Part shown: positions 1-64,000 of the stretch, one piece after another
Layout of the letters: each line of letters starts with the position of its first letter
How positions within the stretch are numbered: the first letter of the stretch is position 1
Assembly (NCBI GenBank): GCA_964483625.1
Contig: CAZABB010000001.1
Location: 3,222-67,221 of the forward strand
From: an uncultured Planctomycetia bacterium
GTDB lineage: Bacteria > Omnitrophota > Gorgyraeia > Duberdicusellales > 4484-171
DNA length: 64,000 nucleotides
Reading direction: 5' to 3'
The notes under the pieces: generated by a model
Told to the model about the DNA's origin: nothing
Database searches by the model: none
Seen by the model: the letters and a program-made list of their open reading frames with translations, nothing else
Made by a program: the position numbers and the translations under genes

Positions 1-615
1 GTAAGAAACATCGAAAAAGCGACGTCGCTGGGACTGCCGGTTCAGATAAATTTTACCGTAACCCGCGTTAATTTCCGTGAACTTCCTTCCGTATACAGAC
101 TCGCCCGGCGTCTGGGCGTCGGGACGTTTTCAGTCGGTTCCCTGAACAGAATAGGATGCGGCATGCAGAATAAGGATATTTTCTCCCTTCCTTACTTCTT
201 TTATATCTGCTGGGTAAAATTCTGGCAGCGCACACTCGCCCCCGGGGGAAAAACGTTATTTTACATAAAAGAACGGTGCGATGCGAATATCTACACGTAC
301 ATAGACCATAAGGGATATCTTCACTTTTGCACGTTAATACCCCGCACAATGCCTCTGGGCAATCTTCTTAAGGAAGATTTACTTACTATCTGGCATTCGG
401 ATACGTACACACGCCTGTTTGATCTTGACTCTGTCAAGGAGCCCTGCCGGTCCTGTTTTTTTGAAAGGGAATGTCCCAAAGGATGCCGGGCGGAGATTTA
501 CGCCAGAGAAAGCGATTTTTTTGCCGGTAACACTGATTGCCTGCGAGGTAAAGTATCCCAGAAAGTGAAAGGTCTGGCTTCCTTTTTGAAAAAATCCCCC
601 TCAGATCTTTCTTAA
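1..615 (+). CDS. radical SAM/SPASM-domain protein, C-terminal part (5' end lies outside the window)
   Basis: Frame 1 is open from nt 1 (VRNIEKATSLGLPVQINFTVTRV...) to the stop at 615. The C-terminus has a Cys-rich SPASM-like signature (GCG..C..GNLLKEDLLTIWHSD..CRSCFFERECPKGC). Confidence 0.75.
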   Translation, partial: VRNIEKATSLGLPVQINFTVTRVNFRELPSVYRLARRLGVGTFSVGSLNRIGCGMQNKDIFSLPYFFYICWVKFWQRTLAPGGKTLFYIKERCDANIYTYIDHKGYLHFCTLIPRTMPLGNLLKEDLLTIWHSDTYTRLFDLDSVKEPCRSCFFERECPKGCRAEIYARESDFFAGNTDCLRGKVSQKVKGLASFLKKSPSDLS

Positions 616-1833
616 AAATTTCTTTCTCTCTCCGGCTTTGACCGATTTTAATAAATTTATCGCGCTAACCCCGCAAAGACCATAGGTAGGCGGAATATCT
701 CCGTTACAGAGAGGATCTTTTTCCCGGCAGGAGCCTTTTTTGAGAAAAGAATACAGATGGCATCCCCCGCCGCACGTACTTCTGCTTTCACACCGCGCAC
801 AGCCCGCCGGCAGCGCATTCCATATCTTCCTTTTCTTTTGAAGTTTCCGGCATATACTGAGAAGGGATTCTTCCCCGATATTACCCACACGCAACGCCGC
901 GGGGGCTTCGGCACAGGGCAGCACGGACCCATCCTGCATGATCGCGGCGCTGTTATTACCAAAACACGTGCACAGATTGGAACGCAAAAGAGCTTTCGCT
1001 TCAATAACATCGTTCAAGCGGGAATACACCGCCTTTACCGATTTCGACAATTCGGACAGTTCTTCTCTCGACAATTCCAGTTCTTCATTTGTCTTCTCAT
1101 CTTTTACAGGGATATACCGTTCACAGACCGGCAAAGCCCCCATTTCAACGACATCATTGATTATCTCTCTGATATGGCCGATATTGAGTTTTGTCACGAC
1201 AACAAACGCAATCACCATAATGCCGTTTTGAACGCAGGCAGTGATATTTCTTTTTATTCTCTCGAATTGATCGCTACCGGTATGCTTTTCATATATCTTT
1301 CGGTTATAATCGTATTTGACACACAGAATAAGATTGCTATTCATTTTCTTCAATCGTTCCAGCCATTCGTCGTTTATATGCGTTCCATTCGTCACTATCG
1401 TCACCCCCATGCCTCTTCGCTGCGCCGCCGTTAAAAGCCGGTACAAATCCTTATACAAAAACGGCTCTCCTCCCATAAGATCGATATGGGAAACGCCTAT
1501 GGCTCCGGCTTCCTGAATAATACGGATCCATCGCTCGGAAGGGAATACTTCGGGCGCATTTTTGGCCGCGTAGCAGTAGATACAGTTGTAATTGCAGGCT
1601 GACGTAATATGCAGCTGAAGGGTCCGGACAAACGGGAATATTCTCCGGTATATCCTTTGCAGGATAAACCTGAGCCAAGAAATCCGGCAGAAACGATTCA
1701 ACAGCCTCCAGAACATCATCCGATGAAATAAACCGTATCTTTCTGAAAACCGTTCCATTATTCCGCCGTTTCCCGTTTTACCGGCATGATTCATCTTTGC
1801 GGCGGGTTTAGATATAACCTGAAAGGCCGGCAC
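601..1833 (-). CDS. radical SAM enzyme with full SPASM domain
   Basis: CNYNCIYC (CxxxCxxC) plus a GGEPF glycine motif. The C-terminus carries 7 Cys in SPASM spacing (CTCFGN...GNIGEESLL..CARCESRSTCGGGC). The true start is probably the internal Met at 1797 or 1758 (MERFSERY...). The 3' end overlaps the convergent gene at 1..615 by 15 nt. Confidence 0.85.
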   Translation of the reverse strand: MPAFQVISKPAAKMNHAGKTGNGGIMERFSERYGLFHRMMFWRLLNRFCRISWLRFILQRIYRRIFPFVRTLQLHITSACNYNCIYCYAAKNAPEVFPSERWIRIIQEAGAIGVSHIDLMGGEPFLYKDLYRLLTAAQRRGMGVTIVTNGTHINDEWLERLKKMNSNLILCVKYDYNRKIYEKHTGSDQFERIKRNITACVQNGIMVIAFVVVTKLNIGHIREIINDVVEMGALPVCERYIPVKDEKTNEELELSREELSELSKSVKAVYSRLNDVIEAKALLRSNLCTCFGNNSAAIMQDGSVLPCAEAPAALRVGNIGEESLLSICRKLQKKRKIWNALPAGCARCESRSTCGGGCHLYSFLKKGSCREKDPLCNGDIPPTYGLCGVSAINLLKSVKAGERKKFLRKI

Positions 1834-2855
1834 ATTATATTCGTATAAAAGACATTGACCAGAAGATTCCGGTACTCAGGAGCCCGTAGCATCTCTCTTA
1901 TCTCTTTCGAATTTTCCCCGAACCATATTTTTCTGAAATTATAATCGCAGTCCCGGAAATTCCCCAGCACGTAATCCCGTGAGTAACTCGCGCATAACTC
2001 CCCGGAAGACATTACGTAACCGGACGCGATCCCTTCGAAGTTGGCAAGAGAATCGTCATTAAGCAGGTGCGCATAAAACGCTTTCCGCAATTTTCCGATC
2101 AAAGCCGGCGTACCGCCGTTCTTGGTAAAATCGCTTTCTTTTAATAGAAATCTGAGGATATCGCGATATTCTTCTTTATCCGGGGTGATATCGAGATCAA
2201 AGTTGTATAAACGCGCTCTGTTTTCGGCCAATTCGGCGATATAAGAGTCCGGCTTTATTTTCCGGACGAATTCATAGATATCCCGGAAAAAAGCGGCATT
2301 GAACTTCGATATAACCGTGTTGACTCCGACCGTTAATTGAGAACTGGGTATCTTTCTGAGCCCATAAAACGTACGCAGAAACCTTTCGAAATTGCCGCTC
2401 AGGCCGCGTATTTCGTCATGCTTCCTGCCGACTCCGTCCAGGGAAAGATTGATGATCACATTCAAACCCGGGCACGTCTTCAGGATCGTCTCCGCGACCG
2501 AATGAATCCGCTCGGTAAGCGTTCCGTTGGTCGCGATGGTTAAAAACTCCGGTTTGGTCTTTTCATACACAACCTGTATAATACACGCCAGGTCGTCACG
2601 AAGAAAAGGCTCCCCGCCCATAATCGTGACGGAAAAAAGACGGCCATACCCGGTGAAAATCTTCTCGTATTCGGCCGGGGTCAGTTCCCGGGCCGGATCA
2701 CCCCGCGCTTTCCAGATATTGCAGGTCCGGCACCTTGAATTACATCGATCGGTAACACAAAGCGTGAGAACGCGCGGAAGCATTTTGGGATGTCCCGTCC
2801 ACCGGAAAAAATTATACCCTATTATGCTCGGTATGTGTTGAAACATAATCGTCAT
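1791..2855 (-). CDS. radical SAM enzyme with twitch/partial-SPASM C-terminus
   Basis: LCVTDRCNSRCRTC motif and a GGEPFL glycine motif. The C-terminal region has 3 Cys (CASY..RDCDY..NIMCRP). An alternative start is at 2783 (MLPRVLTL...). Confidence 0.8.
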   Translation of the reverse strand: MTIMFQHIPSIIGYNFFRWTGHPKMLPRVLTLCVTDRCNSRCRTCNIWKARGDPARELTPAEYEKIFTGYGRLFSVTIMGGEPFLRDDLACIIQVVYEKTKPEFLTIATNGTLTERIHSVAETILKTCPGLNVIINLSLDGVGRKHDEIRGLSGNFERFLRTFYGLRKIPSSQLTVGVNTVISKFNAAFFRDIYEFVRKIKPDSYIAELAENRARLYNFDLDITPDKEEYRDILRFLLKESDFTKNGGTPALIGKLRKAFYAHLLNDDSLANFEGIASGYVMSSGELCASYSRDYVLGNFRDCDYNFRKIWFGENSKEIREMLRAPEYRNLLVNVFYTNIMCRPFRLYLNPPQR

Positions 2856-4308
2856 CTGCCGTCCGTTTTCCCATTGTTCCCGAGAAAACTTTCCGCAAAA
2901 AATTATGAAAAAACCGGGAAAAAGGTCTTATTTTATAATACATCTTTCTATAGTAAGGGTACAGGAGAAGATAGAGAGTCGTATCTTTGATATGAATACC
3001 CGCCAGAATTCTGACAACCGGCAGCAGAAAATTTCTTTTGACTTCCGAATAAAACACATTGTGGTAGTAACAAATCTTCTTTCCCGAGATCGTCGGGAGA
3101 TCCAATATCGTTTTTCCCTCATTGTATGCCTTTACTTTTCTTTCACTTATGAGACCCTGCCGGACACACGTATCGTACAGTTCGGTCCCGGGATAAGGAC
3201 GGAAAACAAACTGAACCGGAAACGTGGGACGAACCTGCCGATTGAGTGCGATCGTCTGGCGCACGGTATGTTCATCTTCCCCGGGAAGCCCGATGAGATT
3301 CAGCCCAAACGTACGTATGCGGTATGTATCGCATAATTGAAACGCTCTCTTTATCTGTCCATCGGTAAGGTTTCTCCTAAGAAGCCGGTTGCGGAGATAG
3401 ACGTTACCGGATTCGATACCTATACATACCGTGTCGCATCCGGCGCGTTTCAGAAGACGCATCACATTCTCGTTCAGAACCTCCGGTCGGGCGTTTATTC
3501 CAAAAGGCATGTTAATTCTGGATTTATATTCTTTACAAAAACGACTCAAATATTCTTCTTCGAGAGTAAAGATGTCGTCATGAAACGTGATACGGTTGAA
3601 TGTATATCGCGCCGCCAGCTGTTCCAGCTCGCCTATTACATGCTCCACACTTCTTCGCCGTAAAAGCCGGCCTTTTCCCCTGTAAAGTTTGTGAAGGAAA
3701 TTATTTACGCAATAAGGACAATTATACAGGCATCCCCGGCTGGACATGACCTCGGCATCCTTAAATTTCCGGTCATTTATTATTTTCTGATAATCGAACA
3801 TTTCTCGATCCGCATACGGCAGTGAATCCAAATCTTCTATAAGCGGCCCGACCTCATTTTTTATCACGTGCCCGTTTTTATTGAACCAGAAGTTTTTGAT
3901 CCGGCTGATATCTTTTTGTCTTTCCAACGCCGTCACTAAATCCCGAACGGCGTATTCTCCTTCGCCCCGGCATATTCCCGTCACTCCTTTAAGCCCGATA
4001 CTTTCATCCGGGGCCGCGGTAGGATGCGGTCCGCCCAGGATCACCGGGAGACCATACCGGTCGTATATGTATCCCGCGTACCGGGCAACGAGCGTCATCT
4101 GATCCGAAGCGGCATATATGCCGATAAGACGAGGGTTCACCCTGTCGATACACGTATCGATGCCGGTAGGATGAAATGCGCGGGCGACGAAAAGCTCGAC
4201 AGCGTGTCCGGCATCCTTCAGGACGGCCGCAATACTCCCCAAGCCGTGATGATACCCTACATCATTGAAACCCGGACATTCAATGGGATATACGAACAGA
4301 ATGTTCAC
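2812..4308 (-). CDS. cobalamin-binding (class B) radical SAM enzyme
   Basis: N-terminal Rossmann-like B12-binding region (MNILFVYPIE...ILGGPHPT) followed by SRGCLYNCPYC, matching the xRGCxxxCxFC pattern of B12-rSAM proteins. Confidence 0.85.
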   Translation of the reverse strand: MNILFVYPIECPGFNDVGYHHGLGSIAAVLKDAGHAVELFVARAFHPTGIDTCIDRVNPRLIGIYAASDQMTLVARYAGYIYDRYGLPVILGGPHPTAAPDESIGLKGVTGICRGEGEYAVRDLVTALERQKDISRIKNFWFNKNGHVIKNEVGPLIEDLDSLPYADREMFDYQKIINDRKFKDAEVMSSRGCLYNCPYCVNNFLHKLYRGKGRLLRRRSVEHVIGELEQLAARYTFNRITFHDDIFTLEEEYLSRFCKEYKSRINMPFGINARPEVLNENVMRLLKRAGCDTVCIGIESGNVYLRNRLLRRNLTDGQIKRAFQLCDTYRIRTFGLNLIGLPGEDEHTVRQTIALNRQVRPTFPVQFVFRPYPGTELYDTCVRQGLISERKVKAYNEGKTILDLPTISGKKICYYHNVFYSEVKRNFLLPVVRILAGIHIKDTTLYLLLYPYYRKMYYKIRPFSRFFHNFLRKVFSGTMGKRTADDDYVSTHTEHNRV

Positions 4309-4312
4309 CGTA

Positions 4313-5359
4313 CTAAAACCAATTGCAGTGCAGGCACGGCTGAGGAGGACGACCGCTCCTCATCCGAATCCTCCAATCGATAAATCGCTCATTATTCCAT
4401 ATGCGCAAAGGATGCTCCGCGAAGATGTTCCCGAAAAACATATTATGCAATACGCAGCAGGGAAGGACAAATCCTTTCGATGTGATCGACATTTCATGCC
4501 AGGGCTGATAACAGCCCGTCCACCGCTGCGGCTGATTGAGTTTCGGCAGGGTGAGTTTTATGCCGTATTTTTCCGCGGCCTGCTCTGTCTCTCGAAAACG
4601 GGAACGGATCTCTGTTTTCTCTCCCGCCGGCAGGGTGCGTAGCGCATGTTCCGCCGTGGAAATGCCCGTTTCATACACATACTGTATATCCTGAACCCCG
4701 ACTTCGGATATCCCCAACCTGCGGGCAAGCTCTACCAACGCCGGTAATTCATGTATATTATTCCTCATCACAATTGAACGCAGACTCAGCCGAATGGAAC
4801 TTTGGCGTTCTTTCTTCAGTCGGATCATACATTCGATATTCCCCAGCAGCACACCAAATTTCACTCCCGCACGGATACTCTCCACGGTCGCGGCGGTTGC
4901 TCCGTCAATGGAGAAGAAAATCCGGTCAACTCCCGATGAAATCAGCCTCGACGATACGTCATTGGTCAACAGCATCCCGTTGGTGAAAAGAGCGACATGC
5001 AGTTTTCTCTTTTTTGCGTAATGGATCATTTTAAAAATATCCTTATGCAGTAAAGGTTCTCCCATGCCCAGCAGGGTAACGGCGTAAAGAAAAGGCATGG
5101 TATCGACTATTTTCTGAAAATGCCCGAAATCCATTTCGCTCAACCCGTCTTTCTTTATCTCCGGAGCAAACCGGGGACACATCCTACAGTTCAGATTGCA
5201 TTGATCGGTCACCCCGATGACGGCAGAGAAAGGGAAACGGGGAGACCGGGGAATTACGACCATCTGCACGGCATATAAAAACAAATGCGCGGCGCGGCGC
5301 AACGTAAGGTTTTGTAACATATATTTTATGGCAAAAATGATCCGGTTTTTTATCTTCAT
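4313..5359 (-). CDS. radical SAM enzyme with SPASM domain
   Basis: IGVTDQCNLNCRMC and GMGEPLL motifs. C-terminal SPASM region reads CYQPWHE..PCC..FGNIFAEHPLRIW...CLHC. Confidence 0.85.
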   Translation of the reverse strand: MKIKNRIIFAIKYMLQNLTLRRAAHLFLYAVQMVVIPRSPRFPFSAVIGVTDQCNLNCRMCPRFAPEIKKDGLSEMDFGHFQKIVDTMPFLYAVTLLGMGEPLLHKDIFKMIHYAKKRKLHVALFTNGMLLTNDVSSRLISSGVDRIFFSIDGATAATVESIRAGVKFGVLLGNIECMIRLKKERQSSIRLSLRSIVMRNNIHELPALVELARRLGISEVGVQDIQYVYETGISTAEHALRTLPAGEKTEIRSRFRETEQAAEKYGIKLTLPKLNQPQRWTGCYQPWHEMSITSKGFVLPCCVLHNMFFGNIFAEHPLRIWNNERFIDWRIRMRSGRPPQPCLHCNWF

Positions 5360-5456
5360 TACGGGAGACTATTCATCGCCAAAATCGCAATTCACCAATA
5401 CACACAAGGGAAAAGATTAACGTGCCGTATACGTTTCTTCCGACATAACGGAAAAT

Positions 5457-6425
5457 TCACGTCGTCGAAGCCGCCGTCTTCATCCGTTCCATCCTTTTCA
5501 GGGTCAGAGGGGGAACAAATCCGAATACCTTTGCCAACCGTTCTATTATCCTCACGGGTATCCTTACCAGTGCCGGGGGGATATGTACGATAAACGGCTT
5601 TTTGCGTAACGATTCCGCTAACAACGAAATCATTTCATTCAACGAATATGACTTTTTATCGCGTATTGCATACGTTTCGTTCCGATACCCCAAGGGCGCC
5701 GCCGAATGAATCGGGAACGGCGGGGAACTTCTATTCTCCCCAGGAGAAAAAACAGAATCGCGCGACGGGCATACGTCCCACTCCCAGGTCCGGGAAGCAT
5801 CGTTTTCAGTCTCTCTGTGGATAAGCGCGAGGGTCGCATCCACCAGATTATGCACGTCCAGAGCGGTAATCTTTCTGGTGCCGTCCCCGATGACAGGAAC
5901 GATACCGAGACGAATAAAGGAAGCCAGCTTCTTCAGTTCTTTATCCGGATTCTGCCAGTCATACACTAACGGAGGACGCACAATGACGTAAGGAACGCCG
6001 GATTTTTTGACGATCAGCTCAGATTCATATTTACTTCTTCCGTACGCCGATTCTCTATATTCGACGGCGGCAAGAGAAGAAAAATGGATAAAAGTTCCGA
6101 TCCGGCCGGCGTATTCTTTACACGCTTCAATAAGGTTCTTCGTTCCTTCTACGTTTACCTTTCTGTATTGTGCGTCGTATGACGACGAGACGGCGTTTAT
6201 CGTACCTATCGCCGCCAGGTGAACCACAATATCGATACCGGCCGCGATATGCCGCAACGTTTCCGGTTCACGTATGTCACCATACCACCGCCCGGCCTGA
6301 TCCGGCAGACCGGCGGTATCACTCGTTCTTCTTATCAGACACCGCACACGATGACCTTTTGCGGCCAACTCTCTCGTCACGTATCTGCCAATAAAACCCG
6401 TAGCGCCCGTTATGAGTATATGCAT
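5457..6425 (-). CDS. NAD(P)-dependent epimerase/dehydratase (atypical SDR)
   Basis: N-terminal ITGATGFIGRYV Rossmann motif and a YGRSK (YxxxK) catalytic motif. Confidence 0.8.
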   Translation of the reverse strand: MHILITGATGFIGRYVTRELAAKGHRVRCLIRRTSDTAGLPDQAGRWYGDIREPETLRHIAAGIDIVVHLAAIGTINAVSSSYDAQYRKVNVEGTKNLIEACKEYAGRIGTFIHFSSLAAVEYRESAYGRSKYESELIVKKSGVPYVIVRPPLVYDWQNPDKELKKLASFIRLGIVPVIGDGTRKITALDVHNLVDATLALIHRETENDASRTWEWDVCPSRDSVFSPGENRSSPPFPIHSAAPLGYRNETYAIRDKKSYSLNEMISLLAESLRKKPFIVHIPPALVRIPVRIIERLAKVFGFVPPLTLKRMERMKTAASTT

Positions 6426-6468
6426 TTCACATTATCTTTGGGAAAACGGAATATCCAAAATATTAGCT

Positions 6469-7515
6469 CTATTTACCGGCTCCGTCAAGATTCACCAAAA
6501 AATCTTTAATCACCCGGGCGATAACCCGATGCGCCTGCGGTCCAAAATGCCCGGTTTCTCTAAATGTCAGCCCTTCTTTTCGGGCCGCCTGAATGTGCGG
6601 CCGTACGAACACGCACGGCACATTCCTGCGTTGCCAGTAGACAGAGAATGCTTTTTCATATTTCAGCGTTTCCTCCGGGACATCTTCGAGAAATATATCG
6701 CTCAAGTATACAAAAACCGGAACCGCGTTCATGTCTCTTACCGTCCTGACGATTTCCTCGAGAATCGCATTGGTCGCTTTTTCTTCTTCCGAAATATCAT
6801 TCATTCGATGCGACAGCTTACAGACACACAGAGTTATCACATCGATAATCTTTGGTTTCCACCATTCGTTCTTCAGCATCGCTTCCGGCGGGAGAACCGG
6901 TGAATGTTCCTTCCTGAGCCGACCGTTCATCAATCTGAATCTTGGTTTCGCGTAATCCCGGAAGTACAGCATATTACGCACCATATCGACTTTCATAAAT
7001 CCCAGGATGACAATATCCGGTTTATATTTCACTCCTTCTTCCTGAAGATAGACCAGCATCTGGTCATGCCCGTATCCGTGTACGCCGAAATTCAGAACTT
7101 CGCTGGAGGGAATCATGCGCTGCAGATAGAAAGAAAACGTCTCCTCATCACTCACCTCTTCGCCGAACGTATACGAATCCCCGAGGATTAGAATCCTCAG
7201 CGTGCCCCGCGGTTTATCGTAGGCATACTCGCGGTTTCCTCTCAGCCCGCGCGAGTTTGAATTAAGAACCTCGCGGTTAAAATAAAGCATATCGTCCAAA
7301 CCGGCCTTCAAAGCCCATCCCCGTGTGGGGTGATATACGTCGAAGACATAGAAAATTTCAATTCCGTCTTCTTGATGGCGCCGTACCCACTTTATTCTCC
7401 AGGAAGCGCTACATTCATCCTGCAAAAATGATTCGTTCCTCAATATCAGACGGGATGAAATTTCAAAAAACAGGAAAAGCCCGATCACATAATACACATA
7501 CCGGTATTTTTTCAT
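6469..7515 (-). CDS. SGNH/GDSL-family hydrolase (possible glycan O-acyl esterase or transferase), N-terminal membrane anchor
   Basis: Hydrophobic N-terminus (YYVIGLFLFFEI), GDSL block I (ILILGDSYTFG), block II Gly, and a C-terminal TGHFGPQAH (DxxH-like) motif. Confidence 0.65.
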   Translation of the reverse strand: MKKYRYVYYVIGLFLFFEISSRLILRNESFLQDECSASWRIKWVRRHQEDGIEIFYVFDVYHPTRGWALKAGLDDMLYFNREVLNSNSRGLRGNREYAYDKPRGTLRILILGDSYTFGEEVSDEETFSFYLQRMIPSSEVLNFGVHGYGHDQMLVYLQEEGVKYKPDIVILGFMKVDMVRNMLYFRDYAKPRFRLMNGRLRKEHSPVLPPEAMLKNEWWKPKIIDVITLCVCKLSHRMNDISEEEKATNAILEEIVRTVRDMNAVPVFVYLSDIFLEDVPEETLKYEKAFSVYWQRRNVPCVFVRPHIQAARKEGLTFRETGHFGPQAHRVIARVIKDFLVNLDGAGK

Positions 7516-7548
7516 AAGCTTTCCGTCTCTTCCGTTAAGTGAACGAAG

Positions 7549-8373
7549 CTAGGTAAACGCGGCGCGGCAAAAAGACAGGCTCGCCCTGATATTACGGGCG
7601 ATCTTTTTTTTATTCCCGACGCCTAAAGCCCGAGAACTCATCTCGAGCGTAACGATCCCCGGATAACGATCCCGCTTCAGGCGCTTTAAAAACCGCTCTA
7701 ACGGCAATCGGCCTTCGGTTATCAGGCTGTGTTCTCTTCCGTTATAATTGGAAAGATGAACATGCGCTATGCGTTTCTTCAGGCATTCGTACGCTTCCAG
7801 GAGGTCTATTCCCCATGTGCCTACGTGAGTTGTATCGAACGCCACGTGATCAAACCTTTTGAGCTGATCGAGGTTATTGAACCGATACGGGTTCAGGCGG
7901 ACATCCCCCCAACGCATATCGGGCAGGTTTTCCAGGACGATGGTAACCGGGGTATTATCCTGGAAAGATTTCAATTCGCGCGTTAACCATCGAGCATACC
8001 GCTTCTGCCCACCGAAAGGAAAATGGAGCAATATGTCGGCAAGCATCTCGGTTGTTCCCACCCGTACCAAGCGCAACGGCGGATGAATCACTGTGACGCG
8101 GGCGCCGACCGCCTCGGCAAGGGCGATCGAATGCTTTACCCTTTCAATTTCATCCACGGGACAGCCGGAGATATATCCGTTAAAAGGGCTATGGATGCTC
8201 AGGATAGGAACTCCGTACTCATCCCGAAGACGATTCAAGTAGCCCGCCGAATACGCCGACCGATACCGGTTGGCCAATATTTCCAGACCGTCAAACCCGA
8301 CATTGTGTGCGAGCTCAAACGCATATCTGAGAGGATAAGGATATACTGAACCCGCTGATAAAGCGAACATCAT
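7549..8373 (-). CDS. sugar phosphate isomerase/epimerase (xylose-isomerase-like TIM barrel; IolE/IolI-like)
   Basis: IAHVHLSNYNG metal-site motif, a VIHPP motif and TIM-barrel-like periodicity, as in the AP endonuclease 2 / xylose isomerase-like family. Confidence 0.65.
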   Translation of the reverse strand: MMFALSAGSVYPYPLRYAFELAHNVGFDGLEILANRYRSAYSAGYLNRLRDEYGVPILSIHSPFNGYISGCPVDEIERVKHSIALAEAVGARVTVIHPPLRLVRVGTTEMLADILLHFPFGGQKRYARWLTRELKSFQDNTPVTIVLENLPDMRWGDVRLNPYRFNNLDQLKRFDHVAFDTTHVGTWGIDLLEAYECLKKRIAHVHLSNYNGREHSLITEGRLPLERFLKRLKRDRYPGIVTLEMSSRALGVGNKKKIARNIRASLSFCRAAFT

Positions 8374-8385
8374 ACATCTCTTTAT

Positions 8386-9477
8386 TTATGTATCGATCCG
8401 GCCGGCGACAAAATCGTCAACCATCCGTTTCGCCTGAAAATCAGAATATTGCACCGGGGGACGCTTCATCGCGTACGCCGAAAGAGAAGTTAAAACCCCG
8501 CCTCGCCTCCTGTCCAGAGCCAATTTGCACCCCCGGATCACATCGATAACAACCCCGGCACTGTTGGGAGAATCTTCCACCGAAAGTTTCACATCGAGTT
8601 CTATCGGCAGCCCCCCGAATCCCCGTCCTTTCAGAGTGATGAAACAAACTTTGTTGTCTTTTAACCAAGATACATAGTCGGTAGGACTTATATGGACATC
8701 TTCTTCCGCGAACGGACTGTCCGATTGCGATTTTACTGATTCGGCTTTTGATATCTTCTTCAGCTTGAGCCTTTTAAAATCGAGCATATTAAGAAAATCG
8801 GTATTCCCTCCGACATTCAGCTGATATGTGCTGTCAACCTTTACGCCTCTTTCGCTGAATAACTTCACTAATGTTCTATGGAGTACCGTCGCGCCTAACT
8901 GAGATTTGATATCATCACCCACCAGAGGAAGGTTCTTATCTTTAAATTTCTCCGCCCATTGCGAATCGGAAGCTATAAAAACGGGGATATTGTTCACAAA
9001 GGCGGTATGAGAATCCAGACAGCATTGCGCATAGAATTTCGTCGCTTGCTCGGCACCAACGGGGAGATAATTCAACAGCATATCGGCTTTACTTTCCTTT
9101 AAAAGCGCAACGATATCACAGGACGGCGCGGCCGAAATCAAGAACGTTTTTTCCGAAGGGTAGTTCTTCATCTGGTCGTTCACTCCATCCCCGACGACAC
9201 CCATATTCACTTTTACGCCGCGGGCGGGTATATCGTTCTGAAAGATGGTACCGCAGTTTGGTCTTTCAAAGATGGCACGCGCGATATCTTTTCCCACTTT
9301 TCGTTCATCGACATCAATCGCGGCGACCACTTCTATATCTTCCGGGGTATATCCGCCCATACTGTAGGACGTCAGCCCCATATCGCTGTTCCTCCTGTTT
9401 CTATAGTATTCTATTCCCTGAAGCAAACTGCTGGCACAATTGCCGACACCGACAATGGCAATCTTTATCCTGCTCAT
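8386..9477 (-). CDS. ino1: myo-inositol-1-phosphate (inositol-3-phosphate) synthase
   Basis: KIAIVGVGNCASSL Rossmann motif plus blocks conserved in bacterial/archaeal MIPS (VNNIPVFIASD..., LVGDDIKSQLGAT, QLNVGGNTDFLN, SPNSAGVVIDVIRGCKLALDR). The start is trimmed to MSRIKIAIVG at 9477; the longest ORF extends to 9513. Confidence 0.8.
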   Translation of the reverse strand: MSRIKIAIVGVGNCASSLLQGIEYYRNRRNSDMGLTSYSMGGYTPEDIEVVAAIDVDERKVGKDIARAIFERPNCGTIFQNDIPARGVKVNMGVVGDGVNDQMKNYPSEKTFLISAAPSCDIVALLKESKADMLLNYLPVGAEQATKFYAQCCLDSHTAFVNNIPVFIASDSQWAEKFKDKNLPLVGDDIKSQLGATVLHRTLVKLFSERGVKVDSTYQLNVGGNTDFLNMLDFKRLKLKKISKAESVKSQSDSPFAEEDVHISPTDYVSWLKDNKVCFITLKGRGFGGLPIELDVKLSVEDSPNSAGVVIDVIRGCKLALDRRRGGVLTSLSAYAMKRPPVQYSDFQAKRMVDDFVAGRIDT

Positions 9478-10220
9478 CCGGCTTCCTCTTTCTTCCGGCT
9501 GTCTTTTACGCATACAAACAGAAAATTACGGGCGAACAGCGCGGGAAGAATTTTGTACAGTCCGGAATAATATATCCCTTCCCCTATTATTCTCAATTTT
9601 TTCCAGGGTTCCTCGCTTATCCGTTGCGGAAAATAATACTTCCGGGAAATACAGACCAGACCGGTTTTCTCAACCAGCTTCTCCAGGACATTCCGGGAAA
9701 AGACACGGATATGTTCCGAAAACAATGCATCCCGCTTGTGATATACGTCCGTTATATCTTTAAATGCCCCGCAGAGAAAATAAAACCTGTTCACTATATT
9801 CAGCATATTGGGAACCGAGATGACCAGAATGCCGTTGTCTTTCACAACCCGTCTACACTCGCCCAGGAGGGATTCCGGATCAAGCGCATGTTCCAATACA
9901 TCCATAATTAAAATAGCATCGAAAGACTTGTCGGTAAAGGGGATTCCCCCGTCAATATCGCCCAAAACAACTTTAACACCTTTGGCCGAAGCCTCCTTGA
10001 GCGCTTTCTCGCACATATCAAGGCCTATGACCGTATGGGCGGCGGTTAAATCTTCGCTCATACTGCCGCGGCCGCACCCCATATCCAGGATAAGAAAATT
10101 ATTCCGCTGTATTTTCTTTTTCACTAACTCTCGTCTCCATTTCTCATAAGGCCCCAGTGCCGTTTCCTGCCAAACTGCGAGACGATGCCAGTAATCTGTG
10201 GAATATTTTTTTATATCCAT
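9474..10220 (-). CDS. class I SAM-dependent methyltransferase
   Basis: Motif I LDMGCGRGSMSE and motif II/III region (VLGDID...ILIMDVLEH). Confidence 0.8.
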   Translation of the reverse strand: MDIKKYSTDYWHRLAVWQETALGPYEKWRRELVKKKIQRNNFLILDMGCGRGSMSEDLTAAHTVIGLDMCEKALKEASAKGVKVVLGDIDGGIPFTDKSFDAILIMDVLEHALDPESLLGECRRVVKDNGILVISVPNMLNIVNRFYFLCGAFKDITDVYHKRDALFSEHIRVFSRNVLEKLVEKTGLVCISRKYYFPQRISEEPWKKLRIIGEGIYYSGLYKILPALFARNFLFVCVKDSRKKEEAG

Positions 10221-10226
10221 ACGTTT

Positions 10227-11249
10227 CTATCCGCCGCTCATAGGGGCGGATTCCTGACCCCGGTAAACCGGCCGGGAAGGCAGTCTCTGTTTGAAAACAA
10301 TTTCGTAGAGAACACCCGTCTTAAATATCAATCTGGTAACAAGCACGACGAAAAATTCACCAAGAGCACGGAAAGGAAGCTGGAATTCTTCCCGGTGTTT
10401 TACCATGGACGCGGCGACGATCAGGAAGGGAGACAGGATAAAAAATACCGTCTTTCTGATCCCTGCGGGAACATTCACATCAAAATGCCTGTTGAAAAAA
10501 TACATCTGCGCATACCCTCTTCCATAAATAAAGTACTGTTTCGCCAGGGCGGCAAACGCAGCCCGGTGATAATGCTTCACGGTGATACCGGGAATGTAGA
10601 GCAGTTTTCTCCCCTCACGGCAAAGAGATAAATGCAGACTAAGATCATCACAATTTATTAAACGTTCATCAAATCTGAATTTTTTGAATATATCTTTCTT
10701 ATAGGAAATATTGCAGCCGCGAAGGTGTACCGCCTCAAAAGGCTTATCTTCCCGCCTGAAATACCGGCGCAGAAATGAGGAATCCGCCGGAGTATTTTCA
10801 ATAATATCATTGTCGTCCCATATGATCTGACTGACACGGTGGAAAAAATTATTTTTTAAAGCGGGGATCGCTTTCCCCCCTATCGCCATGACGCGGGGAT
10901 ACATATTGTGGAATTTCAAAATATTCTCGACCCACATCTTATCGCAAACGCAATCATCGTCGGTTAACGCGATCACATCTCCCGCACAATACCGCAGACC
11001 CGTATTCCTTGCCGTGGCGATATTCCTCCGTCTGCGTTCCGTGACGCATCGAAACGTCGGGAAACGGACCCGGTATCCGGCAACGACCTCCGGAGTGTTA
11101 TCCGTCGAACCATTATCCACAACAATAACCTCTTCGGGCATTCTGGTCTGAACAAGCAGACTGTCCAGACAGTTTTTCAAAAGCTCCGCTCTATTGAGCG
11201 TGACGACCAGCACCGAGATTTTCGGGGGAGAACATGTCGCATTTCTCAT
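10227..11249 (-). CDS. GT2 family glycosyltransferase with C-terminal transmembrane anchor
   Basis: ISVLVVTLNRAELL..VIVVDNGSTDNT..ALTDDDC (GT-A DxD region). The C-terminal ~100 aa are hydrophobic. Confidence 0.85.
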   Translation of the reverse strand: MRNATCSPPKISVLVVTLNRAELLKNCLDSLLVQTRMPEEVIVVDNGSTDNTPEVVAGYRVRFPTFRCVTERRRRNIATARNTGLRYCAGDVIALTDDDCVCDKMWVENILKFHNMYPRVMAIGGKAIPALKNNFFHRVSQIIWDDNDIIENTPADSSFLRRYFRREDKPFEAVHLRGCNISYKKDIFKKFRFDERLINCDDLSLHLSLCREGRKLLYIPGITVKHYHRAAFAALAKQYFIYGRGYAQMYFFNRHFDVNVPAGIRKTVFFILSPFLIVAASMVKHREEFQLPFRALGEFFVVLVTRLIFKTGVLYEIVFKQRLPSRPVYRGQESAPMSGG

Positions 11250-12783
11250 AAAGTTCTACGAAGAGACCATCGAATTCCCTGCTTTCTAATTTCCTGTATT
11301 TTTTTCCTAACCATTCCTTCACTGCCAGAGAGTTCGGTTCCAGAACACCCGTTCTGAACCAGGAAGAAGAAATCAACCATATCCTTTCGAAATTATACTT
11401 TTCGATATCCCGGCTTAAATCAATTACTCCCGGCGGGACTATCCCATCCTGCCTTTCCCGCTCCTCCCACGAACGTATCTCCTTACGCCAATATGTGTCC
11501 TGCTCGGAATAGAATGTGAAATAATACGAACCTACGGGATCACGACAGCCAAAATAGTACCATAAAGAGGGCACACTGCTCGGATGCGTGTGCGCGATGA
11601 TATCATTTTTTTCCAGTTTCCTCTTTAGATATCCCGCCACGGAAACAAAATCCTTCTTAGGACACACTCCCACCGAATGCCGATTGCCGTATCCCAAAGG
11701 CATAAAGCCCGTATAATAATTAGACAGAGATACCACCGTCAACAGAACGACTCCGGCGCCGAGAAGAAACCTCACCCCGTATGCGCCTATACCGGTCACT
11801 CCCGAAGCGACGATAATATAATAAAACGGGGAAACCGCCATATTTTGCCGGTCAAGGTATATGGGTATCCATTGGGAGAAAAAAAAAGAGGCAAAAACAG
11901 GTGCAAATAAAAATACAAGCAGAAACGACACGTTTTGAGCGCGGCGGCGGCAGTAGAAAATACCGCCGATAAACAACAGAGTACATAAAATCGATCCCGG
12001 AAGATAGGCGTGGTTCGGAGCGTTGTACCCCAACGTGAAATTTTCAAAAGTAGCTAAAAGAGAACGAGGAACAGGCGTAGACAGCCAAAACGCATCTTTT
12101 ACCCAGTTGAGGTGGCTGAAAGCCTCCTTAAACCAGGGACTGAAGACAGGGAGAATCACAAGATAACTTATCAACCATTTCCTGACCGGTACTTTTTCTC
12201 TTCGAAAAAAAAGGAAAGGTATACCGGCCAAAATCACCCAGAAGGTAAAATAAGACACATAAAGGCCGAGAATAGCCGAGAGCGCAAAAGAAATCCAAAG
12301 CCACGATTTATCTTCTTTTACGGCGCGTACAAAAAAATACACTATTGCCATTATGAAACAAGGCAACAAAGTGTATTCTCTCACCTCCTGCGCATACCAG
12401 ATATGAAGGGGAGAAATAGCCAGGAGAAACGCGCTGATCAATCCCGTCTTTCTGTCGACAAACAGACTCGCCAATGTATATATCCAGAATATGGAGATCA
12501 CGCCGAACAGCACCGAAAGGGAACGCAGAGCAGCTTCACCTCTGCCAAATACTCTGATCCAGAGGCTCAGTAACGCATAATATAAAGGAGGCTGGGGACT
12601 TGATGAAGAATAATTTTCCACGATACGTACACTCACGGCTTCATCATACCAGAGATCATTGGCATCCAATCTATACATCCTCAGAGCCGTTCCGAGGAGG
12701 ATAATGAGAAAGAGGACAATAATGACCTTTTGATTTCGCATATGCAGGAGAAGTGTCATAAGGATATGCCGGTTTTCATGCAA
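11191..12783 (-). CDS. GT-C fold glycosyltransferase, ArnT/PMT-like (GT39/GT83-type; polyprenyl-phosphate-sugar dependent)
   Basis: About 12 predicted TM helices. N-terminal loop-1 DE motif region (ALRMYRLDANDLWYDEAVS) is typical of the dolichyl-P-mannose protein mannosyltransferase / ArnT family. Confidence 0.7.
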   Translation of the reverse strand: MHENRHILMTLLLHMRNQKVIIVLFLIILLGTALRMYRLDANDLWYDEAVSVRIVENYSSSSPQPPLYYALLSLWIRVFGRGEAALRSLSVLFGVISIFWIYTLASLFVDRKTGLISAFLLAISPLHIWYAQEVREYTLLPCFIMAIVYFFVRAVKEDKSWLWISFALSAILGLYVSYFTFWVILAGIPFLFFRREKVPVRKWLISYLVILPVFSPWFKEAFSHLNWVKDAFWLSTPVPRSLLATFENFTLGYNAPNHAYLPGSILCTLLFIGGIFYCRRRAQNVSFLLVFLFAPVFASFFFSQWIPIYLDRQNMAVSPFYYIIVASGVTGIGAYGVRFLLGAGVVLLTVVSLSNYYTGFMPLGYGNRHSVGVCPKKDFVSVAGYLKRKLEKNDIIAHTHPSSVPSLWYYFGCRDPVGSYYFTFYSEQDTYWRKEIRSWEERERQDGIVPPGVIDLSRDIEKYNFERIWLISSSWFRTGVLEPNSLAVKEWLGKKYRKLESREFDGLFVELYEKCDMFSPENLGAGRHAQ

Positions 12784-12834
12784 AACGTCTTCTCTGTAAA
12801 AATAAATGATCCATGGAAATACCTGCCGTTAAGA

Positions 12835-13854
12835 TTAAACCGGGGGTTTATCTTGCTCGACCTCCCATATATAGGGGTTTTTCTCCCGTATGTAGAAGTC
12901 GCATAAGCCCATTATTCTTGCATACGCCTCAAGAATCACGGCACCCGCCATCCAGAAAAAATAATTGAAGCCGCCTTCCAAATTGCGCACAACCAGGCTG
13001 AAAATGCGCAGATTGCTCAGGCTGGAAACGGCATACCCCGCTGTTTTTTTCAAATGAAGATGCCCGGTATAAACTCTCCTCCTCTGAGCAAGATAGGCCT
13101 TTACGGTACGAGGCCCCCTGTTGTAAACAACCGCTTCAGGAACGTAACATAAACGATACCCTTTCCGTACAACCAATGCCTCGATCGCCGCCTCATCGAC
13201 CGCCGTGTCGCCCGGTATTCTCGTTACCACCGCCTTTCTAAAAGCAACCAGCTCTCCCAATTTGGGATATTTTAACGCTAATTTATGATGCAGCAACCAC
13301 AGCCGATGCACGGCAAATCCCAGGAAATTCTCGGGAGTATCCCGGGGAACGGAACGGCCGCCGACCATTCCTGTATCGGGGATCGTAAAGGGCTTGAGAA
13401 GATTCTTAATCGTGTCTTTACACGGCACGGTGTCGCCGCTCTCTAGAATACAGATATCCGCAGAGGTCTGTTGGAGAAAATAATTTACCGCCGAGGCTTT
13501 TCCCAACCGTTCTTTTTGAACGAAAAGCCGTATTCGTCTATCGCGTTCTTTAAATCTCTTTACAACGTCTTCGGTATTGTCGGTACATCCGCTGGCTATA
13601 ACCACTATTTCATGAATAGTAAAACATCCCGGTTCCTGAGCGATTAATCCCTCTAATAACCGACTAATGTTGGCCTGCTCATTATAAACGGGTATCCCGA
13701 TACTGCAGGTAAGAATCCTTGTTTCCGTATGCGTAGCATCCATGGGCGAAACGAAACAAATCATTGTTAAAAGAAATTCTCCCTCCCTATGAAATATACG
13801 TATTATCTCATAAAAATTACTCAATATGAAGCGTTTCATCGGAATACCAAACAC
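12835..13854 (-). CDS. GT2 family glycosyltransferase
   Basis: IGIPVYNEQANISRLL...VVIASGCTDNTEDVV...ILESGDTV, GT-A fold motifs. The start is possibly the internal Met at ~13743. Confidence 0.8.
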   Translation of the reverse strand: MFGIPMKRFILSNFYEIIRIFHREGEFLLTMICFVSPMDATHTETRILTCSIGIPVYNEQANISRLLEGLIAQEPGCFTIHEIVVIASGCTDNTEDVVKRFKERDRRIRLFVQKERLGKASAVNYFLQQTSADICILESGDTVPCKDTIKNLLKPFTIPDTGMVGGRSVPRDTPENFLGFAVHRLWLLHHKLALKYPKLGELVAFRKAVVTRIPGDTAVDEAAIEALVVRKGYRLCYVPEAVVYNRGPRTVKAYLAQRRRVYTGHLHLKKTAGYAVSSLSNLRIFSLVVRNLEGGFNYFFWMAGAVILEAYARIMGLCDFYIREKNPYIWEVEQDKPPV

Positions 13855-14061
13855 CGAAACAAAAGGCCGGTCTCCCTCCGCATGAGGCTTTCCACAAATA
13901 TTCTTTTTAAAATAATTCTTTTCCTTTTTGAATCTTTTCCGACAGGGATATGTTTTATCTTTACTTGTCTCTCACATTTTGGCATAATTACTTTTACGCA
14001 TAGGAAAAGTTTTTCCCTTATCCGACAGACACCTGCCTCACTCCTGAGGCTTACGGAAAGA
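13855..14061. promoter_or_regulatory. AT-rich divergent intergenic region between oppositely oriented operons (probable divergent promoters)
   Basis: A 207-bp non-coding gap between the minus-strand GT2 gene and the plus-strand B12-rSAM gene. A GGAAAG Shine-Dalgarno-like element lies 7 nt before the ATG at 14062. No specific -35/-10 elements are called. Confidence 0.25.
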
Positions 14062-15429
14062 ATGAATATAAAAGTAGCGTTGATTAATCCGACAATCAAA
14101 GAACTTCAAGCAAGCGAAGTACCCTTGCACTTGGGGTATATCGCGGGACACCTGGAACAAAACGGTATCGAAGTAATAATCATAGACCAGGCGGCCGGGG
14201 ATGATGTGGAGAGAGAAATCGATTCTTATCGTCCCGACATAATCGGCATCAGCAGTATGTCGGCCATGATAGGCGAAGCCTATAGAATAGCGGACATGTG
14301 CCGTAACAGAGGAATCCTCACCGTCATGGGAGGAGAACATGCCAGCGCGTTGCCGGAAGAAGCACAGGAACACGCCGATGTAGTTGTGGCAGGGGAAGGA
14401 GAGATAGCTATGCTGGATATCGTCAGAAAAAAAATCACATCCGGCATCATATCCGGTCCCCAGCTGGAAGATATAGACGATCTGCCGTTATATCCCTGGC
14501 ATCTTATCAACCAGACATACTATCTCAATTTATCAAACGAAACGAAACTGGCCACCCTTGCTTTTCTCGGCTCCCGTCTCTCTTCGGCCAAAACGAGTTC
14601 ATTTCTTACCAGCCGGGGATGTCCCTTTCACTGTACCTTCTGCCATAACAGTCTGAGACAGGTTCATTTCAGATTCCATAGCGCCGAGAGGATAGTAGAA
14701 GAGATGAAACGCCTCAGGGTAGATTACGGCGTTGAAGCCATAGCGTTTTTAGACGAGAATTTTCTGTTGAATAAGACAAGGCTTGAGAAAATTTGCCGTA
14801 CCATACGAAAAGAAAAGCTCAGTGTCCTATGGAGCTGTGCCAGTTCGGCTCATTTCGTCGACGCACAATCTGTCCGGATGATCCGGGATGCCGGATGCCG
14901 GCAGGTATCCTTCGGCGTAGAAAGCGGCTCGCAAAGAATTTTGGACATTCTGAATAAGTCCGTTACGGTAGAACAAAATAAAAAGGCAATCAAAATCTGC
15001 CGGGAAGCCGGATTGATCGTGCACGGTTCATTCATGCTGGGAAATCCCACGGAGACCGTCGAAGATGTAAAATTAACCCAAAAGTTCATTCTCGAGACCG
15101 ACATCGAAAGCTACCGTATCAATATCACCACGCCCTATCCCGGCACGAAACTCTGGGAACTCTACCACGAACAAATTCCCCGGCCTATTGACTGGCATCG
15201 TTTCGAAGCAAGCACCAATATCGAGACATACCCCTATACCCCATTCAGCAGGGAAGAACTCAAACGCCTGTTCTTTGAAACTTCGCTGATAAAGCCGGCG
15301 ATATATAAACGGGACTGGAAAATGGCGCTGCGTTATCCAAAAGAAACGATTTCCTGGGGTATCCGGCATCCGTTGACAGCAACGAGAATTATCGCAGGGA
15401 AATATAATATGAGAAGCATGCAAGACTGA
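14062..15429 (+). CDS. cobalamin-binding (class B) radical SAM enzyme
   Basis: MNIKVALINP..B12-binding Rossmann region, SRGCPFHCTFC. The start is placed at the ATG after the GGAAAG SD. The in-frame upstream ORF from 13789 is probably not translated. Confidence 0.85.
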   Translation: MNIKVALINPTIKELQASEVPLHLGYIAGHLEQNGIEVIIIDQAAGDDVEREIDSYRPDIIGISSMSAMIGEAYRIADMCRNRGILTVMGGEHASALPEEAQEHADVVVAGEGEIAMLDIVRKKITSGIISGPQLEDIDDLPLYPWHLINQTYYLNLSNETKLATLAFLGSRLSSAKTSSFLTSRGCPFHCTFCHNSLRQVHFRFHSAERIVEEMKRLRVDYGVEAIAFLDENFLLNKTRLEKICRTIRKEKLSVLWSCASSAHFVDAQSVRMIRDAGCRQVSFGVESGSQRILDILNKSVTVEQNKKAIKICREAGLIVHGSFMLGNPTETVEDVKLTQKFILETDIESYRINITTPYPGTKLWELYHEQIPRPIDWHRFEASTNIETYPYTPFSREELKRLFFETSLIKPAIYKRDWKMALRYPKETISWGIRHPLTATRIIAGKYNMRSMQD

Positions 15430-15481
15430 AACTGTATTTCAAATAGTCGTTATATATAGAAGGAAAAATTTACCGTACATC

Positions 15482-17230
15482 ATGACTGTAAAAGTAGCAT
15501 TGATATCCATCATCACCGGGAAATATTTTTTCGAAAGCGTAGGAAAACTCAGAAGCCTTGCCCCCCGGCAGCTGAAACTCTACGCGCTCGGCGACGAATA
15601 CATCCGGCGCAACGTCACCATAGAAATAAAAGACTTTATCTCCGAAGACCTCTTTTACAGCGATAAAATATATTATCACGCCTTATGGAACATCACCCGT
15701 CAGATATATGAAATGAAGCCCGATATCGTGGGTTTTTCCTGTTATTTATGGAATATCCGCCACATCCTTTCCCTGACCCGGAATCTGAAAAATATACTGC
15801 CCGGTGTCACGACCATACTGGGCGGCCCGGAAGTCTCTTCACAACCATTTTCCCGGGAGATTATGGAAAAAAACGACGGCATAGATATTATCGTCCGGGG
15901 AGAAGGAGAACAAACGTTCCGCGAACTTGTCTTATCCTGTCTCAACCACACTCCGAAAGATACGATCCCCGGCCTTACCCTGCGCAAAGAAAACGAAATT
16001 CTCGTAACTCCCGACCGAACCGACCGCGTCGACATCAACCATATCCCTTCGGTTTATGAAACAGAAATAACTCAAAGCTATTGTCCGGGAGAGATCGCCC
16101 AGCTGGAAACCGTACGGGGATGCCCCTACCGCTGCCATTTCTGCCTCTGGCCGGGAAAATCAAGCAGTATGCTTACCCGATCCCGGATAGAACACGAATT
16201 GCGCCTGATCAAAAAAGCCGGCTTTCAGGAAGTATATATTTTTGATTCGATTCTGGGATACGCAAGGCAGAGGACGAAAGAAATCCTTCAGCTCCTTTTG
16301 GATATGCAACTTGGGATGCGTTACACATTCTATCTTGACTTGAATTATATCGACGAAGATAGCATCCTGCTCTTAAAAAAAGGGAAGGATACTTTGCATC
16401 TCGCTCCCCTCGGCGTCCAGACTCTGCATGAAGAAGCTCTCAAAATAAATAATATATTTTTCAACAGACACACATTTGAAAAAACACTAAGCATGCTCAA
16501 CGCAAACAAGATCCCCTACAGTGCCAATCTCATTATGGGACTTCCCGGAGATACCCACGCAACGTTCAAACAGTCTTTCAATACACTGTACGGCCTGACC
16601 TGCGATATACACATCCGGCCCCTCTTGGTCAATCCGGGCACACATCTTTTCGAACACGCATCACAATATAAAATCAAACATGTAGGAATGGACGAATGCC
16701 ACAGAGAACTTTCCAATAAATCATACAGCTATGAAGATATGAATAGAACGGTACGCTTTATGATCGGATACCTCGTATTGAAGTACGGCTATGAAACGGC
16801 ACGGCCGTTAAGGGAATGGGTTCTTCTCCTGGACCGTTCTCTACGTTTTGCTTCGCGTCATTTTGAAATCAGCCCGGCAGATCTTATCGATTCTTTCGGT
16901 GAATATCTGGAAAAAGAAATGCCGGTATACTTTTCTCCTACTACCGACAGAATGAATATGTATTCTGTTTCACGTCTTCACCTCCCGCTTTTTATCCGGT
17001 TTTTTCGCACCCTGCCGCGGCGGGGCGGCCGGATACTGCATCGTATTATTCTGTATATTTTTCTCGCGACAGAATATATCACGTGGCGATACAACATCCA
17101 TCTGAGGAACATAATTTACTTCTATCCAAAACTGCAGTGGTATTCGCTCAAAATGAAGGTTGCCGGCAGGTTGGCATCGTATAGGCGTATTTTCCTAGGG
17201 AACAACGACGTGTCGATGAGGGAAAAATGA
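15482..17230 (+). CDS. cobalamin-binding (class B) radical SAM enzyme, tandem paralog A
   Basis: VRGCPYRCHFC motif and N-terminal B12-like domain. Residues ~24-250 are identical to those of the next gene. Confidence 0.85.
   Translation: MTVKVALISIITGKYFFESVGKLRSLAPRQLKLYALGDEYIRRNVTIEIKDFISEDLFYSDKIYYHALWNITRQIYEMKPDIVGFSCYLWNIRHILSLTRNLKNILPGVTTILGGPEVSSQPFSREIMEKNDGIDIIVRGEGEQTFRELVLSCLNHTPKDTIPGLTLRKENEILVTPDRTDRVDINHIPSVYETEITQSYCPGEIAQLETVRGCPYRCHFCLWPGKSSSMLTRSRIEHELRLIKKAGFQEVYIFDSILGYARQRTKEILQLLLDMQLGMRYTFYLDLNYIDEDSILLLKKGKDTLHLAPLGVQTLHEEALKINNIFFNRHTFEKTLSMLNANKIPYSANLIMGLPGDTHATFKQSFNTLYGLTCDIHIRPLLVNPGTHLFEHASQYKIKHVGMDECHRELSNKSYSYEDMNRTVRFMIGYLVLKYGYETARPLREWVLLLDRSLRFASRHFEISPADLIDSFGEYLEKEMPVYFSPTTDRMNMYSVSRLHLPLFIRFFRTLPRRGGRILHRIILYIFLATEYITWRYNIHLRNIIYFYPKLQWYSLKMKVAGRLASYRRIFLGNNDVSMREK
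15548..16233. repeat. 686-bp tract 100% identical to 17287..17972 (copy 1 of a gene-conversion tract inside tandem B12-rSAM paralogs)
   Basis: Direct comparison of the two regions, offset 1739 nt. Six-frame ORFs in all frames are duplicated identically (15742..16038 = 17481..17777, etc.). Confidence 0.9.
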
Positions 17231-18966
17231 ATATATCATTGATATCCATTATTTTCGGAAAAACTTTTTTTGACAGTACGAACTTTCTCAGAAGCCTTGC
17301 CCCCCGGCAGCTGAAACTCTACGCGCTCGGCGACGAATACATCCGGCGCAACGTCACCATAGAAATAAAAGACTTTATCTCCGAAGACCTCTTTTACAGC
17401 GATAAAATATATTATCACGCCTTATGGAACATCACCCGTCAGATATATGAAATGAAGCCCGATATCGTGGGTTTTTCCTGTTATTTATGGAATATCCGCC
17501 ACATCCTTTCCCTGACCCGGAATCTGAAAAATATACTGCCCGGTGTCACGACCATACTGGGCGGCCCGGAAGTCTCTTCACAACCATTTTCCCGGGAGAT
17601 TATGGAAAAAAACGACGGCATAGATATTATCGTCCGGGGAGAAGGAGAACAAACGTTCCGCGAACTTGTCTTATCCTGTCTCAACCACACTCCGAAAGAT
17701 ACGATCCCCGGCCTTACCCTGCGCAAAGAAAACGAAATTCTCGTAACTCCCGACCGAACCGACCGCGTCGACATCAACCATATCCCTTCGGTTTATGAAA
17801 CAGAAATAACTCAAAGCTATTGTCCGGGAGAGATCGCCCAGCTGGAAACCGTACGGGGATGCCCCTACCGCTGCCATTTCTGCCTCTGGCCGGGAAAATC
17901 AAGCAGTATGCTTACCCGATCCCGGATAGAACACGAATTGCGCCTGATCAAAAAAGCCGGCTTTCAGGAAGTGTGTATCTACGATTCGATTCTGGGATAC
18001 ACAAGACAACGGGCGAAGGAGATCATTCAATTGATTTTGGATCTCAAACTGGGGCTTAAGTTTAATTTCTTTCTCGATCTTAACAACATCGACGAATCCA
18101 TTGTAAAACTTGCAAAAAAGCACGAAAACATCCTACGCCCTCTTCCCCTAGGGGTGCAGACGTTACACGACGAATCATTGAAGAATACTAATATTTTCTT
18201 CAACACTGAGCGGTTTGCAAAAGGGATAGAGACTATCGATAAACACCATATGACATATGACGGGATAGACCTGCTTATCGGCCTACCAGGCGACCGCCAG
18301 GCCACCTTTAAACACTCCTTGAATCAACTGTATGCTCTTTCTCCCCGGATACATATCCGGCATCTCTTCGTCAATCCGGGGACTCATTTCTTCGAAAACC
18401 TCGAGAAATACGGGATGGCCCGTTCAGATATCGATCAATGTCACAGGATGCTGTATAATTATTCCTACAGTTACGAAAACGTCCATAAAAGCATACGCCT
18501 TCTCGTGGGATACCTCGTGTTAAAATATGGATACGAACCCGTACTTCCGTTGCGCAAATGGCTGCCGCTTTTGCGCCGCTCATTGTCATTTACCCTGCGG
18601 CATTTTTCGGTAAGCCCCGCCGATCTCTTTGATTTGTTCGGTGAATATCTGGAGAAGGAAATCCCGGCGTATTTTTCTCCCACCACCGACAGGATGAATA
18701 TGTATTCGGCCCCGCGGCTTCATCTTCCGCTTTTTCTCCGGTTCTTTCGCACCCTGCCGCTGCGGCGTAATAGAGGAGTATACCGCGAAATCTTATATCT
18801 TATTACTGCGGCAGAGTACGCCAGATGGAGGTGGAACATCCACCTGAGGAATATGATCTATTTATATCCTCGGCTACAACGCTATTCGTTATTTACAATC
18901 TTTTCCGGAACATGTGCACGATTTTTGAAATTATTCATAAGAAATAGCCGGGCAGATATCCGTTGA
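17227..18966 (+). CDS. cobalamin-binding (class B) radical SAM enzyme, tandem paralog B
   Basis: VRGCPYRCHFC. The start ATG overlaps the stop of paralog A (ATGA), suggesting translational coupling. The C-terminal half is ~55-60% identical to paralog A. Confidence 0.85.
   Translation: MNISLISIIFGKTFFDSTNFLRSLAPRQLKLYALGDEYIRRNVTIEIKDFISEDLFYSDKIYYHALWNITRQIYEMKPDIVGFSCYLWNIRHILSLTRNLKNILPGVTTILGGPEVSSQPFSREIMEKNDGIDIIVRGEGEQTFRELVLSCLNHTPKDTIPGLTLRKENEILVTPDRTDRVDINHIPSVYETEITQSYCPGEIAQLETVRGCPYRCHFCLWPGKSSSMLTRSRIEHELRLIKKAGFQEVCIYDSILGYTRQRAKEIIQLILDLKLGLKFNFFLDLNNIDESIVKLAKKHENILRPLPLGVQTLHDESLKNTNIFFNTERFAKGIETIDKHHMTYDGIDLLIGLPGDRQATFKHSLNQLYALSPRIHIRHLFVNPGTHFFENLEKYGMARSDIDQCHRMLYNYSYSYENVHKSIRLLVGYLVLKYGYEPVLPLRKWLPLLRRSLSFTLRHFSVSPADLFDLFGEYLEKEIPAYFSPTTDRMNMYSAPRLHLPLFLRFFRTLPLRRNRGVYREILYLITAAEYARWRWNIHLRNMIYLYPRLQRYSLFTIFSGTCARFLKLFIRNSRADIR
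17287..17972. repeat. 686-bp tract identical to 15548..16233 (copy 2)
   Basis: As above. Flanking sequence on both sides is clearly diverged. Confidence 0.9.
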
Positions 18967-19022
18967 CCAGAGGACATTCAATCCATGGCGGCGGGATTTT
19001 TCATTCTACCGGAATATCAGAC

Positions 19023-19838
19023 ATGGATTACGCTGTAGAAATAAGTCATTTGACCAAGACCTTTAGACCAAATAAAACATTTTATCGTTTTCTCACTCAT
19101 CCATTTCGTGTCGAAAAACCCATAACCGCTCTTCACGATATCTCACTCCGGATCAAGAAAGGTGAACTACTGACCCTTGTCGGCCCAAATGGCGCGGGAA
19201 AAAGTACGTTGTTAAAAATCCTTTCCTGCCTTATCCTGCCGACCTCGGGAAAAGCCAAAATAGCAGGACACGATGTGGTAAAAAATCCCGGAGAAGTAAA
19301 AATGGCCATAGGTCTGATTTCCGGCGATGAACGAAGTTTCTACTGGCGCCTTACCCTGCGCCAGAATCTTTCTTTCTTTGCCGCCTTATACAACGTCTTC
19401 GGTAATCAAGCAGAAGAAAGGATGAAATATCTTGCGTCTTTTCTCCAATTGACTCCTCACTTGGACCGGCGTTTTCAGGAAACATCCACCGGAATCAGAC
19501 AACGGATGATGATCGCGCGTAGTTTACTCAACAATCCTTCCGTTCTGTTTATGGACGAACCGAATAAAAGTCTGGATATCGCCATAAACAGAGAGCTTTT
19601 CCGGACAATAGAAGAAGAACTGATCAACAAACAGGGGAAAACAATCATCCTGGCCACACATACCCTTTCTGAGATACACACACCTGTGACGAAGATAGCG
19701 ATAATGAAAGAAGGAGAAATAAAAGCATGCGGGACCATCGAAGAGTTAACCCGGTCGTTTAACGTGTCTTCGAAAAATACCGAACATATATATAAAACGG
19801 TGATACAAGATGAATCGTACGGAGACATTCCTACGTAA
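19023..19838 (+). CDS. ABC transporter ATP-binding protein (ABC-2 / Wzt-TagH-like exporter ATPase, no C-terminal carbohydrate-binding domain)
   Basis: Walker A LVGPNGAGKSTLLKIL, signature/Walker B region (..LFMDEPNKSLD). The start is trimmed to MDYAVEISHLTKTF; the longest ORF runs from 18963. Confidence 0.85.
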   Translation: MDYAVEISHLTKTFRPNKTFYRFLTHPFRVEKPITALHDISLRIKKGELLTLVGPNGAGKSTLLKILSCLILPTSGKAKIAGHDVVKNPGEVKMAIGLISGDERSFYWRLTLRQNLSFFAALYNVFGNQAEERMKYLASFLQLTPHLDRRFQETSTGIRQRMMIARSLLNNPSVLFMDEPNKSLDIAINRELFRTIEEELINKQGKTIILATHTLSEIHTPVTKIAIMKEGEIKACGTIEELTRSFNVSSKNTEHIYKTVIQDESYGDIPT

Positions 19839-20634
19839 AGCGTGGGCTTTCATCAAAAAAGATTTTCATATCCAGTCAAGTTACCGTATCTCTTTCCTTT
19901 TCGAATGGTTAGGCATCCTGATCCACGCGGCAACGTTCTATTTTGTGGCAAAGTTGTTCGAACAGAACCTGACGCCTTACCTGAAAGAATACCAGACCGG
20001 ATATTTCCCTTTTGTTCTTATCGGGATAGCCTTTTCCGGATACCTTTCTATTGCCATACGCAGTTTTTCGGGAAATATACGGCGGGAACAAATGATGGGC
20101 ACATTGGAAGCAATGATAACAACCCCCACCCGGCTGCCGATATTGATCGTTTCTCTCTCACTCTGGAACTTCATCTTTACCTCCATCAGCAGTTTTATTT
20201 ATCTGTCCTGCGGCGTACTGTTTTTTGACGTCGATTTAAGCCATATGAACATCGGAGCCACGCTGATTATTCTTCTGCTCACGATCGTCTCATTCAGCTG
20301 TATCGGGATAATTTCCGCTTCGTTTGTGATCGTGCTGAAAAAAGGCGACCCGGTCAGCTGGCTGACGGATACATTCGCTCGATTTTTCGGAGGAGCCCTC
20401 TTTCCCGTAATCATACTCCCGAAGGGATTACGGACGATTTCTTATTTTTTACCGATCACATATTCACTCAAAGCACTGCGCCATTCTCTGCTGCAGGGAT
20501 ATGGATTCAGCATGCTCCGTTTCGAAATCGGGATACTGCTGGCATTCTGTATTATTCTTGGTCCCCTCAGCCTATGGACATTTCGCGGCGCGGTCAGGAA
20601 AGCGAAAAATACGGGAAGCCTGGCCCATTATTGA
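19810..20634 (+). CDS. ABC-2 type transporter permease (Wzm/TagG-like)
   Basis: About 6 TM helices and an N-terminal amphipathic AFIKKDF motif typical of ABC-2 permeases. It overlaps the ATPase gene by 29 nt. Confidence 0.8.
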   Translation: MNRTETFLRKAWAFIKKDFHIQSSYRISFLFEWLGILIHAATFYFVAKLFEQNLTPYLKEYQTGYFPFVLIGIAFSGYLSIAIRSFSGNIRREQMMGTLEAMITTPTRLPILIVSLSLWNFIFTSISSFIYLSCGVLFFDVDLSHMNIGATLIILLLTIVSFSCIGIISASFVIVLKKGDPVSWLTDTFARFFGGALFPVIILPKGLRTISYFLPITYSLKALRHSLLQGYGFSMLRFEIGILLAFCIILGPLSLWTFRGAVRKAKNTGSLAHY

Positions 20635-20679
20635 TATATCCTGCGGCGGCCGGGTATCGCGCATATATCGAGTTGTACA

Positions 20680-21738
20680 ATGTTATTAAGTCGTATTCAC
20701 CGGTATCTACCCAACATCTTCGGGTTCCTCCCCACGAGCATCAAACTCCGCCTTACCTATCGATGCAATCTTACATGTATCATGTGTCCGGTCTGGAAAA
20801 CTCCCGGCTGGAAGCCCGATGCAGATAAAGAGACGACCTTTTCCGAACTCTCGGCAATCGTCAAAGATATTATGGCTTCGTATCAAAAAATTCCCTATCG
20901 CCCCTACGTTTCTCTCTCGGGGGGGGAACCCTTCCTGAGAAGTGATATCATCGAAATCAGTCGTTTCCTCGATGACAGCGATATCCCGGGCTTCTGCATA
21001 AACTCCAACGGAACACAGATAAAAAACGACCAGATCTCGGCTTTACGTAATCTAAGAAAACTTCATATCAACATATCACTCTTAGGCCCGGAACATGTCC
21101 ACGACCGGATAACCGGCAAAAAAGGATCATTCCAGCAAACTCTGACGACAATAAAAAAACTGCGGGAAAACAATTTCAAAGTTACCCTTCAGACAACGAT
21201 CACATCGCTCAATCAAAGCCACCTTCTCGATATATGCAGCATCGCACAAGATCTCCACTGTGCCCTTTGTTATAATTTCGGTCAATTTTCCCGCCTGCAA
21301 GATCATATCCGCCAGAAAGAGATCACAAAAAAAGAATTTTCTGAAGAATTCTTGAATACCAGCTCTGTAGCCCGGACCTTTTTTCATATTAATCCCGACA
21401 TTCTGAAAGAGCAGGTAGCGGCCGTCCGGGAAAAAGCTCTTCGCTCCCGCATTCCCTGCCGCTTCATTCCCGATATCGGTCTCGATGAAATAGAAGATTA
21501 CTACCATGACGCGGCGTATCGCGTCGCAGCCACATGCCCTTATTTTTTTTCCGGGATAACGATTACTCCTTCGGGAGGATTGACACCCTGCGTCCTCCAT
21601 TACGAAATATGCAACGTAAAACACACCGGCTTCGCCGGATCGCTAGGGCATGAACGGTTCAGAAAACTGAGAGCATATATACGGAAGCACGGAATCTTTC
21701 CCGTCTGTCGTCATTGTGGATATCTTACAAAAACATAA
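20680..21738 (+). CDS. radical SAM enzyme with SPASM domain
   Basis: LRLTYRCNLTCIMC and SGGEPFL motifs. C-terminal SPASM region CPYFFSG..PC..C...CRHCGYL. Confidence 0.85.
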   Translation: MLLSRIHRYLPNIFGFLPTSIKLRLTYRCNLTCIMCPVWKTPGWKPDADKETTFSELSAIVKDIMASYQKIPYRPYVSLSGGEPFLRSDIIEISRFLDDSDIPGFCINSNGTQIKNDQISALRNLRKLHINISLLGPEHVHDRITGKKGSFQQTLTTIKKLRENNFKVTLQTTITSLNQSHLLDICSIAQDLHCALCYNFGQFSRLQDHIRQKEITKKEFSEEFLNTSSVARTFFHINPDILKEQVAAVREKALRSRIPCRFIPDIGLDEIEDYYHDAAYRVAATCPYFFSGITITPSGGLTPCVLHYEICNVKHTGFAGSLGHERFRKLRAYIRKHGIFPVCRHCGYLTKT

Positions 21739-21761
21739 CCGTGCGAAAAAGAAGATGCCTT

Positions 21762-23003
21762 ATGAACAAAATGAGTATCGCTATTATTAAATTCAACTAC
21801 CTTCCCTTGAGCGAGACTTTCATCTATGAGGGAATAGCAAGGCTTAAAAAATACCGTCCTGTAATCTTGTGTAAGGTAAAAGAAAATACCGGGGCGTTTG
21901 GATGCGAGACTCTCCATTCTCAATTCTCCTCTCATCCGTTCAGAAAGCTCTGCAACGATTCTCTCAAGGAACGATTTTTCAAAAATACCTGTTTCAACGT
22001 TCTTTTCGGCAACCTTTCTTTTTTTGAAAAATATATCGACCAATACCGTATCCGGCTTCTACACGCCATGTTTCCTCACGAAGGGATTTATACTCTTCCT
22101 TTAAAACGGAAATACGGAATACCGTTGGTCGTATCTTTCCACGGAGGATACTCAAGCTCCGTATCTCCATTTATACATAAGCCATGGTTTGAAAAGCTAT
22201 TCGCTGCCGCAGATCTCTGTACGGTCCCTTCACGCTATACGCAGAACACGCTCGAAAGAGCCGGATGCCCTCCGGAAAAAATACGAATCCATCACTGTGG
22301 AGTAGATATAACAAAAATTCCCTTCAAACCGAGAATATACCGTAATTCAAACGAACCGGTACGCTTTCTTACCGTAGGAAGAATCGTAGAAAAAAAGGGG
22401 CTTGCCGATATAATCGAAGCGTTCTCTCTTTCACACAGAAAACACAGGAATATCCGTCTGGACATTATCGGAGACAGCGCTCCTTACTGCCAGAGAGCAG
22501 GGAAGAATATCCTGAAAAGAATAGGGTTGATTTCGTACGCAGAAGGAAATCCCCTGTATAAAGAAAAAGTAAAAGCAATGGTACAACAGCTAGGTATTGC
22601 TCATGCCGTTCATTTCCACGGAGCCCTGCGGCACCGCGAAGTAATCAAAAAACTCTCGGAGGCGCATATCTTCCTCTTGTCCAGTCACCGTTCCTGCGAT
22701 GGAGATGAAGAATCTCTTCCCGTGGCTCTCCTGGAAGCTCAGGCTAACGGCATGCCGGTTATCGCGACGGATCACGCCGGAATATCCGAGGGTGTGCGGA
22801 GAAATCGGTCGGCGTACCTTGTTGCCGAAAGAAATCCTGCAGAACTCAGCAACAGAATCAATCATTTGATCGAACATCCTTACCTATGGCCGCAGATAGG
22901 AACGGCCGGCCGGGAATATGTTTCGCGAAATTTTCATATAGGCGATTTGACCGAAAAAATAGAAAGCATATATGGCACTCTCATCCAACGATACAATCAT
23001 TGA
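21762..23003 (+). CDS. GT4 (GT-B fold) glycosyltransferase
   Basis: The C-terminal domain motif EAQANGMPVIATDHAGISEGV carries the E-x7-E-like signature of GT4. The start is trimmed to MNKMSIAIIK; the longest ORF runs from 21714. Confidence 0.85.
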   Translation: MNKMSIAIIKFNYLPLSETFIYEGIARLKKYRPVILCKVKENTGAFGCETLHSQFSSHPFRKLCNDSLKERFFKNTCFNVLFGNLSFFEKYIDQYRIRLLHAMFPHEGIYTLPLKRKYGIPLVVSFHGGYSSSVSPFIHKPWFEKLFAAADLCTVPSRYTQNTLERAGCPPEKIRIHHCGVDITKIPFKPRIYRNSNEPVRFLTVGRIVEKKGLADIIEAFSLSHRKHRNIRLDIIGDSAPYCQRAGKNILKRIGLISYAEGNPLYKEKVKAMVQQLGIAHAVHFHGALRHREVIKKLSEAHIFLLSSHRSCDGDEESLPVALLEAQANGMPVIATDHAGISEGVRRNRSAYLVAERNPAELSNRINHLIEHPYLWPQIGTAGREYVSRNFHIGDLTEKIESIYGTLIQRYNH

Positions 23004-23889
23004 AAAAATGATCTCGGTTATTATCCCCACACACAATAGGAAAAACTTGCTCAAACAATGCGTGCGAAGCGTCCTCCGGCAGGACTTCCCTTCCCATGGA
23101 TATGAAATCATCGTAATTGATGACGGTTCCCGGGACGATACGGAAGTTTTTCTTAAAAAAGCCAGCCGGCACATAAAGAATCTTTCTTACCATCGTAATC
23201 CGGTCAATCAAGGGCGGTCTTCGGCCCGAAACAAGGGCATCGACCTGGCACGAGGAGAAATCATTGCTTTCACCGACGATGATTGCGTTCTTCCCCGCGA
23301 GTGGCTGTCCGGCATTATACAAACGTTCCAGCGCCACCCCGATGCCGCAGCCGTGGGAGGCAGTATTATAAACCCGAGCCTGTCGCCGGCAAGCTGGGCG
23401 GAGTACATTTTGATCTTTTCGGCATGGTTTCCCGTCGGCAGGGAACGCTCGGTACGAAACATCCCCACGTGTAACGTCGCCTATCGTAAAATCTGCATAG
23501 AGGGATTGCTGTTTTCCTTAGAAGGAAAGAACTTGAATTATCGTGATACGCTTTTAAATTTTACACTTTCAAAAAAAGGTGGTAGATTAATATTTAACCC
23601 CCGTCTGCCTGTGTACCACTATCGCTGGCATGCGACTTATTCCTTCAACGATTTTCTTGAAACCCAGCGCAAACAGGCCCGCGGATTTATCTGGGAAGGG
23701 TATGAATTCCACGGAAGAGCGGGGAAACTGTTGATACGGTTTCGTTTCCTTAATTTTTTATATCCGGCCTTAATCTTTGCCTTGGTGAGATGTTTGCGTC
23801 GTAAAAAGTATACCTTAATGTTTTTTAAGACCTGTATTCTTATGCTCAAAGGTGAACAGGAAAAGGCCAGAATAATATCGTCATGGTAG
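22972..23889 (+). CDS. GT2 family glycosyltransferase
   Basis: ISVIIPTHNRKNLL..EIIVIDDGSRDDTE..FTDDDC. An alternative start at 23008 (MISVIIP) would remove the overlap with the upstream gene. Confidence 0.85.
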   Translation: MALSSNDTIIEKMISVIIPTHNRKNLLKQCVRSVLRQDFPSHGYEIIVIDDGSRDDTEVFLKKASRHIKNLSYHRNPVNQGRSSARNKGIDLARGEIIAFTDDDCVLPREWLSGIIQTFQRHPDAAAVGGSIINPSLSPASWAEYILIFSAWFPVGRERSVRNIPTCNVAYRKICIEGLLFSLEGKNLNYRDTLLNFTLSKKGGRLIFNPRLPVYHYRWHATYSFNDFLETQRKQARGFIWEGYEFHGRAGKLLIRFRFLNFLYPALIFALVRCLRRKKYTLMFFKTCILMLKGEQEKARIISSW

Positions 23890-24797
23890 CGCAAGGTAAA
23901 AATACCGTCCGGGTTTCAATCATTATTCCCCTGTTCAATGGCGAAAACACCATTGAAGAATGTATGTCTTCTCTACGTTCCTTACAGTATCCGCATCCGT
24001 ACGAAATCATCATTATAGATAATAATTCCAGCGACAGGTCGGTGGAGAAAATCAAACCGTATGTGAATGGACATACCGTCCGGCTATATTCGGAAAGAAA
24101 ACAGGGATCCTATGCGGCGCGCAACAAAGGCATCCGGCTGGCTCGCGGCGCATTCATCGCTTTTACCGACGCCGATTGCATTGTGCAAAAAGACTGGCTC
24201 ACCAATATCACCAAAAGACTGGAAGAACATACGGTAGGAGGGGTGGGAGGAAAAATCGTACCATACCGGCCCGAAACGGACCTGGAACGGTTTGGTGACA
24301 AGTACATATTCAACGAAGAAAAGAAACCATTTCCTTACCTCGGTACCGGAAACTGCGTTTTTCGCAAAGATGTCCTGTGGGAACTGCACTTATTTGACGA
24401 ACGATTTCTCTCGGGAGGCGACGTCGATCTCAGTTTAAGGATTCAGAAACAGGGGTATCGATTATTGTATCAGCCCGACGCGGTAATTTGCCATAAACAC
24501 CGGACATCCCTGAAAGCCTTTTTCTGTCAATATTATACGTACGGTAAAGGGTGGAAGATATTGAGAGGGAAATGGGGAACTCAGAGCTCATTATTTCGTA
24601 ATGTCCACGGATATCGCAAAGGCATGTATGCGCTCTATCATGTCTTACATTTTTTACTGTTATATCCCTATCTTCACCTGAGGCGAAAAAAGGTTACGTG
24701 GGAAGATAGAATGAATGTATTTTCCCAACTTTACCTGGCGATACAGGATGGAGCATTTTTTCTGGGATACACGTATATTCCCGTATCCCGTCCGTAA
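23883..24797 (+). CDS. GT2 family glycosyltransferase
   Basis: VSIIIPLFNGENTI..EIIIIDNNSSDRS..FTDADC. Confidence 0.85.
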   Translation: MVAQGKNTVRVSIIIPLFNGENTIEECMSSLRSLQYPHPYEIIIIDNNSSDRSVEKIKPYVNGHTVRLYSERKQGSYAARNKGIRLARGAFIAFTDADCIVQKDWLTNITKRLEEHTVGGVGGKIVPYRPETDLERFGDKYIFNEEKKPFPYLGTGNCVFRKDVLWELHLFDERFLSGGDVDLSLRIQKQGYRLLYQPDAVICHKHRTSLKAFFCQYYTYGKGWKILRGKWGTQSSLFRNVHGYRKGMYALYHVLHFLLLYPYLHLRRKKVTWEDRMNVFSQLYLAIQDGAFFLGYTYIPVSRP

Positions 24798-24804
24798 AAC
24801 CCTG

Positions 24805-25914
24805 ATGATGAAGAACTATCGCCACATGATCCAGCGCATAAAAATCATCGGAGGAATTCTCAATTCACGCATTCCCTTTACCGGACCGATGGCCTGCATG
24901 ATCGCTCTTACCGATGCGTGTAATATCCAATGTTCTTTCTGTCCGGTCCATTCAAGTTTTCTGACCGAAGAGCGAAAGAATAAGTTTAGGGATTCATTTG
25001 GCCTGGAGGAATTAAAATCACTCCTGCGTCAGTTAAGAGATCTTCACGTATGTAAATTATTTTTTGCCGGGCGGGGAGAACCGTTTTCCTATCCTTACAT
25101 AAGAGAAACTCTGGATTATTGTCGGCATCTGGGCTTAGAGACCAATTTTACTACCAATGGGACATTGATTGACTCTTCTCTAATGCAGGATCTTATTCGG
25201 CTGGGAGTAAAAGAATTGAATGTGAGCATATGCGCAGGGAGTCCGGAACATTATGTACGGGTCCATCCTCATACCAGCGAAGAAACATTCTTGCGCATAA
25301 AAGGATGGCTGCATGACAGCCTAAGGTTCAAACGACGCCCCCGCATCGTCATTACGAATATTATATGCAACAAGAATAGCGATGATATCGAGAACATGGT
25401 TCGACTTGCCAAAGAAGCAAGGGCCCAGGAAGTACGGTTTGAACCGGTTCAGCTATTCGACTACATCAAAGAAGACCTGCGATTATCGCCGCCGCAAAAG
25501 TCAACCCTTTTAGCATCATCACCGCGCATTTCCACCCTTCTGAGAACATACCGGTTAAAAAGCAACTTCTCCGACATGTTAAAAAGACTAACCCATGACG
25601 TGCGGGGAGAAGGAAGATACAATTATCTGGCGGGAAAAATATCGTGTTACCAGGGATGGTTAACGTGTGGGATATTAGCATCGGGAGACGTCATATTTTG
25701 CTGTGAATCAACCCGCCACATCATCGGAAACATCTACCGGTCTCCCTTTAAGGAAATATGGTTCTCAGCCGAATATAACACATTGCGACACAAAGCGCTC
25801 ACTCAGGGCTGCATCTATCCGGACAAACGGCAAACAAGCTGTTTTTACGCACTACAAAATTTAATGCTGCACAGATGTCTCCGCGTGCCGGAAGCCGTAC
25901 GAAAAAATGTTTGA
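24805..25914 (+). CDS. radical SAM enzyme with SPASM domain
   Basis: ALTDACNIQCSFC and GRGEPF motifs. C-terminal region CYQGWLTCG...CC..GNIYRSPFKEIW...C..C. The start is trimmed to the MMKNYRHM Met pair; the longest ORF runs from 24715. Confidence 0.85.
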   Translation: MMKNYRHMIQRIKIIGGILNSRIPFTGPMACMIALTDACNIQCSFCPVHSSFLTEERKNKFRDSFGLEELKSLLRQLRDLHVCKLFFAGRGEPFSYPYIRETLDYCRHLGLETNFTTNGTLIDSSLMQDLIRLGVKELNVSICAGSPEHYVRVHPHTSEETFLRIKGWLHDSLRFKRRPRIVITNIICNKNSDDIENMVRLAKEARAQEVRFEPVQLFDYIKEDLRLSPPQKSTLLASSPRISTLLRTYRLKSNFSDMLKRLTHDVRGEGRYNYLAGKISCYQGWLTCGILASGDVIFCCESTRHIIGNIYRSPFKEIWFSAEYNTLRHKALTQGCIYPDKRQTSCFYALQNLMLHRCLRVPEAVRKNV

Positions 25915-26680
25915 TTGGATACCACGGCCTTTTATAACGAAAATCGATAAAAGCAATTTTATCGTTCCGGCAATTTCATACCATGAAATTTCGCTACGGG
26001 CCGTCTCTTCTCCCTGGGTAACCTCTCTTTCTTCATTCAAAGAACAGATGTATTACCTGAAGAGCATGAAAGTCCATACACTTTCGGTATCTCAATTTTA
26101 TCGTTACTTCACACACTCTTTACCTATCCCCCCTCTTTCGCTAATCATTACCTTTGACGACGGCTGGAAAGGACAATATGATTACGCCTTTCCTCTCCTA
26201 GGGGAACTTCGTTTTAATGCCACTTTTTACATCCCGTCGGGATGCATCGAAAAGAATTTCCGCGTGGCGGAATATGGTGAAGGCATTATGAATTGGGAAC
26301 ATATCCTTGAACTATCCCGCCAGGGGTTCGATATCCAGGCCCATTCTTCATCGCATCGGAACCTGACTTCTCTATCCAGGGAGGAATTAGAAAAAGAAAC
26401 CTCCGGCGCCGGACAGGTAATCGAGCAGAAAACTCACAAAAAAGTCGTTCATTTTGCTTGTCCGTATGACGCCGACGACGAGAATCTTGAATTAACACTG
26501 GTCCGTCATGGCTACGAAACCATCGCGTCACCGCCGTTTCCTACATACCGCCCCCCTTCCGATCTTTTGAGAATAACCCGATACCATATCCGTTCCGGCA
26601 GAGGAATGAACACGCTCAAAAATCTGATTTCCTATGCGAGACAGCGACGCTTCGGTAACATCAGGCATGCTGCCGGATAA
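25907..26680 (+). CDS. polysaccharide deacetylase (CE4 / NodB-homology domain)
   Basis: Motif 1 IITFDDGW and motif 2 HSSSHRNL. Confidence 0.8.
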   Translation: MFDWIPRPFITKIDKSNFIVPAISYHEISLRAVSSPWVTSLSSFKEQMYYLKSMKVHTLSVSQFYRYFTHSLPIPPLSLIITFDDGWKGQYDYAFPLLGELRFNATFYIPSGCIEKNFRVAEYGEGIMNWEHILELSRQGFDIQAHSSSHRNLTSLSREELEKETSGAGQVIEQKTHKKVVHFACPYDADDENLELTLVRHGYETIASPPFPTYRPPSDLLRITRYHIRSGRGMNTLKNLISYARQRRFGNIRHAAG

Positions 26681-26705
26681 AACAATCGGGGAGATAACGA
26701 TTTTC

Positions 26706-27806
26706 TCACTGTAAACGCAGCGTCGTACTCAAACTGACGGGACACCGGCGACAATAATTCATTCTTCTTTTACGGAAATGACGGAAGCGCGCCGAATGCC
26801 AAATGGTATCCAAGTCTTCATCAAATAAATTGCCGAGAACCGGATGTTGTGTGAAATCAACGGCCGGACAAGGAGCAACGTCTCCATTCTTTAAAATCAA
26901 CGCAAAGGAGCAGGGGAGGTCACAGAATAGAGAAGGCTCTATATGCTGTAAATACACACCTCGGGAAAAACTTTCGGGAGAACTCAGGCGGAAATCGTAT
27001 ATATTTTTAATCTTCTTGGTATTAAACTTCCTGTCCCGCGGCTTTATCCCGGGAAAATCCCGGAGACAAACATGAATCTGTTCGCTTATATGCGTACGAA
27101 AATGCCGGATTTGCTGCATATCGAGAAGGAAACGATCTTGTCCAAAATCGTATTCAATATAATCGATATCCAGAGAATCACAGCCCAGCGTTTTCGCCAG
27201 CGTAATCATCCCGGGGACATCCTGAAAGGTATACCGGGAGAGGATCATCCGTATGCCGACTTCGATATTTTGCCCCGGAAGCCTCTTCAACCGAACCAGA
27301 GCCTTGATGCCATGCACAGCTTTATCATACAACCCCACACATCTTCGCAGATCATCGTGGATATCCCTATGAGGGCTATCGATAGAGACAATAAACCGAT
27401 CCACACCTTTTTCCACTAAACACTGCGCCAAAACCTCATCAAGTAAACCGCCGTTGGTATTGAGCGTAACGTCCATGGCTCGCTCCTTTATTTCCTCTAC
27501 TATGACGGAAAGCTTTTCGTACAACAACGGCTCGCCGCCGCTTAGAATAACTTCTTTACACTTCAAGCGTACTAACGCATCAAATAACTTAACATAATCA
27601 TTAATCTCCATTTTCCTGTCCGCATTCTTACTGCGATAATGCTCTCTTCGTGCCGTACACGCCCCGCAACGGGCAAAACAATTCTCCTCTATTTTTAAAA
27701 CGACCCTTTTTAACTTCGATTGACAACACTTCCATTTCACATTCGTTATCTTAGAATGAGAGAAAAGAACGCGCATTGTATGCAGACGAGATAGGATACT
27801 GTTCAT
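26706..27806 (-). CDS. radical SAM enzyme with SPASM domain
   Basis: CFARCGAC (CxxxCxxC) and SGGEPL motifs. C-terminal region CDLPCS...PC...GNLFDEDLDTIW...CRRCPVS. Confidence 0.85.
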   Translation of the reverse strand: MNSILSRLHTMRVLFSHSKITNVKWKCCQSKLKRVVLKIEENCFARCGACTARREHYRSKNADRKMEINDYVKLFDALVRLKCKEVILSGGEPLLYEKLSVIVEEIKERAMDVTLNTNGGLLDEVLAQCLVEKGVDRFIVSIDSPHRDIHDDLRRCVGLYDKAVHGIKALVRLKRLPGQNIEVGIRMILSRYTFQDVPGMITLAKTLGCDSLDIDYIEYDFGQDRFLLDMQQIRHFRTHISEQIHVCLRDFPGIKPRDRKFNTKKIKNIYDFRLSSPESFSRGVYLQHIEPSLFCDLPCSFALILKNGDVAPCPAVDFTQHPVLGNLFDEDLDTIWHSARFRHFRKRRMNYCRRCPVSLSTTLRLQ

Positions 27807-28837
27807 AATCTATGGTCGTGGGGTTTTTTCCATCTTTCAGGCATATACCGTATTTTTTGCCACAGCACATGGACGCCACAGAATAGGAATCCCAATCCAT
27901 AACTGATATGTGTGAGGGGGAAAAGAAAAATGAGCAAAGGGGTCACTACTACGTCCTTTTTTTCCCATGTAATTGCCGCAGTGAATACCAGAAGAAATGC
28001 ACTATAGAGATAGAATGGAATAAGAAACCATACATTTCTATAAAAAGGAAGAAAGACGGCATATCCGACGAACAGGCTTGGCAGAAAGAAGATGCCGGAA
28101 AAAATATCGGGCAGATATATCATGGTTTGAAACCTTCCCTTTCCGTACCTGTATATTTGCGAACAATAGGCTGCTATATTTGCCCGCCGACAATGATACA
28201 CGACGAGATGAGGAACAAAAAGGGCACGGAATCCTCTCTGATACAACTGGTGTAATAAAAGATTCTCCTCCGCACATACCAGATCTTCGTTGAAATAGAT
28301 GAGGGTACGTTCAAATACATCCATCCTTATCGCAAGATTGCATAATATTAAACTTCGCTCCGTTACCACTTTCTCCTGGCCGTATCCTTTATATCGCTGA
28401 CTCATTTGATATGTGCCGAAAAATGAGCTTAAAACGTACCCCTGACACTGCTGAAAACGACTGCTCACCGGTGGAGTTAGATTGGGGCCGCCGACAATAT
28501 GAATATCCGGGTGTTGTTCGAATTTTTCGATTAAGAGTTGTAACGTATCCACCCCAATCACCACATCGTCATCTATAAAGTAGGCAATCCGCCCTCTTGC
28601 CATTTTCAACGCCCGGTTTCGGGCGCAACCCTTTGTCGTTTCATGAAGAATATGGATATGTATATTCTTTTTCTCCCTGAAACGACGGGAAATACTCTGA
28701 AGTAACAATCTGTTGTTATTCACAAGCACAATCACTTCACAATCAGAAAACCGGGCCGCCTCGGTGATACTTTGCAAGCAAGTGTTGACAGAATTACTGT
28801 CTTTAGAAAAAGGGACGATTACCGAAATTACGCACAT
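27803..28837 (-). CDS. GT2 family glycosyltransferase with C-terminal transmembrane segments
   Basis: ISVIVPFSKDSNSV..EVIVLVNNN..YFIDDDV. The C-terminal ~90 aa are hydrophobic. Confidence 0.8.
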   Translation of the reverse strand: MCVISVIVPFSKDSNSVNTCLQSITEAARFSDCEVIVLVNNNRLLLQSISRRFREKKNIHIHILHETTKGCARNRALKMARGRIAYFIDDDVVIGVDTLQLLIEKFEQHPDIHIVGGPNLTPPVSSRFQQCQGYVLSSFFGTYQMSQRYKGYGQEKVVTERSLILCNLAIRMDVFERTLIYFNEDLVCAEENLLLHQLYQRGFRALFVPHLVVYHCRRANIAAYCSQIYRYGKGRFQTMIYLPDIFSGIFFLPSLFVGYAVFLPFYRNVWFLIPFYLYSAFLLVFTAAITWEKKDVVVTPLLIFLFPLTHISYGLGFLFCGVHVLWQKIRYMPERWKKPHDHRL

Positions 28838-28840
28838 AGA

Positions 28841-30622
28841 TTATTTTTTCCGGCCGTCCGAATTCAACAATACATACACAATGACTTTTATGCGGCCGAA
28901 ATCCTTTTTTTCCACTCGAGTAAAATGTGAATCGAAATATGCGAGAAAATCATGATTCTGCGCCCAGGATGTATATATAACATATATTTTTCTGGGTATA
29001 AGGATATTGCCAGCTGTTTCGAAATGATATTTTTCAAGAAAATTACGCAACGATGCAGTCCTGTCGGTATCATACACATCAGGATGCAATTCTCTGATGA
29101 AAGAATGAAGAGCTTCTTGCTTCACCGGAGAAAGCCATCGATCTAGATCCGAGTATAGGCGCCAGTTCCCGCCTATTTCCTGCTTCAGATCTTCTTCTGA
29201 AGCGAATTCGAACGAAATTGCCTCCAGTAAAGTGTATAGTTTCTCGAAGCCGAGGGTCCTGGTTTTTATTTCTTTTCGTGCCTTTTCGTTGAAATTATAC
29301 CATAAGGAACGCACCTGATTATCGGGAAATACGACTATTCGATCGCCGGAAGAGAGATGTTGATCGATCAAATATCCACTCACGGCTTTCCATGGCATTT
29401 TTGTCTGCCGGTGATAAATCTGGTTCAACGCCGGGATCATTAAAAGCATAATGCATAGAAGGATCCCGACAAAAAGACGGGAATTCTTTATGCCGTATAT
29501 ACCTCTGGCGATGAGGATATCAAACGCGGGGAGAACGATGAGAAAATGCCGGATGGTATGAATAGGAAATACCAATATTGAAAAACCGTATGCTGTTACG
29601 ATGGGAAACATAAGCCACAGGATGAGAAAAAATACGCTTCCCGGGTCGGTGAATAGGCTTTTTTTCCTCTTTTTCTGACTTTCGCAGTCATCCGGTACAG
29701 AAATGGATCCCGCCGGCTTCAGACTAGAGAGCAGACCAAAACCACCGATGATAAAGAAAATAAAGATGAGATAGTGCGGCAGGATAAGAGAAGAAAAATC
29801 CATAAGGAAATCCTCCCCTCCCCATCCATAATGTTGTCCTCCGTAAACAAAGGTTTTCCATAAATTCAGAAGAGTATGCTGACGGATCCCTCCCTCCATA
29901 TTCATCCATGACAATATCCCCTTGATACGATCAAAATTGCAGAAAGTGAAAACAAGATATGGAAGACAGGGGAAGACAACACCAATATTGACGAGGATCC
30001 ATCTGAGCCGATACCGCCGTATTTTAAAAATAAAGAATATATTTAAAAAAGCCAGAATAAAAAATCCATAGAAATGGGCATTGAGAAGAAGAAAAGCACA
30101 AAGAGAAAAATAAATATAATCCCGCCAAAGGTGGCCGTCCTGCACGATTCGTAAAAAGAATAAAGCCGTAAGCAGAGTCAGAAAGGTCGCAAATACGAAC
30201 GCCCCGATTTCCTGGGAGTAAAAAATATGGAAGGGGGATATAGCGAGCAAAAAAGCACTGAGTATCCCCGTTTTCTCCCCGTAAAGCCGACGGGCCACAC
30301 AGTATATGAGAAATAAAGAAAACGTGCCGTAGAGGACGGAAGATATCCGCAGCGCCACGATGTTTTCTCCCCAGAAATTGATCCAGATTCTTAAAAAATT
30401 CTTATATAAAGGAGGGAAGGTGTCCCAAGCAAAAAAATACTCAAAAACATCGGGAATGCTCCGAGTCGCTCTCCATATAAGGCTGGCTTCATCGTACCAG
30501 ACACTTTCACTGCCCAGAGCATACGTACGTAAGAGGAATCCCCCGCATAGAATCCCCGCAAGAAAAAGGAACTTACGCAGGGAGAGAGATGAATTTTTTT
30601 TCAAATTTTCGCATTTCATCAT
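28841..30622 (-). CDS. GT-C fold glycosyltransferase, ArnT/PMT-like (paralog of the protein at 11191..12783)
   Basis: At least 12 TM helices. The N-terminal loop motif LRTYALGSESVWYDEASL parallels YRLDANDLWYDEAVS in the other GT-C protein. Confidence 0.7.
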   Translation of the reverse strand: MMKCENLKKNSSLSLRKFLFLAGILCGGFLLRTYALGSESVWYDEASLIWRATRSIPDVFEYFFAWDTFPPLYKNFLRIWINFWGENIVALRISSVLYGTFSLFLIYCVARRLYGEKTGILSAFLLAISPFHIFYSQEIGAFVFATFLTLLTALFFLRIVQDGHLWRDYIYFSLCAFLLLNAHFYGFFILAFLNIFFIFKIRRYRLRWILVNIGVVFPCLPYLVFTFCNFDRIKGILSWMNMEGGIRQHTLLNLWKTFVYGGQHYGWGGEDFLMDFSSLILPHYLIFIFFIIGGFGLLSSLKPAGSISVPDDCESQKKRKKSLFTDPGSVFFLILWLMFPIVTAYGFSILVFPIHTIRHFLIVLPAFDILIARGIYGIKNSRLFVGILLCIMLLMIPALNQIYHRQTKMPWKAVSGYLIDQHLSSGDRIVVFPDNQVRSLWYNFNEKARKEIKTRTLGFEKLYTLLEAISFEFASEEDLKQEIGGNWRLYSDLDRWLSPVKQEALHSFIRELHPDVYDTDRTASLRNFLEKYHFETAGNILIPRKIYVIYTSWAQNHDFLAYFDSHFTRVEKKDFGRIKVIVYVLLNSDGRKK

Positions 30623-31658
30623 CGGACAGAAAATTTCTATTCCGGCACCGCACCGTTTCCCGGGCCTGAGTAATATTCCAGCCGTAGGCCCGTAGATACG
30701 CGGTTATTTTTGATCCTTCCTGAGTATACCCCCTCGCCTGGAATGTTTTTTCTTCTCTGCCTTCTATCCATATCTTTATACGGTATAATCGATATTTTAC
30801 CATACCGTATATTTTACCCAGATCATATATCCATATCCAACACATACACAGGATACTGTGATTCTTTATCAGGAATCGCATCCTGTTACGAGTCACATAA
30901 TAAAATCTATTTTCCTCCTCCTCTTCGGAGCTGAAGGTGTGAAGCGCTCCGGTACGAGAAGTGATGAAATTCCTATACCCTCTTCTCTGCAACCTATAGC
31001 CGAAATCTTTATCTTCGGAAGGATATACGAAATACGGATCAAATCCTCCCGCTTCTAAAACTCTCTTCTTTTCTACCATGCAATTACTCGTGGGGACATA
31101 CGTGCATTGCCGATTCGTTTCCCCGCGTCCGCCTTCCACATTAACATATGTATCCAAGGAATCTCCTCCCCGCGTTACATTGACGCCATGAACCTGAAGA
31201 AGGGCCCCGGCGACGAAAAACGCCTCCCCTCCGACTTCAGCCGTACTATGATGTTTACGCAACCACGCCACCATATTCTCTATCATCTCTGTGCAGATCA
31301 ATTCCGTATCACTGTCAAGGAAAAGAAGGTATTGACCGCGGGACTTTATGATCCCCCTGTTTCGCGAATAGGAGGGACCGTACCTGTATTTATTCCTGTA
31401 TATGACAACTTCAGAGAAGGCCGCTGCGATATATTGGGACGTCCCGTCTTCGCTATGGTCATCAACCACTATGATCTCGCTCTGCCGATACGACTGCTGT
31501 TTCACAGAAGCGATACACCTGCCCAGCAGATACTTTCTATTTAATGTAACGACGATAACCGAAACCAATCCTTCAACGTATTCCATACACGAATCTCCTC
31601 CCCGTAAAACCGGAAACGATTCCTTATCAGCGAATGAAGATATACTCCCTGGGCACAA
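30573..31658 (-). CDS. GT2 family glycosyltransferase
   Basis: VSVIVVTLNRKYLL..EIIVVDDHSEDGT..LFLDSDT. The likely start is the internal Met at 31586 (MEYVEGL). Confidence 0.85.
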   Translation of the reverse strand: MCPGSISSFADKESFPVLRGGDSCMEYVEGLVSVIVVTLNRKYLLGRCIASVKQQSYRQSEIIVVDDHSEDGTSQYIAAAFSEVVIYRNKYRYGPSYSRNRGIIKSRGQYLLFLDSDTELICTEMIENMVAWLRKHHSTAEVGGEAFFVAGALLQVHGVNVTRGGDSLDTYVNVEGGRGETNRQCTYVPTSNCMVEKKRVLEAGGFDPYFVYPSEDKDFGYRLQRRGYRNFITSRTGALHTFSSEEEEENRFYYVTRNRMRFLIKNHSILCMCWIWIYDLGKIYGMVKYRLYRIKIWIEGREEKTFQARGYTQEGSKITAYLRAYGWNITQARETVRCRNRNFLSDDEMRKFEKKFISLPA

Positions 31659-32662
31659 CGGCAGTTCTTTGTCTCTTTGAGGGTTAATTTTGCCGCATCC
31701 GTCCCCATTATTTCGGAAAACGTGTGAGCCTTCAAGTTGCCTACCGGACGGATGAACTCACACAGACTCATGTCTCCGTTGGGAAAAATCACTATGGTAT
31801 CCAGACGGGCCCGGCAGGCACGAGTAAGTTTTCCTTCCATCAACCTTAGATAGAGCTCATTCCTGATTCTGTCTTCTTTTGTCCAGAACCGAAATCCTGA
31901 TTTTCCGGATAAAGACTCCAGCCTCCGCAGGAAGCTTTCGTATTCGGGAATGGATAAAAACAGGTCGCGACGAAGAACGGTCAGATCACGCAACAGGGAT
32001 ATGTCGGCGTGAAAGACGGAAACATCGGCACTTTTCAAGGGAGAAAATTTTGCTCTGACCTTTTTCTTTCCCAGATAGCGAACCACGTTATCTATATCAG
32101 TATAGTTTGCCTTCATAACCGGGAAGCATACGGTAACACGGAGATTTTTATAGCGGCGTCTGAGCTGAACCAACCGGTCCAGAGTACGATCCATCTGTAA
32201 AAATGAATCACCCACTCCGCTTATTTTATTATGTACCTTTTCCGTCCCCAAGAGAGAGACCTGAATGAACATGGTATTACGGGGAAAATCTTCCATAACG
32301 TTCCTTACGGTTTCCTCAACCCGGCGAGGGAAATATCCGTTGGTATTAATTTCGATCGTTCTGGCTCCCGTGCCTGCGAGGAAATGCTTACAGATGGCAG
32401 AGATATCCGTCCGTACAAAAGGTTCGCCTCCCGTTAAACTTACGAACCTCACCCGGGGCAGCGCCCGAATTATTTTCTTAATATCTTCCCTAGGAGGATT
32501 GAACCCACCCAGCTGTTTTTGATAAAAACAGTGGATGCACCGGCAGGCACATTGATTTGTGACGTAAAAAATCACATCCTTGGGACGATGTATCCAAAAT
32601 TTCTTCAACACCTTCATCGTGAAACGAAAACACCGCAGATGCCTCTTTGGGAAAAATGACAA
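31541..32662 (-). CDS. radical SAM enzyme with SPASM-like C-terminus
   Basis: YVTNQCACRCIHC and TGGEPF motifs. C-terminal Cys cluster (LCEF..GNL..EIM...CRC). The likely start is at 32617 (MKVLKKFW). Confidence 0.8.
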   Translation of the reverse strand: MSFFPKRHLRCFRFTMKVLKKFWIHRPKDVIFYVTNQCACRCIHCFYQKQLGGFNPPREDIKKIIRALPRVRFVSLTGGEPFVRTDISAICKHFLAGTGARTIEINTNGYFPRRVEETVRNVMEDFPRNTMFIQVSLLGTEKVHNKISGVGDSFLQMDRTLDRLVQLRRRYKNLRVTVCFPVMKANYTDIDNVVRYLGKKKVRAKFSPLKSADVSVFHADISLLRDLTVLRRDLFLSIPEYESFLRRLESLSGKSGFRFWTKEDRIRNELYLRLMEGKLTRACRARLDTIVIFPNGDMSLCEFIRPVGNLKAHTFSEIMGTDAAKLTLKETKNCRCAQGVYLHSLIRNRFRFYGEEIRVWNTLKDWFRLSSLH

Positions 32663-33901
32663 TTATTTTAATGCCAGCTTACAACAACGATGACAGACCG
32701 AAAAAAAATCATTCTTGGCAAGAACGTTTCTGAATAATCTCATGTTCTTGCCTCCCCATATATCTTTAAGCGATTCCTGCACGGCATTGCCTATTTTGAA
32801 CGAAATACCGCAAGGGTACACGTCTCCGCCGGGAGAAATTTCCAGCTCCCGCCAGGGGACACGGCATTTTCCGGCGTACGAGACGCTATCGTAATTATAA
32901 TAATATTCATGTATTTCCTCTTCTCCTATTTCGGGACGGAAGAATATTCTTTTATCATACTTATTTTTTATTGTGACGACGATACGAGCCAACTTTCGCG
33001 TATCTATCTGAACTTCCTCAACGCTTACGTTGTCTCTCGTAACAACTTTCCCAAAATATTGATGTGTGACAAGACAAAACTGTTTCTGGGCGTTACGGGT
33101 AGTAAATCCAAGGTGCTCGAAATAAATATCCACCGCCGGATGGGATCGTCGTATCTGGCACACGAAATCCTCCAACGTCTCGTAATTTTTATCCGAAATA
33201 ACGCAGTTCACCGAGATATTGCCGACGGGAACTCCGGATTCGAGCAACGCCCGCATAGTATCGGTCGTTTTCGCGAAAGCCCCTTTATACCCTCTGATAC
33301 GATCATGCACATCGGAGAGGCCGTCTAAGGAAAGAGAAAACCGTATATCCTTCAGAGTGGCAATTCGGGAAATCATTGACCGGGACAGAAGAGTCCCGTT
33401 GGTCCGAACCGTAATCGGGAAACCTGATACACTCAAAAACCGCAAGATTTCTCCCATATCCTCACGACAAAACGGTTCTCCTCCCGTAATCGTCACGGTA
33501 GGCAACGCGAAAGAAAACCGGTATTCGTGTCTTATGCGGGAAAATACTTTCTTCATCATTCCCAGGGGCAACTCTGTAGCGACAATGGTTCGGGAAGAGC
33601 GACTGTTGACGAAAGGGCACATGGCGCAATGGAGGTTGCACCGATAGGTAACTCGTAATATTATCGAGGAAGGCAAACCGCCGATGCTCTTATTCCAGAG
33701 GACAGAAATTTCTTTTCGCGAGAAGGGCTTTACGAGTTTTACGTTCACGGTATATTTACCGATACACGGCCGGTAGAAAAGAACGCCGTACTCATCCGCA
33801 TGAGGTTTTCTCGATAATATAATCTTCCAATACCATACAATCCATCCCGCTTTCCTGAAAACAACGCACTGCATCGTCGGGAGTACAGACGATCGGTTCA
33901 T
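32663..33901 (-). CDS. radical SAM enzyme with SPASM domain
   Basis: LRVTYRCNLHCAMC and TGGEPF motifs. C-terminal region CRVPW..PCG...GNAVQESLKDIW...CHRCC. The longest ORF overlaps the upstream gene by 110 nt. A GTG start at 33748 would remove the overlap, but no good SD was seen. Confidence 0.8.
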   Translation of the reverse strand: MNRSSVLPTMQCVVFRKAGWIVWYWKIILSRKPHADEYGVLFYRPCIGKYTVNVKLVKPFSRKEISVLWNKSIGGLPSSIILRVTYRCNLHCAMCPFVNSRSSRTIVATELPLGMMKKVFSRIRHEYRFSFALPTVTITGGEPFCREDMGEILRFLSVSGFPITVRTNGTLLSRSMISRIATLKDIRFSLSLDGLSDVHDRIRGYKGAFAKTTDTMRALLESGVPVGNISVNCVISDKNYETLEDFVCQIRRSHPAVDIYFEHLGFTTRNAQKQFCLVTHQYFGKVVTRDNVSVEEVQIDTRKLARIVVTIKNKYDKRIFFRPEIGEEEIHEYYYNYDSVSYAGKCRVPWRELEISPGGDVYPCGISFKIGNAVQESLKDIWGGKNMRLFRNVLAKNDFFSVCHRCCKLALK

Positions 33902-35483
33902 CTCTCAGATTGAAAGACGTGTTTAACACAAGAGGAACCCCGCTCAAACGGAAAAACGCGTCTATCAAACCCCAGAACCGAGGCGACGTTCCCCGACTCA
34001 CCGTCTGAACCCGTGCCGTTCCATCGACATGAGTGACCGCAGGGATGACCGGCCGTTTTTCCGACAAAACGCTTGCCGTCAACAACATAAACGGTGAATT
34101 CTGTTGTATGGCAAAATAATCCGTTGCCTTTTCTTCCAATACCGCAGGCGCATACGGCCGGAAGGGTTCCCGTTTCTTTACTTTTTCATTCAACAGTCTT
34201 TTCATGTGAGGATGGCAGGGATTTGCCAGAATTGATCTGTTTCCCAATGCCCGGGGACCGAACTCCATTCTCCCCTGGAACCAACCTACGATTTTATTCT
34301 TGACTAATAATCTGGCGACATATTCCTCCCGAGTCGTTTTCTCCATCTCTCTAAAAGCGATATCGTGAGAAGACAAAACCCTCCGTATCTGACGTGATGA
34401 ATACCGCGGCCCCAGATAGGCATGGTTCATGATGTGTTTCCTTCGCCCGCCGAAAAGATTATAGTAGAGGTAAGACGCCGCTCCCACGGCGCCGCCGCTA
34501 TCCCCGGCCGCCGGCTGTATAAACACCTTTTTGAACGGAGTCTGTTCAAGGATTTTCCCATTCAGAACACAATTGAGAAAGATTCCGCCGGAAAGGCACA
34601 GAGAATCTATTTTTATCTCCTCGTAAAGATTGCGGATAATCTTTATCATTGTCTCCTCCAGAAATACCTGCAGACTCGCCGCGATATCACAATGACGTTC
34701 TGTAATCGCATCTTCCGGTAAACGTTCGGGGCCGAAGACCTCTGTGAATTTTTTGCCGTACATTTTCGTACCCCGGACAAAATTGAAATACCGCAGGTCC
34801 AGCCGGAAACTACCGTCGTCTTTTGCTCTTACCATGTTTCTGAATGTATCGGTATAGCACGGTTTCCCATAGGCGGCCAACCCCATTACTTTACCTTCTC
34901 CGCGCAATGCGGCAAATCCCAGATATGTGGTTACCGTCGTATACAGCAGACCCAAAGAGTGAGGATACTTTATTTCTCTCAGAATCTTAATCTGGTTGCC
35001 TCGTCCGACGCCGCAGGTCGTCGTCGTCCATTCACCTACCGCATCAGCGGTAAGAATAGCGGCCTCAGCAAAAGGTGACGGGAAAAAACTACTGGCGGCG
35101 TGAGACAGATGATGTTTGACAAATCTGACTTCTCGTTCGAAGCCGAATTCTTTTTTTAGCATGAGCGGTAATGCCAACCTGTCCTGCAACCACGCCGGCA
35201 TGGTATTGAGAAATCTCTCCAGTGAGAACGGATAGGCATGTATATGGTCGACGACCGTCCGATAAAATTTCAAGAAGGGTTTTTCGTAGAATGCTACACA
35301 GTCGATATCCGAGAAGCCTATGTTTCCTTCCTGAATACAGTAGTGTATCGCCTGCGTGGGGAAATCGGAAGAATTCTTGTTGCGGTTAAACCTCTCCTCC
35401 TGGGCGGCCGTAACGATTTCTCCCTCTCTCAGGAGACAAGCAGCCGCATCGTGATAATGACATGAAATACCTAAAATATTCAT
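33792..35483 (-). CDS. carbamoyltransferase, NodU/CmcH/TobZ family (Kae1-like + YrdC-like domains)
   Basis: N-terminus MNILGISCHYHDAAACLL..EERFNR (ASKHA fold, HxH metal motif). The ~560 aa length and C-terminal domain are typical of O-carbamoyltransferases. Confidence 0.85.
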   Translation of the reverse strand: MNILGISCHYHDAAACLLREGEIVTAAQEERFNRNKNSSDFPTQAIHYCIQEGNIGFSDIDCVAFYEKPFLKFYRTVVDHIHAYPFSLERFLNTMPAWLQDRLALPLMLKKEFGFEREVRFVKHHLSHAASSFFPSPFAEAAILTADAVGEWTTTTCGVGRGNQIKILREIKYPHSLGLLYTTVTTYLGFAALRGEGKVMGLAAYGKPCYTDTFRNMVRAKDDGSFRLDLRYFNFVRGTKMYGKKFTEVFGPERLPEDAITERHCDIAASLQVFLEETMIKIIRNLYEEIKIDSLCLSGGIFLNCVLNGKILEQTPFKKVFIQPAAGDSGGAVGAASYLYYNLFGGRRKHIMNHAYLGPRYSSRQIRRVLSSHDIAFREMEKTTREEYVARLLVKNKIVGWFQGRMEFGPRALGNRSILANPCHPHMKRLLNEKVKKREPFRPYAPAVLEEKATDYFAIQQNSPFMLLTASVLSEKRPVIPAVTHVDGTARVQTVSRGTSPRFWGLIDAFFRLSGVPLVLNTSFNLRDEPIVCTPDDAVRCFQESGMDCMVLEDYIIEKTSCG

Positions 35484-35676
35484 ACTTTACCCTCTCCGCA
35501 GGCCTAAATTCCGGCGTAAATGAACGTAACGACAACCGCCGGCCCCAGATAATAGGCTAACAATACCAGAAGAATCAACAGAAAAAAGAGCGGAGTTAAA
35601 AAGTACACCTTATGCCGCCTAATCATATATATCGTTTCTTTGAATATATATATCATTTTTCCCATATTCGCATTCT

Positions 35677-35895
35677 TTACGATTGCCGCAGACTATTGTC
35701 GGCATCAGGCTCATAACCGTGGGGAGAACACCAGAACGTATTTTCCGGACGTTCTCTCCTGCGCCCGATAAGAAAATAATATATACACATGCACACAGCG
35801 GTTATCCCCACACCGATGATGTACACAATGACCAACGCCATCTTAAGACAAGTTTTCCGCACGGATTGCATCAGACTCCGCAATCTCCGTTTCAC
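35677..35895 (-). CDS. small hypothetical membrane protein (72 aa, one TM helix)
   Basis: The ORF sits directly between the amidotransferase and carbamoyltransferase genes and has a hydrophobic core (LKMALVIVYIIGVGITAVCMCIYYFLIG). A second 40-aa hydrophobic ORF lies on the minus strand at 35515..35630 (MIRRHKVYFLTPLFFLLILLVLLAYYLGPAVVVTFIYAGI). Confidence 0.35.
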   Translation of the reverse strand: MKRRLRSLMQSVRKTCLKMALVIVYIIGVGITAVCMCIYYFLIGRRRERPENTFWCSPHGYEPDADNSLRQS

Positions 35896-35898
35896 GTT

Positions 35899-36912
35899 CT
35901 AGCTCTCCCCCGATAACGGCGGATATCCTTCGCAGCCTATTCCTTTCAGTACGTTTCTGACGGTTTCTTCTCCGAAATTCATTGCTAATTTCTTCTCCGC
36001 TTCCTCCCGGCTGAACTCTCCCAGCCGTATGCGTTTACTCAGTTCGATATGGTAATGCGTGTATCCATAATATTTCATCGTCAGGTATACACTCACAAAA
36101 TTCATAAGACAATTCGTCGAACCCGCCGGATAACTGAGACGGAGCGCCCTCCACTGAAGTTCTGACTGAATGCAGACGATGATCTTCTCTTCATCCCACG
36201 GTAGATACCAATGAGGTGAGATCTCTCTCCCTTTGAACTTCTTTCTCCCCCTGCATATTGCCTCCTTCATGCTAAGAGGAAAATTTTTATAGCGGGAGGT
36301 CTTTCGCATATGCCGGGCGACGAAATCGGCCGTTGCCTGCGACATGGAACGGTACTCCTCACCACTTTCACCTCTTTCTATAGTTTGACCTTTTGTCCAG
36401 CCCCCGATTATCAACGGGATTTTATACTTTGCCGCAAGATCATACGTACTCTGCATATACCAGATCGCACACACGTGACAAACAGGCGCTTTCGTCTGTG
36501 TGCGTATCATACGGGAAAATATATCTTTCATGGAATCGCTTCTGAAATAGATCCAATCGACTCCCAGGATACGCACGGCTCGTTTTACGTTCTCCAGGGC
36601 TTCCTCGTTTTCAAATCCATGGTCAAACGTAAAGGCGAGAGGATTCATCTTATATCTTTTTTTCATACAGTAAAGACTGAACACGCTGTCTTTGCCGCCG
36701 CTGCACATGACCAGACAATCATAAGCGGCGCGGCCTTTGTATTTTTTGAGCAGTTTCAGTAATTGCGATTCTTGAAAATCAATGCGGGATCGCTGAGATT
36801 TCATGTGTTCAAATTCACGGCATATATTACATACCCCCGCCTCATTCAGCCGGATGTCCGGCGTATATTCCGGTAATACACATTTTTTACACCATTTGAC
36901 ATGCCTATTCAT
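35899..36912 (-). CDS. N-acetyl sugar amidotransferase (WbpG/PseA-like PP-loop ATPase)
   Basis: N-terminal zinc-ribbon (CKKC...CNIC) and PP-loop motif CSGGKDS, in a glycan-cluster context. Confidence 0.75.
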   Translation of the reverse strand: MNRHVKWCKKCVLPEYTPDIRLNEAGVCNICREFEHMKSQRSRIDFQESQLLKLLKKYKGRAAYDCLVMCSGGKDSVFSLYCMKKRYKMNPLAFTFDHGFENEEALENVKRAVRILGVDWIYFRSDSMKDIFSRMIRTQTKAPVCHVCAIWYMQSTYDLAAKYKIPLIIGGWTKGQTIERGESGEEYRSMSQATADFVARHMRKTSRYKNFPLSMKEAICRGRKKFKGREISPHWYLPWDEEKIIVCIQSELQWRALRLSYPAGSTNCLMNFVSVYLTMKYYGYTHYHIELSKRIRLGEFSREEAEKKLAMNFGEETVRNVLKGIGCEGYPPLSGES

Positions 36913-38572
36913 ACTGCTTCTTTTTCCCGGACAAGAGCTTTAGTTCTAAAATCTTTGCAGTCACATTCCTAGCCATAATTCCATACCCCCGGCCGTTACA
37001 ATGATTGTCGAACACAAAATAGTCTTTGGGGCGTTCCCCTTGGTTCCAAAGTTCCTGAAAGGTACTTTCCTGATCGACCAAAGGCACGTCGTATTCCTTA
37101 GCGACCTCTCTCAAGATCCCGTTAATGGCATGGAAGACCGGGTAATTCTGCAGGACCAATTTCACTTTTTCCCGGCGGCATATCTCTACGAACTCTCCCA
37201 AATCAGAACGGATCCAACGACGAACGATCTCATCTTCATCTTGCCTCCGGAATGACCTGACATAAGCCGCCGCGTCCGGAGAGAGACGTTCGAGAAAAGC
37301 TCTCATCTCATCATTATCTGTTTCTCTTGTGGTGTAAATTCTCAGAATACGATAATAGTTCAACCGGTTCTCAGGATCGGCTTCTATCCCTTTTTTAAAA
37401 TAGGCGACTGCCTTCCCGTAATCTCCCTTTTCTTCATAGATTTGCCCCAAATACGTATAACTGCTGCCTTCGGAAGGATCCGCCTTCAAAGCCCGTATGA
37501 ACCACCGTATTGCCTTTTCATTATCTCCCTGCTCCCTGAATACCCGAGCCAGTTCAACGTAATTCTGAGCGTTGCCGGGATCATTACGTATTCCTTTGTG
37601 AAACCACTGACAAGCCCCCTTATAATCTTCCTGATCTTTATGTACCCAACCGAGACCGCTGTACAGATTCCCGTTACCGGAGTCTATATGCAATCCTTTT
37701 TTGAACCACATTTCTGCAATATCATAACGCCCCTGGTCTCTATATACCCATCCCAGCCCGTTATAATTACGACTATTGCCGGGATCGATGTCTATTCCTT
37801 TACGAAACCATTCGATTGCTTTCCGATAATCTTCCTGATCTTTACATACCCAGCCAAGACCGTTGTAGAGATTGCTATCTCCAGGACTTACCGCCAAACG
37901 GTCTCTAAACCATATCCTGGCCTTTTGATACCTACCTTCTTCGTGATATCTCCATCCATCACGCGAACCAGAAAGATCACGTTGCCCCGCTGGATTACAA
38001 CGGCGAGAGATCCGACCGACTGCTTTGGGAATTTTATCTTTTTCTGCGACTCTATCCCGGACTATCCTGCCTTCTTTATTATACCATAACAGCTTTACCA
38101 GCCTATATATTCTGATGCGGTAAAGCTGATCGTTAATCCAGGAACCGAGAGTCTGCCTCTTCTCGTATCTGCGATACCCCCAATAATTCCAATAGTTGGC
38201 GCCGCCGGCCAGAAGGACAATAACGTCCGGCCTCAGAGTATCTATGGTACGTGGGAGTTCATGTAAAATCTGAGCAGTATTGTGCGCGGAAACCCCTTTA
38301 TTCAACACCTGAATTTCTTTATGCGGAAAGTAGGTCGTAATGATGCTGCTTGCCTGCCGCGGCATGGTTTGAGACGAAGAAGCTCCGACCCCGTAGGTAA
38401 AAGAATCTCCCAAAAACACGATAGTATAGGCCGTCTTCCCGCCCTGAGTCACCTCAGGAGAGAGAGAGGGTCTGGCCCGGCGATGGGCATCTCCTACCAG
38501 ACGCAATCCTATTTCCCACAGGAAAACAGCAATACATACCCCAAGAAAAAGTACTTTTAACCGCTCCTTCAT
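36905..38572 (-). CDS. membrane-anchored SGNH hydrolase with ~6 TPR repeats inserted within the catalytic domain
   Basis: N-terminal TM helix. SGNH block I IVFLGDSFTYG and block III region (LLAGGANYW). Then ~6 x 34-aa TPR units (GLGWVyrDQGrYdiAemWFkKGl...). C-terminal block V FVFDNHCNGRGY (DxxH). Confidence 0.7.
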   Translation of the reverse strand: MKERLKVLFLGVCIAVFLWEIGLRLVGDAHRRARPSLSPEVTQGGKTAYTIVFLGDSFTYGVGASSSQTMPRQASSIITTYFPHKEIQVLNKGVSAHNTAQILHELPRTIDTLRPDVIVLLAGGANYWNYWGYRRYEKRQTLGSWINDQLYRIRIYRLVKLLWYNKEGRIVRDRVAEKDKIPKAVGRISRRCNPAGQRDLSGSRDGWRYHEEGRYQKARIWFRDRLAVSPGDSNLYNGLGWVCKDQEDYRKAIEWFRKGIDIDPGNSRNYNGLGWVYRDQGRYDIAEMWFKKGLHIDSGNGNLYSGLGWVHKDQEDYKGACQWFHKGIRNDPGNAQNYVELARVFREQGDNEKAIRWFIRALKADPSEGSSYTYLGQIYEEKGDYGKAVAYFKKGIEADPENRLNYYRILRIYTTRETDNDEMRAFLERLSPDAAAYVRSFRRQDEDEIVRRWIRSDLGEFVEICRREKVKLVLQNYPVFHAINGILREVAKEYDVPLVDQESTFQELWNQGERPKDYFVFDNHCNGRGYGIMARNVTAKILELKLLSGKKKQYE

Positions 38573-38601
38573 CCCTTCGTCACTGCCGGTTTTATTTGCC
38601 C

Positions 38602-39354
38602 TTATTCGTGATCCCCCTCCTCACGTTTCCTACGAAACCATCCCGGTAACATCAAAGCCTTAAAGTACTCAACATACACTCTGGGAGTCAGTTTCGACGC
38701 TCCCTCATGACGCATATCAATCATATAGGGAATATTTTGTATAGATGTGTGCCGGGGCATTACTTTTAAAAAATCGAAAAGGATTTTGTACCCCCGGGGA
38801 CGAAACAAACGATCCCCTTCGCTTTCAAACACGATCTTTTTCCAGAAAGACGTGCGCACGCCGAAAAAACCGCTGAGCACATCCAGAAAAAACAAACGTT
38901 TATAGTGTGCGCATAAACACATTCTTCCCAAAGCGTTTCCCAGAAGAGAAATCGCTCTGCGCTGCACAGGCCAATACCCCTGAATGGATGTCCGAGAAGC
39001 GATTGTCAATTGCATCCCGCTCTCCAGAGCAGTCACAATCTCTTTTACTTTTTCCGGGGGATGCTGTCTATCAGCGTCCATGACGATAAAATACTTTGTC
39101 GCCACATGCGCGCTGGCAGCTAGTACGCTTGCCGTCAGGCCATGTATTCTCTCCCGTTTCCGGTCGAGAAAAAAAATATTTTCGCAGTCTTTCTGAAAAG
39201 AACGAACAATTGCACCGGTACCATCAACTGAACCATCGTCACTTACCATCAGGCAGATTCCCGGATAATACTGTTTCAATGCTATCATGACCCGGCCGAT
39301 ATTATGTTCTTCGTTTAATGTGGGAAGGATGATTGTGAAATCAGAATGGCCCAT
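38602..39354 (-). CDS. GT2 glycosyltransferase, polyprenyl-phosphate sugar synthase-like (DPM1/ArnC/GtrB-type)
   Basis: FTIILPTLNEEHNI...LMVSDDGSVDGT...IVMDADRQHPP. The short (~250 aa) soluble GT-A form is typical of dolichol/undecaprenyl-phosphate sugar synthases. Confidence 0.75.
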   Translation of the reverse strand: MGHSDFTIILPTLNEEHNIGRVMIALKQYYPGICLMVSDDGSVDGTGAIVRSFQKDCENIFFLDRKRERIHGLTASVLAASAHVATKYFIVMDADRQHPPEKVKEIVTALESGMQLTIASRTSIQGYWPVQRRAISLLGNALGRMCLCAHYKRLFFLDVLSGFFGVRTSFWKKIVFESEGDRLFRPRGYKILFDFLKVMPRHTSIQNIPYMIDMRHEGASKLTPRVYVEYFKALMLPGWFRRKREEGDHE

Positions 39355-39401
39355 AAGAAAGCTGCCCCCTCTGGAAATATTCAAGAAGCGGAATCATCGG
39401 T

Positions 39402-40289
39402 TCAAATCACCCTGTCGGCGATAAGGGATAATGCCCGTGCGTACTTCTGCGTTGTCTTGACAACAACATCCTGAGGTAATTCGGGGGCGGGAGGACTTTT
39501 ATCCCACTTGATATCTTCCAGATAATCCCGGACAAACTGTTTATCAAAACTCATCTGCGTCCGGCCGGGCTCATAGGTATCCTTAGGCCAGAAGCGGGAA
39601 GAATCGGGGGTCAGAATCTCATCAATCAGGATGATCCGGTTATCAACCAGACCGAATTCAAATTTCGTATCGGCGATAATAATCCCTTTTGATTCGGTAT
39701 ACCGGGTTGCTGCGGTATAAAGCTTAAGGCTGATCTCCTTAACGGCATTCAGTATTTCATCACCGACAATGCCGGCGGCGTGCGTTTGCGAAATATTCTC
39801 ATCATGGCCTGATGTCGCTTTGGTCGAAGGAGTGAATATCGCCTCGGGCAGTTTATCGGCTTCTTTGAAGCCGGAGGGGAGTTTGATCCCGCATATCGAC
39901 CGCGTCTTCTTATATTCTTTGAATCCCGATCCGGCCAGATAACCGCGTACAACACATTCGATCGGTAACGGTTGGACTTTCTTTACGATCATGATCCGGT
40001 CGGCAAGAATCTCTTGGTAGGGCAGGTACTCCGCGGGTAAATCATTCACGTTACTGCTTACCAGATGATTTTCAATGATATCTTTGAGGAAATCGAACCA
40101 GAACAGAGAAATCCGGGTAAGGACAACGCCTTTCCCCGGAATCGGAGTAGGCAGTACCACGTCGAAACAGGAAATGCGGTCACTGGCAACAATCAGAAGA
40201 TGATCGCCCAGATCGTAAAGGTCGCGTACTTTTCCCCGCCTCAGGAGAGGGATCTGTTCGAACTCAGTGTGGTAAAGAATTTTTTCCAT
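39402..40289 (-). CDS. purC: phosphoribosylaminoimidazole-succinocarboxamide synthase (SAICAR synthetase)
   Basis: GKVRDLYDLGDHLLIVASDRISCFD signature and the long-form (~295 aa) PurC architecture. Confidence 0.9.
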   Translation of the reverse strand: MEKILYHTEFEQIPLLRRGKVRDLYDLGDHLLIVASDRISCFDVVLPTPIPGKGVVLTRISLFWFDFLKDIIENHLVSSNVNDLPAEYLPYQEILADRIMIVKKVQPLPIECVVRGYLAGSGFKEYKKTRSICGIKLPSGFKEADKLPEAIFTPSTKATSGHDENISQTHAAGIVGDEILNAVKEISLKLYTAATRYTESKGIIIADTKFEFGLVDNRIILIDEILTPDSSRFWPKDTYEPGRTQMSFDKQFVRDYLEDIKWDKSPPAPELPQDVVVKTTQKYARALSLIADRVI

Positions 40290-40304
40290 CGGGGTTTGAG
40301 GATT

Positions 40305-42164
40305 CTAAAACGATTCCGGCGGAATAACATCACCGTATTTTTCTTTTGCCTGCATCAGGCGGTCTTTTTGAGCCGAAAGCGTATCGAATAAGATATCAGG
40401 CACTTCGTTTAATTCCCGATAAATCTGTATGATTCTTTCTATCTTTGCCAGATTCTGCGGCACACGAATGCTGAACTGTTTGGTATATTCATCCTGGGTA
40501 TACTCTTTACTCAATACTTCTTGAAAAAGCTTCTTTATATCCTCATAGCGGGGAATTGCGCCTAACGGAGTCGTGATCCCTTCGGCTTCACCATGGACAC
40601 GCAAATCCATCCACTTGATCCATACGTGTTTATCCATCTTGGAATTCAGGAATTTCCCTCCCCCATCGCGCAGGAAATAATTCACGGTAAATATCTTCGG
40701 GGCCGGGTTCAGTTTTTTTCCGAAATCAAGATGCATCGAAATGTACCGGCCGATAGGGATCGCGAGAAAATCAAGATTGGAAAACGGATTGAATTTCCTC
40801 TGTCCTTCCCCTTTGAGCGTTGCAAAAGTGAGTTCTGATTCCAGAGATGCCCCGCAGGTAATCACCCCATGCGTCCAGTCGAAACTCTCAAGAACCGGCG
40901 GGCAGGTATCGGAATCCCGGCCGCCATAAATAATCCCCGCGACGTTCACGCCCCCGGCGTCATCTAACGCCGGATCACAATTACTGAGTGATTTTAAGGC
41001 TACCGTATACCGGGCATTCTTATGGGCATAGGAAATGTCTTTGCCGGCGGCGTCTTTTTTCCCGGAGTACCACTGGCCGCTGAAATTAACACCTTTCTCC
41101 GGCATCGGTAACCCGTCATTGAGCCACCGGATATCATTGTCGGAAGTAAGTAAGATATTTGATACGATGAGTTCGGGAGCATTTTTGATTGCGTCCCATA
41201 TCAACGGATCACTTTCTTTCGTTACATCCTGAATAATACCGAACATTCCCACCTCGGTATTGACCGCATAGGCTTTTCCATCCCGTAACCGCACATAGGC
41301 GATATCATCACCGATAATTTTCTCATCGGGCAGCATTGCCGTCGAGGTCTTGCCGCATCCGGAAGGGAACGCTCCAGTAAAATACGTCGTCCTCCCTCCC
41401 GGACCGGTTATCCCGGTAACAAACATATGCTCGGCCAGCCAGTCTTCGCCAGCGGCCTTTTTGATGGCAAGACGCAGAGCCAGCTTCTTCAAGCCCACGG
41501 TATTTCCGGCGTACTGAGTATTGGTACTGAAGACCGTGTTTTCAGCCAGATCGATGTAGACCCTTCGTTTATCAATGTTCTTACTTACCGCGTTCTCCAA
41601 TTCGCCGGCCGAGTGGATAAATTTAAAAAAGGCGTTCGGTTTCTGCTTCTTGAATAATTCATAGGCGCGGCGGTACAAAATCATCTCCGAATGCGCGACA
41701 TAGTATGAATCGGTAATCTGAAGAGCGGGAAGGGAAAATTGCGAATCAAGCGGCCCGAGACAGAAAAAACAGATGATCATCTCTTTGTCCTGCATGCTGT
41801 TACGCAAAAATTCCAGGACTTCTGCCTTGCCTTTTTCTTTATCGATACTGTTAATGTGTTTGCTTAAAAATTCGCCCGGTGAGAGCAGATATTTCGTCGC
41901 GGTTTTATCCCGGGCCTGATCGAAATATCCGTCAAAATGGATAGTACGCCCCTCTGCGTCCAGGGTGCGTTCTTCGCCCTTGACAACAGCCTGCCGGCGA
42001 ATATACAGGTTATCTTCGGCCGAATCGGTACAGACAAAAATACTTTTGGGATTACAGAGTGAAACGTAGGTACAAACCACCTCCAGAACGGCGGGGTTAT
42101 CCAACCTTTCCAGCTTGTGAAAACTGTCAGCAATACAAAGGGTTTTGATGGTTTCTATGGTCAT
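40305..42164 (-). CDS. pckG: phosphoenolpyruvate carboxykinase (GTP)
   Basis: Kinase-1a motif AFPSGCGKTSTAM (FPSACGKTN in GTP-PEPCK) followed by IGDDIAYVRL. Length ~620 aa. Confidence 0.9.
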   Translation of the reverse strand: MTIETIKTLCIADSFHKLERLDNPAVLEVVCTYVSLCNPKSIFVCTDSAEDNLYIRRQAVVKGEERTLDAEGRTIHFDGYFDQARDKTATKYLLSPGEFLSKHINSIDKEKGKAEVLEFLRNSMQDKEMIICFFCLGPLDSQFSLPALQITDSYYVAHSEMILYRRAYELFKKQKPNAFFKFIHSAGELENAVSKNIDKRRVYIDLAENTVFSTNTQYAGNTVGLKKLALRLAIKKAAGEDWLAEHMFVTGITGPGGRTTYFTGAFPSGCGKTSTAMLPDEKIIGDDIAYVRLRDGKAYAVNTEVGMFGIIQDVTKESDPLIWDAIKNAPELIVSNILLTSDNDIRWLNDGLPMPEKGVNFSGQWYSGKKDAAGKDISYAHKNARYTVALKSLSNCDPALDDAGGVNVAGIIYGGRDSDTCPPVLESFDWTHGVITCGASLESELTFATLKGEGQRKFNPFSNLDFLAIPIGRYISMHLDFGKKLNPAPKIFTVNYFLRDGGGKFLNSKMDKHVWIKWMDLRVHGEAEGITTPLGAIPRYEDIKKLFQEVLSKEYTQDEYTKQFSIRVPQNLAKIERIIQIYRELNEVPDILFDTLSAQKDRLMQAKEKYGDVIPPESF

Positions 42165-42228
42165 CTCGTGAATTATTATATGGGAAAAAGGTCTGATTGC
42201 AAGAAGAAATTAGAAGTGGGAAGAGAAA

Positions 42229-42312
42229 TGCGAGGGAGGGGATTTGAACCCCTACAGTATCGCTACCGCTAGCCCCTCAAGCTAGTGCGTCTGCCAGTTC
42301 CGCCACCCTCGC
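42229..42312 (-). tRNA. tRNA-Leu (anticodon GAG), class II tRNA with long variable arm
   Basis: The reverse complement GCGAGGGTGGCGGAACTGGCAGACGCACTAGCTTGAGGGGCTAGCGGTAGCGATACTGTAGGGGTTCAAATCCCCTCCCTCGCA folds as a cloverleaf. It has a 7-bp acceptor stem, an anticodon stem CTAGC/GCTAG with loop TTGAGGG (anticodon GAG), a TPsiC arm GGGGTTCAAATCCCC and discriminator A. CCA is not encoded. Confidence 0.85.
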
Positions 42313-42560
42313 GTTACCTTCTCAGGTTACATGCTATTCTTATCAAAAAAACAAAACGTACTATTCTTTGCCTGTCCTATGCGGGAACAACGCTTGAAAA
42401 TATCGCTCTCGCGATCGTTGTTTCCGCCACCCTCGCGTTACCTTCTCAGGTTACATGCTATTCTTATCAAAAAAACAAAACGTACTATTCTTTGCCTGTC
42501 CTATGCGGGAACAACGCTTGAAAATATCGCTCTCGCGATCGTTGTTTCCGCCACCCTCGC
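42313..42560. repeat. perfect tandem direct repeat, 2 x 124 bp, each unit ending with the first 15 nt of the adjacent tRNA-Leu (TTCCGCCACCCTCGC)
   Basis: Units 42313..42436 and 42437..42560 are identical. The 15-mer at 42298..42312 (tRNA 5' end) recurs at 42422..42436 and 42546..42560. Confidence 0.9.
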
Positions 42561-42803
42561 GTGGGAGATAGCGCTGTCGCACTATCTCGTAACGCGTATT
42601 ACGTTATGCGTCCTGCGTAAAAATCTAAAAAGATAAAAATACTCTTTGCCCGGCGCGCAATACGCAATACGTATATTCATGAGACGCCCTCTGTGTCGCT
42701 GTCACTCCTGAAGAATTTCAAAGAAAAAATCTTTCACGTATGTCATGTGACTTTTATTTATACCATAATGTAGTACCGCGGACAAGTATAAGTTATCACG
42801 CAA

Positions 42804-44924
42804 TCATTTTCTCTGTAATTCCTTGATAAGCTGAAAAAACCGTTCTCCCGCCGGTTTTATCGCCCCATCTCCCCGCGTACAAAGCCCCAATTCATCGTCC
42901 CATCGTTCATCTTTATATATATTCCACAGCCTGGCCTGATGTGTCCATTGCCAGGGGATAAATCCTACGGCATCAGTGTCTAAAAATGATTGGAAATCTT
43001 TTTCCAGTTCCTTTGCTTGACGAACATCTTCCCGATAGCCGCAGCTGGCAGGATTCCAGACTTCCTGAAAGATATACGGCTTAGCGAGCTCCGGTGGTTT
43101 CTGAAAATCACCGGGGGAATCCGTATGAACGCAGACATAGTCAAGAATATCGGCAACATCTATACTTATATTGCCGCCGATGGTGATCGGATGCATGTCT
43201 CCGCTTTTTCTGAACTCATCTACCATACCTTGAGCCCAGTCCTTTAAAGAGGAAATATCCGCATCATCAAGACGTGGTTCATTCCATAAATCCCAGGTAA
43301 TTCCGGGCACACCTTTATATCGGTCGGCAATCAATCGTATAAATTGTTTCTGATATTCAATCTTATCCTGATCAAGCATCCGCTCACGTAACCCCAGCCA
43401 TCCGATGGGATCACCCATCTCCTGCGGCACCAGGGAAAAAAGATCAATACAGAAAATAAGTCTATACTTTTGCGCCAATTGAATAACAGCATCAAGAATC
43501 CGGAGCGAACGTTCCGAAGGTAAAACCGTCGTATCGGCATCGGCAAGATAGGCCGGAAGCTCCTCTTTGATGCGTGAGAAATAGTCACGAAACCATTTGG
43601 AATGATGATAATGAATACGGACATAATTCATCCCCCTCCGATGCATCATCGCAAAATCTTTTTGTATCTGTGAAACATCCGGCATCACCCACATCAATTC
43701 ACCCCGGCGGCTTTCATAGTAATTGACACCTAAGAAATAGGCATCTTCTCCGTCGATCATAATACCCGTATCGCCGACTTCTACCACCGGTCCATCGGAA
43801 AGAACCGCCTCATCAATAACGACAAACCCATTCTGCTGGCAATCATACACTCGATCCTGGTATTTCAGGCGGACTTCGACCCGGTAGAAATCGTCAGCGA
43901 AAGAGTCTGGCTTCCATTGTGTCCTTACTGATATTCCTTCCCTGGTATCAACTACCACAGGAATTATTTTACTCCAGGTAATCCGCTTTTTCTCATCAAT
44001 AATTTCTATTTCGATATCAGCCTCTCTTTTTGTTTCTGCCTGATTGAGTATCACGAAAGATATCTTTACTTCCTCACCCTGCCGGTACGCGGCAAAATTT
44101 GTCCTTACATCATGCAGAATAAGCGGAAAAGAAAGCCGGTCAATAAGTCGTGACATGTATCCGGTTGACGATGGGGCAGAAAGAAAAGGATGCTCATATC
44201 CTGTGGCGCCGATCAGACACCATTTCTTTGCCCGCCGGGAATTTATATTACCGTAAGGATTCTGCCAGGTTTTCACAAACGTAACCGCATCATCTGCTGG
44301 ATTATCAGTTAAAATAGAAAATGGATAGAAATCTCTCGCCGGTATACGGTAAGGGAACACATTCCCGTGAGTCGGCGTTACGGGACTGTATTTGAGACTT
44401 GTCGTTACATTGAGAATAACATCATCGGAAGCCTCCGGCTGGTAATATGTTATTCCCAGAGGAATAAGAAAATCCTCATAGGGATCACCGGTTTCAACTT
44501 TCTCCCAATGATCCCGGTTTCTGACGACCGGCTGCCAGAAGGGCCGGCCGCCGGTGTGAATCAACCCGCCACCGGCATACAGATAGCGGCAGATAGCATC
44601 AAATCCTTCAAGAGGAAATGTCTCTCCGTAGGGCAGCAAAAAGAAGTCAAATCTCTCTGTGTTAAAATATTTTTCATCCACTAACCGGGCGAAATTCACG
44701 TATTCGACCAAGCAGTGTTTGTCAAATAATCCATAGAGATACTGCGGACTCAAAGAAGGAGGTATCGCTTGAGACGGGAACCCTTCTTCTTTGAATATCG
44801 CAATGCGGATATCCCGCACGGCCGAAACTTTCTCTGCCTCCTGACGCGAAAAATGACAGCCGGCGAGAAAAATACCGACTGCGATCAGAAAACCTGTTGT
44901 GACTTTAAAAAAGTACCTGTCCAT
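42804..44924 (-). CDS. secreted lipoprotein with C-terminal clan GH-A (GH5-like) TIM-barrel glycoside hydrolase domain
   Basis: Lipobox FLAGC after the signal peptide (start trimmed to MDRYFFKVTTGFLIAVGIFLAGC at 44924; the longest ORF runs to 44975). C-terminal motifs GVNYYES..MNYVRIH and WDLWNEPR (acid/base NEP) are typical of GH5-like enzymes. Confidence 0.6.
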   Translation of the reverse strand: MDRYFFKVTTGFLIAVGIFLAGCHFSRQEAEKVSAVRDIRIAIFKEEGFPSQAIPPSLSPQYLYGLFDKHCLVEYVNFARLVDEKYFNTERFDFFLLPYGETFPLEGFDAICRYLYAGGGLIHTGGRPFWQPVVRNRDHWEKVETGDPYEDFLIPLGITYYQPEASDDVILNVTTSLKYSPVTPTHGNVFPYRIPARDFYPFSILTDNPADDAVTFVKTWQNPYGNINSRRAKKWCLIGATGYEHPFLSAPSSTGYMSRLIDRLSFPLILHDVRTNFAAYRQGEEVKISFVILNQAETKREADIEIEIIDEKKRITWSKIIPVVVDTREGISVRTQWKPDSFADDFYRVEVRLKYQDRVYDCQQNGFVVIDEAVLSDGPVVEVGDTGIMIDGEDAYFLGVNYYESRRGELMWVMPDVSQIQKDFAMMHRRGMNYVRIHYHHSKWFRDYFSRIKEELPAYLADADTTVLPSERSLRILDAVIQLAQKYRLIFCIDLFSLVPQEMGDPIGWLGLRERMLDQDKIEYQKQFIRLIADRYKGVPGITWDLWNEPRLDDADISSLKDWAQGMVDEFRKSGDMHPITIGGNISIDVADILDYVCVHTDSPGDFQKPPELAKPYIFQEVWNPASCGYREDVRQAKELEKDFQSFLDTDAVGFIPWQWTHQARLWNIYKDERWDDELGLCTRGDGAIKPAGERFFQLIKELQRK

Positions 44925-45001
44925 GAGCGTTGAAAGTATCTTAACATCGTTACCGCCGATAATCAACGGGCTCAAACCGCCAGTCTTGACGAAGAGGAAA
45001 A

Positions 45002-45970
45002 ATGAATGTATTCTTTAGGTACCATATGGAAAACCACCCGGCCAAACAAAAAATCGCGACCGTACAGATCGATGTTGACGGAGAATGGGTTATTTTTCAG
45101 CACTTTGGCTATGATGTCCATAATCCGGTAGACCGGATGTATGAATCATCCCTGCCGCGATTTCTTGATCTGTTCGACCAATACGGCATTAAAGCGACAT
45201 TGTTTGTGGTTGGCAGAGATTTGAAAATCCAACGCCGGGTACACCTTTTGAAAGAGGCCGTCGCCAGAGGACATGAGATTGCTAATCATACCATGAACCA
45301 TGCCGAAGGATTCTCCTGTCTGCCTCTTTCGAAAAAAAAAGCTGAAATATACGAGGCCGATACGATCATAAAAGATACCCTCGGTATCGCCCCCAAAGGA
45401 TTTCGCGCCCCTTCCAACGATGTGGATACCGAAACCCTGGGCATACTCCAGGATTTCGGCTATCAATACGATTCGTCCCTGATGGCAACCTACTGGGGTC
45501 CCTTGATACGATGGGTAAAATTTTTCTCACTGCGCACCGGTCGTAAAGACCATTATTTAGGAAGATTCTTTCATGGACGCGCGCCGCTTTTTCCCTACCA
45601 TCCCGATCCCGACTGCATCTTCAAGAAAGGCTCGATGGATATCATCGAGGTGCCGATTACAACCATGCCGTTTTTCCGCATCCCCTTCCATGTCAGTTTC
45701 ACCTTTGCCACCTACGCTTTGGGATTGGGATTAGCTCTGTTTAACACCGGCTACTCACTGCTGAAGCACACGTCTCTTCCGCTCAATCTGATATTTCACA
45801 CCAATGAGCTTGCCGATCCGTTCTCTGACAAACGGATCAGAAGACAATTGGGCCTGAACTTGCCGCTTAAAACCAAAGAAATGATCTGCCGCCATATTTT
45901 AGACCACATAACGAAAGATTTTATACTCCTGCCTACACGTGAATACGCCACCTCCCTTGACGTTCAATAG
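45002..45970 (+). CDS. polysaccharide deacetylase-family protein (CE4 / NodB-homology)
   Basis: Motif 1 variant QIDVDG, then KATLFVVGRD, motif 2 HEIANHTMNH and an RAPS motif. Confidence 0.7.
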   Translation: MNVFFRYHMENHPAKQKIATVQIDVDGEWVIFQHFGYDVHNPVDRMYESSLPRFLDLFDQYGIKATLFVVGRDLKIQRRVHLLKEAVARGHEIANHTMNHAEGFSCLPLSKKKAEIYEADTIIKDTLGIAPKGFRAPSNDVDTETLGILQDFGYQYDSSLMATYWGPLIRWVKFFSLRTGRKDHYLGRFFHGRAPLFPYHPDPDCIFKKGSMDIIEVPITTMPFFRIPFHVSFTFATYALGLGLALFNTGYSLLKHTSLPLNLIFHTNELADPFSDKRIRRQLGLNLPLKTKEMICRHILDHITKDFILLPTREYATSLDVQ

Positions 45971-45993
45971 GCGTATGATAGAATCAGTTTACC

Positions 45994-46701
45994 ATGCAAG
46001 ACAAAGAGGTTTCCCTTATGTTTTCCGGCGGTGTCGATTCAACGATCACCGCGATCACTCTTGCCGAACAATACCGTCACGTGCATCTTCTTACCTACGG
46101 GAATGCTCACGGCCATTACCATATGGAACGAAGCGCGAAAAGAGCAGAGGAACTGAATGCGAAATTCGGCAATAAGTTCACTCACCGGCTTATTCCTATC
46201 GAAGACCTTTTCCGGCAAATGGTATTAGATACCCTCGAAGAAGATTATAAAAAATACGGTTCGGGTTTCATCTGGTGTCTGGGATGTAAAATGACCATGC
46301 ATACCCGCAGTATTATGTATGACCTTACATATGGCATACAACATGCCTGCGACGGCTCGTCTCAGGATACCGATGAGATGGTCGAACAGATGGTCGTAAG
46401 CATTACGCTTATAAAACAGTTTTATGAAAAAAACGGCATCGATTTTTCCGTCCCCACCTACACACAGCCCCGCAGTGAGAAGAGAAAGATGCTTAAAGAA
46501 CTGAAATTCAACATGGGCATCCCGGTGGGTGATCGGTATATAGGTATCCAGCCCCGCTGCATTCCCGGAGAACTGTATTATCTACCCTACCTTATTTTTA
46601 ACAAAGCCCTGGGACACGATCGGAATAAAGTCATACAATTTATCGAAGAAAAACAGCAGATCGCCGAAAGGTATCTCAAGGAACATCTTAATCATGGGTA
46701 A
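45994..46701 (+). CDS. PP-loop ATPase (adenine nucleotide alpha-hydrolase superfamily; QueC/ExsB-like)
   Basis: SLMFSGGVDST PP-loop at the N-terminus, a CxxC pair (WCLGCK) and ~235 aa length. The exact subfamily is uncertain. Confidence 0.5.
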   Translation: MQDKEVSLMFSGGVDSTITAITLAEQYRHVHLLTYGNAHGHYHMERSAKRAEELNAKFGNKFTHRLIPIEDLFRQMVLDTLEEDYKKYGSGFIWCLGCKMTMHTRSIMYDLTYGIQHACDGSSQDTDEMVEQMVVSITLIKQFYEKNGIDFSVPTYTQPRSEKRKMLKELKFNMGIPVGDRYIGIQPRCIPGELYYLPYLIFNKALGHDRNKVIQFIEEKQQIAERYLKEHLNHG

Positions 46702-48412
46702 ATGTTGCGACGGTAAAAACGCGTATAAACCGATATCGAAACTGCGTTACTGGGCCGGGATGCTATTTTTCTGCGTTCTTCATCTGCATTTCAGATGTAA
46801 AATGTTCCTGCGACATCTTCTGGTAAAGAAATACACTCATTATCCTGAACTTTCCCGGTTCCATGCGCGTTATTTCAAAGAAACCCTGCAGAGCGTCCTG
46901 AAAAAAGAAGGGCTCAACGTAAACACGTCGCTTTCATTCATGAAGGTATTATGGAAGGCATTCGTTGCGATTGTTTTCTGCGTCATATTCACTCTCTCCC
47001 TTTTTTATTTCAACGGGCCGGCAAAGGGATACTGGGATACCTACATTACCCTGCCGGCAATGTTTATGGCCGATGAGCCGGCTCAATTGACGACGAAAGA
47101 AGGAGAAATCCTCTATGAATACACGTTACCGGGTACCTTACCCGATAATTTAGTGGACAAAGAGACGTACGGGATCATCTCCAAAGACCAGCGTCTGGGG
47201 ACGGCGATCCTTTTTGCTCCGTGGTTTTCCCTTTTTCACCAATTCGGTTTTCGCCTGCTTTTTGCGATGATTGCCACGCTGACCGCCGGGCTTGTATTCC
47301 TTACCCAGAAGGAGGTCGGTTCCCGAAAATCGATAGCGCTGTTCATCGGTGCATCTTCTGTTCTCAATGCCTATGTCTTGTCTATCGAGACGCTCAATCC
47401 CAATATTGCCGGAATGCTTCTCATATCCCTGCTTCTTTACCTTATGGTAAGAAAAGATCCGCCCTGGTTTCTCGCGGGACTGCTGTACGGCGTTTTGGGA
47501 GGCACCCGCAATATTGCCATTCTCTTTACTCCGGCACTTTTGTTTGCGCTCATCGCGTGGTCGCCGCACAAGAAAAAAGACGGCCTGTTTTTCTTTCTGG
47601 GATCTCTTCTTGCTATCGCCCCCATACTTTACTGGAATCATTTTGCCTTCGGCAATCCATTGATACATCCTTCTCAATTTGCCGGGCTGGAAGGATTCCG
47701 TCCTACGTTTGAACACACGTTTCTTTTCTGGAAATTCGACTTTAACGGTATGTTTAATTTTCCTCTTTATCACGAAATTGTCCGGACTCCCTATTTTGCG
47801 TTCCCCACGTTCTTAACTCTTCCCCTTACCATCCTCAGCACGTTCGGCGTCATTCTTTCTGCCCTTATCGGCACCGGCATCATCTCTCTTTGGCGGAATC
47901 AACGACGACAATGCGTCTTCCTTCTCCTCTGGCTGATACCGATATATGCGATGCTGTCGATCCAGGAAAACTGGAGCGATATGAAGATGACGTTTCTTTT
48001 CCTGTGTTTCCCCTCCCTGCTCATTTTCATGGGATACGGCCTGGAGAGCTTATTCGTTACAAAGGACCTGAAAAGGAATATTTTTTCAACCATCACGTTG
48101 AGCATCATTCTTTTTTGCCTCGTCCGCGCGGCTTTTGCGCTTGAATGTCCCGTGGACGAGCGGTGGTACGTCCGTTTCCCCCGCGCGCGCGGTCAAGGAG
48201 ACATTTGCTATATTGGCGATGATCTGAGGACGGAAAAAGAAGATCCGCAAGAACTTCATGAACAAAAGAAGAGGTTAACGCAAGGGAATCTGCTTCCCCG
48301 AATATCTATTCCTGATATTGATCCGGAAGGAACAGGAGCGGTTATGCACCGGGAGATGCGACAAAGAAGAATAAGGGTCGTAGATTTCTGGAAATATATT
48401 TACGAAGAATAA
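46694..48412 (+). CDS. polytopic membrane protein, putative GT-C-like glycosyltransferase (paralog of 55890..58121)
   Basis: About 12-14 TM helices. Conserved blocks are shared with the protein at 55890..58121 (NAYVLSIETLNPNIAGMLL vs NPYVLSIEVLDRNVINLAL; GLLYGVLGGTRNIAILFTPALLF vs GLMFGIMAGTGLRFLSLLCLIPVLF). Confidence 0.55.
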   Translation: MGKCCDGKNAYKPISKLRYWAGMLFFCVLHLHFRCKMFLRHLLVKKYTHYPELSRFHARYFKETLQSVLKKEGLNVNTSLSFMKVLWKAFVAIVFCVIFTLSLFYFNGPAKGYWDTYITLPAMFMADEPAQLTTKEGEILYEYTLPGTLPDNLVDKETYGIISKDQRLGTAILFAPWFSLFHQFGFRLLFAMIATLTAGLVFLTQKEVGSRKSIALFIGASSVLNAYVLSIETLNPNIAGMLLISLLLYLMVRKDPPWFLAGLLYGVLGGTRNIAILFTPALLFALIAWSPHKKKDGLFFFLGSLLAIAPILYWNHFAFGNPLIHPSQFAGLEGFRPTFEHTFLFWKFDFNGMFNFPLYHEIVRTPYFAFPTFLTLPLTILSTFGVILSALIGTGIISLWRNQRRQCVFLLLWLIPIYAMLSIQENWSDMKMTFLFLCFPSLLIFMGYGLESLFVTKDLKRNIFSTITLSIILFCLVRAAFALECPVDERWYVRFPRARGQGDICYIGDDLRTEKEDPQELHEQKKRLTQGNLLPRISIPDIDPEGTGAVMHREMRQRRIRVVDFWKYIYEE

Positions 48413-48681
48413 TGGACATGATTGTTTCTCTTTTTATCGCGATATACGCGTTCTTTCTTCCCGGCTACCTGGTCACAAAAACCAGTCGTATCGGCAATGG
48501 TCTGTTTACTACGATAATTCTCAGCATTGCCATAAGCATAACACTGATTCCTATTATCGCCTTCTCGCTCGCAATGATTTTTCATACGGTCATACATTAC
48601 GCAACAGTTACGATCGCGGCAACTCTCGTCAACCTGATCTGCATCGGCCACCGCTATCTTAAAAAGGTCAAAACACAATGA
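48412..48681 (+). CDS. small membrane protein (89 aa, 3 predicted TM helices)
   Basis: Start and stop codons overlap both neighbours. Almost entirely hydrophobic (IVSLFIAIYAFFLPGYLV...IILSIAISITLIPIIAFSLAMIF...). Confidence 0.5.
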   Translation: MDMIVSLFIAIYAFFLPGYLVTKTSRIGNGLFTTIILSIAISITLIPIIAFSLAMIFHTVIHYATVTIAATLVNLICIGHRYLKKVKTQ

Positions 48682-50342
48682 ATATTCTCGCTCTGCATGA
48701 AGACAGCAATGCCAATATTACCTTCCTCGCGAATACCGAAATCGTGTTTTCGGTTGCCGAAGAACGGTTTACCCGTAAAAAACATCAGGGAGGATTCCCT
48801 CGGGAATCGCTTGCCTACCTGTTCAAAAAATACGATCTTGCGCCGAACGATATCGATGTTATCGTCTGCGGGAACCGTTATCATCCCTTACCCCGTCTCC
48901 TGGGACCTTATTTCCCCAGTCATGAGCACGCTTTTTTAGGATGGGGACAAAAAGTATCTCTTTACTACCAACATGCCCTCTCTAAAAGCCTTCTCCTCCG
49001 CTCTGCCGTAGAAAAACTTAACCATTGTCTCCTTACCCATAAGTTCAAAAGAAGCATATTTCTCGTCGACCATCACACCGCTCATGCCTATGCGACATAT
49101 CTTACTTCAGGCTTTTCCGAAGCACTTATTATCAGCGCCGACAACTATGGAGACGGGGTGGCTGCGGCGGTATTTACCGGTAAAGAGGGAACATGCACTA
49201 TGCTCTACTCTTCTTCGGCACTCCATTCTCCGGGACAGTTCTATGGTGAACTGGCTCAGATTCTCGGATTTCACCCTCTCATGGCCGGAAAAATGACCGG
49301 TCTCTCGGCCTACGGAGACCCCGGCCGGGCGTATCCGCTTGTAAAAGAATTGTTCGGGTTGACGCCCGACAAGAAAGATTTTGTATTGCCGTCTCTCTTC
49401 TTTAAATCACCGAACCGGGGCATTTTTCAGAAACTGCGGGCGTATAAAAAAGAAGATGTTGCTGCGGCGGCACAAAGAAGGTTTGAAGAAGTAATCGTCT
49501 CCTACGCCAGAGAAGCGTTGAGGACGACCGGCTTAAGAAAAATTGCTCTTGCCGGCGGTATTTTCGGTAACGTCTGTCTCAATAAGAAAATCGCTGAGCT
49601 TGAAGAAGTAGATGAGATCTTTATCCATCCGGGGATGAGTGATCAGGGAATCAGCCTGGGAGCGGGTTTGGCATACTTGGCTCAAGAAAAAGCCATACAG
49701 CCTTTTCGGATAGAAAACGTGTACTGGGGACCCCAGTACAATGGCGACCAAATCAAACAGACACTTACCCAACAGAATGTTGCTTTCCTCTATGACCCTC
49801 ACATCGAACAGACCGTGGCTGATCTCCTGGCTCGCGGTAAGGTGGTAGCTCGGTTTAACGGACGAACCGAATACGGTCCGCGGGCCCTGGGCAACCGCAG
49901 TATCCTCTACCGGACGACGGACGGAACCGTAAATGACTGGCTGAACCGAAAACTGCGCCGTTCTGCATTCATGCCGTTTGCTCCCGTAACTCTGGAGGAA
50001 GAAGCTCAACGGTGTTACAACCATATCCCTAAGATAGCTTATACGGCAAAATTCATGACGATTGCCTGTGAATGCACCGAATGGATGAAATCGGTATCGC
50101 CGGGAGTGGTGCATATCGATTCAACCGCCCGGCCGCAGATTCTTTCGCAAACCGATAACCCTTCCTATTACGCGATCCTTAAAGAATATCATCGTCTGAC
50201 CGGCATTCCCAGTCTGATCAATACCAGCTTTAATATGCACCACGAACCGATTGTCAACACTCCGGCTGAGGCGCTCGAGGCATTTTTACAAGCCGGAATT
50301 GACTACCTGGCGATCGGCAACTATCTTGTGGAAAAACAATAA
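48678..50342 (+). CDS. carbamoyltransferase, NodU/CmcH/TobZ family
   Basis: MNILALHEDSNANITFL..EERFTRKKH. Length 554 aa. Same architecture as the proteins at 33792 and 54126. Confidence 0.85.
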   Translation: MNILALHEDSNANITFLANTEIVFSVAEERFTRKKHQGGFPRESLAYLFKKYDLAPNDIDVIVCGNRYHPLPRLLGPYFPSHEHAFLGWGQKVSLYYQHALSKSLLLRSAVEKLNHCLLTHKFKRSIFLVDHHTAHAYATYLTSGFSEALIISADNYGDGVAAAVFTGKEGTCTMLYSSSALHSPGQFYGELAQILGFHPLMAGKMTGLSAYGDPGRAYPLVKELFGLTPDKKDFVLPSLFFKSPNRGIFQKLRAYKKEDVAAAAQRRFEEVIVSYAREALRTTGLRKIALAGGIFGNVCLNKKIAELEEVDEIFIHPGMSDQGISLGAGLAYLAQEKAIQPFRIENVYWGPQYNGDQIKQTLTQQNVAFLYDPHIEQTVADLLARGKVVARFNGRTEYGPRALGNRSILYRTTDGTVNDWLNRKLRRSAFMPFAPVTLEEEAQRCYNHIPKIAYTAKFMTIACECTEWMKSVSPGVVHIDSTARPQILSQTDNPSYYAILKEYHRLTGIPSLINTSFNMHHEPIVNTPAEALEAFLQAGIDYLAIGNYLVEKQ

Positions 50343-50344
50343 TC

Positions 50345-51745
50345 CTACGAAAGCCGCAAACAGATTTTTACGGCGGTTTTGAAAACCTGCAGATAATCCA
50401 GCCGGATACGCGTGAGAAAAAAGATCGTCAATTCCAGAAGCTTACGGGGACGGAAATAAAACTGTTTAAGGATCTCGCGGTGCAACCGGGTAAGTTCATC
50501 GGTGCTTAATGTATCGTTACGGATAATAGATTTACGTAAAAACACGTAATCATCCCAGTTGTCGGAAAGAATACGGTTTTCTTTCAGGCACTCGGCATAT
50601 AATTGCGTTCCCGGCAGAGGCGCGGCAAAAGAAAGCTGTAAAGTGTGGGGATTCAATGTGAAGATCTTCTTCTTGGTATAAAGGATATCTTCTTTTGTCT
50701 GATGGGGAAAACCGATAATCGCATAGCCCATGGCGATAATCCCCTGTCGTTTGATGCGGTCGATTGCTTCGGCGATCTGCACCTCGGTAATATCTTTCTT
50801 AAGGATCGAAAGATTCCGATCATGAGCACTCTCGATACCAATACCAATCTGGAGGCAGCCTGATCGTTTCATCACCTTAAGGGTATCTTCATCTAAAAGA
50901 TCGACACGGGTGTTACACACCCAGCGGATACGCCGATTAAGGTTATGCTGAATGATGCCAGTACATACTTGCCGGACAAAATCCGGCTGGACGGTGAAGG
51001 TATGGTCGATAATCGCAAAATAAGAGGTATTAAACGTGTGAATGCATTGTTCTATTTCCCCGACAATCGCCTCCGGTTTCCTTAGACGCGCCGCGCCGGG
51101 ATACAACAAATGGCTGTCACAAAATACGCACCTTCCCGGACACCCGCGGCTCGTACGCAAAGCGGTTACGTGACGCCGATAAGGAGATGAATATAAATCA
51201 TTAGGCAGCAGGTCCCGGGCCGGATAAGGTAACGAATCAAGATCCGCAATCACAGGATGATTTTCGGTAGAGACAATCTGGCCGTGTTCACGATAGGTGA
51301 TACCTTTGATCGACGCCAATGATGCTCTCTGTGCTGCCGCTTCGATAACCTGGGCAACGACCCGTTCCGGCTCTCCCCGGACGACGACATCCAGCCCCTC
51401 GATCTCCTTCAGCGTCTGGTGAGACAGAGCCGAAGCATGTGTCCCGATCAGAACAGTCATTACATTATTTTTTTTAAGCAGGTTGATCAGACGCTTGACA
51501 GAATTGACCGAATAGGTTTGTGCGGTAAATACGGCAACGTTAGGCCTCACCGCCAGAAGACGTACCCCTTGGGCACTTTCATGCAATTTAAGTACATTCG
51601 CATCAAGTATCGATATATCGAAATCGGGATTACGCCGGCGCAGAAAAGACGCGCAATAGGCGAGATCCAAAGGAGGAACAACACTGAGCAGAGAAGTATG
51701 TTCTACCTTTCGCTGATAGTATGTATTGGAAAAAATTACTCTCAT
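50345..51745 (-). CDS. cobalamin-binding (class B) radical SAM enzyme
   Basis: TSRGCPGRCVFCDS and an N-terminal B12-like Rossmann region (DISILDANV...VLIGTHAS). Confidence 0.85.
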   Translation of the reverse strand: MRVIFSNTYYQRKVEHTSLLSVVPPLDLAYCASFLRRRNPDFDISILDANVLKLHESAQGVRLLAVRPNVAVFTAQTYSVNSVKRLINLLKKNNVMTVLIGTHASALSHQTLKEIEGLDVVVRGEPERVVAQVIEAAAQRASLASIKGITYREHGQIVSTENHPVIADLDSLPYPARDLLPNDLYSSPYRRHVTALRTSRGCPGRCVFCDSHLLYPGAARLRKPEAIVGEIEQCIHTFNTSYFAIIDHTFTVQPDFVRQVCTGIIQHNLNRRIRWVCNTRVDLLDEDTLKVMKRSGCLQIGIGIESAHDRNLSILKKDITEVQIAEAIDRIKRQGIIAMGYAIIGFPHQTKEDILYTKKKIFTLNPHTLQLSFAAPLPGTQLYAECLKENRILSDNWDDYVFLRKSIIRNDTLSTDELTRLHREILKQFYFRPRKLLELTIFFLTRIRLDYLQVFKTAVKICLRLS

Positions 51746-51749
51746 ATGA

Positions 51750-52895
51750 TCAGAATCCGCCTAAAGAAGACACCCAGTTAGGACTCACTTCACACCCCAG
51801 CCAGCACTTCCCGCAATGAACGACCTTGCGCAATTTATTTTTCGCGATCGGTTTATTCAAGATATCCGAATATGATTCCCGTTTAACATTTCCCAAAACT
51901 TCGGTATCATAGCTACAAGTGATTATATCACCATTGGGATGAAGACGGAAATGCGTAAATAAATTCATACAGCGATGCTGCGGCATACGTCCCGTCTGAA
52001 GCACATTCATTTGTCCCTTTAGATAGTGAGCCAGAATGATGCGTTCAAGGATATGTCGCCACGAGCCGCTTCCCTTTACCCCAAGAGAAAGGATATCCGT
52101 AGTAAGATTTTGGCGAATATAATCCCGAACCGGAGCGCTGAATTCTATCAGACCATAATCAGCCCGTTCGATTCCTCCCTCTTTCAACCCGACAAAACCG
52201 CGGTAGTCTACGTCCAAATCATCGGCAAGTTTTTTCACCCGAGGGATTTCATGTACATTCTCCGGAAAAACAGTCTGATTGACGGCAAGGAAAAGTTTTT
52301 TCCGGCTGAAACGGCTCCTGAGACGCCGGAGAGTATCTACGGCACGGGAGAAACTTCCTTCCTTCCCGCGTAACGCATCGTGTGTCGTGCTCATGCCATC
52401 GATACTGACTTTGAGATCGAGTGAAACCCCTCGCTTCTTTAACAACATGATCTTCCCGACAATGTCCTCGGTAGCATATCCGTTGGTTGTAATATGAAAG
52501 ATGCGCGGTTTGATGCGGGAATGAAACGCTAAAAGGATTTCGGTTAAATCTTCTTTCAAGAAAGGTTCACCTCCCGTGATCACCACGGCATCAATATTAT
52601 GTAACATATTGTCTTCAAGCATGTTACGAATATCCTTCTCCCGGAGTTCTTCATGATTTTTTTCGGCAGGAGAGCGCCAAGCTCCGCAATGTTTACAGGC
52701 GAGATTACAGCGGAACGTAACCGCATAATTAACCAGAAACGGCCGGGACGGTCTATTCAAGCCGCGGCGCACATTCGCACGAAGAAAACGAAAGAGATAA
52801 GAAGCCATCATACGCATTTTTTTCTCAGCAGATAGAGAACAATCCTTTTTAAACGCCGGGGGGGAAGATAAAACAGTAAAGGAGCAACGCAACAA
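51750..52895 (-). CDS. radical SAM enzyme with SPASM domain
   Basis: VTFRCNLACKHC and TGGEPFL motifs. C-terminal region CSYDTEVLGNV...ILN...CGKCWLGC. The start is probably at 52817 (MRMMASYLF). Confidence 0.85.
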   Translation of the reverse strand: MLRCSFTVLSSPPAFKKDCSLSAEKKMRMMASYLFRFLRANVRRGLNRPSRPFLVNYAVTFRCNLACKHCGAWRSPAEKNHEELREKDIRNMLEDNMLHNIDAVVITGGEPFLKEDLTEILLAFHSRIKPRIFHITTNGYATEDIVGKIMLLKKRGVSLDLKVSIDGMSTTHDALRGKEGSFSRAVDTLRRLRSRFSRKKLFLAVNQTVFPENVHEIPRVKKLADDLDVDYRGFVGLKEGGIERADYGLIEFSAPVRDYIRQNLTTDILSLGVKGSGSWRHILERIILAHYLKGQMNVLQTGRMPQHRCMNLFTHFRLHPNGDIITCSYDTEVLGNVKRESYSDILNKPIAKNKLRKVVHCGKCWLGCEVSPNWVSSLGGF

Positions 52896-54208
52896 GATAA
52901 ACCAACGAAATATCTTCCCAGCCCTTTATATTGAACAATATCGGAAACCCCGTGGTAATAGCGGTTCCAGGATACCTGAGGGAACCGGTTGAAATAGTCG
53001 GTCCCGGGATAGGGAGTTAACGAATAGAAGTGCGCGAAATCAAGGGAAGAACATACCGTCTGAAATATCGTATTAACGACGGTTTTCTTTGTCTGCCCTT
53101 CCAGTCCGAAAATGAAATATCCATATGTCATTATGTCGTGCTTTTTTAAAATATCAATACCTCTCAATATATCCGGGCCTTTGATATATTTCCGATTACG
53201 ATGCAAAACCCTTTCGTCAAAAGATTCAATTCCCAAAGACAGCAACATGCAACCGGATTCTTTCATCAAAGCCGCCGTCTCTTCATCCACCACATCAACC
53301 CGCGAGTTAGAGACCCATCGGATATCGAGCCGCTCATCAATAATGCGCCGGGTAAGATTTTTCACGAAATCCTTATCGGCATTGAACGTATCGCACAGGA
53401 AGAGAAACGTATCAATGCCGCAAGTTTCTTTTACCTCGCGGATTTCGGCGATGATATTGCCGACCGAGCGGGCGCGCCAGCCTCGTCCGTAATAGGACCG
53501 GGAGGTACAGAATGAACAGGCCGAGTCGCATCCACGCGAGACTTTCACCACAGAAAATTTCTTCCCCGTAAAGGGCATAATATACCGTTCATTTTTCAGG
53601 AGAGACCGGTCGGGAAGAACCGGATAGTCGTAGCTGACGCGGGACTTCCTTCTTTCGTTTACTTTAATCACCCCGTTTCGGTACGCCAGCCCCCGGATCT
53701 CACCCAGAGGTCTCCCTTCTCCCGAGAGCGATTCCATCAGCTCACATATCGTCTCTTCCGGTTCGCCCTGTACGGCAAAATCAACGGCTTCTTCTTCCAA
53801 TAATTTACGGGGGAAAACCGTGGCGTGAAGGCCGGTAAAAATGATACGCAGATCCTTATTCTTTTGCTTTAACCGGCGGGCTAAAAAGACATCGTCCTCG
53901 ATTGTCGGCGTGGTCGCCTGAATAATCACAGTCGACGGCTCTCGGCATAATATCTCCTTGACCAATTCCTCAAAAGAGAATCCTTCGATTTCTCCGTCAA
54001 GAATATCTATATTATGAAAGCCCCGATGCCGGAGATAAACGGCGATCTCCAAAAGGGTAATCGGCGGCCATAATCCTACGGCAGGCAGAACTTTCTGCTG
54101 ACAGCGTTCAACACGCAGGACTTTCTTACCGGACCGCGTAACCGGATTGCATAAAAGAATCTTCTCTTTTTTTGTCATTGCGTTTATCGAACAAAGGATT
54201 TGTAACAA
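52808..54208 (-). CDS. cobalamin-binding (class B) radical SAM enzyme
   Basis: SRGCDSACSFCTS and an N-terminal B12-like region. The start is possibly at 54178 (MTKKEKILLCNPV). Confidence 0.85.
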   Translation of the reverse strand: MLQILCSINAMTKKEKILLCNPVTRSGKKVLRVERCQQKVLPAVGLWPPITLLEIAVYLRHRGFHNIDILDGEIEGFSFEELVKEILCREPSTVIIQATTPTIEDDVFLARRLKQKNKDLRIIFTGLHATVFPRKLLEEEAVDFAVQGEPEETICELMESLSGEGRPLGEIRGLAYRNGVIKVNERRKSRVSYDYPVLPDRSLLKNERYIMPFTGKKFSVVKVSRGCDSACSFCTSRSYYGRGWRARSVGNIIAEIREVKETCGIDTFLFLCDTFNADKDFVKNLTRRIIDERLDIRWVSNSRVDVVDEETAALMKESGCMLLSLGIESFDERVLHRNRKYIKGPDILRGIDILKKHDIMTYGYFIFGLEGQTKKTVVNTIFQTVCSSLDFAHFYSLTPYPGTDYFNRFPQVSWNRYYHGVSDIVQYKGLGRYFVGLSCCVAPLLFYLPPRRLKRIVLYLLRKKCV

Positions 54209-55880
54209 GGAAATTTTCCATGATCAGATAATCCAGACCGGCCTGGAAGAACGTATCCAGAGCTTCTCGCGGCGTACAGACAATCGGTTCGTGGTGCATA
54301 TTAAAGCTGGTATTGATCAGACTGGGAATGCCGGTCAGACGATGATACTCCTTAAGTATGTCATACAATAAAGAATTATCGTGCTCTTTTAAAATTTGAG
54401 GCCGGGCCGTCCTGTCCCGATACACGACCCCCGGAGATACCGCTTCCATCCACGGGGTACACTCAAGACTAATGGTCATAAACCGCGCCGCCGTCTCTGC
54501 TCCAGAAACATTCTTATAACACGCGTCTTTATATTCAAAAAGCGTAACGGGCGCGAAGGGCATAAATTCGGACCGGCGCAGTTTTTTGTTCAGCCAGTCA
54601 TTTACGCTTTTATCGGTTGTCTGATAAAGAATACTGCGGTTACCCAGCGCCCGCGGGCCGTATTCGGTCGCCCCCTGAAAAACCGCTACGGTAGCTCCGC
54701 GCGATAATAATCGGGCCGCTTTTGCTTCGAGACGTTTTTCTTTTTGATATCTCAGATGGTTTTGTTCGAGCATTCCTGCGATATGGGCATCCGAATAGCG
54801 GGGCCCCAGATATACATGAGAAAGACGGACGGAGGAAGAAAAAGAAATCCCCGAGTATTCGCTCTCTCCTTTTTTTTCCTGTGACGCCGCGGCAAAAGAA
54901 AGCCCACCGTCGCCCATATGGGGGAAAACAAAAATTTTCCCGAACAACCCGGTTGCGTGTAACCGCTGGTTTACTTTGACATTGGCAAAAAGCCCTCCGG
55001 CCAGGAAAAGATCGGGACCCTTTTTCTCTCCGACGCAGTTTTTTATCAGCCCTACCACGGTATGTTCAACCGTCCTCTGTAAAGAAAAAGCAACGTCTTT
55101 TTTTCTGTATCGTTTGAGCATTTTGAAAAAACGCCGGGTGCGGTAGAAAGGATCGACGAAAACGTCCTTCCCTTCTATCGTGAACAGCGATTTAAATATC
55201 TTCCCCAGAGAAGTGGCACTTCCGTATTCGGCCAGGGCGACCACCTTGCCTTCTTCTCCTTCTCTAAACCCCAGAGCAGCAGTAACATAGGCATACACCA
55301 GGGCAATGCTGTGTTTATACGATATCTCCTGCCGCAAGACTACCCGGTCGTCTCTGACCCGGACAATCAGCCCCGCTTTCCCGTCGCCATACGCATCCAG
55401 AGATACTGCCAGATAATTCCGGGAAGGAATCCCGGTACAGGCGGAAATAATATGCGCCTGGTGATGATCGACCAGATGAAGGCTGCCGAAAGAAATCCCC
55501 ATCCGTCTCAACCGGACGGCAAGGATCCACCGGCTGAATGTGGATTCCATCTCTCTTAAAAGGGGAAGAGAAGCTGTTTTATTTTCATACTGGTAGACGG
55601 CACGGGAAGGGAAAGAAAGAATATTCTTTTGAGGCGAACCTGTACGATACAAATTATTCAACAATCGAAACGGCGCCCGGCCGTAGCGGCCTCCGATATA
55701 TACGGCATCTATCGTCTTTGTTCCGATGATTCCTTTGATATATTTTAATGAACGGTAAGGGAACCCCTGTTGTCGTTTACGGCGGCTAAAGCGTTCTTCC
55801 GAACATGCAATCACAACATTCCCATTCTCGATGAGAATGGCGGAGGCATCATGGCTATCGTTTATTCCTAACGCAATCAT
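54126..55880 (-). CDS. carbamoyltransferase, NodU/CmcH/TobZ family
   Basis: MIALGINDSHDASAILIENG..EERFSRRK. Length 584 aa. The C-terminal region (ATEYGPRALGNRSILY...IPSLINTSFNMHHEPIV) is nearly identical in motif to the protein at 48678. Confidence 0.85.
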   Translation of the reverse strand: MIALGINDSHDASAILIENGNVVIACSEERFSRRKRQQGFPYRSLKYIKGIIGTKTIDAVYIGGRYGRAPFRLLNNLYRTGSPQKNILSFPSRAVYQYENKTASLPLLREMESTFSRWILAVRLRRMGISFGSLHLVDHHQAHIISACTGIPSRNYLAVSLDAYGDGKAGLIVRVRDDRVVLRQEISYKHSIALVYAYVTAALGFREGEEGKVVALAEYGSATSLGKIFKSLFTIEGKDVFVDPFYRTRRFFKMLKRYRKKDVAFSLQRTVEHTVVGLIKNCVGEKKGPDLFLAGGLFANVKVNQRLHATGLFGKIFVFPHMGDGGLSFAAASQEKKGESEYSGISFSSSVRLSHVYLGPRYSDAHIAGMLEQNHLRYQKEKRLEAKAARLLSRGATVAVFQGATEYGPRALGNRSILYQTTDKSVNDWLNKKLRRSEFMPFAPVTLFEYKDACYKNVSGAETAARFMTISLECTPWMEAVSPGVVYRDRTARPQILKEHDNSLLYDILKEYHRLTGIPSLINTSFNMHHEPIVCTPREALDTFFQAGLDYLIMENFLVTNPLFDKRNDKKREDSFMQSGYAVR

Positions 55881-55889
55881 TATCCTCTC

Positions 55890-58121
55890 TCACAGGTAGC
55901 TTTCCGGCTCGCCATAGAAAAAATGTATGGAGAATTCTCCCCCTTTGTCTCTCTGGATACACCAGGAATCGCGACGATAGGAAGCCCCGTCTTCTCCGTT
56001 CACAAACCAATTATGTATGAGCACTTTCATGTCGTCGGGGATGCGAATAACAATAGACTGTTGCTGATGCAAAAGAGGAAAGGCGGGAAGGGCGGGTTGA
56101 CGCGCGCTATGCCGAGGAGAATCCGGCGAATGCACACGGATGGGACTCACGACATCGAGTCCGAACGAATTATTGCCAGAGGAAGAAAAGGCATTCAGGT
56201 CTATCGTGCAGGTTTTTAGATAATCGATTTTTTTCGGATCGATAAAAACGCAAACGGGAAGAGACTCCGCCTGCCACGTCACCTCAAGATCAGTATAATA
56301 GAGATCGTACAGCTCCTCACGGTTCACAAGGTCAATTGCCGGCAGTTCTTCATGAGGGATTATACGAATCGCATCCTGAATATCATTACAGAGTTTTTCA
56401 AAGTTAATCTTAATATAAACCTCTCTCGGCTTTGAATCTTTTCCCGGAGAAGAAAACGGACATTTATGGTTACCGAGAACATCCCATTGAGAATAAAACT
56501 CTTTAAATCGGGTATAACGCGGTAGGTTATGCGGGGGAAACAGCTGATTCAGCGCAAGCTGTTCTTTTTTTCGTTTATGTGTGAAATCCAATTTGGTGAA
56601 AAGTCTCCGGTAGTTCGGGAGAAAAGGGGTTTGCGATACCGTACCCCTTGCCAGCCGATAATACGCGTGGCTCTCTGTCTGATAGAGCGGATAACGTTCG
56701 TAAAAACTCTTGTCCTGAGGAAAATCAAGAGATGCGGCAAAACGGATGCACCCAAAAAGAAACAGCAGGTTTAAAGCAAAAAGTCCTATCTTTTTCATGT
56801 TCATTCTACGAATGAGGCTTTCGGCCCCGCAGGCAAAAAACACATAGAGAGGCAAAAAGGCCGTCACGATGATCCGATACTTATCGCTCTGGATCCAGTT
56901 GCGCTGAACCGAAAGCACTCCCAGTACCGCAAGGAAGAAGGAAAGAAGAAACAACGCTTTTTTACGATCCCGGCCAAAAACGGAACCCAGCCCGAACAGA
57001 ATAATTGCCGAAATGAGATAGCCAAAGTAATTAATTATATTCACAGTGTAGAAAAGTAAGTTCGGAAAAGGCACAAAGGGCGTCCTCATCCATCGCGTAA
57101 AAGACTCCTTGAGCAGGCTCAAGGAAGAACGCGTTTCCCCCAGACTCTGAAATCCATGGTGCATAAGATGGGGGATGTTAAAAGAAAACGTGAACAGCCC
57201 GGCAACAAAAAAAAGCATATAGTCCTTTGCGCCCTTTTCCTCCCGATAGTACCAGAATAGCACCGGGATGAGGCAGAGAAGAGAAAGAAAGCGCAAGCCC
57301 GTGCCGGCCATGATGCCGAACATAAGACCGTGAAGGATGACTTTATTTTTATGGAAAAATATCGTATAAATAAAAACAGCCGACAATGCGAGATTGATAA
57401 CGTTGCGGTCCAAAACCTCTATCGATAACACATAAGGGTTGAAAATTGCGAAACAGGCGCCAAGGCAGGCAATAATATCGGGCAAGAACATTCTTTGGAG
57501 GATAAGATAAACAAATATAAAAAGGAGAATCGCAAAGGATATATATACCGCTTTAAACGTGGCCAACTTAAGAAGGGGAAGAAAAGGTGCGGTAAAAAGA
57601 GTATTGCCCGGGGTATTAATAATCGCTGAAACCGCGGGCACAAGTCTCTCTGAATACCCTTGAGGATTTAAGAGTCCATAGAGACGGAACGTCTGCATCG
57701 CAAAACAATCCGCTTCTCCTCGGAGAACATACGAACCAAGTGATAAAATAAATGCTTCGTTGGAATAATAGAAAAAAGAAACCATGCCCGTTAGTAAAAT
57801 CAGAAACAAAAATAACCAGCGACGTTTTAACTCAGAACATATGCGTTCAAAGGTTAAAGTTACTCTGTTTATTTCGTGGCGGAAATATACCAGGCAAAAA
57901 AATACGGTGACATAGAGACAGGAGAACGAAAGGATAAGCCAGAGGTTGATATAATAGTTGAGCCAGAGTGAAAGGTTGACGGCCAAAAACGGGAGGCAGG
58001 TAAGACTAAAAAAGACGGTAAAACCTGTTTTTTCCGGCAGGGGGGCATGTTGAAAAAAATATTCTGTGGTTAAAAAACCCGCAGCGAGGATAAGCAATAA
58101 CAGAGCTGTTACCAGTAACAT
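55890..58121 (-). CDS. polytopic membrane protein, putative GT-C-like glycosyltransferase with large C-terminal periplasmic domain (paralog of 46694..48412)
   Basis: About 14 TM helices in the first ~470 aa and a ~270-aa soluble C-terminal domain. Blocks are shared with the protein at 46694. Confidence 0.55.
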   Translation of the reverse strand: MLLVTALLLLILAAGFLTTEYFFQHAPLPEKTGFTVFFSLTCLPFLAVNLSLWLNYYINLWLILSFSCLYVTVFFCLVYFRHEINRVTLTFERICSELKRRWLFLFLILLTGMVSFFYYSNEAFILSLGSYVLRGEADCFAMQTFRLYGLLNPQGYSERLVPAVSAIINTPGNTLFTAPFLPLLKLATFKAVYISFAILLFIFVYLILQRMFLPDIIACLGACFAIFNPYVLSIEVLDRNVINLALSAVFIYTIFFHKNKVILHGLMFGIMAGTGLRFLSLLCLIPVLFWYYREEKGAKDYMLFFVAGLFTFSFNIPHLMHHGFQSLGETRSSLSLLKESFTRWMRTPFVPFPNLLFYTVNIINYFGYLISAIILFGLGSVFGRDRKKALFLLSFFLAVLGVLSVQRNWIQSDKYRIIVTAFLPLYVFFACGAESLIRRMNMKKIGLFALNLLFLFGCIRFAASLDFPQDKSFYERYPLYQTESHAYYRLARGTVSQTPFLPNYRRLFTKLDFTHKRKKEQLALNQLFPPHNLPRYTRFKEFYSQWDVLGNHKCPFSSPGKDSKPREVYIKINFEKLCNDIQDAIRIIPHEELPAIDLVNREELYDLYYTDLEVTWQAESLPVCVFIDPKKIDYLKTCTIDLNAFSSSGNNSFGLDVVSPIRVHSPDSPRHSARQPALPAFPLLHQQQSIVIRIPDDMKVLIHNWFVNGEDGASYRRDSWCIQRDKGGEFSIHFFYGEPESYL

Positions 58122-58291
58122 ACACGTGATAGGTTAAAACGCAATAACGACGTTCCCCGTAAATAATATCGCTGGGATGCACCGGCGGATAAAAACCTCT
58201 CAGACAGAAAGAGATGTCACCCCATGGGCGTCTATTATGCGAACTTTTTTCGAAATATTTTCACCGGGGAAGCCCGTTGTTTTCGTAAAAA

Positions 58292-61200
58292 CTACTGCTC
58301 GTCACTGTCCTGTTCTAATTCTTGCAATAACTCCCGTGCTTCTTCACCAGCAAACTTCAACCCAATAATCGTCTCCAACATTCGTCTGGCTTCCTCAGGA
58401 TTATCTGTTTTGCGATAGAGTCTCCCCAACGCCACATAACTTTCATATTGGGAGGGTTCTAATTCAATACTTTTTTTAAGAACGTCTATTGCCTGTTCAT
58501 AATTTTCCTGTGCCTGATAAACCTCAGCTAATCCGGTATACAGAGATATCTCCTCTGGATATATCTGAATTCCCTTCCGATACCACCGTACAGCTTCCGC
58601 ATAATCCCCTTGCTGGGAAGAAACCATCCCCAACCCCCGATAAATGTCGGCGGCGGGATCAAATTCTAAAGCCTTTTTAAACCACTTCTGTGCTTCACTA
58701 TTATTTCCCTGAACCTGATATATCCACGCCAACGCTCCGTAGTTATCGCTCACATCGGGAGTCGACACAATCCCTTTTTGATACCATTTGATTGCTTCGG
58801 CATAATTTCCCTGACCGTAATAAATGCTGCCAAGACCATGATAGCCATAGGGATCTTCGGAATCTATCTGGATTGTTTTCTTAAACCACTTGGTTGCTTC
58901 GGATACATTTTCTTTTTCCCGGGCGATCCATCCCAACCCGACATAATGATTACTGTTTTCGGGGTCGCATTCGATAGCTTTCTCAAATAACTCAGAAGCT
59001 CGGGTAAAATCTTTTTGGTCAAGAAAAATCCAGGCCAATCCATTATAGCTCATTCCATCGTCGGGATTGCTTTCCAGAGCACGCTGGAACCATTCTTTTG
59101 CTTCGTCATAATCACCCTGCTGACGATAAATTTCACCAATACCTCTATAGCCGGTGACTGACGTGGTATCACGGGAAATCCCTTGTTTGAACCATTCTAT
59201 CGCCTCATCGTATTTACCCTGAGCTGATGCGATATGAGCAAGCCCCATATAATTTTCCGGAAATTCCGGGGCAACTTCAACCCCTTTTTTATACCATTTC
59301 GCCGCCTCATCCCGATCTCCCCGGCGATGATAGATTCCCGCTATGCCAACATAGCTATCTCCTATCTTGGGAGCCTTTTCGATCGCACGCATAAACCATT
59401 CTATCGCCTCATCGTATTTACCCTGCTCCGAAACAACATGCCCAAGATACACATAGTGATCCGGGACTTCTGGATCGACTTCAATTGCCTTCCTGTACCA
59501 CCGCTCTGCTTCATCCCATTTTCCCCGCCGGCGATAGACATCGGCAATGCCCCTATACACGTCTTCTCCTTCATACCCTTTTTCTAGCGCGCGTTGAAAT
59601 AATTCTATCGCCTCATCGTATTCGCCCCGGGTTAAAGCACTATACCCGAGACCCACATAGTTTGATACCGACTCCGGCGCGATTTCAACCGCTTTCTTGT
59701 ACCACCGGGCCGCCTCATCCCATTCCTCCCTCTGACGATAGATATCGGCAAGCTCAGCGTATCCCTGTTTTTCTTCGGGATTTTTTTCTATGGCACGCAT
59801 AAACCATTCTATGGCTTCATCATGCCTGTCTTGAGCAGAAGCGATTTGCCCCAGCCGCACATAATAGGCCGCCTGCGGTACCACAGCGATCGCTTTCTTA
59901 TACCATTCGACAGCCTTCTCCAGGTTTCCCTGCTGGAAATATACTTCAGCGGTATCCCGATAAATTTCCCCATCCTGCCGGTCTTTTTCTATCGCGCTTT
60001 CAATCCATTTCTCAGCTTCGGCATATTCCCGTCGCTGCAAAAACATCAACCCAATCAACCTGTAAGCTATACTATTCTCAGAATTTATCTCTATCGCCCT
60101 GCCCCACTGTTTCTGTGCCAATGCAGATTGACCCATCTGTTGGTATGCCATACCAAGCTGTACATAAATGTAATAATTATCTGCTCCGGGAGTGATATAG
60201 TTGAGGCCTTTTTCAAACGATTCAACCGCTTTTTCATATTCTTTCTTCTGCAAATAGATTCTCCCTATCCCTTCGTACGCATCGTAAGGATTGATTTCAA
60301 TTCCTTTTTTAAACCATCCCATGGCTTCGTCATACTTATTCTGAGCAAAAAATATATCTCCCAAAAGCACATAGGCTTCGGGGCTATCCCGATCATTCAT
60401 TTTGACAGCTTTATCCAACCACGTGAATGCCTGTTCATATTTGTTCTGCCTAAAATATATCCGCCCCAGACCAACATACGCACGGGTATCGTTTTGATCG
60501 TCTACTGCCAATGCCTTCTGAACCCATTGGATCGCTTCGTCATACTTACCTTGGTTCTCTTTTATCGCCGCGAGTCTCAGATAACTATTGCTATGGGAAG
60601 GATTGATGTGTAGTGATTTTTGATACCATTGGATCGCCTGGTCATATTTTCGTAGAGCCGCAAAACTTCCCCCAAGCTGATCCATACTCTCGATATCATC
60701 CGGTTCCTTTTCTATCGCGCGTTTAAACCACTCTATCGCTTCCCGGAATTCTCCGCGCGACTTATATACCAATCCGATGCCATGGTACCCCTGAGCATTA
60801 TCCGGCTCTATTTCGGTTGCCGTGCGAAAAGCTTCCATTGCTTTTTCGTCTACCCCTTGCGAAAGATAACTATAGCCTTTTCCCACATACAGATCGCTAT
60901 CATCGCGAATCCCCATGGATAAACCTTTCTCAAACCACTTTAAAGCATTCTCGTAATCTGCCTGCCCATGGTATATCCAACCGAGAATTACATATGCATC
61001 GCGCTGTTTGGGATCATTCTCTGCTCCTTCTTTAAGCCATTCGATCGCTTCTTCAATATTTCCCTGATCACGATAGGCCTCTCCCATCCCCACATAATTC
61101 TCCGCAACCGAAGGCGCAGCCTCAATCCCCCGTCTGTATAATTGCATCGCCTGATCAAGCTCTCCCTGAGAATAATAGGCCCACCCGAGGGCTCGATATA

Positions 61201-61609
61201 TCTCACCATCACCGGGATTTTTATCCAGAGCCTTTTTTAACCAGGAAATTGCTTCTTCAAGTTTGTTTTCTCTTAAAAGAATAAAGGCAATTTGCGCGTA
61301 GTTGCCATAAAACTCGGGCACAGCGGCTATCCCTTTCTTAAGTAATTTGATCGCTTCTTGATAATTACCTTGCTCTGCATACAGGCGTCCCAGCTGACGA
61401 TAATAATTCCCCTCCCCAGGAGTGCTGATAATCTGTTGTCTAAACCATTCAATAGCCTCATTTATCCTGCCCTGCTGAATAAGCTTAGTTCCCTTGTCGG
61501 GATTTTGGGCGGCGATACTATGCGGCACCGGAATCAAACTCAACATACTCACAAAGAGAAGGAAAACAACATGTCGACAACTGAACATTATATTTTCTTT
61601 ACGCCTCAT
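58292..61609 (-). CDS. secreted giant tetratricopeptide-repeat protein (~30 TPR units, 1105 aa)
   Basis: Signal peptide (MFSCRHVVFLLFVSMLSLIPVPHSIAAQ) followed by uninterrupted 34-aa repeats of pattern ..Y..LG..Y..QG.YdEAIeWfkKAle.dP. Confidence 0.85.
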   Translation of the reverse strand: MRRKENIMFSCRHVVFLLFVSMLSLIPVPHSIAAQNPDKGTKLIQQGRINEAIEWFRQQIISTPGEGNYYRQLGRLYAEQGNYQEAIKLLKKGIAAVPEFYGNYAQIAFILLRENKLEEAISWLKKALDKNPGDGEIYRALGWAYYSQGELDQAMQLYRRGIEAAPSVAENYVGMGEAYRDQGNIEEAIEWLKEGAENDPKQRDAYVILGWIYHGQADYENALKWFEKGLSMGIRDDSDLYVGKGYSYLSQGVDEKAMEAFRTATEIEPDNAQGYHGIGLVYKSRGEFREAIEWFKRAIEKEPDDIESMDQLGGSFAALRKYDQAIQWYQKSLHINPSHSNSYLRLAAIKENQGKYDEAIQWVQKALAVDDQNDTRAYVGLGRIYFRQNKYEQAFTWLDKAVKMNDRDSPEAYVLLGDIFFAQNKYDEAMGWFKKGIEINPYDAYEGIGRIYLQKKEYEKAVESFEKGLNYITPGADNYYIYVQLGMAYQQMGQSALAQKQWGRAIEINSENSIAYRLIGLMFLQRREYAEAEKWIESAIEKDRQDGEIYRDTAEVYFQQGNLEKAVEWYKKAIAVVPQAAYYVRLGQIASAQDRHDEAIEWFMRAIEKNPEEKQGYAELADIYRQREEWDEAARWYKKAVEIAPESVSNYVGLGYSALTRGEYDEAIELFQRALEKGYEGEDVYRGIADVYRRRGKWDEAERWYRKAIEVDPEVPDHYVYLGHVVSEQGKYDEAIEWFMRAIEKAPKIGDSYVGIAGIYHRRGDRDEAAKWYKKGVEVAPEFPENYMGLAHIASAQGKYDEAIEWFKQGISRDTTSVTGYRGIGEIYRQQGDYDEAKEWFQRALESNPDDGMSYNGLAWIFLDQKDFTRASELFEKAIECDPENSNHYVGLGWIAREKENVSEATKWFKKTIQIDSEDPYGYHGLGSIYYGQGNYAEAIKWYQKGIVSTPDVSDNYGALAWIYQVQGNNSEAQKWFKKALEFDPAADIYRGLGMVSSQQGDYAEAVRWYRKGIQIYPEEISLYTGLAEVYQAQENYEQAIDVLKKSIELEPSQYESYVALGRLYRKTDNPEEARRMLETIIGLKFAGEEARELLQELEQDSDEQ

Positions 61610-61662
61610 GTACCCCTCCTTTTATCTTATACAATCCTCTTTTCAATATCTCATCTCAACTC

Positions 61663-63414
61663 TCATTTTACTCCTTTGCAATGGTTTTGAAATAGTTCTT
61701 TTCCTTTACCGTTATCAGGGTATTTTTTTATCAATTTGTTGAGCAATTCGCAGGCTTCTTCCCGACGACCCTGGTACAGGTAAATTCTAGCCAGTCCGTT
61801 ATACTGCTTATAACCAATACCTGACACCATGTCAATTACCACCTTGCCATTTTCCCTTTCCTTTTGAGATTCCTTTTCTTTTAAAGCGATGAGCGCCGAT
61901 AATTTCTGCGGCCAGGGTGTTTTCTCCTTACCTTTACCGACCCTTTCTAATTTTCTGAGAACGTAAACGCACCGTTGGTTAATCTTTAATAGTTCTAAAG
62001 AGCATTTTTCAGCTTTATCATATTCTCCCATTTCTCGATACGCTTCGTATAAACCTAAAAGGGCAAAAATATTAAAAGGTTTTCTCTTCAAAACACCCCT
62101 GTAAAGATCCTGCGCTTCGCGATAACGGTGTTCATTGGCATTCACCCAGCCTAATCCCAGTAATGCGGTAGTCATATCGTTGACTTTACAGCTCAATGCT
62201 TTATTAAAATATCTGCGGGCTTGATTGTACTGTCCTTCGGCATTGGCCAAGTGTCCTAACCCGGAAAGCGTAATAAAACTTTCGGTATCCTCGGTTATCT
62301 GCATGTATGCCTTACGGGCTTGAGCGTATTCTTGACGTACAAGGAATATAAATCCCTGTAACGATAACTTTTTCCACTTCTCCTCTTCGGTTAAATGAAG
62401 CGCTGAAACTTGACGAATAATGTCTTCCGCCCGGGTAAATGAACCAGTTTCAATATAGTATGCAATAAGATTGAAATACATTTCAGACCGCCGAGGATTT
62501 TCTTCTACCGCCTTCAGAAGAGCATCTTCTGCCAAACCTGACTTGCCCATCATTTGATAAGCAATGCCCAATCCCTGATAAGGACAACTATAGGTAACTC
62601 GCGAGGAACGATCAATTGATGCAGTGAAAACCTCAACGGCCTTTTCATAATCTCCTAATCGCAAAGCGGTTCTCCCCAGCCCCTCAAGACTATACGCATC
62701 GTCGGGATTAATTTTTATCGCTTTTTCAAACCATATATTTGCTTGAGCATATTCCCCCTGATCCCAATACACTCTCGCCATACTTTCATACGCCCGGCTG
62801 TTGCGGGAATTTATTTCTATTGCTTTCTGAGCCCATTTACGTGCTTTAGAATAATCGTGGTTTTCCCGGTAAATCCGGCTCAGTCCCATATAATTAAAGA
62901 CTTCCTGAGGATTATATGATATCGCTTTTTTAAAAAACAGAGTTGCTTCTTCGTAATGTTTTTGCTGCAAATGAATTAGCCCTAATCCTTTATAGATATC
63001 GGCAGTTATACCATTATCTTTTTTTCGGGAATTCAATTTCAGGCTGTGTTCAAAATATTTCGTAGCCTCCGGCCATTGCCATAAATCGATATATCTCCAA
63101 CCTAATGCTATATAACTGAATATATCATTCTCATCTTTTTCAACAGCTTTTTTAAACCATTGGATCGCCGTTTCCGTTTCACCCCGCGCCCGATAAACTT
63201 CTCCTATTCCCCGATAATTCTCTGATAAATAGGGTGCCATACTTCTCGCTTTTTTAAACCATTGCATTGCTTCGGCGTATTCTCCGCGATCATAATGTTC
63301 CAGGCAACAGAAGTGTAATATTCCGCAATTTTTCGGATCAAAACGCTGAGCGACGGAGAAACTGCCTGTAACTGTATATATCGTCACGAAAACCAAAATT
63401 CTAAGCTTATCCAT
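61663..63414 (-). CDS. secreted TPR-repeat protein (583 aa)
   Basis: Signal peptide (MDKLRILVFVTIYTVTGSFSVAQ) then at least 12 TPR units (YRGIGEVYRARGETETAIQWFKKAVEKD...). Confidence 0.8.
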   Translation of the reverse strand: MDKLRILVFVTIYTVTGSFSVAQRFDPKNCGILHFCCLEHYDRGEYAEAMQWFKKARSMAPYLSENYRGIGEVYRARGETETAIQWFKKAVEKDENDIFSYIALGWRYIDLWQWPEATKYFEHSLKLNSRKKDNGITADIYKGLGLIHLQQKHYEEATLFFKKAISYNPQEVFNYMGLSRIYRENHDYSKARKWAQKAIEINSRNSRAYESMARVYWDQGEYAQANIWFEKAIKINPDDAYSLEGLGRTALRLGDYEKAVEVFTASIDRSSRVTYSCPYQGLGIAYQMMGKSGLAEDALLKAVEENPRRSEMYFNLIAYYIETGSFTRAEDIIRQVSALHLTEEEKWKKLSLQGFIFLVRQEYAQARKAYMQITEDTESFITLSGLGHLANAEGQYNQARRYFNKALSCKVNDMTTALLGLGWVNANEHRYREAQDLYRGVLKRKPFNIFALLGLYEAYREMGEYDKAEKCSLELLKINQRCVYVLRKLERVGKGKEKTPWPQKLSALIALKEKESQKERENGKVVIDMVSGIGYKQYNGLARIYLYQGRREEACELLNKLIKKYPDNGKGKELFQNHCKGVK

Positions 63415-63497
63415 CTTCTTCCTACAACACTGTCAATTTTTAAACAATTTTACCCCTGTTCTTTCTATTTTCGATCACTATCTCATCAGGATTCATC

Positions 63498-64000
63498 CTA
63501 CCTGGTTTTTGTGTAAGCAGATAATATCTGCTGAGCAGTCGTCGTCCAGTTATACCTCTCCTGAGCCCGCCGACGCGCTTTTACGCCTATTTGTCGTTTA
63601 TATTTTTCATTGTCAATAATCTTGCATATGCCCTGCGCCAGAGACTCGATGCTTCCGGGCTCGGCAAGAACTCCGCCGTCGCCGAGCATAGTGCTTATTT
63701 CTCCTACTTCACTGGCCACGATAGCTTTGCCGGAAGCTAAATATTCGGCGATCTTAAGAGGGCTTTTACAGCGAGTCACGTCGTTGTCCTCAAAACATGC
63801 GACGCAGACATCTGCGGCAGCGACATAATGAGGTATCTGATTATGGGTGACCGCTCCGGTAAAAATAACCCGGGATTGAATGCCTAATTCTTCGGCACGT
63901 TTTTTTAAACGGCCTGACTGATATCCTTCTCCGACAATCATAAAATATATATCTTTCTCATACTTACGAAGCACATGCTCGGCGGTATCGATAAAAAGAT
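63498..64000 (-). CDS. GT4 (GT-B) glycosyltransferase, C-terminal domain only (5' end beyond window)
   Basis: The C-terminal GT-B domain (VIFTGAVTHNQIPHYVAAADVCV..SPLKIAEYLASGKAIVASEVGEISTM) is encoded here. The N-terminal ~200 aa domain must lie past nt 64000. Confidence 0.7.
   Translation of the reverse strand, partial: LFIDTAEHVLRKYEKDIYFMIVGEGYQSGRLKKRAEELGIQSRVIFTGAVTHNQIPHYVAAADVCVACFEDNDVTRCKSPLKIAEYLASGKAIVASEVGEISTMLGDGGVLAEPGSIESLAQGICKIIDNEKYKRQIGVKARRRAQERYNWTTTAQQILSAYTKTR

Follow-up and report, generated by a model that had tools for sequence, protein, structure and literature searches.

Five radical SAM (rSAM) genes lie side by side in the first 5359 nucleotides of the window, the whole 64-kb stretch of DNA that was analysed. 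A first-pass annotation had described five neighbouring rSAM-type ORFs here; Pfam searches agree, and its account proved largely right, with four corrections. Gene 1 (1–615, plus strand) is truncated by the window edge and encodes the C-terminal 204 aa of an rSAM/SPASM protein (Pfam SPASM, 36.6 bits). An overlapping contig, L001, extends it by 110 residues of rSAM core, ending at what appears to be the last cysteine of its CxxxCxxC motif. Gene 1 has a complete SPASM motif of seven cysteines (CX2CX5CX3C at 445–486), following the pattern CX9-17GX4C ... CX2CX5CX3C ... C that defines a full SPASM domain for genes 1 and 2. Gene 2 (601–1833, minus strand; likely start at 1794, giving 397 aa; Radical_SAM 83 bits, SPASM 27 bits) carries CX3CX2C at 1573–1596, CX2CX5CX3C at 760–801 and the same complete seven-cysteine motif. 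In gene 3 (1791–2855, minus strand; likely start at 2783, giving 330 aa; Radical_SAM 57 bits), CX3CX2C lies at 2721–2744 and is followed by a degenerate twitch domain: Pfam gave no SPASM match, and all four auxiliary-cluster cysteines conserved in its homologues are lost. Gene 4 (2812–4308, minus strand; CX3CX2C at 3709–3732) is a class B rSAM gene whose N-terminal cobalamin domain, as first proposed, was recovered by Pfam (B12-binding 48 bits, Radical_SAM 65 bits). Gene 5 (4313–5359, minus strand; Radical_SAM 54 bits, SPASM 46 bits) has CX3CX2C at 5177–5200 and a twitch-type C-terminal domain, its auxiliary cysteines being reduced to C283, C301/C302 and C342xxC345, the twitch pattern. The CxxxCxxC motif ascribed to all five genes is therefore present in genes 2–5, whereas that of gene 1 falls outside the window, and Cys-rich SPASM/twitch C-termini occur in three genes (full SPASM in 1 and 2, twitch in 5) rather than four, gene 3 having been wrongly included.

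The five genes do not form one unit. Gene 1 lies on the opposite strand to genes 2–5 and converges on gene 2, and therefore belongs to a different transcription unit, while genes 2–5 are the last four of a tightly spaced 12-gene minus-strand run. The run opens with a GT2 glycosyltransferase (12835–13854), a GT-C (PMT_2, ArnT-like) membrane glycosyltransferase (11191–12783) and a second GT2 (10227–11249). It continues with a SAM-dependent (class I) methyltransferase (9474–10220), a myo-inositol-3-phosphate synthase homologue (8386–9513; Pfam 119.5 bits, TIGR03450 411 bits versus a cut-off of 638), a xylose-isomerase-like TIM barrel (7549–8373; a sugar or inosose isomerase/dehydratase fold), an SGNH/GDSL-like protein (6469–7515; Pfam match under the gathering score) and an NAD-dependent SDR epimerase/dehydratase (5457–6425). 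It closes with the twitch, B12, cluster-less twitch and SPASM rSAM genes. The sugar epimerase and inositol module noted earlier beside the rSAM genes are thus present, and the gene ends are indeed tightly packed: genes 1 and 2 overlap convergently by 15 nt, and the other junctions measure −4, +28 and +4 nt when gene-caller starts from contig L001 are used. The single gap in the region 1–5359 is 97 nt, and spacing across the whole run ranges from −59 to +97 nt. From this spacing we infer that the run is an operon; promoter and terminator scans gave results at chance level.

Nor are the five genes a separate group, since 11 further rSAM genes follow in the window. In total, rSAM genes account for 16 of its 49 large ORFs, a density far beyond chance, and are interspersed with glycosyltransferases, carbamoyltransferases, deacetylases, one amidotransferase and an ABC-2 exporter. 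Beyond the run lie three B12-binding rSAM genes (13789–18966, plus strand), the last two being tandem copies that are 74% identical, and an ABC-2 type exporter comprising ATPase and permease (18963–20634, plus strand). Between 20680 and 33901, five rSAM/SPASM genes (at 20680, 24715, 26706, 31541 and 32663) are interleaved with one GT4, four GT2, one GT-C and one polysaccharide deacetylase gene. The minus-strand segment 33792–39384 encodes a NodU/CmcH-type carbamoyltransferase, two small membrane ORFs, a WbuX-like N-acetyl-sugar amidotransferase, an SGNH-TPR protein and a GT2. Within 42804–55880 there are two B12-rSAM genes (50345 and 52808) and one rSAM/SPASM gene (51750), together with genes for a GH5-like protein, a deacetylase, a PP-loop ATPase-like protein, a GT-C and two carbamoyltransferases. 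We conclude that the five genes lie at the edge of a locus for building a cell-surface sugar polymer, at least 64 kb long. Of the 16 rSAM genes, 14 were scanned (all but 17227 and 52808), and not one reached a curated enzyme-family cut-off; nor did the GT2s reach a curated family.

The SPASM class is dominated by peptide and protein maturases, and genes 1 and 2 share with these (anSME, PqqE, SkfB, MftC, sactisynthases) the seven-cysteine motif for two auxiliary clusters. The five proteins could be RiPP- or anSME-type maturases whose product is then glycosylated by the glycan genes, the substrate being encoded beyond the window or being a larger protein encoded nearby (a TPR protein or an unknown Cys-rich one). 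Consistent with this, the best solved relative of gene 2 is SkfB, with StsB and PqqE among its top curated models, and the nearest solved relatives of gene 1 are PqqE and BlsE; for several GT2s the best model, although below threshold, is the mycofactocin glycosyltransferase MftF. Heavily modified RiPPs of the proteusin/polytheonamide type also typically have clusters with multiple B12 and SPASM rSAM genes, as seen here. However, no curated cut-off is reached by gene 1 or 2, the anSME model scores 17.6 bits (cut-off 349), PqqE ∼80 (381) and MftC ∼67 (265), and the window holds no sulfatase, PqqD/RRE, RiPP protease or leader peptidase. The initial claim that no peptide gene lies nearby also stands: no ORF in the window resembles a precursor, and the surroundings of 39 gene-3-like or gene-5-like loci (≥100 bits) show no conserved small ORF family. 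A PqqD-family gene does precede one gene 5 homologue (50% identity) by 165 nt, but the evidence is one 3.1-kb contig that ends in an IS110 transposase, and the PqqD match scores 57 against a cut-off of 80. Considering also that GT2 and carbamoyltransferase genes are repeatedly linked to relatives of genes 3 and 5, we regard peptide or protein maturation as distinctly improbable.

The genomic surroundings of homologues point elsewhere. In unrelated genomes, relatives of genes 2, 3 and 5 adjoin genes for glycosyltransferases and sugar modification. The gene 2 family is small (46 representative clusters at E ≤ 1e-30), and, in contrast to the SPASM maturases, its members occur in rSAM-dense loci with B12-rSAM, GT-C, GT2, DegT sugar aminotransferase and CapK-like ligase genes; the DegT-type aminotransferase was found in one such locus (L134) and not in the window. 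In the nearest gene 2 contexts (Ca. Muirbacterium and the P0247 contig), the neighbours are B12-rSAM genes, with no glycosyltransferase nearby. Among 80 GTDB loci with gene 5 relatives, 41 have a glycosyltransferase within 5 kb and 27 have both a carbamoyltransferase and a glycosyltransferase, as a carbamoyltransferase–GT2 cassette. One such cassette is self-contained (carbamoyltransferase-GT2-DUF1622-DUF421-rSAM-methyltransferase-GT2), and a gene 5 homologue with 37% identity lies in the order SDR-GT4-rSAM-deacetylase-GT2-rSAM-deacetylase-FemAB. The suggestion that a glycan or small molecule is a likelier substrate than a peptide is thus favoured by several independent lines of evidence, against which stand the full-SPASM genes 1 and 2, nearest to PqqE and SkfB, and the PqqD-linked homologue. 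Sugars or inositol, not peptides, are the most likely substrates of the rSAM enzymes of the locus.

An analogy to BtrN-type twitch dehydrogenases had been drawn for this block of genes. BtrN, the butirosin 2-deoxy-scyllo-inosamine dehydrogenase (PDB 4M7T; 250 aa), is the founding twitch-domain rSAM enzyme. The analogy holds for gene 5, at the level of sequence, and not for the other four. When a family profile of gene 5 was compared with all solved structures, BtrN ranked first (E 1.3e-25), in two aligned stretches spanning the core and the twitch domain with all auxiliary cysteines included. Both proteins have CX3CX2C and a C-terminal beta-hairpin/helix domain with four cysteines in register (C...GX4C ... 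CX2C); moreover, BtrN acts on a cyclitol, and the inositol-3-phosphate synthase gene precedes gene 5 by four genes in the same run. Gene 5 differs in being ∼100 residues longer (348 aa) and only ∼20% identical, and in its context, which is a glycan locus of the cell envelope and not an antibiotic cluster, the window having no aminoglycoside genes such as one for 2-deoxy-scyllo-inosose synthase. Nor did the fold search bear the analogy out: with Foldseek, BtrN was 39th for the gene 5 model, behind DesII, SuiB, BlsE and SkfB (TM ∼0.6–0.7 each). DesII and BlsE, which act on TDP-sugar and nucleoside-sugar substrates, were the top structural matches (E 1.9e-15 and 3.8e-14) and are also among the sequence matches of genes 1, 2 and 5. 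Their identity is 17–19%, however, and the peptide-modifying SuiB and SkfB score equally well; the fold does not distinguish substrate classes.

The top curated models of gene 5 are TIGR04317, a tungsten-cofactor oxidoreductase maturase (142 bits), and TIGR04311, a ‘putative metalloenzyme maturase’ (140 bits). Such models also lead for the genes at 24715 and 26706 (91–98 bits), and AhbD leads for extended gene 1 (120 bits), raising the possibility that gene 5 and similar SPASM genes mature a metallo-cofactor enzyme and that gene 1 resembles the heme enzymes AhbD and NirJ. These scores reach roughly 25–40% of the cut-offs (380–500), the window has no tungsten or molybdenum oxidoreductase, heme or siroheme genes, and the partners elsewhere are glycan genes, the 80 gene 5 loci apparently having no conserved oxidoreductase or tetrapyrrole linkage. 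We therefore consider this role highly improbable.

Gene 4 shares with AprD4 (apramycin 3'-deoxygenation), HpnJ (conversion of hopanoid glucosamine to a cyclitol ether) and other class B enzymes an N-terminal B12-binding domain that precedes the rSAM core. AprD4 is its best solved relative and HpnJ its best curated model, but its scores are far from both cut-offs (AprD4 75 versus 500, HpnJ 136 versus 578), and sequence alone cannot tell whether it would be a methylase, a dehydratase or a rearrangement enzyme. The HpnJ match, the second-best match to the lipid-biosynthesis B12 rSAM TIGR04072 (98 bits) and the hopanoid-associated HpnA as best model of the SDR (75 bits) suggest that some or all of the five enzymes might tailor a lipid (a membrane lipid, polyprenyl carrier or glycolipid head group) instead of a glycan, as do HpnJ, HpnH and HpnR in hopanoids, the tetraether synthase Tes and a ladderane-linked B12 rSAM. 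Genes 1, 2 and 5 all count GDGT-MAS among their solved relatives, and GT2 and GT-C chemistry uses lipid-linked sugars. Yet the three scores are all 4- to 8-fold under curated cut-offs, the 49 ORFs scanned include no squalene-hopene cyclase, fatty-acid or isoprenoid synthesis gene or CDP-alcohol phosphatidyltransferase, and the neighbouring genes are of the kinds usual in loci that assemble and export polysaccharides. A lipid substrate thus seems unlikely, and it would merge with glycan tailoring if the substrate were a lipid-linked sugar.

Gene 3 homologues (36–46% identity) adjoin a GT2 like that opening the run in 13 of 14 loci, although the order and orientation of the two genes vary. One of the 13 is an archaeal contig, on which the rSAM and GT2 genes overlap by 4 nt and have only housekeeping genes around them, an arrangement that would suit a lipid head-group module. 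A gene 4 homologue (195 bits) in contig L097 adjoins a gene-3-like rSAM gene and a GT2. The opening order GT2, GT-C, GT2 recalls the ArnC/ArnT and GtrB/Gtr pathways, and the tie of gene 3 to the first GT2 is comparable to the place of ArnD, which acts between ArnC and ArnT. The difference is that the modifier of the lipid-linked intermediate would here be an rSAM enzyme; our literature search found no precedent for a characterised rSAM modifier between GT2 and GT-C transfers.

Taken together, we think it probable that the five genes encode anaerobic rSAM enzymes tailoring sugars or cyclitols for an envelope glycoconjugate, each chemical step being proposed from distant analogy (18–25% identity to BtrN and AprD4). 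The synthase would convert glucose-6-phosphate to inositol-3-phosphate. In BtrN-like gene 5, a 5'-deoxyadenosyl radical would take the carbinol hydrogen and the electron would pass to the single auxiliary cluster. Needing neither NAD nor O2, this reaction would turn a secondary alcohol of a cyclitol or sugar into a ketone, which the TIM-barrel and SDR proteins could then isomerise, dehydrate or re-reduce. Gene 4 might perform B12-dependent C-methylation of an unactivated carbon, or an AprD4/HpnJ-type dehydration or rearrangement. Gene 3 would act on the product of its partner GT2, probably a lipid-linked sugar, in a reaction that is probably redox-neutral, e.g. epimerisation, because the auxiliary cluster is absent. 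Outside the membrane, the GT-C would add the modified unit to the growing polymer. Genes 1 and 2, the full SPASM enzymes, have the least defined roles in this pathway. With its many Fe-S, SAM and B12 enzymes, the locus suggests that the host, an uncultured bacterium, is an anaerobe.

All five genes at the start of the window belong to the radical SAM (rSAM) superfamily, to which a protein was assigned when it carried the CX3CX2C motif for the SAM-binding [4Fe-4S] cluster and scored above the Pfam gathering score (29.5 bits for PF04055). Genes 2 (601-1833), 3 (1791-2855), 4 (2812-4308) and 5 (4313-5359), all on the minus strand, have the motif and match Radical_SAM at 83.1, 56.9, 64.9 and 54.3 bits, respectively. 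The ORF list and the Pfam matches agree with the first-pass annotation on five adjoining genes of this type and on their positions. Its claim of a CxxxCxxC motif in all five holds for genes 2 to 5, but that of gene 1 (1-615, plus strand) lies outside the window, which encodes only the last 204 residues of the protein. A 10.4-kb Logan contig overlapping window positions 1-10110 (L001) extends the sequence upstream by 330 bases and thus supplies 110 residues of rSAM core for gene 1; these align with positions 21-185 of the AhbD model and stop at a Cys before 'YLADEG', a candidate third Cys of the motif. Genes 1 to 5 share 20-32% identity with one another and with the window's remaining rSAM genes (the pair at 15482 and 17227 excepted), so that the five are old paralogues, and recent duplication was ruled out as their origin.

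The five proteins differ in their auxiliary domains. A SPASM domain (PF13186/TIGR04085) was recognized by the seven-Cys motif CX9-15GX4C, a gap, CX2CX5CX3C, a second gap and a final Cys, for two auxiliary [4Fe-4S] clusters, and a BtrN-type twitch domain as a truncated SPASM-like domain with one auxiliary cluster held by four Cys (a hairpin Cys pair plus CX2C). The full seven-Cys motif, with a first part of CX9-17GX4C, is found in gene 1 (C93...C110, C149-C162, C180; Pfam SPASM 36.6 bits) and in gene 2 (C275/277...C294, C332-C345, C356/363; 26.9 bits). Gene 5 matches SPASM at 45.9 bits with the first half of the motif and the CX2C only. In an alignment of gene 5 with 13 homologues, C283, C301, C302, C342 and C345 are the sole invariant Cys of the C-terminal domain, a predicted cluster site of the one-cluster twitch arrangement. 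Gene 3 has no SPASM match and none of the ligand Cys. Four Cys are conserved in 15 sampled members of its family ('PCYAG', 'G.V.PCC' and 'C.C'), and the residues of gene 3 at these positions are N, S/Y, Y and N; despite a homologous domain, it is predicted to be a twitch-derived protein that has lost the auxiliary-cluster site. The 'four SPASM/twitch' C-termini previously proposed therefore resolve, as judged from sequence, into two SPASM domains (genes 1 and 2), one twitch domain (gene 5) and one degenerate twitch domain (gene 3), with gene 4 as the class B member.

The assignment of gene 4 to class B is based on an N-terminal B12-binding domain fused to the rSAM core (PF02310, 47.7 bits against a cut-off of 32.1, residues 21-124; PF04055 at residues 189-354), and the single cobalamin-domain gene of the first-pass annotation was correctly identified. 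Among solved structures, gene 4 is closest to AprD4 (2.9e-17), an enzyme that reportedly does not use cobalamin, and among curated models it matches HpnJ best. All subfamily scores remain below their cut-offs (HpnJ 136 against 578 bits, AprD4 75 against 500, BchE 94.5 against 481, PhpK 97.5 against 600).

For gene 5, the family profile retrieves BtrN (4M7T) as the top match among all solved structures (E 1.3e-25). The alignment falls into separate stretches, in the core and in the twitch domain, and in the latter C283, C301 (or C302), C342 and C345 align with the BtrN domain and its auxiliary Cys. An AlphaFold2 model built on the 14-sequence alignment (pLDDT 81.8, pTM 0.84) confirms the predicted fold of an rSAM barrel followed by a C-terminal hairpin/helix domain. 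When this model was compared with the PDB using Foldseek, the sugar enzymes DesII and BlsE came out on top, the peptide enzymes SuiB and SkfB scored about equally, viperin and MoaA had similar scores, and BtrN ranked 39th. Since these enzymes score alike, the fold is uninformative and structure was dropped as a means of telling a sugar from a peptide substrate. Orthology to BtrN, a DOIA dehydrogenase, was also rejected. A BtrN orthologue would have an abridged barrel (about 250 aa), act on an aminocyclitol and lie among genes for butirosin or another 2-deoxystreptamine compound; gene 5 encodes 348 aa with a longer barrel, and neither a 2-deoxy-scyllo-inosose synthase nor aminoglycoside genes occur among the window ORFs. 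The analogy with BtrN drawn in the first-pass annotation is thus retained for gene 5 at the level of the sequence profile, but not for fold ranking or orthology.

No curated NCBIfam cut-off is reached by any of the 14 rSAM genes scanned (all 16 of the window save those at 17227 and 52808), and none of BtrN proper, anSME, PqqE, MftC, HpnJ, AprD4 or the other curated families tested fits any of the five. HMM comparison gave SPASM matches for genes 1, 2 and 5, with anSME and PqqE far under their cut-offs. PqqE scores 80-82 bits against 381, MftC 57-67 against 265 and StsB 77 against 625. The anSME model (TIGR03942) is listed for gene 1 only, at 17.6 bits against 349 (for genes 2, 3 and 5, the best 25 families are listed), and a sulfatase domain is absent from all 49 window ORFs; an anSME beside a sulfatase, which had been named as evidence that would overturn a glycan or small-molecule substrate, was thus not encountered. 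A role in the maturation of a cofactor, in place of a glycan, is considered very improbable.

Maturation of a peptide or protein by these enzymes is improbable, although less so. A RiPP maturase was taken to combine a curated cut-off with a precursor peptide and a PqqD-type recognition element (RRE), separate or fused, in the locus. The window contains no PqqD homologue (tblastn), no candidate precursor in its gaps and no peptidase domain in its ORFs (Pfam), and assignment of the genes as PqqE-, MftC- or sactisynthase-type maturases was therefore rejected on missed cut-offs and on the missing precursor and RRE. Region 1-5359 has a single gap, of 97 nt; in the larger gaps of the window are a pair of small hydrophobic ORFs beside a carbamoyltransferase gene, a single membrane ORF of 89 aa, and a tRNA gene accompanied by a tandem repeat. 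Around relatives of genes 3 and 5, no small-ORF family is common to the loci beyond near-duplicate contigs. The earlier statement that no peptide gene is present is borne out by these searches. The sole peptide-type association seen is on a 3.1-kb contig (L085, 358-1866), where a PqqD-family ORF lies 165 nt upstream of a gene 5 homologue (50% identity); however, this ORF scores 57 bits against a cut-off of 80, and an IS110 transposase gene follows the homologue.

The rSAM feature is real and larger than described. The five genes do not form a unit of their own: genes 5, 4, 3 and 2 are the final four of a 12-gene minus-strand run with spacings of -59 to +97 nt, and gene 1 converges on them from outside the window. 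The run opens with a GT2 glycosyltransferase gene (12835-13854), followed by genes for a GT-C/PMT_2 protein (11191-12783), a second GT2 (10227-11249), a SAM methyltransferase (9474-10220), an inositol-3-phosphate synthase (8386-9513; TIGR03450, 411 bits against a cut-off of 638), a xylose-isomerase-like TIM barrel (7549-8373), an SGNH-like protein (6469-7515) and an SDR epimerase/dehydratase (5457-6425). The tight packing previously reported is confirmed: by the L001 gene calls, which start gene 2 at 1794 and gene 3 at 2783, the spacings between genes 2 to 5 are -4, +28 and +4 nt, and genes 1 and 2 are convergent with a 15-nt overlap. Promoter and terminator scans for the boundaries of the run gave counts at or under shuffle expectation.

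A CX3CX2C scan combined with Pfam identified 11 further rSAM genes in the rest of the window, five of the B12 class (starting at 13789, 15482, 17227, 50345 and 52808) and six of the SPASM class (20680, 24715, 26706, 31541, 32663 and 51750). Interleaved with them are genes for further glycosyltransferases (six GT2, three GT-C, one complete GT4 and, at the window end, a GT4 fragment), for three carbamoyltransferases of the NodU/CmcH type, for two polysaccharide deacetylases, and for an N-acetyl-sugar amidotransferase resembling WbuX (175 bits against 203), TPR proteins, a GH5-like protein and an ABC-2 exporter. Given this interleaving of rSAM and glycan genes, we conclude that the window is a single, very large glycoconjugate locus; a third of its genes encode rSAM enzymes, and the only interruptions are purC, a PEPCK gene and a tRNA-Leu gene.

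The neighborhoods of relatives recall this setting. Relatives of gene 3 (36-46% identity) were found at 14 loci in a JGI metagenome scan, and at 13 of them a GT2 resembling that at 12835-13854 (176-304 bits) lies within 2.6 kb, usually directly adjacent to the rSAM gene, in varying order and orientation. On an archaeal metagenome contig (L089, with PolD subunit and DUF655 genes nearby), the GT2 and twitch rSAM genes overlap by 4 nt (9061-10999) and are isolated in a housekeeping neighborhood, with DNA polymerase D genes on one side and a Na/Ca exchanger gene on the other. GT2 and twitch rSAM thus form a two-gene module common to archaea and bacteria. At another of these loci (L097), the gene-3-like rSAM gene is accompanied by a gene-4-like B12 rSAM gene (195 bits), a second GT2, more rSAM genes, an AsnB-type amidotransferase gene and an ORF like the WbuX-like protein of the window (96 bits).

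Among the 80 loci listed for gene 5 relatives in GTDB representatives (26-36% identity; the true number is at least 80), 41 have a glycosyltransferase gene within 5 kb and 27 have both a carbamoyltransferase and a glycosyltransferase gene at that distance, in Chloroflexota, Actinomycetota, Planctomycetota, Acidobacteriota, Gemmatimonadota, Cyanobacteria, Pseudomonadota and Binatia. In an Actinomycetota MAG (L014, 5884-12820), the order is carbamoyltransferase-GT2-DUF1622-DUF421-rSAM/SPASM-methyltransferase-GT2 between unrelated flanks, a cassette that appears to be uncharacterized and that, by analogy, resembles the NodC/NodS/NodU logic with an added rSAM enzyme. Such cassettes and similar loci occur in at least eight phyla. 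Each carbamoyltransferase gene of the window (33792-35483, 48678-50342 and 54126-55880) adjoins an rSAM gene (32663, 50345 and 52808, respectively), an adjacency that mirrors the cassette of the 27 unrelated genomes among the 80 loci listed. A closer homologue of gene 5 (37% identity) is embedded in SDR-GT4-rSAM-deacetylase-GT2-rSAM-deacetylase-FemAB.

Gene 2 belongs to a small family, with 46 of 1.84 billion representative clusters at E<=1e-30, whose members lie beside B12 rSAM genes in rSAM-dense loci. One such locus (L134, 1-21179) packs nine rSAM genes into 21 kb, where they are accompanied by genes for a CapK-like ligase, an ATP-grasp protein, a sugar aminotransferase of the DegT type, a GT-C and a GT2. 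Seven rSAM-like ORFs share 20 kb in an Elusimicrobiaceae MAG (L075), and Ca. Muirbacterium halophilum (L133, 1-12574) has seven rSAM genes in 12.6 kb. In the latter, DNA repeat arrays occupy intergenic positions between the rSAM genes (4050-4830, 8590-8710 and 9720-9880), with a repeat of about 27-30 nt, the period being inferred from repeated peptide units. The repeats are open in all frames and yield repetitive pseudo-peptides; the resulting pseudo-ORFs were rejected as precursors.

Taken together, the glycan or small-molecule, BtrN-like direction of the first-pass annotation is supported, but unproven, by the context of genes 2, 3 and 5 and by the sequence of gene 5, and the five enzymes probably tailor a glycan or cyclitol. 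The 12-gene run would build and transfer a modified unit, either a sugar or an inositol derivative. Gene 5 may act as a BtrN-like alcohol dehydrogenase independent of NAD and O2, with the TIM-barrel and SDR proteins working up the resulting ketone, and gene 4 could carry out a C-methylation or a dehydration/rearrangement. Gene 3 would act on the product of its partner GT2; since it lacks an electron-accepting cluster, a redox-neutral step such as epimerization is more likely. The GT-C enzyme would then transfer the unit on the outer side of the membrane. By analogy, the overall logic would be that of GT2 plus GT-C lipid-linked pathways, with BtrN as mechanistic analogue of gene 5, AprD4 and HpnJ as those of gene 4, and DesII and BlsE as those of the rSAM enzymes in general. 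Tailoring of a lipid or lipid head group is unlikely, and would overlap with glycan or cyclitol tailoring if the substrate is lipid-linked.

To our knowledge, sugar-modifying rSAM enzymes come almost wholly from antibiotic pathways (BtrN, DesII, AprD4, GenK and HygY/SpeY), with a few from lipid head groups. In the literature, twitch and B12 rSAM enzymes are described in aminoglycoside, RiPP and lipid pathways; searches of it returned no characterized sugar-modifying rSAM enzyme in envelope polysaccharide assembly and no description of rSAM-dense envelope-glycan loci. We suggest tentatively, and on balance leaning against it, that uncultured anaerobic bacteria and archaea use many uncharacterized twitch, SPASM and B12 rSAM enzymes as routine tailors of surface glycans or glycolipids. 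Such enzymes would install C-methyl, deoxy, keto/epimer or carbocyclic (inositol-derived) units without O2 or NAD. The pairing of GT2 and twitch rSAM in bacteria and archaea (here 12835-13854 with gene 3) and the carbamoyltransferase-GT2-rSAM cassette of at least eight phyla would then be new, widespread modules, and the window, with its 16 rSAM genes, an extreme example encoding a highly unusual polymer. If so, the locus and the recurring modules would indicate that anaerobes harbor a large reservoir of radical carbohydrate chemistry, as yet untouched, and that candidate phyla have cell-surface structures missed by current schemes of glycan prediction. Concrete, testable enzyme-partner pairs are the GT2 at 12835-13854 with gene 3, and gene 5 with the inositol-3-phosphate synthase.

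Other features of the window were also recorded. Two tandem B12-binding rSAM genes (15482-17230 and 17227-18966) are 74% identical, the sole recent duplication among the 16; the best curated model for the first, the one of the two that was scanned, is a KedN5-type C-methyltransferase (154 bits against 700). Housekeeping genes purC and a GTP-dependent PEPCK gene sit mid-locus at 39402-42164. Apart from one Logan fragment (85% identity), nothing matches the PEPCK at more than 66%, and its closest named relatives, at 56-60%, are scattered across Omnitrophota, Margulisiibacteriota, WOR-1/WOR-3, Elusimicrobia and Deltaproteobacteria, so that the gene assigns its source to no named phylum. The tRNA-Leu(GAG) gene (42229-42312, minus strand) overlaps at its 5' end a perfect tandem repeat (42298-42562; 124 bp, 2.1 copies, 100% identity), which may be left over from an integration site or be an artefact of assembly. 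Finally, the gene at 55890-58121 (minus strand), flanked by those for a carbamoyltransferase and a TPR protein of 1105 aa, encodes a 743-aa protein with 15 Cys and no Pfam or NCBIfam match.

Follow-up and report, generated by a model that had tools for sequence, protein, structure and literature searches.

The stretch of DNA analyzed here (64 kb in length, referred to as the window) is probably a composite region for cell-envelope glycan biosynthesis, from an uncultured, probably Omnitrophota-related bacterium, in which divergent radical SAM enzymes (rSAMs) would tailor the sugars. Among its 49 ORFs, a Pfam scan identified 16 rSAM genes, six with a B12-binding domain (PF02310) and 10 of the SPASM/twitch type (nine of them with a PF13186 match; Table 1), exactly the numbers given in a preliminary description of this DNA. 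This density is far above chance: control loci covering 1.08 Mb predict a count of 0.12, and even if as many as 3 are allowed for, the probability of at least 16 rSAMs among 49 genes is < 1e-7. Recent amplification is not its source, because B6 and B7 (74% identical) are the only close pair, all other pairs being 20-32% identical. PF04055 was found in the 15 complete genes, all intact ORFs that keep the CX3CX2C motif, so neither pseudogenization nor cysteine loss speaks against the proposed tailoring; the sixteenth is a 3' fragment running off the window start, with a SPASM match only. All 16 scored below the cut-offs of the curated NCBIfam families, and the reaction types proposed below are therefore guesses.

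The rSAM genes share tight directons with 13 glycosyltransferase genes (7 GT2, 2 GT4, and 4 GT-C), and with those for an ABC-2 exporter, three carbamoyltransferases, two CE4 deacetylases, a WbuX-like amidotransferase, and an inositol-phosphate synthase (MIPS), at a coding density of 98%. In five directons, an rSAM gene either overlaps a glycosyltransferase gene or is separated from it by at most 97 nt, and the adjacencies listed in the preliminary description are real, most of their junctions falling within this range. Its inventory of these genes was likewise recovered, together with the TPR proteins and three GT-C enzymes of the PMT_2 type. The fourth GT-C is probably a 743-aa membrane protein, since it is a remote homolog of the PMT_2 protein encoded at 46694 (hhalign 98.8%, E = 6e-17). 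Twice in the window, a GT2 with C-terminal TM helices adjoins a GT-C, forming a donor-plus-transferase module. A point against envelope glycan assembly is that no initiating phosphoglycosyltransferase is encoded within the 64 kb.

Table 1. Features of the window (TM, transmembrane; PF13186, SPASM; PF02310, B12-binding).
Feature	Positions	Strand	Remarks
S0	1-615	+	3' part of rSAM/SPASM gene; PF13186; frame 1 open from base 1
S1	601-1833	-	rSAM, full SPASM domain CX2CX5CX3C; PF13186; no NCBIfam cut-off reached
T2	1791-2855	-	rSAM, twitch-like C-terminal domain, 3 Cys
B3	2812-4308	-	B12-binding rSAM; PF02310; best match HpnJ, below cut-off
S4	4313-5359	-	twitch rSAM, CX17C...CX2C; PF13186
NAD-dependent epimerase/dehydratase	5457-6425	-	
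GDSL-like hydrolase	6469-7515	-	
Xylose-isomerase-like TIM barrel	7549-8373	-	
myo-Inositol-1-phosphate synthase (MIPS)	8386-9513	-	INO1 411 bits, below 638-bit cut-off
SAM methyltransferase	9474-10220	-	
GT2	10227-11249	-	2 C-terminal TM helices
GT-C PMT_2	11191-12783	-	
GT2	12835-13854	-	
B5	14062-15429	+	B12-binding rSAM; PF02310; nearest relatives HpnJ (NCBIfam), AprD4 (PDB)
B6	15482-17230	+	B12-rSAM; PF02310; tandem paralog of B7
B7	17227-18966	+	B12-rSAM; PF02310; tandem paralog of B6
ABC ATPase	18963-19838	+	
ABC-2 permease	19810-20634	+	
S8	20680-21738	+	twitch rSAM; PF13186; 3' end overlaps GT4 gene by 25 nt
GT4	21714-23003	+	
GT2	22972-23889	+	
GT2	23883-24797	+	
S9	24715-25914	+	rSAM, variant SPASM/twitch domain; PF13186
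CE4 polysaccharide deacetylase	25907-26680	+	
S10	26706-27806	-	twitch rSAM, CX17C...CX2C; PF13186; overlaps upstream GT2 by 4 nt
GT2	27803-28837	-	3 C-terminal TM helices
GT-C PMT_2	28841-30622	-	
GT2	30573-31658	-	
S11	31541-32662	-	twitch rSAM; PF13186
S12	32663-33901	-	twitch rSAM; PF13186
Carbamoyltransferase 1	33792-35483	-	NodU/TobZ-type
WbuX-like N-acetyl-sugar amidotransferase	35899-36912	-	
GDSL+TPR protein	36905-38572	-	
GT2	38602-39384	-	
purC, GTP-dependent PEPCK, tRNA-Leu(GAG)	39402-42312	-	housekeeping interruption; directon shared with GT2 at 38602
GH5-like protein	42804-44975	-	N-terminal TM helix or signal
CE4 deacetylase	45002-45970	+	
PP-loop ATPase	45994-46701	+	
GT-C PMT_2	46694-48412	+	
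Hydrophobic ORF	48412-48681	+	89 aa
Carbamoyltransferase 2	48678-50342	+	
B13	50345-51745	-	B12-rSAM; PF02310; nearest BchE, HpnJ, AprD4
S14	51750-52895	-	twitch rSAM; PF13186
B15	52808-54208	-	B12-rSAM; PF02310
Carbamoyltransferase 3	54126-55880	-	
Membrane protein	55890-58121	-	743 aa; at least 10 TM helices, no Pfam match
TPR protein	58292-61609	-	N-terminal TM helix
TPR protein	61663-63414	-	N-terminal TM helix
Partial GT4	63498-63974	-	

The window is in fact two loci, separated by purC, PEPCK, and tRNA-Leu. The gene set is not one conserved block either. The nearest relative (L002) has a locus of the same kind at the same PEPCK-adjacent position, comprising four rSAM genes and genes for a TPR protein, AsnB, and a GT2, but the proteins encoded there share no more than 28-32% identity with those of the window.

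The gene content suggests a route of assembly: GT2 and GT4 enzymes in the cytoplasm would build the sugar chains, the membrane-anchored GT2 enzymes would make polyprenyl-phosphate-sugars whose sugars the neighboring GT-C enzymes would transfer outside the membrane, and the ABC-2 pump would export the product. Tailoring would be carried out by the carbamoyltransferases, CE4 deacetylases, amidotransferase, and methyltransferase, along with 15 or more rSAMs that have diverged from one another, all of which we infer to take part. About eight of the latter are twitch-type enzymes with one auxiliary cluster and the BtrN-like spacing CX17C...CX2C; they may abstract hydrogen from C-H bonds of nucleotide- or lipid-linked sugars, resulting in oxidation, epimerization, decarboxylation, or dehydration. 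B6 and B7 (TokK/CysS-like) may C-methylate sugars, while B3, B5, B13, and B15 (HpnJ/AprD4-like) may rearrange or dehydrate them.

The proposed role of the rSAMs in glycan tailoring is supported in part by the genomic contexts of the S10, S9, and S4 families. S10 is the best-sampled family among the window rSAMs, and its relatives have glycosyltransferase or sugar-epimerase neighbors in 12 of 18 metagenomic loci, vs. 3 of 79 control loci (Fisher p = 1e-8), so homologous loci do not generally lack such genes. The best S10 homolog (33% identical) lies in a module of epimerase, rSAM, glycosyltransferase, and YdjC deacetylase, which recurs in another locus (L091) with flanking proteins 45-50% identical. 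Pfam also confirmed a locus with six rSAMs, two glycosyltransferases, and an NDP-sugar dehydratase (L103), the order GT2, B12-rSAM, rSAM, rSAM, carbamoyltransferase (L090), and the order Wzx, GT2, GT4, rSAM, GT4, GT4, epimerase (L100). Further, the 148 best S10 relatives include 42 long proteins, 12 of which carry glycosyltransferase domains, i.e., at least 12 fusions (domains assigned by BLAST to window proteins, with a Pfam check for L094 only). The L094 fusion, a protein of 2,918 aa, joins rSAM/SPASM, four GT2, GT4, and FkbM methyltransferase domains, and its gene sits between flagellin-like and FliD genes. S4- and S9-like rSAMs have similar contexts: S9-like genes lie directly upstream of S10-like genes in four metagenomic loci, and S4 relatives occur in Brachyspira rfb plasmids and in Methylobacterium, in the order GT87, S4-like rSAM, GT2. 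T2, which has no Pfam SPASM match, can be aligned almost from end to end with the S10-family profile (hhalign 99.4%), and S12 has almost no detectable relatives.

Comparative support of this kind does not extend directly to the B12-class enzymes. The nearest relatives of B6 and B7 are C-methylases of the TokK, CysS, and KedN5 type (class B cobalamin rSAMs; 95 bits to TokK and 84 bits to CysS in PDB, 154 bits to the KedN5 family vs. a cut-off of 700). TokK acts on a carbapenem and CysS on a peptide natural product, neither of which is a sugar. A search of 5.8 billion proteins found the nearest non-paralogous B6/B7 homolog to be only 33% identical, and the five B6 homolog contexts examined were unrelated and uninformative. 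Glycan tailoring by this class has only indirect support, and C-methylation would be its presumed reaction in B6 and B7.

An unlikely alternative is that the SPASM/twitch enzymes mature a ribosomal peptide or protein by thioether formation, C-C cross-linking, or epimerization, and that the glycosyltransferases then glycosylate the product, giving a glycosylated RiPP or glycoprotein. SPASM enzymes are the classic peptide maturases, and SkfB is the top PDB match of S8, S12, S14, and T2. An AF2 model of S10 (pLDDT 83.6) most resembles the sugar-acid decarboxylase BlsE but also matches SkfB, SuiB, and CteB; sugar- and peptide-acting rSAMs therefore cannot be separated by likeness of sequence or fold. 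The full 7-Cys SPASM motif occurs in S0 (CX2CX5CX3C) and S1, which lie at the left edge of the window and could belong to something else; distant S1-like relatives accompany ABC exporters and other rSAMs (e.g., L132, L141, L146, and L164). One S10 relative (P0127) is found among rSAM/SPASM genes interspersed with ORFs of 61-71 aa and looks RiPP-like, and the flagellin locus of L094 makes a protein target conceivable. Against peptide maturation, Pfam detected no PqqD/RRE domain in any window rSAM, N-termini are mostly short (CX3CX2C begins at residue 29-63 in 7 of 9), the coding density is high (98%), and the five intergenic gaps contain no plausible precursor ORF, their small ORFs being hydrophobic. 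The S10-family neighbors (NDP-sugar epimerases and dehydratases, YdjC deacetylase, and Wzx flippase) also act on sugars, not peptides.

More improbable still is a soluble cyclitol-/aminoglycoside-like or Nod-factor-like secondary metabolite, in which MIPS would supply a carbocycle, the rSAMs would act as BtrN, AprD4, or GenK do, and TobZ/NodU-type carbamoylation would precede export by a DrrA/NodI-like pump. One directon does hold MIPS, the TIM-barrel isomerase-like protein, an SDR, and four rSAMs; the solved structures nearest to S10, S4, B5, and B13 are those of BlsE, BtrN, DesII, and AprD4; and three NodU/TobZ-family enzymes, CE4 (NodB-family) deacetylases, and a DrrA/NodI-like ATPase are present. 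However, the window contains no sugar aminotransferase, DOI synthase, resistance gene, or regulator. It has instead four GT-C enzymes with GT2 partners of the polyprenyl-phosphate-sugar type, TM-anchored TPR proteins, and an exported GH5-like protein, which with the ABC-2 exporter and CE4 enzymes argue for an envelope glycoconjugate, as the preliminary description had preferred; relatives also occur in Wzx-type, flagellar, and rfb loci. In the least probable reading, the targets of the rSAMs would be membrane lipids or the head groups of glycolipids and not a polysaccharide, with chemistry like that of HpnH/HpnJ/HpnP or Tes, or of the ladderane type. It draws on HpnJ as the best NCBIfam match of B3 and B5 (second to BchE for B13 and B15), on lower-scoring matches to TIGR04072 (a lipid B12-rSAM) and Tes, on the likeness of a related module (L087) to HpnI/HpnK/HpnJ, and on an MGDG-synthase-like glycosyltransferase and DUF3463 (HpnH-type) rSAM in L103. 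However, HpnJ scores are only 136-186 bits vs. a cut-off of 578, the Pfam scan of the window revealed no genes for squalene/hopene, fatty acids, polyketides, or ether lipids, and the head-group version overlaps with the envelope-glycan explanation.

Several known systems resemble the window in part. HpnI, HpnK, and HpnJ, all needed for the BHT cyclitol ether (PMC5462960), likewise combine a glycosyltransferase, a sugar de-N-acetylase, and a B12-domain rSAM around a lipid-linked amino sugar, and the glycosyltransferase, YdjC, and rSAM genes of L087 resemble them; the window itself lacks hopanoid genes, and its deacetylases are CE4, not YdjC. Arn (ArnC/ArnD/ArnT/ArnE-F)/Gtr-type modules share with it the membrane-anchored GT2 and PMT_2-type GT-C, a CE4-family deacetylase, and an SDR, and the hydrophobic ORF adjoining the GT-C at 46694 may encode a flippase. 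This resemblance is in architecture only: ArnA and ArnB are absent, and rSAMs take the places that NAD- or PLP-dependent enzymes have in Arn.

That rSAMs can oxidize, decarboxylate, deaminate, dehydrate, and C-methylate sugars is established by BtrN, BlsE, DesII, AprD4, and GenK. In favor of action on sugars, the C-terminal domains of S10 and S4 match BtrN directly, and AprD4 is closest to B5 and B13, although these antibiotic-pathway enzymes score only 25-83 bits against the window and no NCBIfam cut-off is met (55 bits for S10 to BlsE, cut-off 400; 75-102 bits for AprD4, cut-off 500). Their context is a secondary-metabolite cluster, whereas that of the window is envelope glycan assembly.

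The closest precedent is the Brachyspira hyodysenteriae plasmid pBHWA1 (NC_012226), with a block of rSAM, glycosyltransferase, and rfb genes linked to virulence (PMC4267127); in view of it, the earlier claim of an undescribed gene set goes too far. Seven of its 32 genes encode twitch rSAMs and are interspersed with genes for glycosyltransferases and NDP-sugar enzymes. All seven rSAMs carry both CX3CX2C and CX17C...CX2C and align to the S10 profile over their full length, with S4 as the best window match (30% identity over 300 aa, E = 1e-35). This spirochete plasmid has fewer than half as many rSAMs as the window and lacks B12-class rSAMs, GT-C enzymes, carbamoyltransferases, MIPS, and an ABC-2 exporter, while its canonical rfbABCD/rfbF genes are absent from the window. 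To our knowledge, no rSAM of the kind shared by the two has been characterized so far.

The window thus belongs to a real, though uncharacterized, kind of locus, of which no richer example is known. Since 16 rSAMs are found among 13 glycosyltransferases, and their relatives elsewhere adjoin or are fused to glycosyltransferases, bacteria probably use radical chemistry to decorate their surface sugars in ways not yet characterized.

We translated 49 substantial, non-nested ORFs from the window, which is 98% coding, and scanned all of them against Pfam. Sixteen of these ORFs encode radical SAM (rSAM) proteins, and the Pfam/profile inventory matched exactly the ten SPASM/twitch and six B12-class enzymes counted in the preliminary description (see table). 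The genes also passed a check of their integrity, as the CX3CX2C motif of the SAM-cleaving [4Fe-4S] cluster is kept in all 15 complete genes, with PF04055 scores of 35-98 bits against a gathering threshold of 29.5. Based on their C-terminal cysteines, the ten SPASM/twitch proteins sort into two with a full SPASM motif (S0 and S1), five of the twitch type (S4, S8, S10, S12, and S14) and three variants (S9, S11, and T2), with one auxiliary Fe-S cluster predicted in the twitch domains and two in the SPASM domains. All ten align to a profile built on S10, the nine complete ones over nearly its full length. The six proteins with a B12-binding domain are, by this domain, predicted members of class B (cobalamin-dependent).

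Radical SAM genes of the window, from left to right, with their Pfam domains and cysteine motifs
Gene	Position	Domains and motifs
S0	1-615	SPASM (PF13186); 7-Cys motif with CX2CX5CX3C; N-terminus beyond the window edge
S1	601-1833	SPASM (PF13186); full 7-Cys motif with CX2CX5CX3C
T2	1791-2855	No Pfam SPASM match; variant C-terminal cysteines; near full-length alignment to the S10-family profile
B3	2812-4308	N-terminal B12-binding and rSAM (PF02310 + PF04055)
S4	4313-5359	SPASM (PF13186); single-cluster twitch spacing CX17C...CX2C
B5	14062-15429	N-terminal B12-binding and rSAM (PF02310 + PF04055)
B6	15482-17230	N-terminal B12-binding and rSAM (PF02310 + PF04055)
B7	17227-18966	N-terminal B12-binding and rSAM (PF02310 + PF04055)
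S8	20680-21738	SPASM (PF13186); twitch spacing CX17C...CX2C
S9	24715-25914	SPASM (PF13186); variant C-terminal cysteines
S10	26706-27806	SPASM (PF13186); twitch spacing CX17C...CX2C
S11	31541-32662	SPASM (PF13186); variant C-terminal cysteines
S12	32663-33901	SPASM (PF13186); twitch spacing CX17C...CX2C
B13	50345-51745	N-terminal B12-binding and rSAM (PF02310 + PF04055)
S14	51750-52895	SPASM (PF13186); twitch spacing CX17C...CX2C
B15	52808-54208	N-terminal B12-binding and rSAM (PF02310 + PF04055)

Finding sixteen rSAMs in 49 genes has P < 1e-7 under a chance expectation as high as three, and at the rate of the control loci 0.12 would be expected. Recent gene amplification is ruled out as the source of this density: B6 and B7 are 74% identical, while every other pair shares 20-32% identity. 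In a set of 5.8 billion proteins, the nearest homologue of B6 and B7 shares just 33% identity, and the two therefore constitute a lineage-specific B12-rSAM family. Homologues of B6 at about 30% identity occur in a carotenoid cluster, among housekeeping or planctomycete-type genes, and in a phage-like stretch, settings that are uninformative at this identity. At one locus (L082, ENA NODE_3045), a 32% identical homologue is preceded by a run of some 20 tiny genes that lack annotation, accompanied by MerR-like regulators, and genes for an rSAM, a B12-rSAM, a TPR protein and a DegT aminotransferase come after it; the locus may be a phage or a mobile element with rSAM and sugar genes as cargo. With two relatives only in a homologue search, S12 is in effect an orphan. 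Its public annotation cuts the rSAM cluster site, because the deposited NCBI protein (P0121, 319 aa, start MCPFVN) begins within CX3CX2C (CNLHCAMC); the reading frame upstream of this start is open.

Around the rSAMs, Pfam identified seven GT2, two GT4, and three PMT_2-type GT-C glycosyltransferases, and hhalign (98.8%) a fourth GT-C in a 743-aa protein that has 10 or more TM helices. GT2 genes whose products have C-terminal TM helices lie beside GT-C genes in the pairs 10227/11191 and 27803/28841, a pattern that would fit the layout of a polyprenyl-phosphate-sugar synthase and a periplasmic transferase (Arn/Gtr/PMT type); further GT-C genes are at 46694 and 55890. An initiating polyprenyl-phosphate phosphoglycosyltransferase (WecA/WbaP type) was not found by Pfam among the 49 ORFs and may be encoded outside the window. 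No flippase was identified in the window; a candidate is an 89-aa hydrophobic ORF (48412-48681, about three TM helices) between a GT-C gene and the second carbamoyltransferase gene, which may encode a small flippase for lipid-linked sugars, like ArnE/F or GtrA. Two more small hydrophobic ORFs are on the minus strand (35504-35665 and 35677-35895). One ABC-2 permease and one ABC ATPase (PF01061 + PF00005, 18963-20634) have translational coupling to B7, and S8 comes after them; this exporter has the setting of a Wzm/Wzt type, inside a glycosyltransferase cluster, and its sole subfamily match is DrrA, below the cut-off. Besides these, the window encodes three NodU/TobZ-type carbamoyltransferases, two CE4 deacetylases, two GDSL hydrolases, a WbuX-like amidotransferase, a PP-loop ATPase, a membrane-anchored GH5-like protein, and three TM-anchored TPR proteins. 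A myo-inositol-1-phosphate synthase (MIPS) gene adjoins genes for a TIM-barrel isomerase-like protein, an SDR, and a SAM methyltransferase.

The window is organized in five directons, within which the rSAM and glycosyltransferase genes overlap or are at most 97 nt apart. Because purC, PEPCK, and tRNA-Leu(GAG) interrupt it mid-window (39402-42312), the region consists of at least two loci rather than one island. GC content is uniform (42-50%), and on this composition a foreign island was rejected. In nearly all 2-kb bins the GC skew is negative whatever the coding strand (cumulative -3.1), suggesting that the whole window is on one replichore; the exception, at 56-58 kb, has a strong AT skew from a T-rich membrane-protein gene. 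The tRNA-Leu gene (42229-42312, minus strand) is the only RNA that Rfam yields in the window, in a search that also covered riboswitches. Its 5' 17 nt open a perfect tandem direct repeat (42298-42562) of two 100% identical 124-nt units (42298-42421 and 42422-42545) and a 17-nt partial third copy, which may be a partial, att-like duplication of the tRNA from integration or else an assembly artefact. Proteins identical to those of the window are also present on a 137-kb NCBI contig and in Logan run SRR7048225, a run that no paper cites.

The purC and GTP-dependent PEPCK genes share a directon with a GT2 gene (38602-42164, spacers 15-17 nt), and the two are also neighbors in many MAGs of Omnitrophota and related lineages. 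The best PEPCK match in a set of 185,579 species genomes (67% identity) is in a Candidatus Omnitrophota MAG, L002, whose purC is 73% identical, followed by those of many other Omnitrophota at 55-59%. Four rSAM genes, one of which encodes a B12-binding domain, flank the PEPCK-purC pair of L002 as well, together with genes for a TPR protein, AsnB, and GT2; these flanking proteins share only 28-32% identity with those of the window. Position is conserved and content diverged, as would be expected of a hypervariable surface-glycan locus. Nothing similar is seen at the other 79 PEPCK loci.

Sugar-acting rSAMs such as BtrN, BlsE, DesII, AprD4, and GenK, and also HpnJ, are already known. To our knowledge, those acting on sugars come almost solely from antibiotic pathways, and for the majority of the superfamily we know of no assigned function. 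All 16 rSAMs fall short of the cut-off of every curated NCBIfam equivalog (HpnJ, BchE, KedN5, PhpK, AprD4, BlsE, PqqE, NirJ/Ahb, sactipeptide maturases, and others), their best whole-protein scores being 52-208 bits against curated cut-offs of 380-700 bits; therefore, no function can be transferred. Below these cut-offs, the best matches are HpnJ for B3 and B5, BchE and HpnJ for B13 and B15, KedN5/PhpK for B6 and B7, and a mixture of tungsten-cofactor maturase, NirJ/Ahb, PqqE, and peptide maturases for the twitch/SPASM set. PDB sequence searches with ten of the 16 gave weak matches in which sugar-, peptide-, and lipid-acting enzymes are intermixed: BlsE, BtrN, PqqE, and DesII for S10 and S4, SkfB and Tes as first matches for S8, S12, S14, and T2, TokK and CysS for B6, and AprD4 for B5 and B13. 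AprD4, the nearest solved relative of the latter two, is described as a diol-dehydratase, not a methylase, although it has a B12-type domain. The AlphaFold model of S10 (pLDDT 83.6) has BlsE as its nearest structure, ahead of SkfB, SuiB, and CteB. With matches this weak and mixed, similarity alone is insufficient to assign a substrate class.

We regard comparison with other genomes as the decisive line of evidence. A metagenome scan for the S10 family found 20 full-length relatives, and 18 family loci of at least 3 kb were compared with 79 control loci. Glycosyltransferase or epimerase genes are present at 12 of the 18 S10-family loci and three of the 79 controls (Fisher p = 1e-8), and further rSAMs at seven and two, respectively (Fisher p = 7e-5). 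The best homologue of S10 (33% identity, 95% coverage) is in L087, in a module (9045-13162) of NAD-epimerase/dehydratase, twitch rSAM, glycosyltransferase (Glyco_trans_1_3), and YdjC deacetylase genes, set amid housekeeping genes (aminoacyl-tRNA synthetase, ribosomal). L091 has the module as well, and there the flanking proteins share 45-50% identity with their L087 counterparts. In its logic the module resembles HpnI/K/J; L087, L088, and L091 share it as a compact, conserved four-gene unit that would make a minimal system for experiments. Other loci, by Pfam, are GT2 - B12-rSAM - S10-like rSAM - rSAM - carbamoyltransferase (L090), Wzx - GT2 - GT4 - rSAM - GT4 - GT4 - epimerase (L100), and, with its methyltransferase assigned by BLAST to a window protein, methyltransferase - rSAM - AsnB - GT2 - GT2 (L097). 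L103 carries six rSAMs with a GT2, a GT28-like glycosyltransferase, and an NDP-sugar 4,6-dehydratase on one strand. S9-like rSAMs are directly upstream of S10-like rSAMs in four loci.

Further, members of the family are fused to glycosyltransferases. A 2,918-aa ORF on JGI contig Ga0105104_10000001 (L094, 9968-18721) has an N-terminal S10-like rSAM/SPASM domain with intact motifs, four GT2 domains, one GT4, and an FkbM methyltransferase. Because its gene is between FlgK/flagellin-like genes and FliD, we consider it a candidate radical-SAM flagellar glycosylation megaenzyme. An exhaustive search for S10 relatives returned 60 cluster representatives at E <= 1e-30, and 42 of the best 148 relatives reach a length of 600 aa or more. 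BLAST against the window proteins assigned glycosyltransferase domains to 12 of these 42 and methyltransferase domains to two, and showed most others as chains of 2-5 rSAMs. Such tandem-rSAM single polypeptides (650-1,900 aa, 2-5 rSAM domains) include P0161, P0182, P0195, P0211, P0233, and about 25 more; P0211 combines a B12-rSAM with four rSAM stretches. An Omnitrophota preprint independently reports rSAM with GT1 domains in giant proteins.

A precedent in a cultured organism is the Brachyspira hyodysenteriae plasmid pBHWA1, which carries seven rSAM/SPASM genes amid rfbABCD, rfbF, a GDP-mannose dehydratase gene, and several glycosyltransferase genes. Six of the seven combine the CX17C...CX2C spacing with a near-whole alignment to the S10 profile; for the seventh, Bh_7270, the match to this profile is limited to about 100 residues. 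Likewise, genes for glycosyltransferases and sugar-nucleotide enzymes are mixed with several twitch rSAM genes in the window, which has no counterpart of rfbABCD. Reduced-virulence strains lack a block in which rSAM genes are joined by glycosyltransferase, epimerase, and rfbC genes (PMC4267127). The best window match of the pBHWA1 rSAMs is S4, whose own matches, in a search of plasmids, are mostly on those of Brachyspira and include a Methylobacterium operon (GT87 (GT-C) - rSAM - GT2 - aminotransferase) and a Miltoncostaea locus with rSAM, GT2, and rSAM/SPASM genes. Besides the Omnitrophota preprint, the Brachyspira plasmid paper (PMC4267127) was the one relevant publication in our literature search on rSAMs and surface glycans, and we found no paper describing rSAM enzymes of this kind in O-antigen, capsule, EPS, or flagellin glycosylation. 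A paper on the Kuenenia S-layer O-glycan was rejected as precedent, as it mentions neither rSAMs nor gene clusters. The preliminary view that such a system had not been described before was therefore somewhat overstated, since an rSAM-rich glycan locus is on record in Brachyspira. Given that locus and the known sugar-acting rSAMs, the window is not a categorically new system, but a new, extreme variant of a real, uncharacterized kind of locus.

The best explanation, which we hold to be probable, is an envelope glycan region whose rSAMs tailor sugars. What was observed directly is the set of domains, the motifs, the coupling in operons, and the linkage or fusion across genomes. That the rSAMs instead mature a peptide or protein is unlikely: P0127, a relative of S10, has a RiPP-like context, but no window ORF has a PqqD match in Pfam, and in the gaps the small ORFs encode hydrophobic rather than precursor-like peptides, a weak negative as short peptides are easily missed. 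It is quite improbable that they serve a soluble cyclitol-, aminoglycoside-, or Nod-factor-like metabolite; MIPS is present, but the 49 ORFs include no DegT/aminotransferase, DOI synthase, or resistance gene, which argues against the aminoglycoside form. Tailoring of a lipid or head group by the rSAMs is the least likely reading.

For an envelope glycan, we infer substrates and reaction types as follows. The twitch rSAMs would abstract hydrogen from sugars, leading to oxidation, epimerization, decarboxylation, or dehydration, and the B12-domain rSAMs would catalyze C-methylation or rearrangement, a role in glycan tailoring for which L090 and L002 offer only indirect support. At least some rSAMs would act on polyprenyl-phosphate-linked sugars ahead of GT-C transfer, following an Arn-like logic in which radical enzymes replace NAD- or PLP-dependent ones. 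S0 and S1 may be part of another system.

More tentatively, and with slightly less than even confidence, we propose a widespread, unrecognized class of twitch rSAMs for cell-surface glycans (polysaccharide, LOS, flagellar), often glycosyltransferase-fused or in multi-rSAM chains. In this lineage, it would have become a battery of about 16 enzymes putting radical-only modifications (C-methyl, deoxy, epimerized, decarboxylated, or carbocyclic sugars) on an envelope polymer. The targets for study are the S10, S9, and S4 twitch families, the epimerase - rSAM - glycosyltransferase - YdjC modules, the natural rSAM-glycosyltransferase fusions, and, in a cultured carrier, Brachyspira pBHWA1, whose rSAM block is correlated with virulence. 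If the proposal is true, they would provide new O2-independent enzymes for sugar C-H functionalization, and the battery would be an anaerobe's path to glycan hyper-diversity. If the window enzymes do tailor surface glycans, radical chemistry would be a general, overlooked source of bacterial surface-sugar diversity, which bears on phage and predator evasion, host colonization, and antigenicity.

What the first reader, a model, noticed from the sequence alone, without database searches (positions are those of the whole stretch)
5457..10220. Inositol or cyclitol module embedded in the glycan locus
The module comprises myo-inositol-1-phosphate synthase (8386-9477) with a xylose-isomerase-like TIM-barrel enzyme (IolE/IolI-like, 7549-8373), an atypical SDR epimerase/dehydratase (5457-6425), a SAM methyltransferase (9474-10220) and an SGNH hydrolase. 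Together these suggest synthesis of a modified inositol (inosose, scyllo-, methyl- or amino-inositol) that is incorporated into the glycan or lipid anchor. This resembles the PI-mannoside/LAM logic (inositol + polyprenyl-P-sugar + GT-C) and streptomycin-type aminocyclitols. The neighbouring twitch/SPASM rSAMs could oxidise the cyclitol, as BtrN does.
Basis: partly seen in the sequence, partly recalled or inferred. Interest (0 to 1): 0.6.

Follow-up and report, generated by a model that had tools for sequence, protein, structure and literature searches.

The report
Inositol synthase pair inside glycan operon
A genuine inositol-phosphate synthase gene sits in a large sugar-polymer operon of an uncultured bacterium, always followed in its closest relatives by an uncharacterised metal-binding barrel enzyme instead of the usual lipid-making partner, so the cell probably makes inositol for a surface glycan, but how it is modified is not shown.

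Summary
All five genes are real and correctly placed. The 8386-9477 product is a canonical myo-inositol-1-phosphate synthase (MIPS): full-length, 52% identical to M. tuberculosis Ino1, with the NAD motif and catalytic Asp/Lys residues intact.

The "modified inositol module" reading is only partly supported.
- The conserved unit is smaller and shifted. Methyltransferase, MIPS and TIM barrel, preceded by GT-C and GT2, recur in one related metagenomic contig. MIPS followed by TIM recurs in a second.
- The SDR and SGNH genes do not recur.
- The TIM barrel is not IolE/IolI-like beyond superfamily level. Its nearest relative is the orphan MJ1311, and it keeps most of the endonuclease IV-type metal ligands. 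That points to phosphoester chemistry more than to inosose isomerisation.
- The window has no IMPase, CDP-alcohol phosphatidyltransferase, cytidylyltransferase, aminotransferase or GFO-type inositol dehydrogenase.
- No radical SAM enzyme in the locus reaches any curated family cut-off, and BtrN is not among the matches.

Close MIPS relatives elsewhere mostly pair with a CDP-alcohol phosphatidyltransferase (46/80) and never with this barrel (0/80). The pairing is therefore a rare, undescribed variant. Its chemistry remains inferred.

The parts
8386..9477 (-). myo-inositol-1-phosphate (inositol-3-phosphate) synthase, 363 aa
   Evidence: 372 bits and 52% identity over the full length to M. tuberculosis Ino1 (1GR0), against 188 bits to the Ari2 five-membered cyclitol-phosphate synthase. 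The motifs GVGNCAS, DDIKSQLGAT, NVGGNTDFLN, KKISK and DSPNSAG are present, as are the equivalents of Mtb D197, K284, D310 and K346. PF01658 scores 119 bits and TIGR03450 scores 411 bits.
7549..8373 (-). MJ1311-like xylose-isomerase-fold TIM barrel metalloenzyme, coupled to MIPS
   Evidence: PF01261 scores 74 bits. The best solved relative is MJ1311 (3WQO), at 64 bits with the family profile. The AF2 model has pLDDT 90.5. Invariant residues H60, H96, E147, D179, H182, H205, H214 and E243 were found, and seven of them align with endonuclease IV metal ligands. The gene lies directly downstream of MIPS in all three loci where the barrel is at least 63% identical.
9474..10220 (-). class I SAM-dependent methyltransferase, translationally coupled to MIPS
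   Evidence: PF08241 scores 76 bits. Its stop codon overlaps the MIPS start as ATGA. A 68%-identical orthologue occupies the same position in L002. No curated family cut-off is reached, and the best solved relative is 3CC8, of unknown function.
10227..11249 (-). GT2 glycosyltransferase with two C-terminal membrane helices; conserved upstream neighbour of the core
   Evidence: PF00535 scores 115 bits. Membrane helices are predicted at residues 262-285 and 296-319. A 67%-identical orthologue is in the same position in L002.
11191..12783 (-). GT-C (PMT_2) membrane glycosyltransferase; conserved upstream neighbour
   Evidence: PF13231 scores 67.5 bits. Multiple membrane helices are predicted. The C-terminus is 69% identical to the first, truncated gene of L002.
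6469..7515 (-). membrane-anchored SGNH/GDSL-like hydrolase; in the operon but not conserved with the core
   Evidence: PF13472 scores 30.8 bits, below the gathering score of 32.9. An N-terminal membrane helix is predicted. No homologue occurs in L002 or L169.
5457..6425 (-). extended SDR (HpnA/3-beta-HSD/NDUFA9-like); in the operon but not conserved with the core
   Evidence: PF01370 scores 102 bits. The best NCBIfam hit is HpnA at 75 bits, far below its cut-off of 368. The best solved relative is 3WJ7 at 63 bits. No homologue occurs in L002.

Best explanation
The block methyltransferase (9474-10220), MIPS (8386-9477) and TIM barrel (7549-8373) is a dedicated inositol-supply sub-module of a very large, radical-SAM-rich glycan or glycolipid operon.

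Proposed steps:
1. MIPS cyclises glucose-6-phosphate to 1L-myo-inositol-1-phosphate. This follows from strong homology and intact catalytic residues.
2. The TIM barrel processes the phosphorylated inositol, or a glycosylated inositol phosphate. It is a soluble MJ1311-like metalloenzyme with most of the endonuclease IV-type His/Asp/Glu ligand set. The most likely chemistry is phosphoester hydrolysis. That would replace the IMPase, PIP phosphatase or MshA2-type step for which the window has no gene. This step is inferred, not shown.
3. The co-translated methyltransferase O-methylates the cyclitol or the nascent glycan. This is inferred and weak.
4. The product is used by the conserved upstream GT2 and GT-C pair, as acceptor or as a constituent of the exported polymer. 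This is inferred from conserved gene order only.

The SDR and SGNH genes belong to the operon but not demonstrably to the inositol branch.
For: - MIPS identity: full-length match of 372 bits to Mtb Ino1, all checked catalytic and NAD motifs conserved, and thousands of relatives at about 60% identity labelled MIPS in bacteria and archaea.
- Operon: about 13 kb of co-directional genes with overlaps or short gaps, an ATGA overlap between methyltransferase and MIPS, and no promoter or terminator signal above shuffled controls.
- Conserved core: L002 carries GT-C, GT2, methyltransferase, MIPS and TIM barrel at 67-73% identity. L169 carries MIPS, TIM barrel and a methyltransferase. The genes downstream of the barrel differ in all three loci, so the MIPS-TIM pair survives rearrangement.
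- Specificity of the pairing: 0/80 genome loci with barrels of 35-50% identity have MIPS within 10 kb. 0/80 loci with MIPS of 49-61% identity have the barrel.
- Missing canonical partners: the window has no homologue of CDP-alcohol phosphatidyltransferase, inositol-phosphate cytidylyltransferase or SuhB-type IMPase. 46/80 related MIPS loci have the phosphatidyltransferase immediately downstream and 8/80 have an NTP-transferase. These match the known pathways (PMC4634129, PMC9246714).
- Barrel chemistry: the family invariants align with endonuclease IV ligands H109, E145, D179, H182, H216, H231 and E261. The Art22 isomerase lacks the two N-terminal histidines in its alignment. The nearest named NCBIfam family is the phosphodiesterase CbiR (PMC7733943).
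Against: - No biochemical data exist for any member of this barrel family. MJ1311 itself has no assigned function.
- The endonuclease IV D229 equivalent is not conserved, and the H60-to-H69 equivalence rests on motif similarity only.
- By fold, the barrel is as close to ketose 3-epimerases, UlaE and YcjR as to anything else, with TM-scores of 0.65-0.72. Isomerase or epimerase activity on a keto-inositol is therefore not excluded.
- MIPS-linked barrels differ from the stand-alone Chloroflexota family at only four conserved positions. The family's reaction may therefore be general and unrelated to inositol.
- There are only three instances of the pairing, from related lineages. Retained synteny could partly explain them.
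- An IMPase or a PIP synthase may be encoded elsewhere in the genome. The source contig is 137 kb and only 64 kb is visible here.
- The methyltransferase has no informative relatives.
Confidence: 0.4

Rival explanations
1. Free myo-inositol is oxidised by the SDR to an inosose. The TIM barrel then isomerises or dehydrates it in IolI/IolE fashion. It is next reduced, methylated or aminated to give a scyllo-, chiro-, methyl- or amino-cyclitol, with the radical SAM enzymes helping as BtrN does. The product is incorporated into the glycan.
For: The TIM barrel belongs to the same Pfam superfamily as IolE and IolI. By fold it resembles keto-sugar epimerases and IolE, with TM-scores of about 0.65. 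An SDR with an intact catalytic triad, a methyltransferase and several SPASM/twitch-type radical SAM genes are in the same operon.
Against: IolE and IolI scores are at noise level: 18 bits against a cut-off of 290, 17.7 bits and 12 bits. The SDR is absent from the two related loci that keep MIPS and the barrel. The window has no phosphatase to make free inositol, no GFO-type inositol dehydrogenase and no aminotransferase. No radical SAM protein reaches any curated family cut-off, and BtrN is not among the families matched. The extra invariant histidines are typical of endonuclease IV and MJ1311, not of the Art22 isomerase.
Confidence: 0.2
2. MIPS serves ordinary inositol phospholipid or compatible-solute synthesis, with the PIP synthase or cytidylyltransferase encoded elsewhere in the genome. 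Its position in the glycan operon, and the adjacent TIM barrel, are not mechanistically linked to the glycan.
For: Most close MIPS relatives are paired with a CDP-alcohol phosphatidyltransferase. Only 64 kb of a contig of at least 137 kb is visible. The barrel family is mostly stand-alone and housekeeping-like in Chloroflexota, with no conserved neighbours.
Against: MIPS is translationally coupled to the upstream methyltransferase and lies mid-operon between glycosyltransferases and radical SAM genes. The order GT-C, GT2, methyltransferase, MIPS, TIM barrel is conserved at 67-73% identity in L002 while the flanks have been rearranged.
Confidence: 0.2
3. The MIPS homologue is a neofunctionalised cyclase, like Ari2, which makes a five-membered cyclitol phosphate from fructose-6-phosphate. 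The TIM barrel tailors that non-inositol carbocycle.
For: MIPS-fold enzymes with altered products exist: 6K96 (Ari2) is matched at 188 bits. The window MIPS, L002 and L169 form their own group at 73-79% identity, against 63% or less to all others. TIGR03450 scores below its equivalog cut-off.
Against: The protein is much closer to authentic Ino1 (372 bits) than to Ari2 (188 bits). It is about as far (roughly 60%) from bacterial and archaeal proteins labelled MIPS as its top-scoring relatives are. All checked MIPS motifs are intact. The TIGR03450 cut-off is, from my own knowledge, tuned to the actinobacterial mycothiol clade.
Confidence: 0.07

Closest known systems
Bacterial and archaeal MIPS (Ino1) of the short type, e.g. 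M. tuberculosis Ino1 (PDB 1GR0)
   Same: Full-length 52% identity. The Rossmann NAD motif, the lysine pair in KKISK and the catalytic Asp/Lys positions are conserved.
   Different: The genomic partner differs. Here there is no PIP synthase, no mycothiol genes and no cytidylyltransferase. The neighbours are instead a methyltransferase and an MJ1311-like barrel inside a glycan operon.
MJ1311 of Methanocaldococcus jannaschii (PDB 3WQO, deposited as 'D-tagatose 3-epimerase-like protein')
   Same: It is the best sequence and fold match to the TIM barrel: 64 bits with the family profile and the top Foldseek hit. All family-invariant His, Asp and Glu positions are shared.
   Different: Identity is only about 20%. 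MJ1311 keeps the endonuclease IV D229 equivalent, which this family lacks. MJ1311 has no known function or MIPS link. My recollection that its authors noted conserved endonuclease IV zinc ligands comes from memory, as the paper could not be retrieved.
MIPS-centred inositol lipid clusters: the mycobacterial/Bacteroides type (PIP synthase plus PIP phosphatase) and the alternative type (NTP-transferase plus CDP-alcohol phosphatidyltransferase plus HAD)
   Same: Both start from MIPS. These are the arrangements seen around most close MIPS relatives: 46/80 and 8/80 loci (PMC9246714, PMC4634129).
   Different: None of the partner enzymes is present in the 64 kb window. The neighbours are glycosyltransferases, radical SAM enzymes and the TIM barrel.
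CbiR cobamide-remodelling phosphodiesterase and endonuclease IV (AP endonuclease 2 superfamily phosphoesterases)
   Same: The fold is shared. The metal-ligand pattern of H, H, E, DxxH, H, H, E is largely shared with endonuclease IV. CbiR is the best-scoring named NCBIfam family. CbiR shows that small-molecule phosphodiester hydrolysis occurs in this superfamily (PMC7733943).
   Different: The CbiR score is 32 bits against a cut-off of 105. The profile match to E. coli endonuclease IV is not significant. No cobamide biosynthesis genes are adjacent.
IolE / IolI (inosose dehydratase / isomerase) and the aminocyclitol pathways (streptomycin, butirosin BtrN)
   Same: Superfamily fold for IolE and IolI. 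Inositol-derived chemistry is the general theme.
   Different: Scores are at noise level. The window has no inositol dehydrogenase of the GFO family, no aminotransferase and no BtrN-family hit.

Membership tests
myo-inositol-1-phosphate synthase (EC 5.5.1.4; PF01658, TIGR03450) | Full-length homology to biochemically and structurally characterised MIPS | tested here: met
   372 bits, residues 3-359 against 15-367 of Mtb Ino1 (1GR0), 52% identity. PF01658 scores 119 bits against a gathering score of 27.
myo-inositol-1-phosphate synthase (EC 5.5.1.4; PF01658, TIGR03450) | N-terminal NAD-binding glycine motif and catalytic Asp/Lys residues (Mtb D197, K284, D310, K346; the KxxxK lysine pair) | tested here: met
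   GVGNCAS is present, as are D189, K276, D302, K338 and K240/K244 in KKISK. The list of essential Mtb residues comes from my own knowledge, and a literature search did not retrieve the source.
myo-inositol-1-phosphate synthase (EC 5.5.1.4; PF01658, TIGR03450) | Score above the NCBIfam equivalog cut-off (TIGR03450, 638 bits) | tested here: not met
   411 bits, aligned end to end. The model is named mycothiol_INO1. Top-scoring relatives at about 60% identity that sources label MIPS come from non-actinobacterial lineages, so the shortfall probably reflects clade rather than function.
myo-inositol-1-phosphate synthase (EC 5.5.1.4; PF01658, TIGR03450) | Conversion of glucose-6-phosphate to inositol-1-phosphate | not testable with these tools
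   An enzyme assay is needed.
IolE / IolI inosose dehydratase / isomerase | Family-level HMM match (TIGR04379 cut-off 290) or significant similarity to solved IolE or IolI | tested here: not met
   TIGR04379 scores 18.4 bits. IolE 3CNY scores 17.7 bits and IolI 1I60 scores 12.2 bits with the family profile.
IolE / IolI inosose dehydratase / isomerase | Co-occurrence with inositol dehydrogenase (IolG, GFO family) and other iol genes | tested here: not met
   No such domain was found in any of the principal ORFs of the window (those of at least 150 aa; at least 240 aa in the first 14 kb).
MJ1311-like / endonuclease IV-type multi-metal TIM barrel | Significant similarity to MJ1311 | tested here: met
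   E = 1.4e-16 and 63.9 bits with profile A1. It is also the top Foldseek hit.
MJ1311-like / endonuclease IV-type multi-metal TIM barrel | The nine metal ligands of E. coli endonuclease IV (H69, H109, E145, D179, H182, H216, D229, H231, E261) | tested here: inconclusive
   Seven align with family-invariant residues. The equivalence of H69 to H60 rests on motif similarity only. D229 has no conserved counterpart.
CbiR cobamide phosphodiesterase (NF041277) | Score above the cut-off of 105 bits and adjacency to cobamide genes | tested here: not met
   32.3 bits. No cobamide biosynthesis genes are in the window.
Extended SDR (NAD-dependent epimerase/dehydratase) | GxxGxxG cofactor motif and Ser...YxxxK catalytic residues | tested here: met
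   GATGFIG and FSS...AYGRSK are in the translated sequence. PF01370 scores 102 bits. No specific subfamily cut-off is reached.
SGNH/GDSL hydrolase | Pfam gathering score and conserved blocks | tested here: inconclusive
   PF13472 scores 30.8 bits, below 32.9, and matches only block I (LILGDSYTFG). A block V-like GHF...AH is seen by eye.
PI-anchored glycan logic (PIM/LM/LAM) | PI/PIP synthase (CDP-alcohol phosphatidyltransferase) supplying the inositol lipid anchor | tested here: not met
   There is no homologue in the 64 kb window (tblastn best E = 3.2). One could lie elsewhere in the genome.
PI-anchored glycan logic (PIM/LM/LAM) | GT-C enzymes using polyprenyl-phosphate sugars | tested here: inconclusive
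   Three PMT_2 GT-C proteins are present. The GT2 at 10227-11249 has two C-terminal membrane helices. It shows no specific similarity to solved polyprenyl-phosphate glycosyltransferases.
Aminocyclitol biosynthesis (streptomycin / butirosin type) | Inositol or inosose aminotransferase and BtrN-type radical SAM dehydrogenase | tested here: not met
   The window has no aminotransferase domain. All radical SAM hits are far below the curated cut-offs and none is to BtrN.

The most novel reading that the evidence does not exclude
The MJ1311-like TIM barrel is a previously unrecognised inositol-phosphate (or glycosyl-inositol-phosphate) phosphoesterase. This would give the orphan MJ1311 and Chloroflexota family its first function. 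Together with MIPS, a methyltransferase, a GT2 and a GT-C, it would define a new route by which bacteria build (methyl-)inositol into an exported glycan without a PI lipid or a CDP-inositol intermediate.
Probability: 0.2. Interest if true: 0.65.

Novelty: new variant of a known kind. Interest (0 to 1): 0.4.

Why it matters
Bacterial uses of de novo inositol are few: PI lipids and their glycoconjugates, mycothiol, di-inositol-phosphate solutes and aminocyclitol antibiotics. Each has a recognisable partner enzyme next to or downstream of MIPS.

Here MIPS sits in a glycan operon with none of those partners. It has instead a strictly co-located orphan metallo-barrel. This suggests a further way of using inositol in cell-surface polymers of uncultured bacteria.

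It also offers a concrete, testable substrate hypothesis for a widespread protein family with no assigned function, comprising MJ1311 and several hundred Chloroflexota homologues. If the barrel turns out to be an ordinary keto-sugar epimerase, or MIPS merely feeds lipids, the finding is routine.

Tried and rejected
- Identifying the organism. The exact proteins occur only in one NCBI contig (137 kb) and one Logan contig, with no name attached. The genome is not among the GTDB representatives scanned. The best named PEPCK homologues are at most 60% identical and scattered over many candidate phyla. The organism remains unplaced.
- Inferring barrel function from neighbours in 80 Chloroflexota-type loci. 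No neighbour is conserved; the best cluster occurs in 13/82 loci.
- Profile HMM comparison with E. coli endonuclease IV. The match is not significant. Only hhalign and MAFFT register could be used.
- Geometric check of the metal site.
- Literature searches. Nothing useful was found for MJ1311, for MIPS together with a xylose-isomerase-like or sugar phosphate isomerase gene, or for the Mtb Ino1 mutagenesis residues.
- Solved-structure searches for the SDR, methyltransferase, GT2 and GT-C. They gave only generic or no relatives.
- Promoter and terminator scans. Nothing exceeded shuffled controls.
- CbiR membership was considered and rejected: the score is far below the cut-off and there is no cobamide context.
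- HpnA/HpnJ (hopanoid) membership of the SDR and the B12 radical SAM was considered and rejected: 75 and 136 bits against cut-offs of 368 and 578.

Full report
**Observation**

The minus strand from about 13854 down to 601 carries twelve tightly spaced or overlapping ORFs. In order of transcription they are:
- GT2, 12835-13854
- GT-C of PMT_2 type, 11191-12783
- GT2, 10227-11249
- class I methyltransferase, 9474-10220
- MIPS, 8386-9477
- xylose-isomerase-fold TIM barrel, 7549-8373
- SGNH-like protein, 6469-7515
- extended SDR, 5457-6425
- four radical SAM proteins, 4313-5359, 2812-4308, 1791-2855 and 601-1833

The SGNH call is marginal, at 30.8 bits against a gathering score of 32.9.

The MIPS ORF runs to 9513, but 9477 is the correct start. 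It matches the N-termini of homologues and the 363-aa database gene call. It is preceded by AAGAGGAAG and overlaps the methyltransferase stop as ATGA. Twelve nucleotides, including an AAAGAGA stretch, separate the MIPS stop from the barrel start. Promoter-like and terminator-like sites do not exceed shuffled controls. The gene spacing points to one long operon.

**Is the MIPS real?**

Yes. The protein aligns end to end with M. tuberculosis Ino1 (1GR0) at 372 bits and 52% identity. It scores about half that, 188 bits, against Ari2, the MIPS-fold enzyme that makes a five-membered cyclitol phosphate.

The following features are all present:
- the GVGNCAS nucleotide-binding motif
- the DDIKSQLGAT, NVGGNTDFLN and DSPNSAG motifs
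- the lysine pair in KKISK
- the equivalents of Mtb D197, K284, D310 and K346, which I recall from the mutagenesis literature but could not retrieve

More than 7,000 proteins match at E ≤ 1e-100; the best-scoring ones, about 60% identical, include bacterial and archaeal proteins that sources label MIPS. The window protein is no more divergent from them than they are from each other.

**What travels with MIPS?**

I looked at context from both directions.

Starting from the barrel: a search of 5.8 billion proteins found only two close relatives besides the window's own protein, at 67% and 63% identity.
- The 67% relative is on JGI contig L002. That contig reads GT-C, GT2, methyltransferase, MIPS, TIM barrel, B12 radical SAM, a second methyltransferase, radical SAM. 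Its first five genes are 67-73% identical to the window's and in the same order.
- The 63% relative is on the 1.6 kb contig L169. It is preceded by a MIPS C-terminus that is 79% identical to the window's. It is followed by the second methyltransferase of L002.
- Neither contig has homologues of the SDR or the SGNH protein.
- All 80 genome loci with more distant barrels (35-50% identity, mostly Chloroflexota) lack MIPS within 10 kb and share no conserved neighbour.

Starting from MIPS: 80 metagenomic loci with MIPS of 49-61% identity never contain the barrel.
- In 46 of them the next gene is a roughly 190-aa CDP-alcohol phosphatidyltransferase.
- In 8 there is an NTP-transferase.
- These are the two described bacterial inositol-lipid arrangements (PMC4634129, PMC9246714).

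The window contains no homologue of either partner, nor of SuhB-type IMPase. Among its principal ORFs (those of at least 150 aa; at least 240 aa in the first 14 kb) there is no aminotransferase, GFO-type dehydrogenase, HAD or PAP2 phosphatase.

The conserved unit is therefore (GT-C, GT2), methyltransferase, MIPS, TIM barrel. It is not the 5457-10220 block as drawn in the finding.

**What is the TIM barrel?**

It has a confident TIM-barrel model (pLDDT 90.5). By sequence it is nearest to the orphan M. jannaschii protein MJ1311: 41 bits as a single sequence and 64 bits with a 23-member family profile. Other profile scores are much lower:

| Solved relative | Bits |
|---|---|
| Art22 | 36 |
| YcjR | 35 |
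| IolE | 17.7 |
| UlaE | 16.5 |
| endonuclease IV | 13 |
| IolI | 12 |

The best named NCBIfam family is the phosphodiesterase CbiR, at 32 bits and far below its cut-off. IolE scores 18 bits. Foldseek puts MJ1311 first, followed by ketose 3-epimerases, UlaE, YcjR and IolE, at similar TM-scores of 0.65-0.72. Fold alone does not discriminate between these.

The family alignment shows invariant H60, H96, E147, D179, H182, H203, H205, H214 and E243.
- hhalign and MAFFT place E147, D179, H182, H205, H214, E243 and H96 on endonuclease IV ligands E145, D179, H182, H216, H231, E261 and H109.
- H60 probably corresponds to H69 by local motif (ILSIHSPF against ILPHDSY), but MAFFT did not align it there.
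- The D229 equivalent is not conserved in this family, although MJ1311 has it.
- The Art22 isomerase lacks both N-terminal histidines in its alignment.

A His-rich, probably binuclear or larger, metal site is what distinguishes the phosphoesterases of this superfamily, endonuclease IV and CbiR (PMC7733943), from the single-metal E-D-H-E isomerases and epimerases. That last generalisation is from my own knowledge.

On this basis I favour phosphoester chemistry on inositol phosphate or a derivative of it. That would also fill the otherwise missing dephosphorylation step. This is inference. Three points weigh against it. MIPS-linked barrels differ from the stand-alone family at only four conserved positions. 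The stand-alone members show no inositol context. No member of the family has been assayed.

**The other genes**

- The SDR has an intact GxxGxxG and Ser/Tyr/Lys triad. It resembles HpnA, 3-beta-HSD, NDUFA9 and a Gluconobacter-type oxidoreductase (3WJ7), with no subfamily assignment. In SDR nomenclature it is not 'atypical'.
- The SGNH-like protein has an N-terminal membrane helix. From my own knowledge, that topology is usual for enzymes that handle glycan O-acyl groups outside the cytoplasm.
- The methyltransferase is generic.
- No radical SAM protein in the locus reaches a curated cut-off, and none points to BtrN.
- The GT2 next to the methyltransferase has two C-terminal membrane helices. 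It shows no specific similarity to solved polyprenyl-phosphate glycosyltransferases.

**Mechanism and confidence**

Shown:
- a canonical MIPS
- an operonic, translationally coupled methyltransferase-MIPS pair
- a MIPS-TIM pair conserved through local rearrangement
- absence of every canonical inositol-phosphate consumer from the window

Inferred:
- inositol phosphate is processed by the barrel, most likely by hydrolysis
- the product may be methylated
- the product is used by the conserved GT2 and GT-C pair in building an exported glycan

I put 0.4 on this package.

**Novelty and verdict**

MIPS itself is ordinary. Its embedding in a glycan operon with an MJ1311-like barrel, in place of the lipid-pathway partners, is not described in the literature I could search. 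It is rare in the databases: three loci. It is best filed as a new variant of a known kind, a MIPS-based precursor module. It has moderate interest mainly because it gives an orphan enzyme family a testable substrate.

Noticed in passing
window 1-55880 (both strands): There is an exceptional density of radical SAM genes. About ten are SPASM/twitch-type: 1-615 (partial), 601-1833, 1791-2855, 4313-5359, 20680-21738, 24715-25914, 26706-27806, 31541-32662, 32663-33901 and 51750-52895. Six are B12-binding: 2812-4308, 13789-15429, 15482-17230, 17227-18966, 50345-51745 and 52808-54208. They are interleaved with GT2, GT4 and GT-C glycosyltransferases, three carbamoyltransferases (33792-35483, 48678-50342, 54126-55880), two polysaccharide deacetylases and an ABC-2 exporter. 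None of the radical SAM proteins that were scanned reaches any NCBIfam cut-off. As a whole, the locus may be more unusual than the inositol part.
   Followed up: partly
window 15482-17230 and 17227-18966 (+): These are two adjacent B12-binding radical SAM genes of near-identical length and domain layout. They carry matching internal small ORFs, so they are probably a tandem duplication. The one scanned (15482-17230) is nearest to the KedN5-type C-methyltransferase subfamily, at 154 bits against a cut-off of 700.
   Followed up: no
window 1-615 (+): This is the C-terminal part of a radical SAM/SPASM gene that runs off the left end of the window. It is convergent with the operon. It is 71% identical to the last gene of L002, where it is co-directional with MIPS and the barrel. 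The two loci therefore share gene content but have been rearranged.
   Followed up: partly
loci L008-L087 (genome contigs, mostly Anaerolineae and Caldilineaceae): A large stand-alone family of MJ1311-like barrels, with 189 confirmed genome hits, has strictly invariant His, Asp and Glu residues. It has no conserved gene neighbourhood and no assigned function.
   Followed up: partly
L033, L045, L046, L053, L059 (ANGP1 / Bacillota-type MAGs): In five related barrel loci a SuhB/IMPase-family gene lies about 7-8 kb upstream of the barrel. The genomes are related and the gene is distant, so this may be coincidence.
   Followed up: no
L006 1791-7284 (GCA_030446645.1): A barrel that is 50% identical is followed by a Trm112-fused methyltransferase, a 606-aa membrane protein, a split UbiA prenyltransferase and a flavoprotein. 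This is a different, possibly lipid-linked, context for the same family.
   Followed up: no
window 35899-36912 (-) and 45994-46701 (+): The first is a WbuX-like N-acetyl sugar amidotransferase, at 175 bits against a cut-off of 203. The second is a small PP-loop ATPase fragment. Both hint at amidated or acetamidino sugars in the glycan.
   Followed up: no
window 39402-42312 (-): The housekeeping genes purC and GTP-dependent PEPCK, together with tRNA-Leu(GAG), interrupt the glycan gene region.
   Followed up: no
window 55890-58121 (-): A 743-aa ORF has no Pfam match. It lies between a carbamoyltransferase and very long TPR proteins at 58292-61609 and 61663-63414.
   Followed up: no
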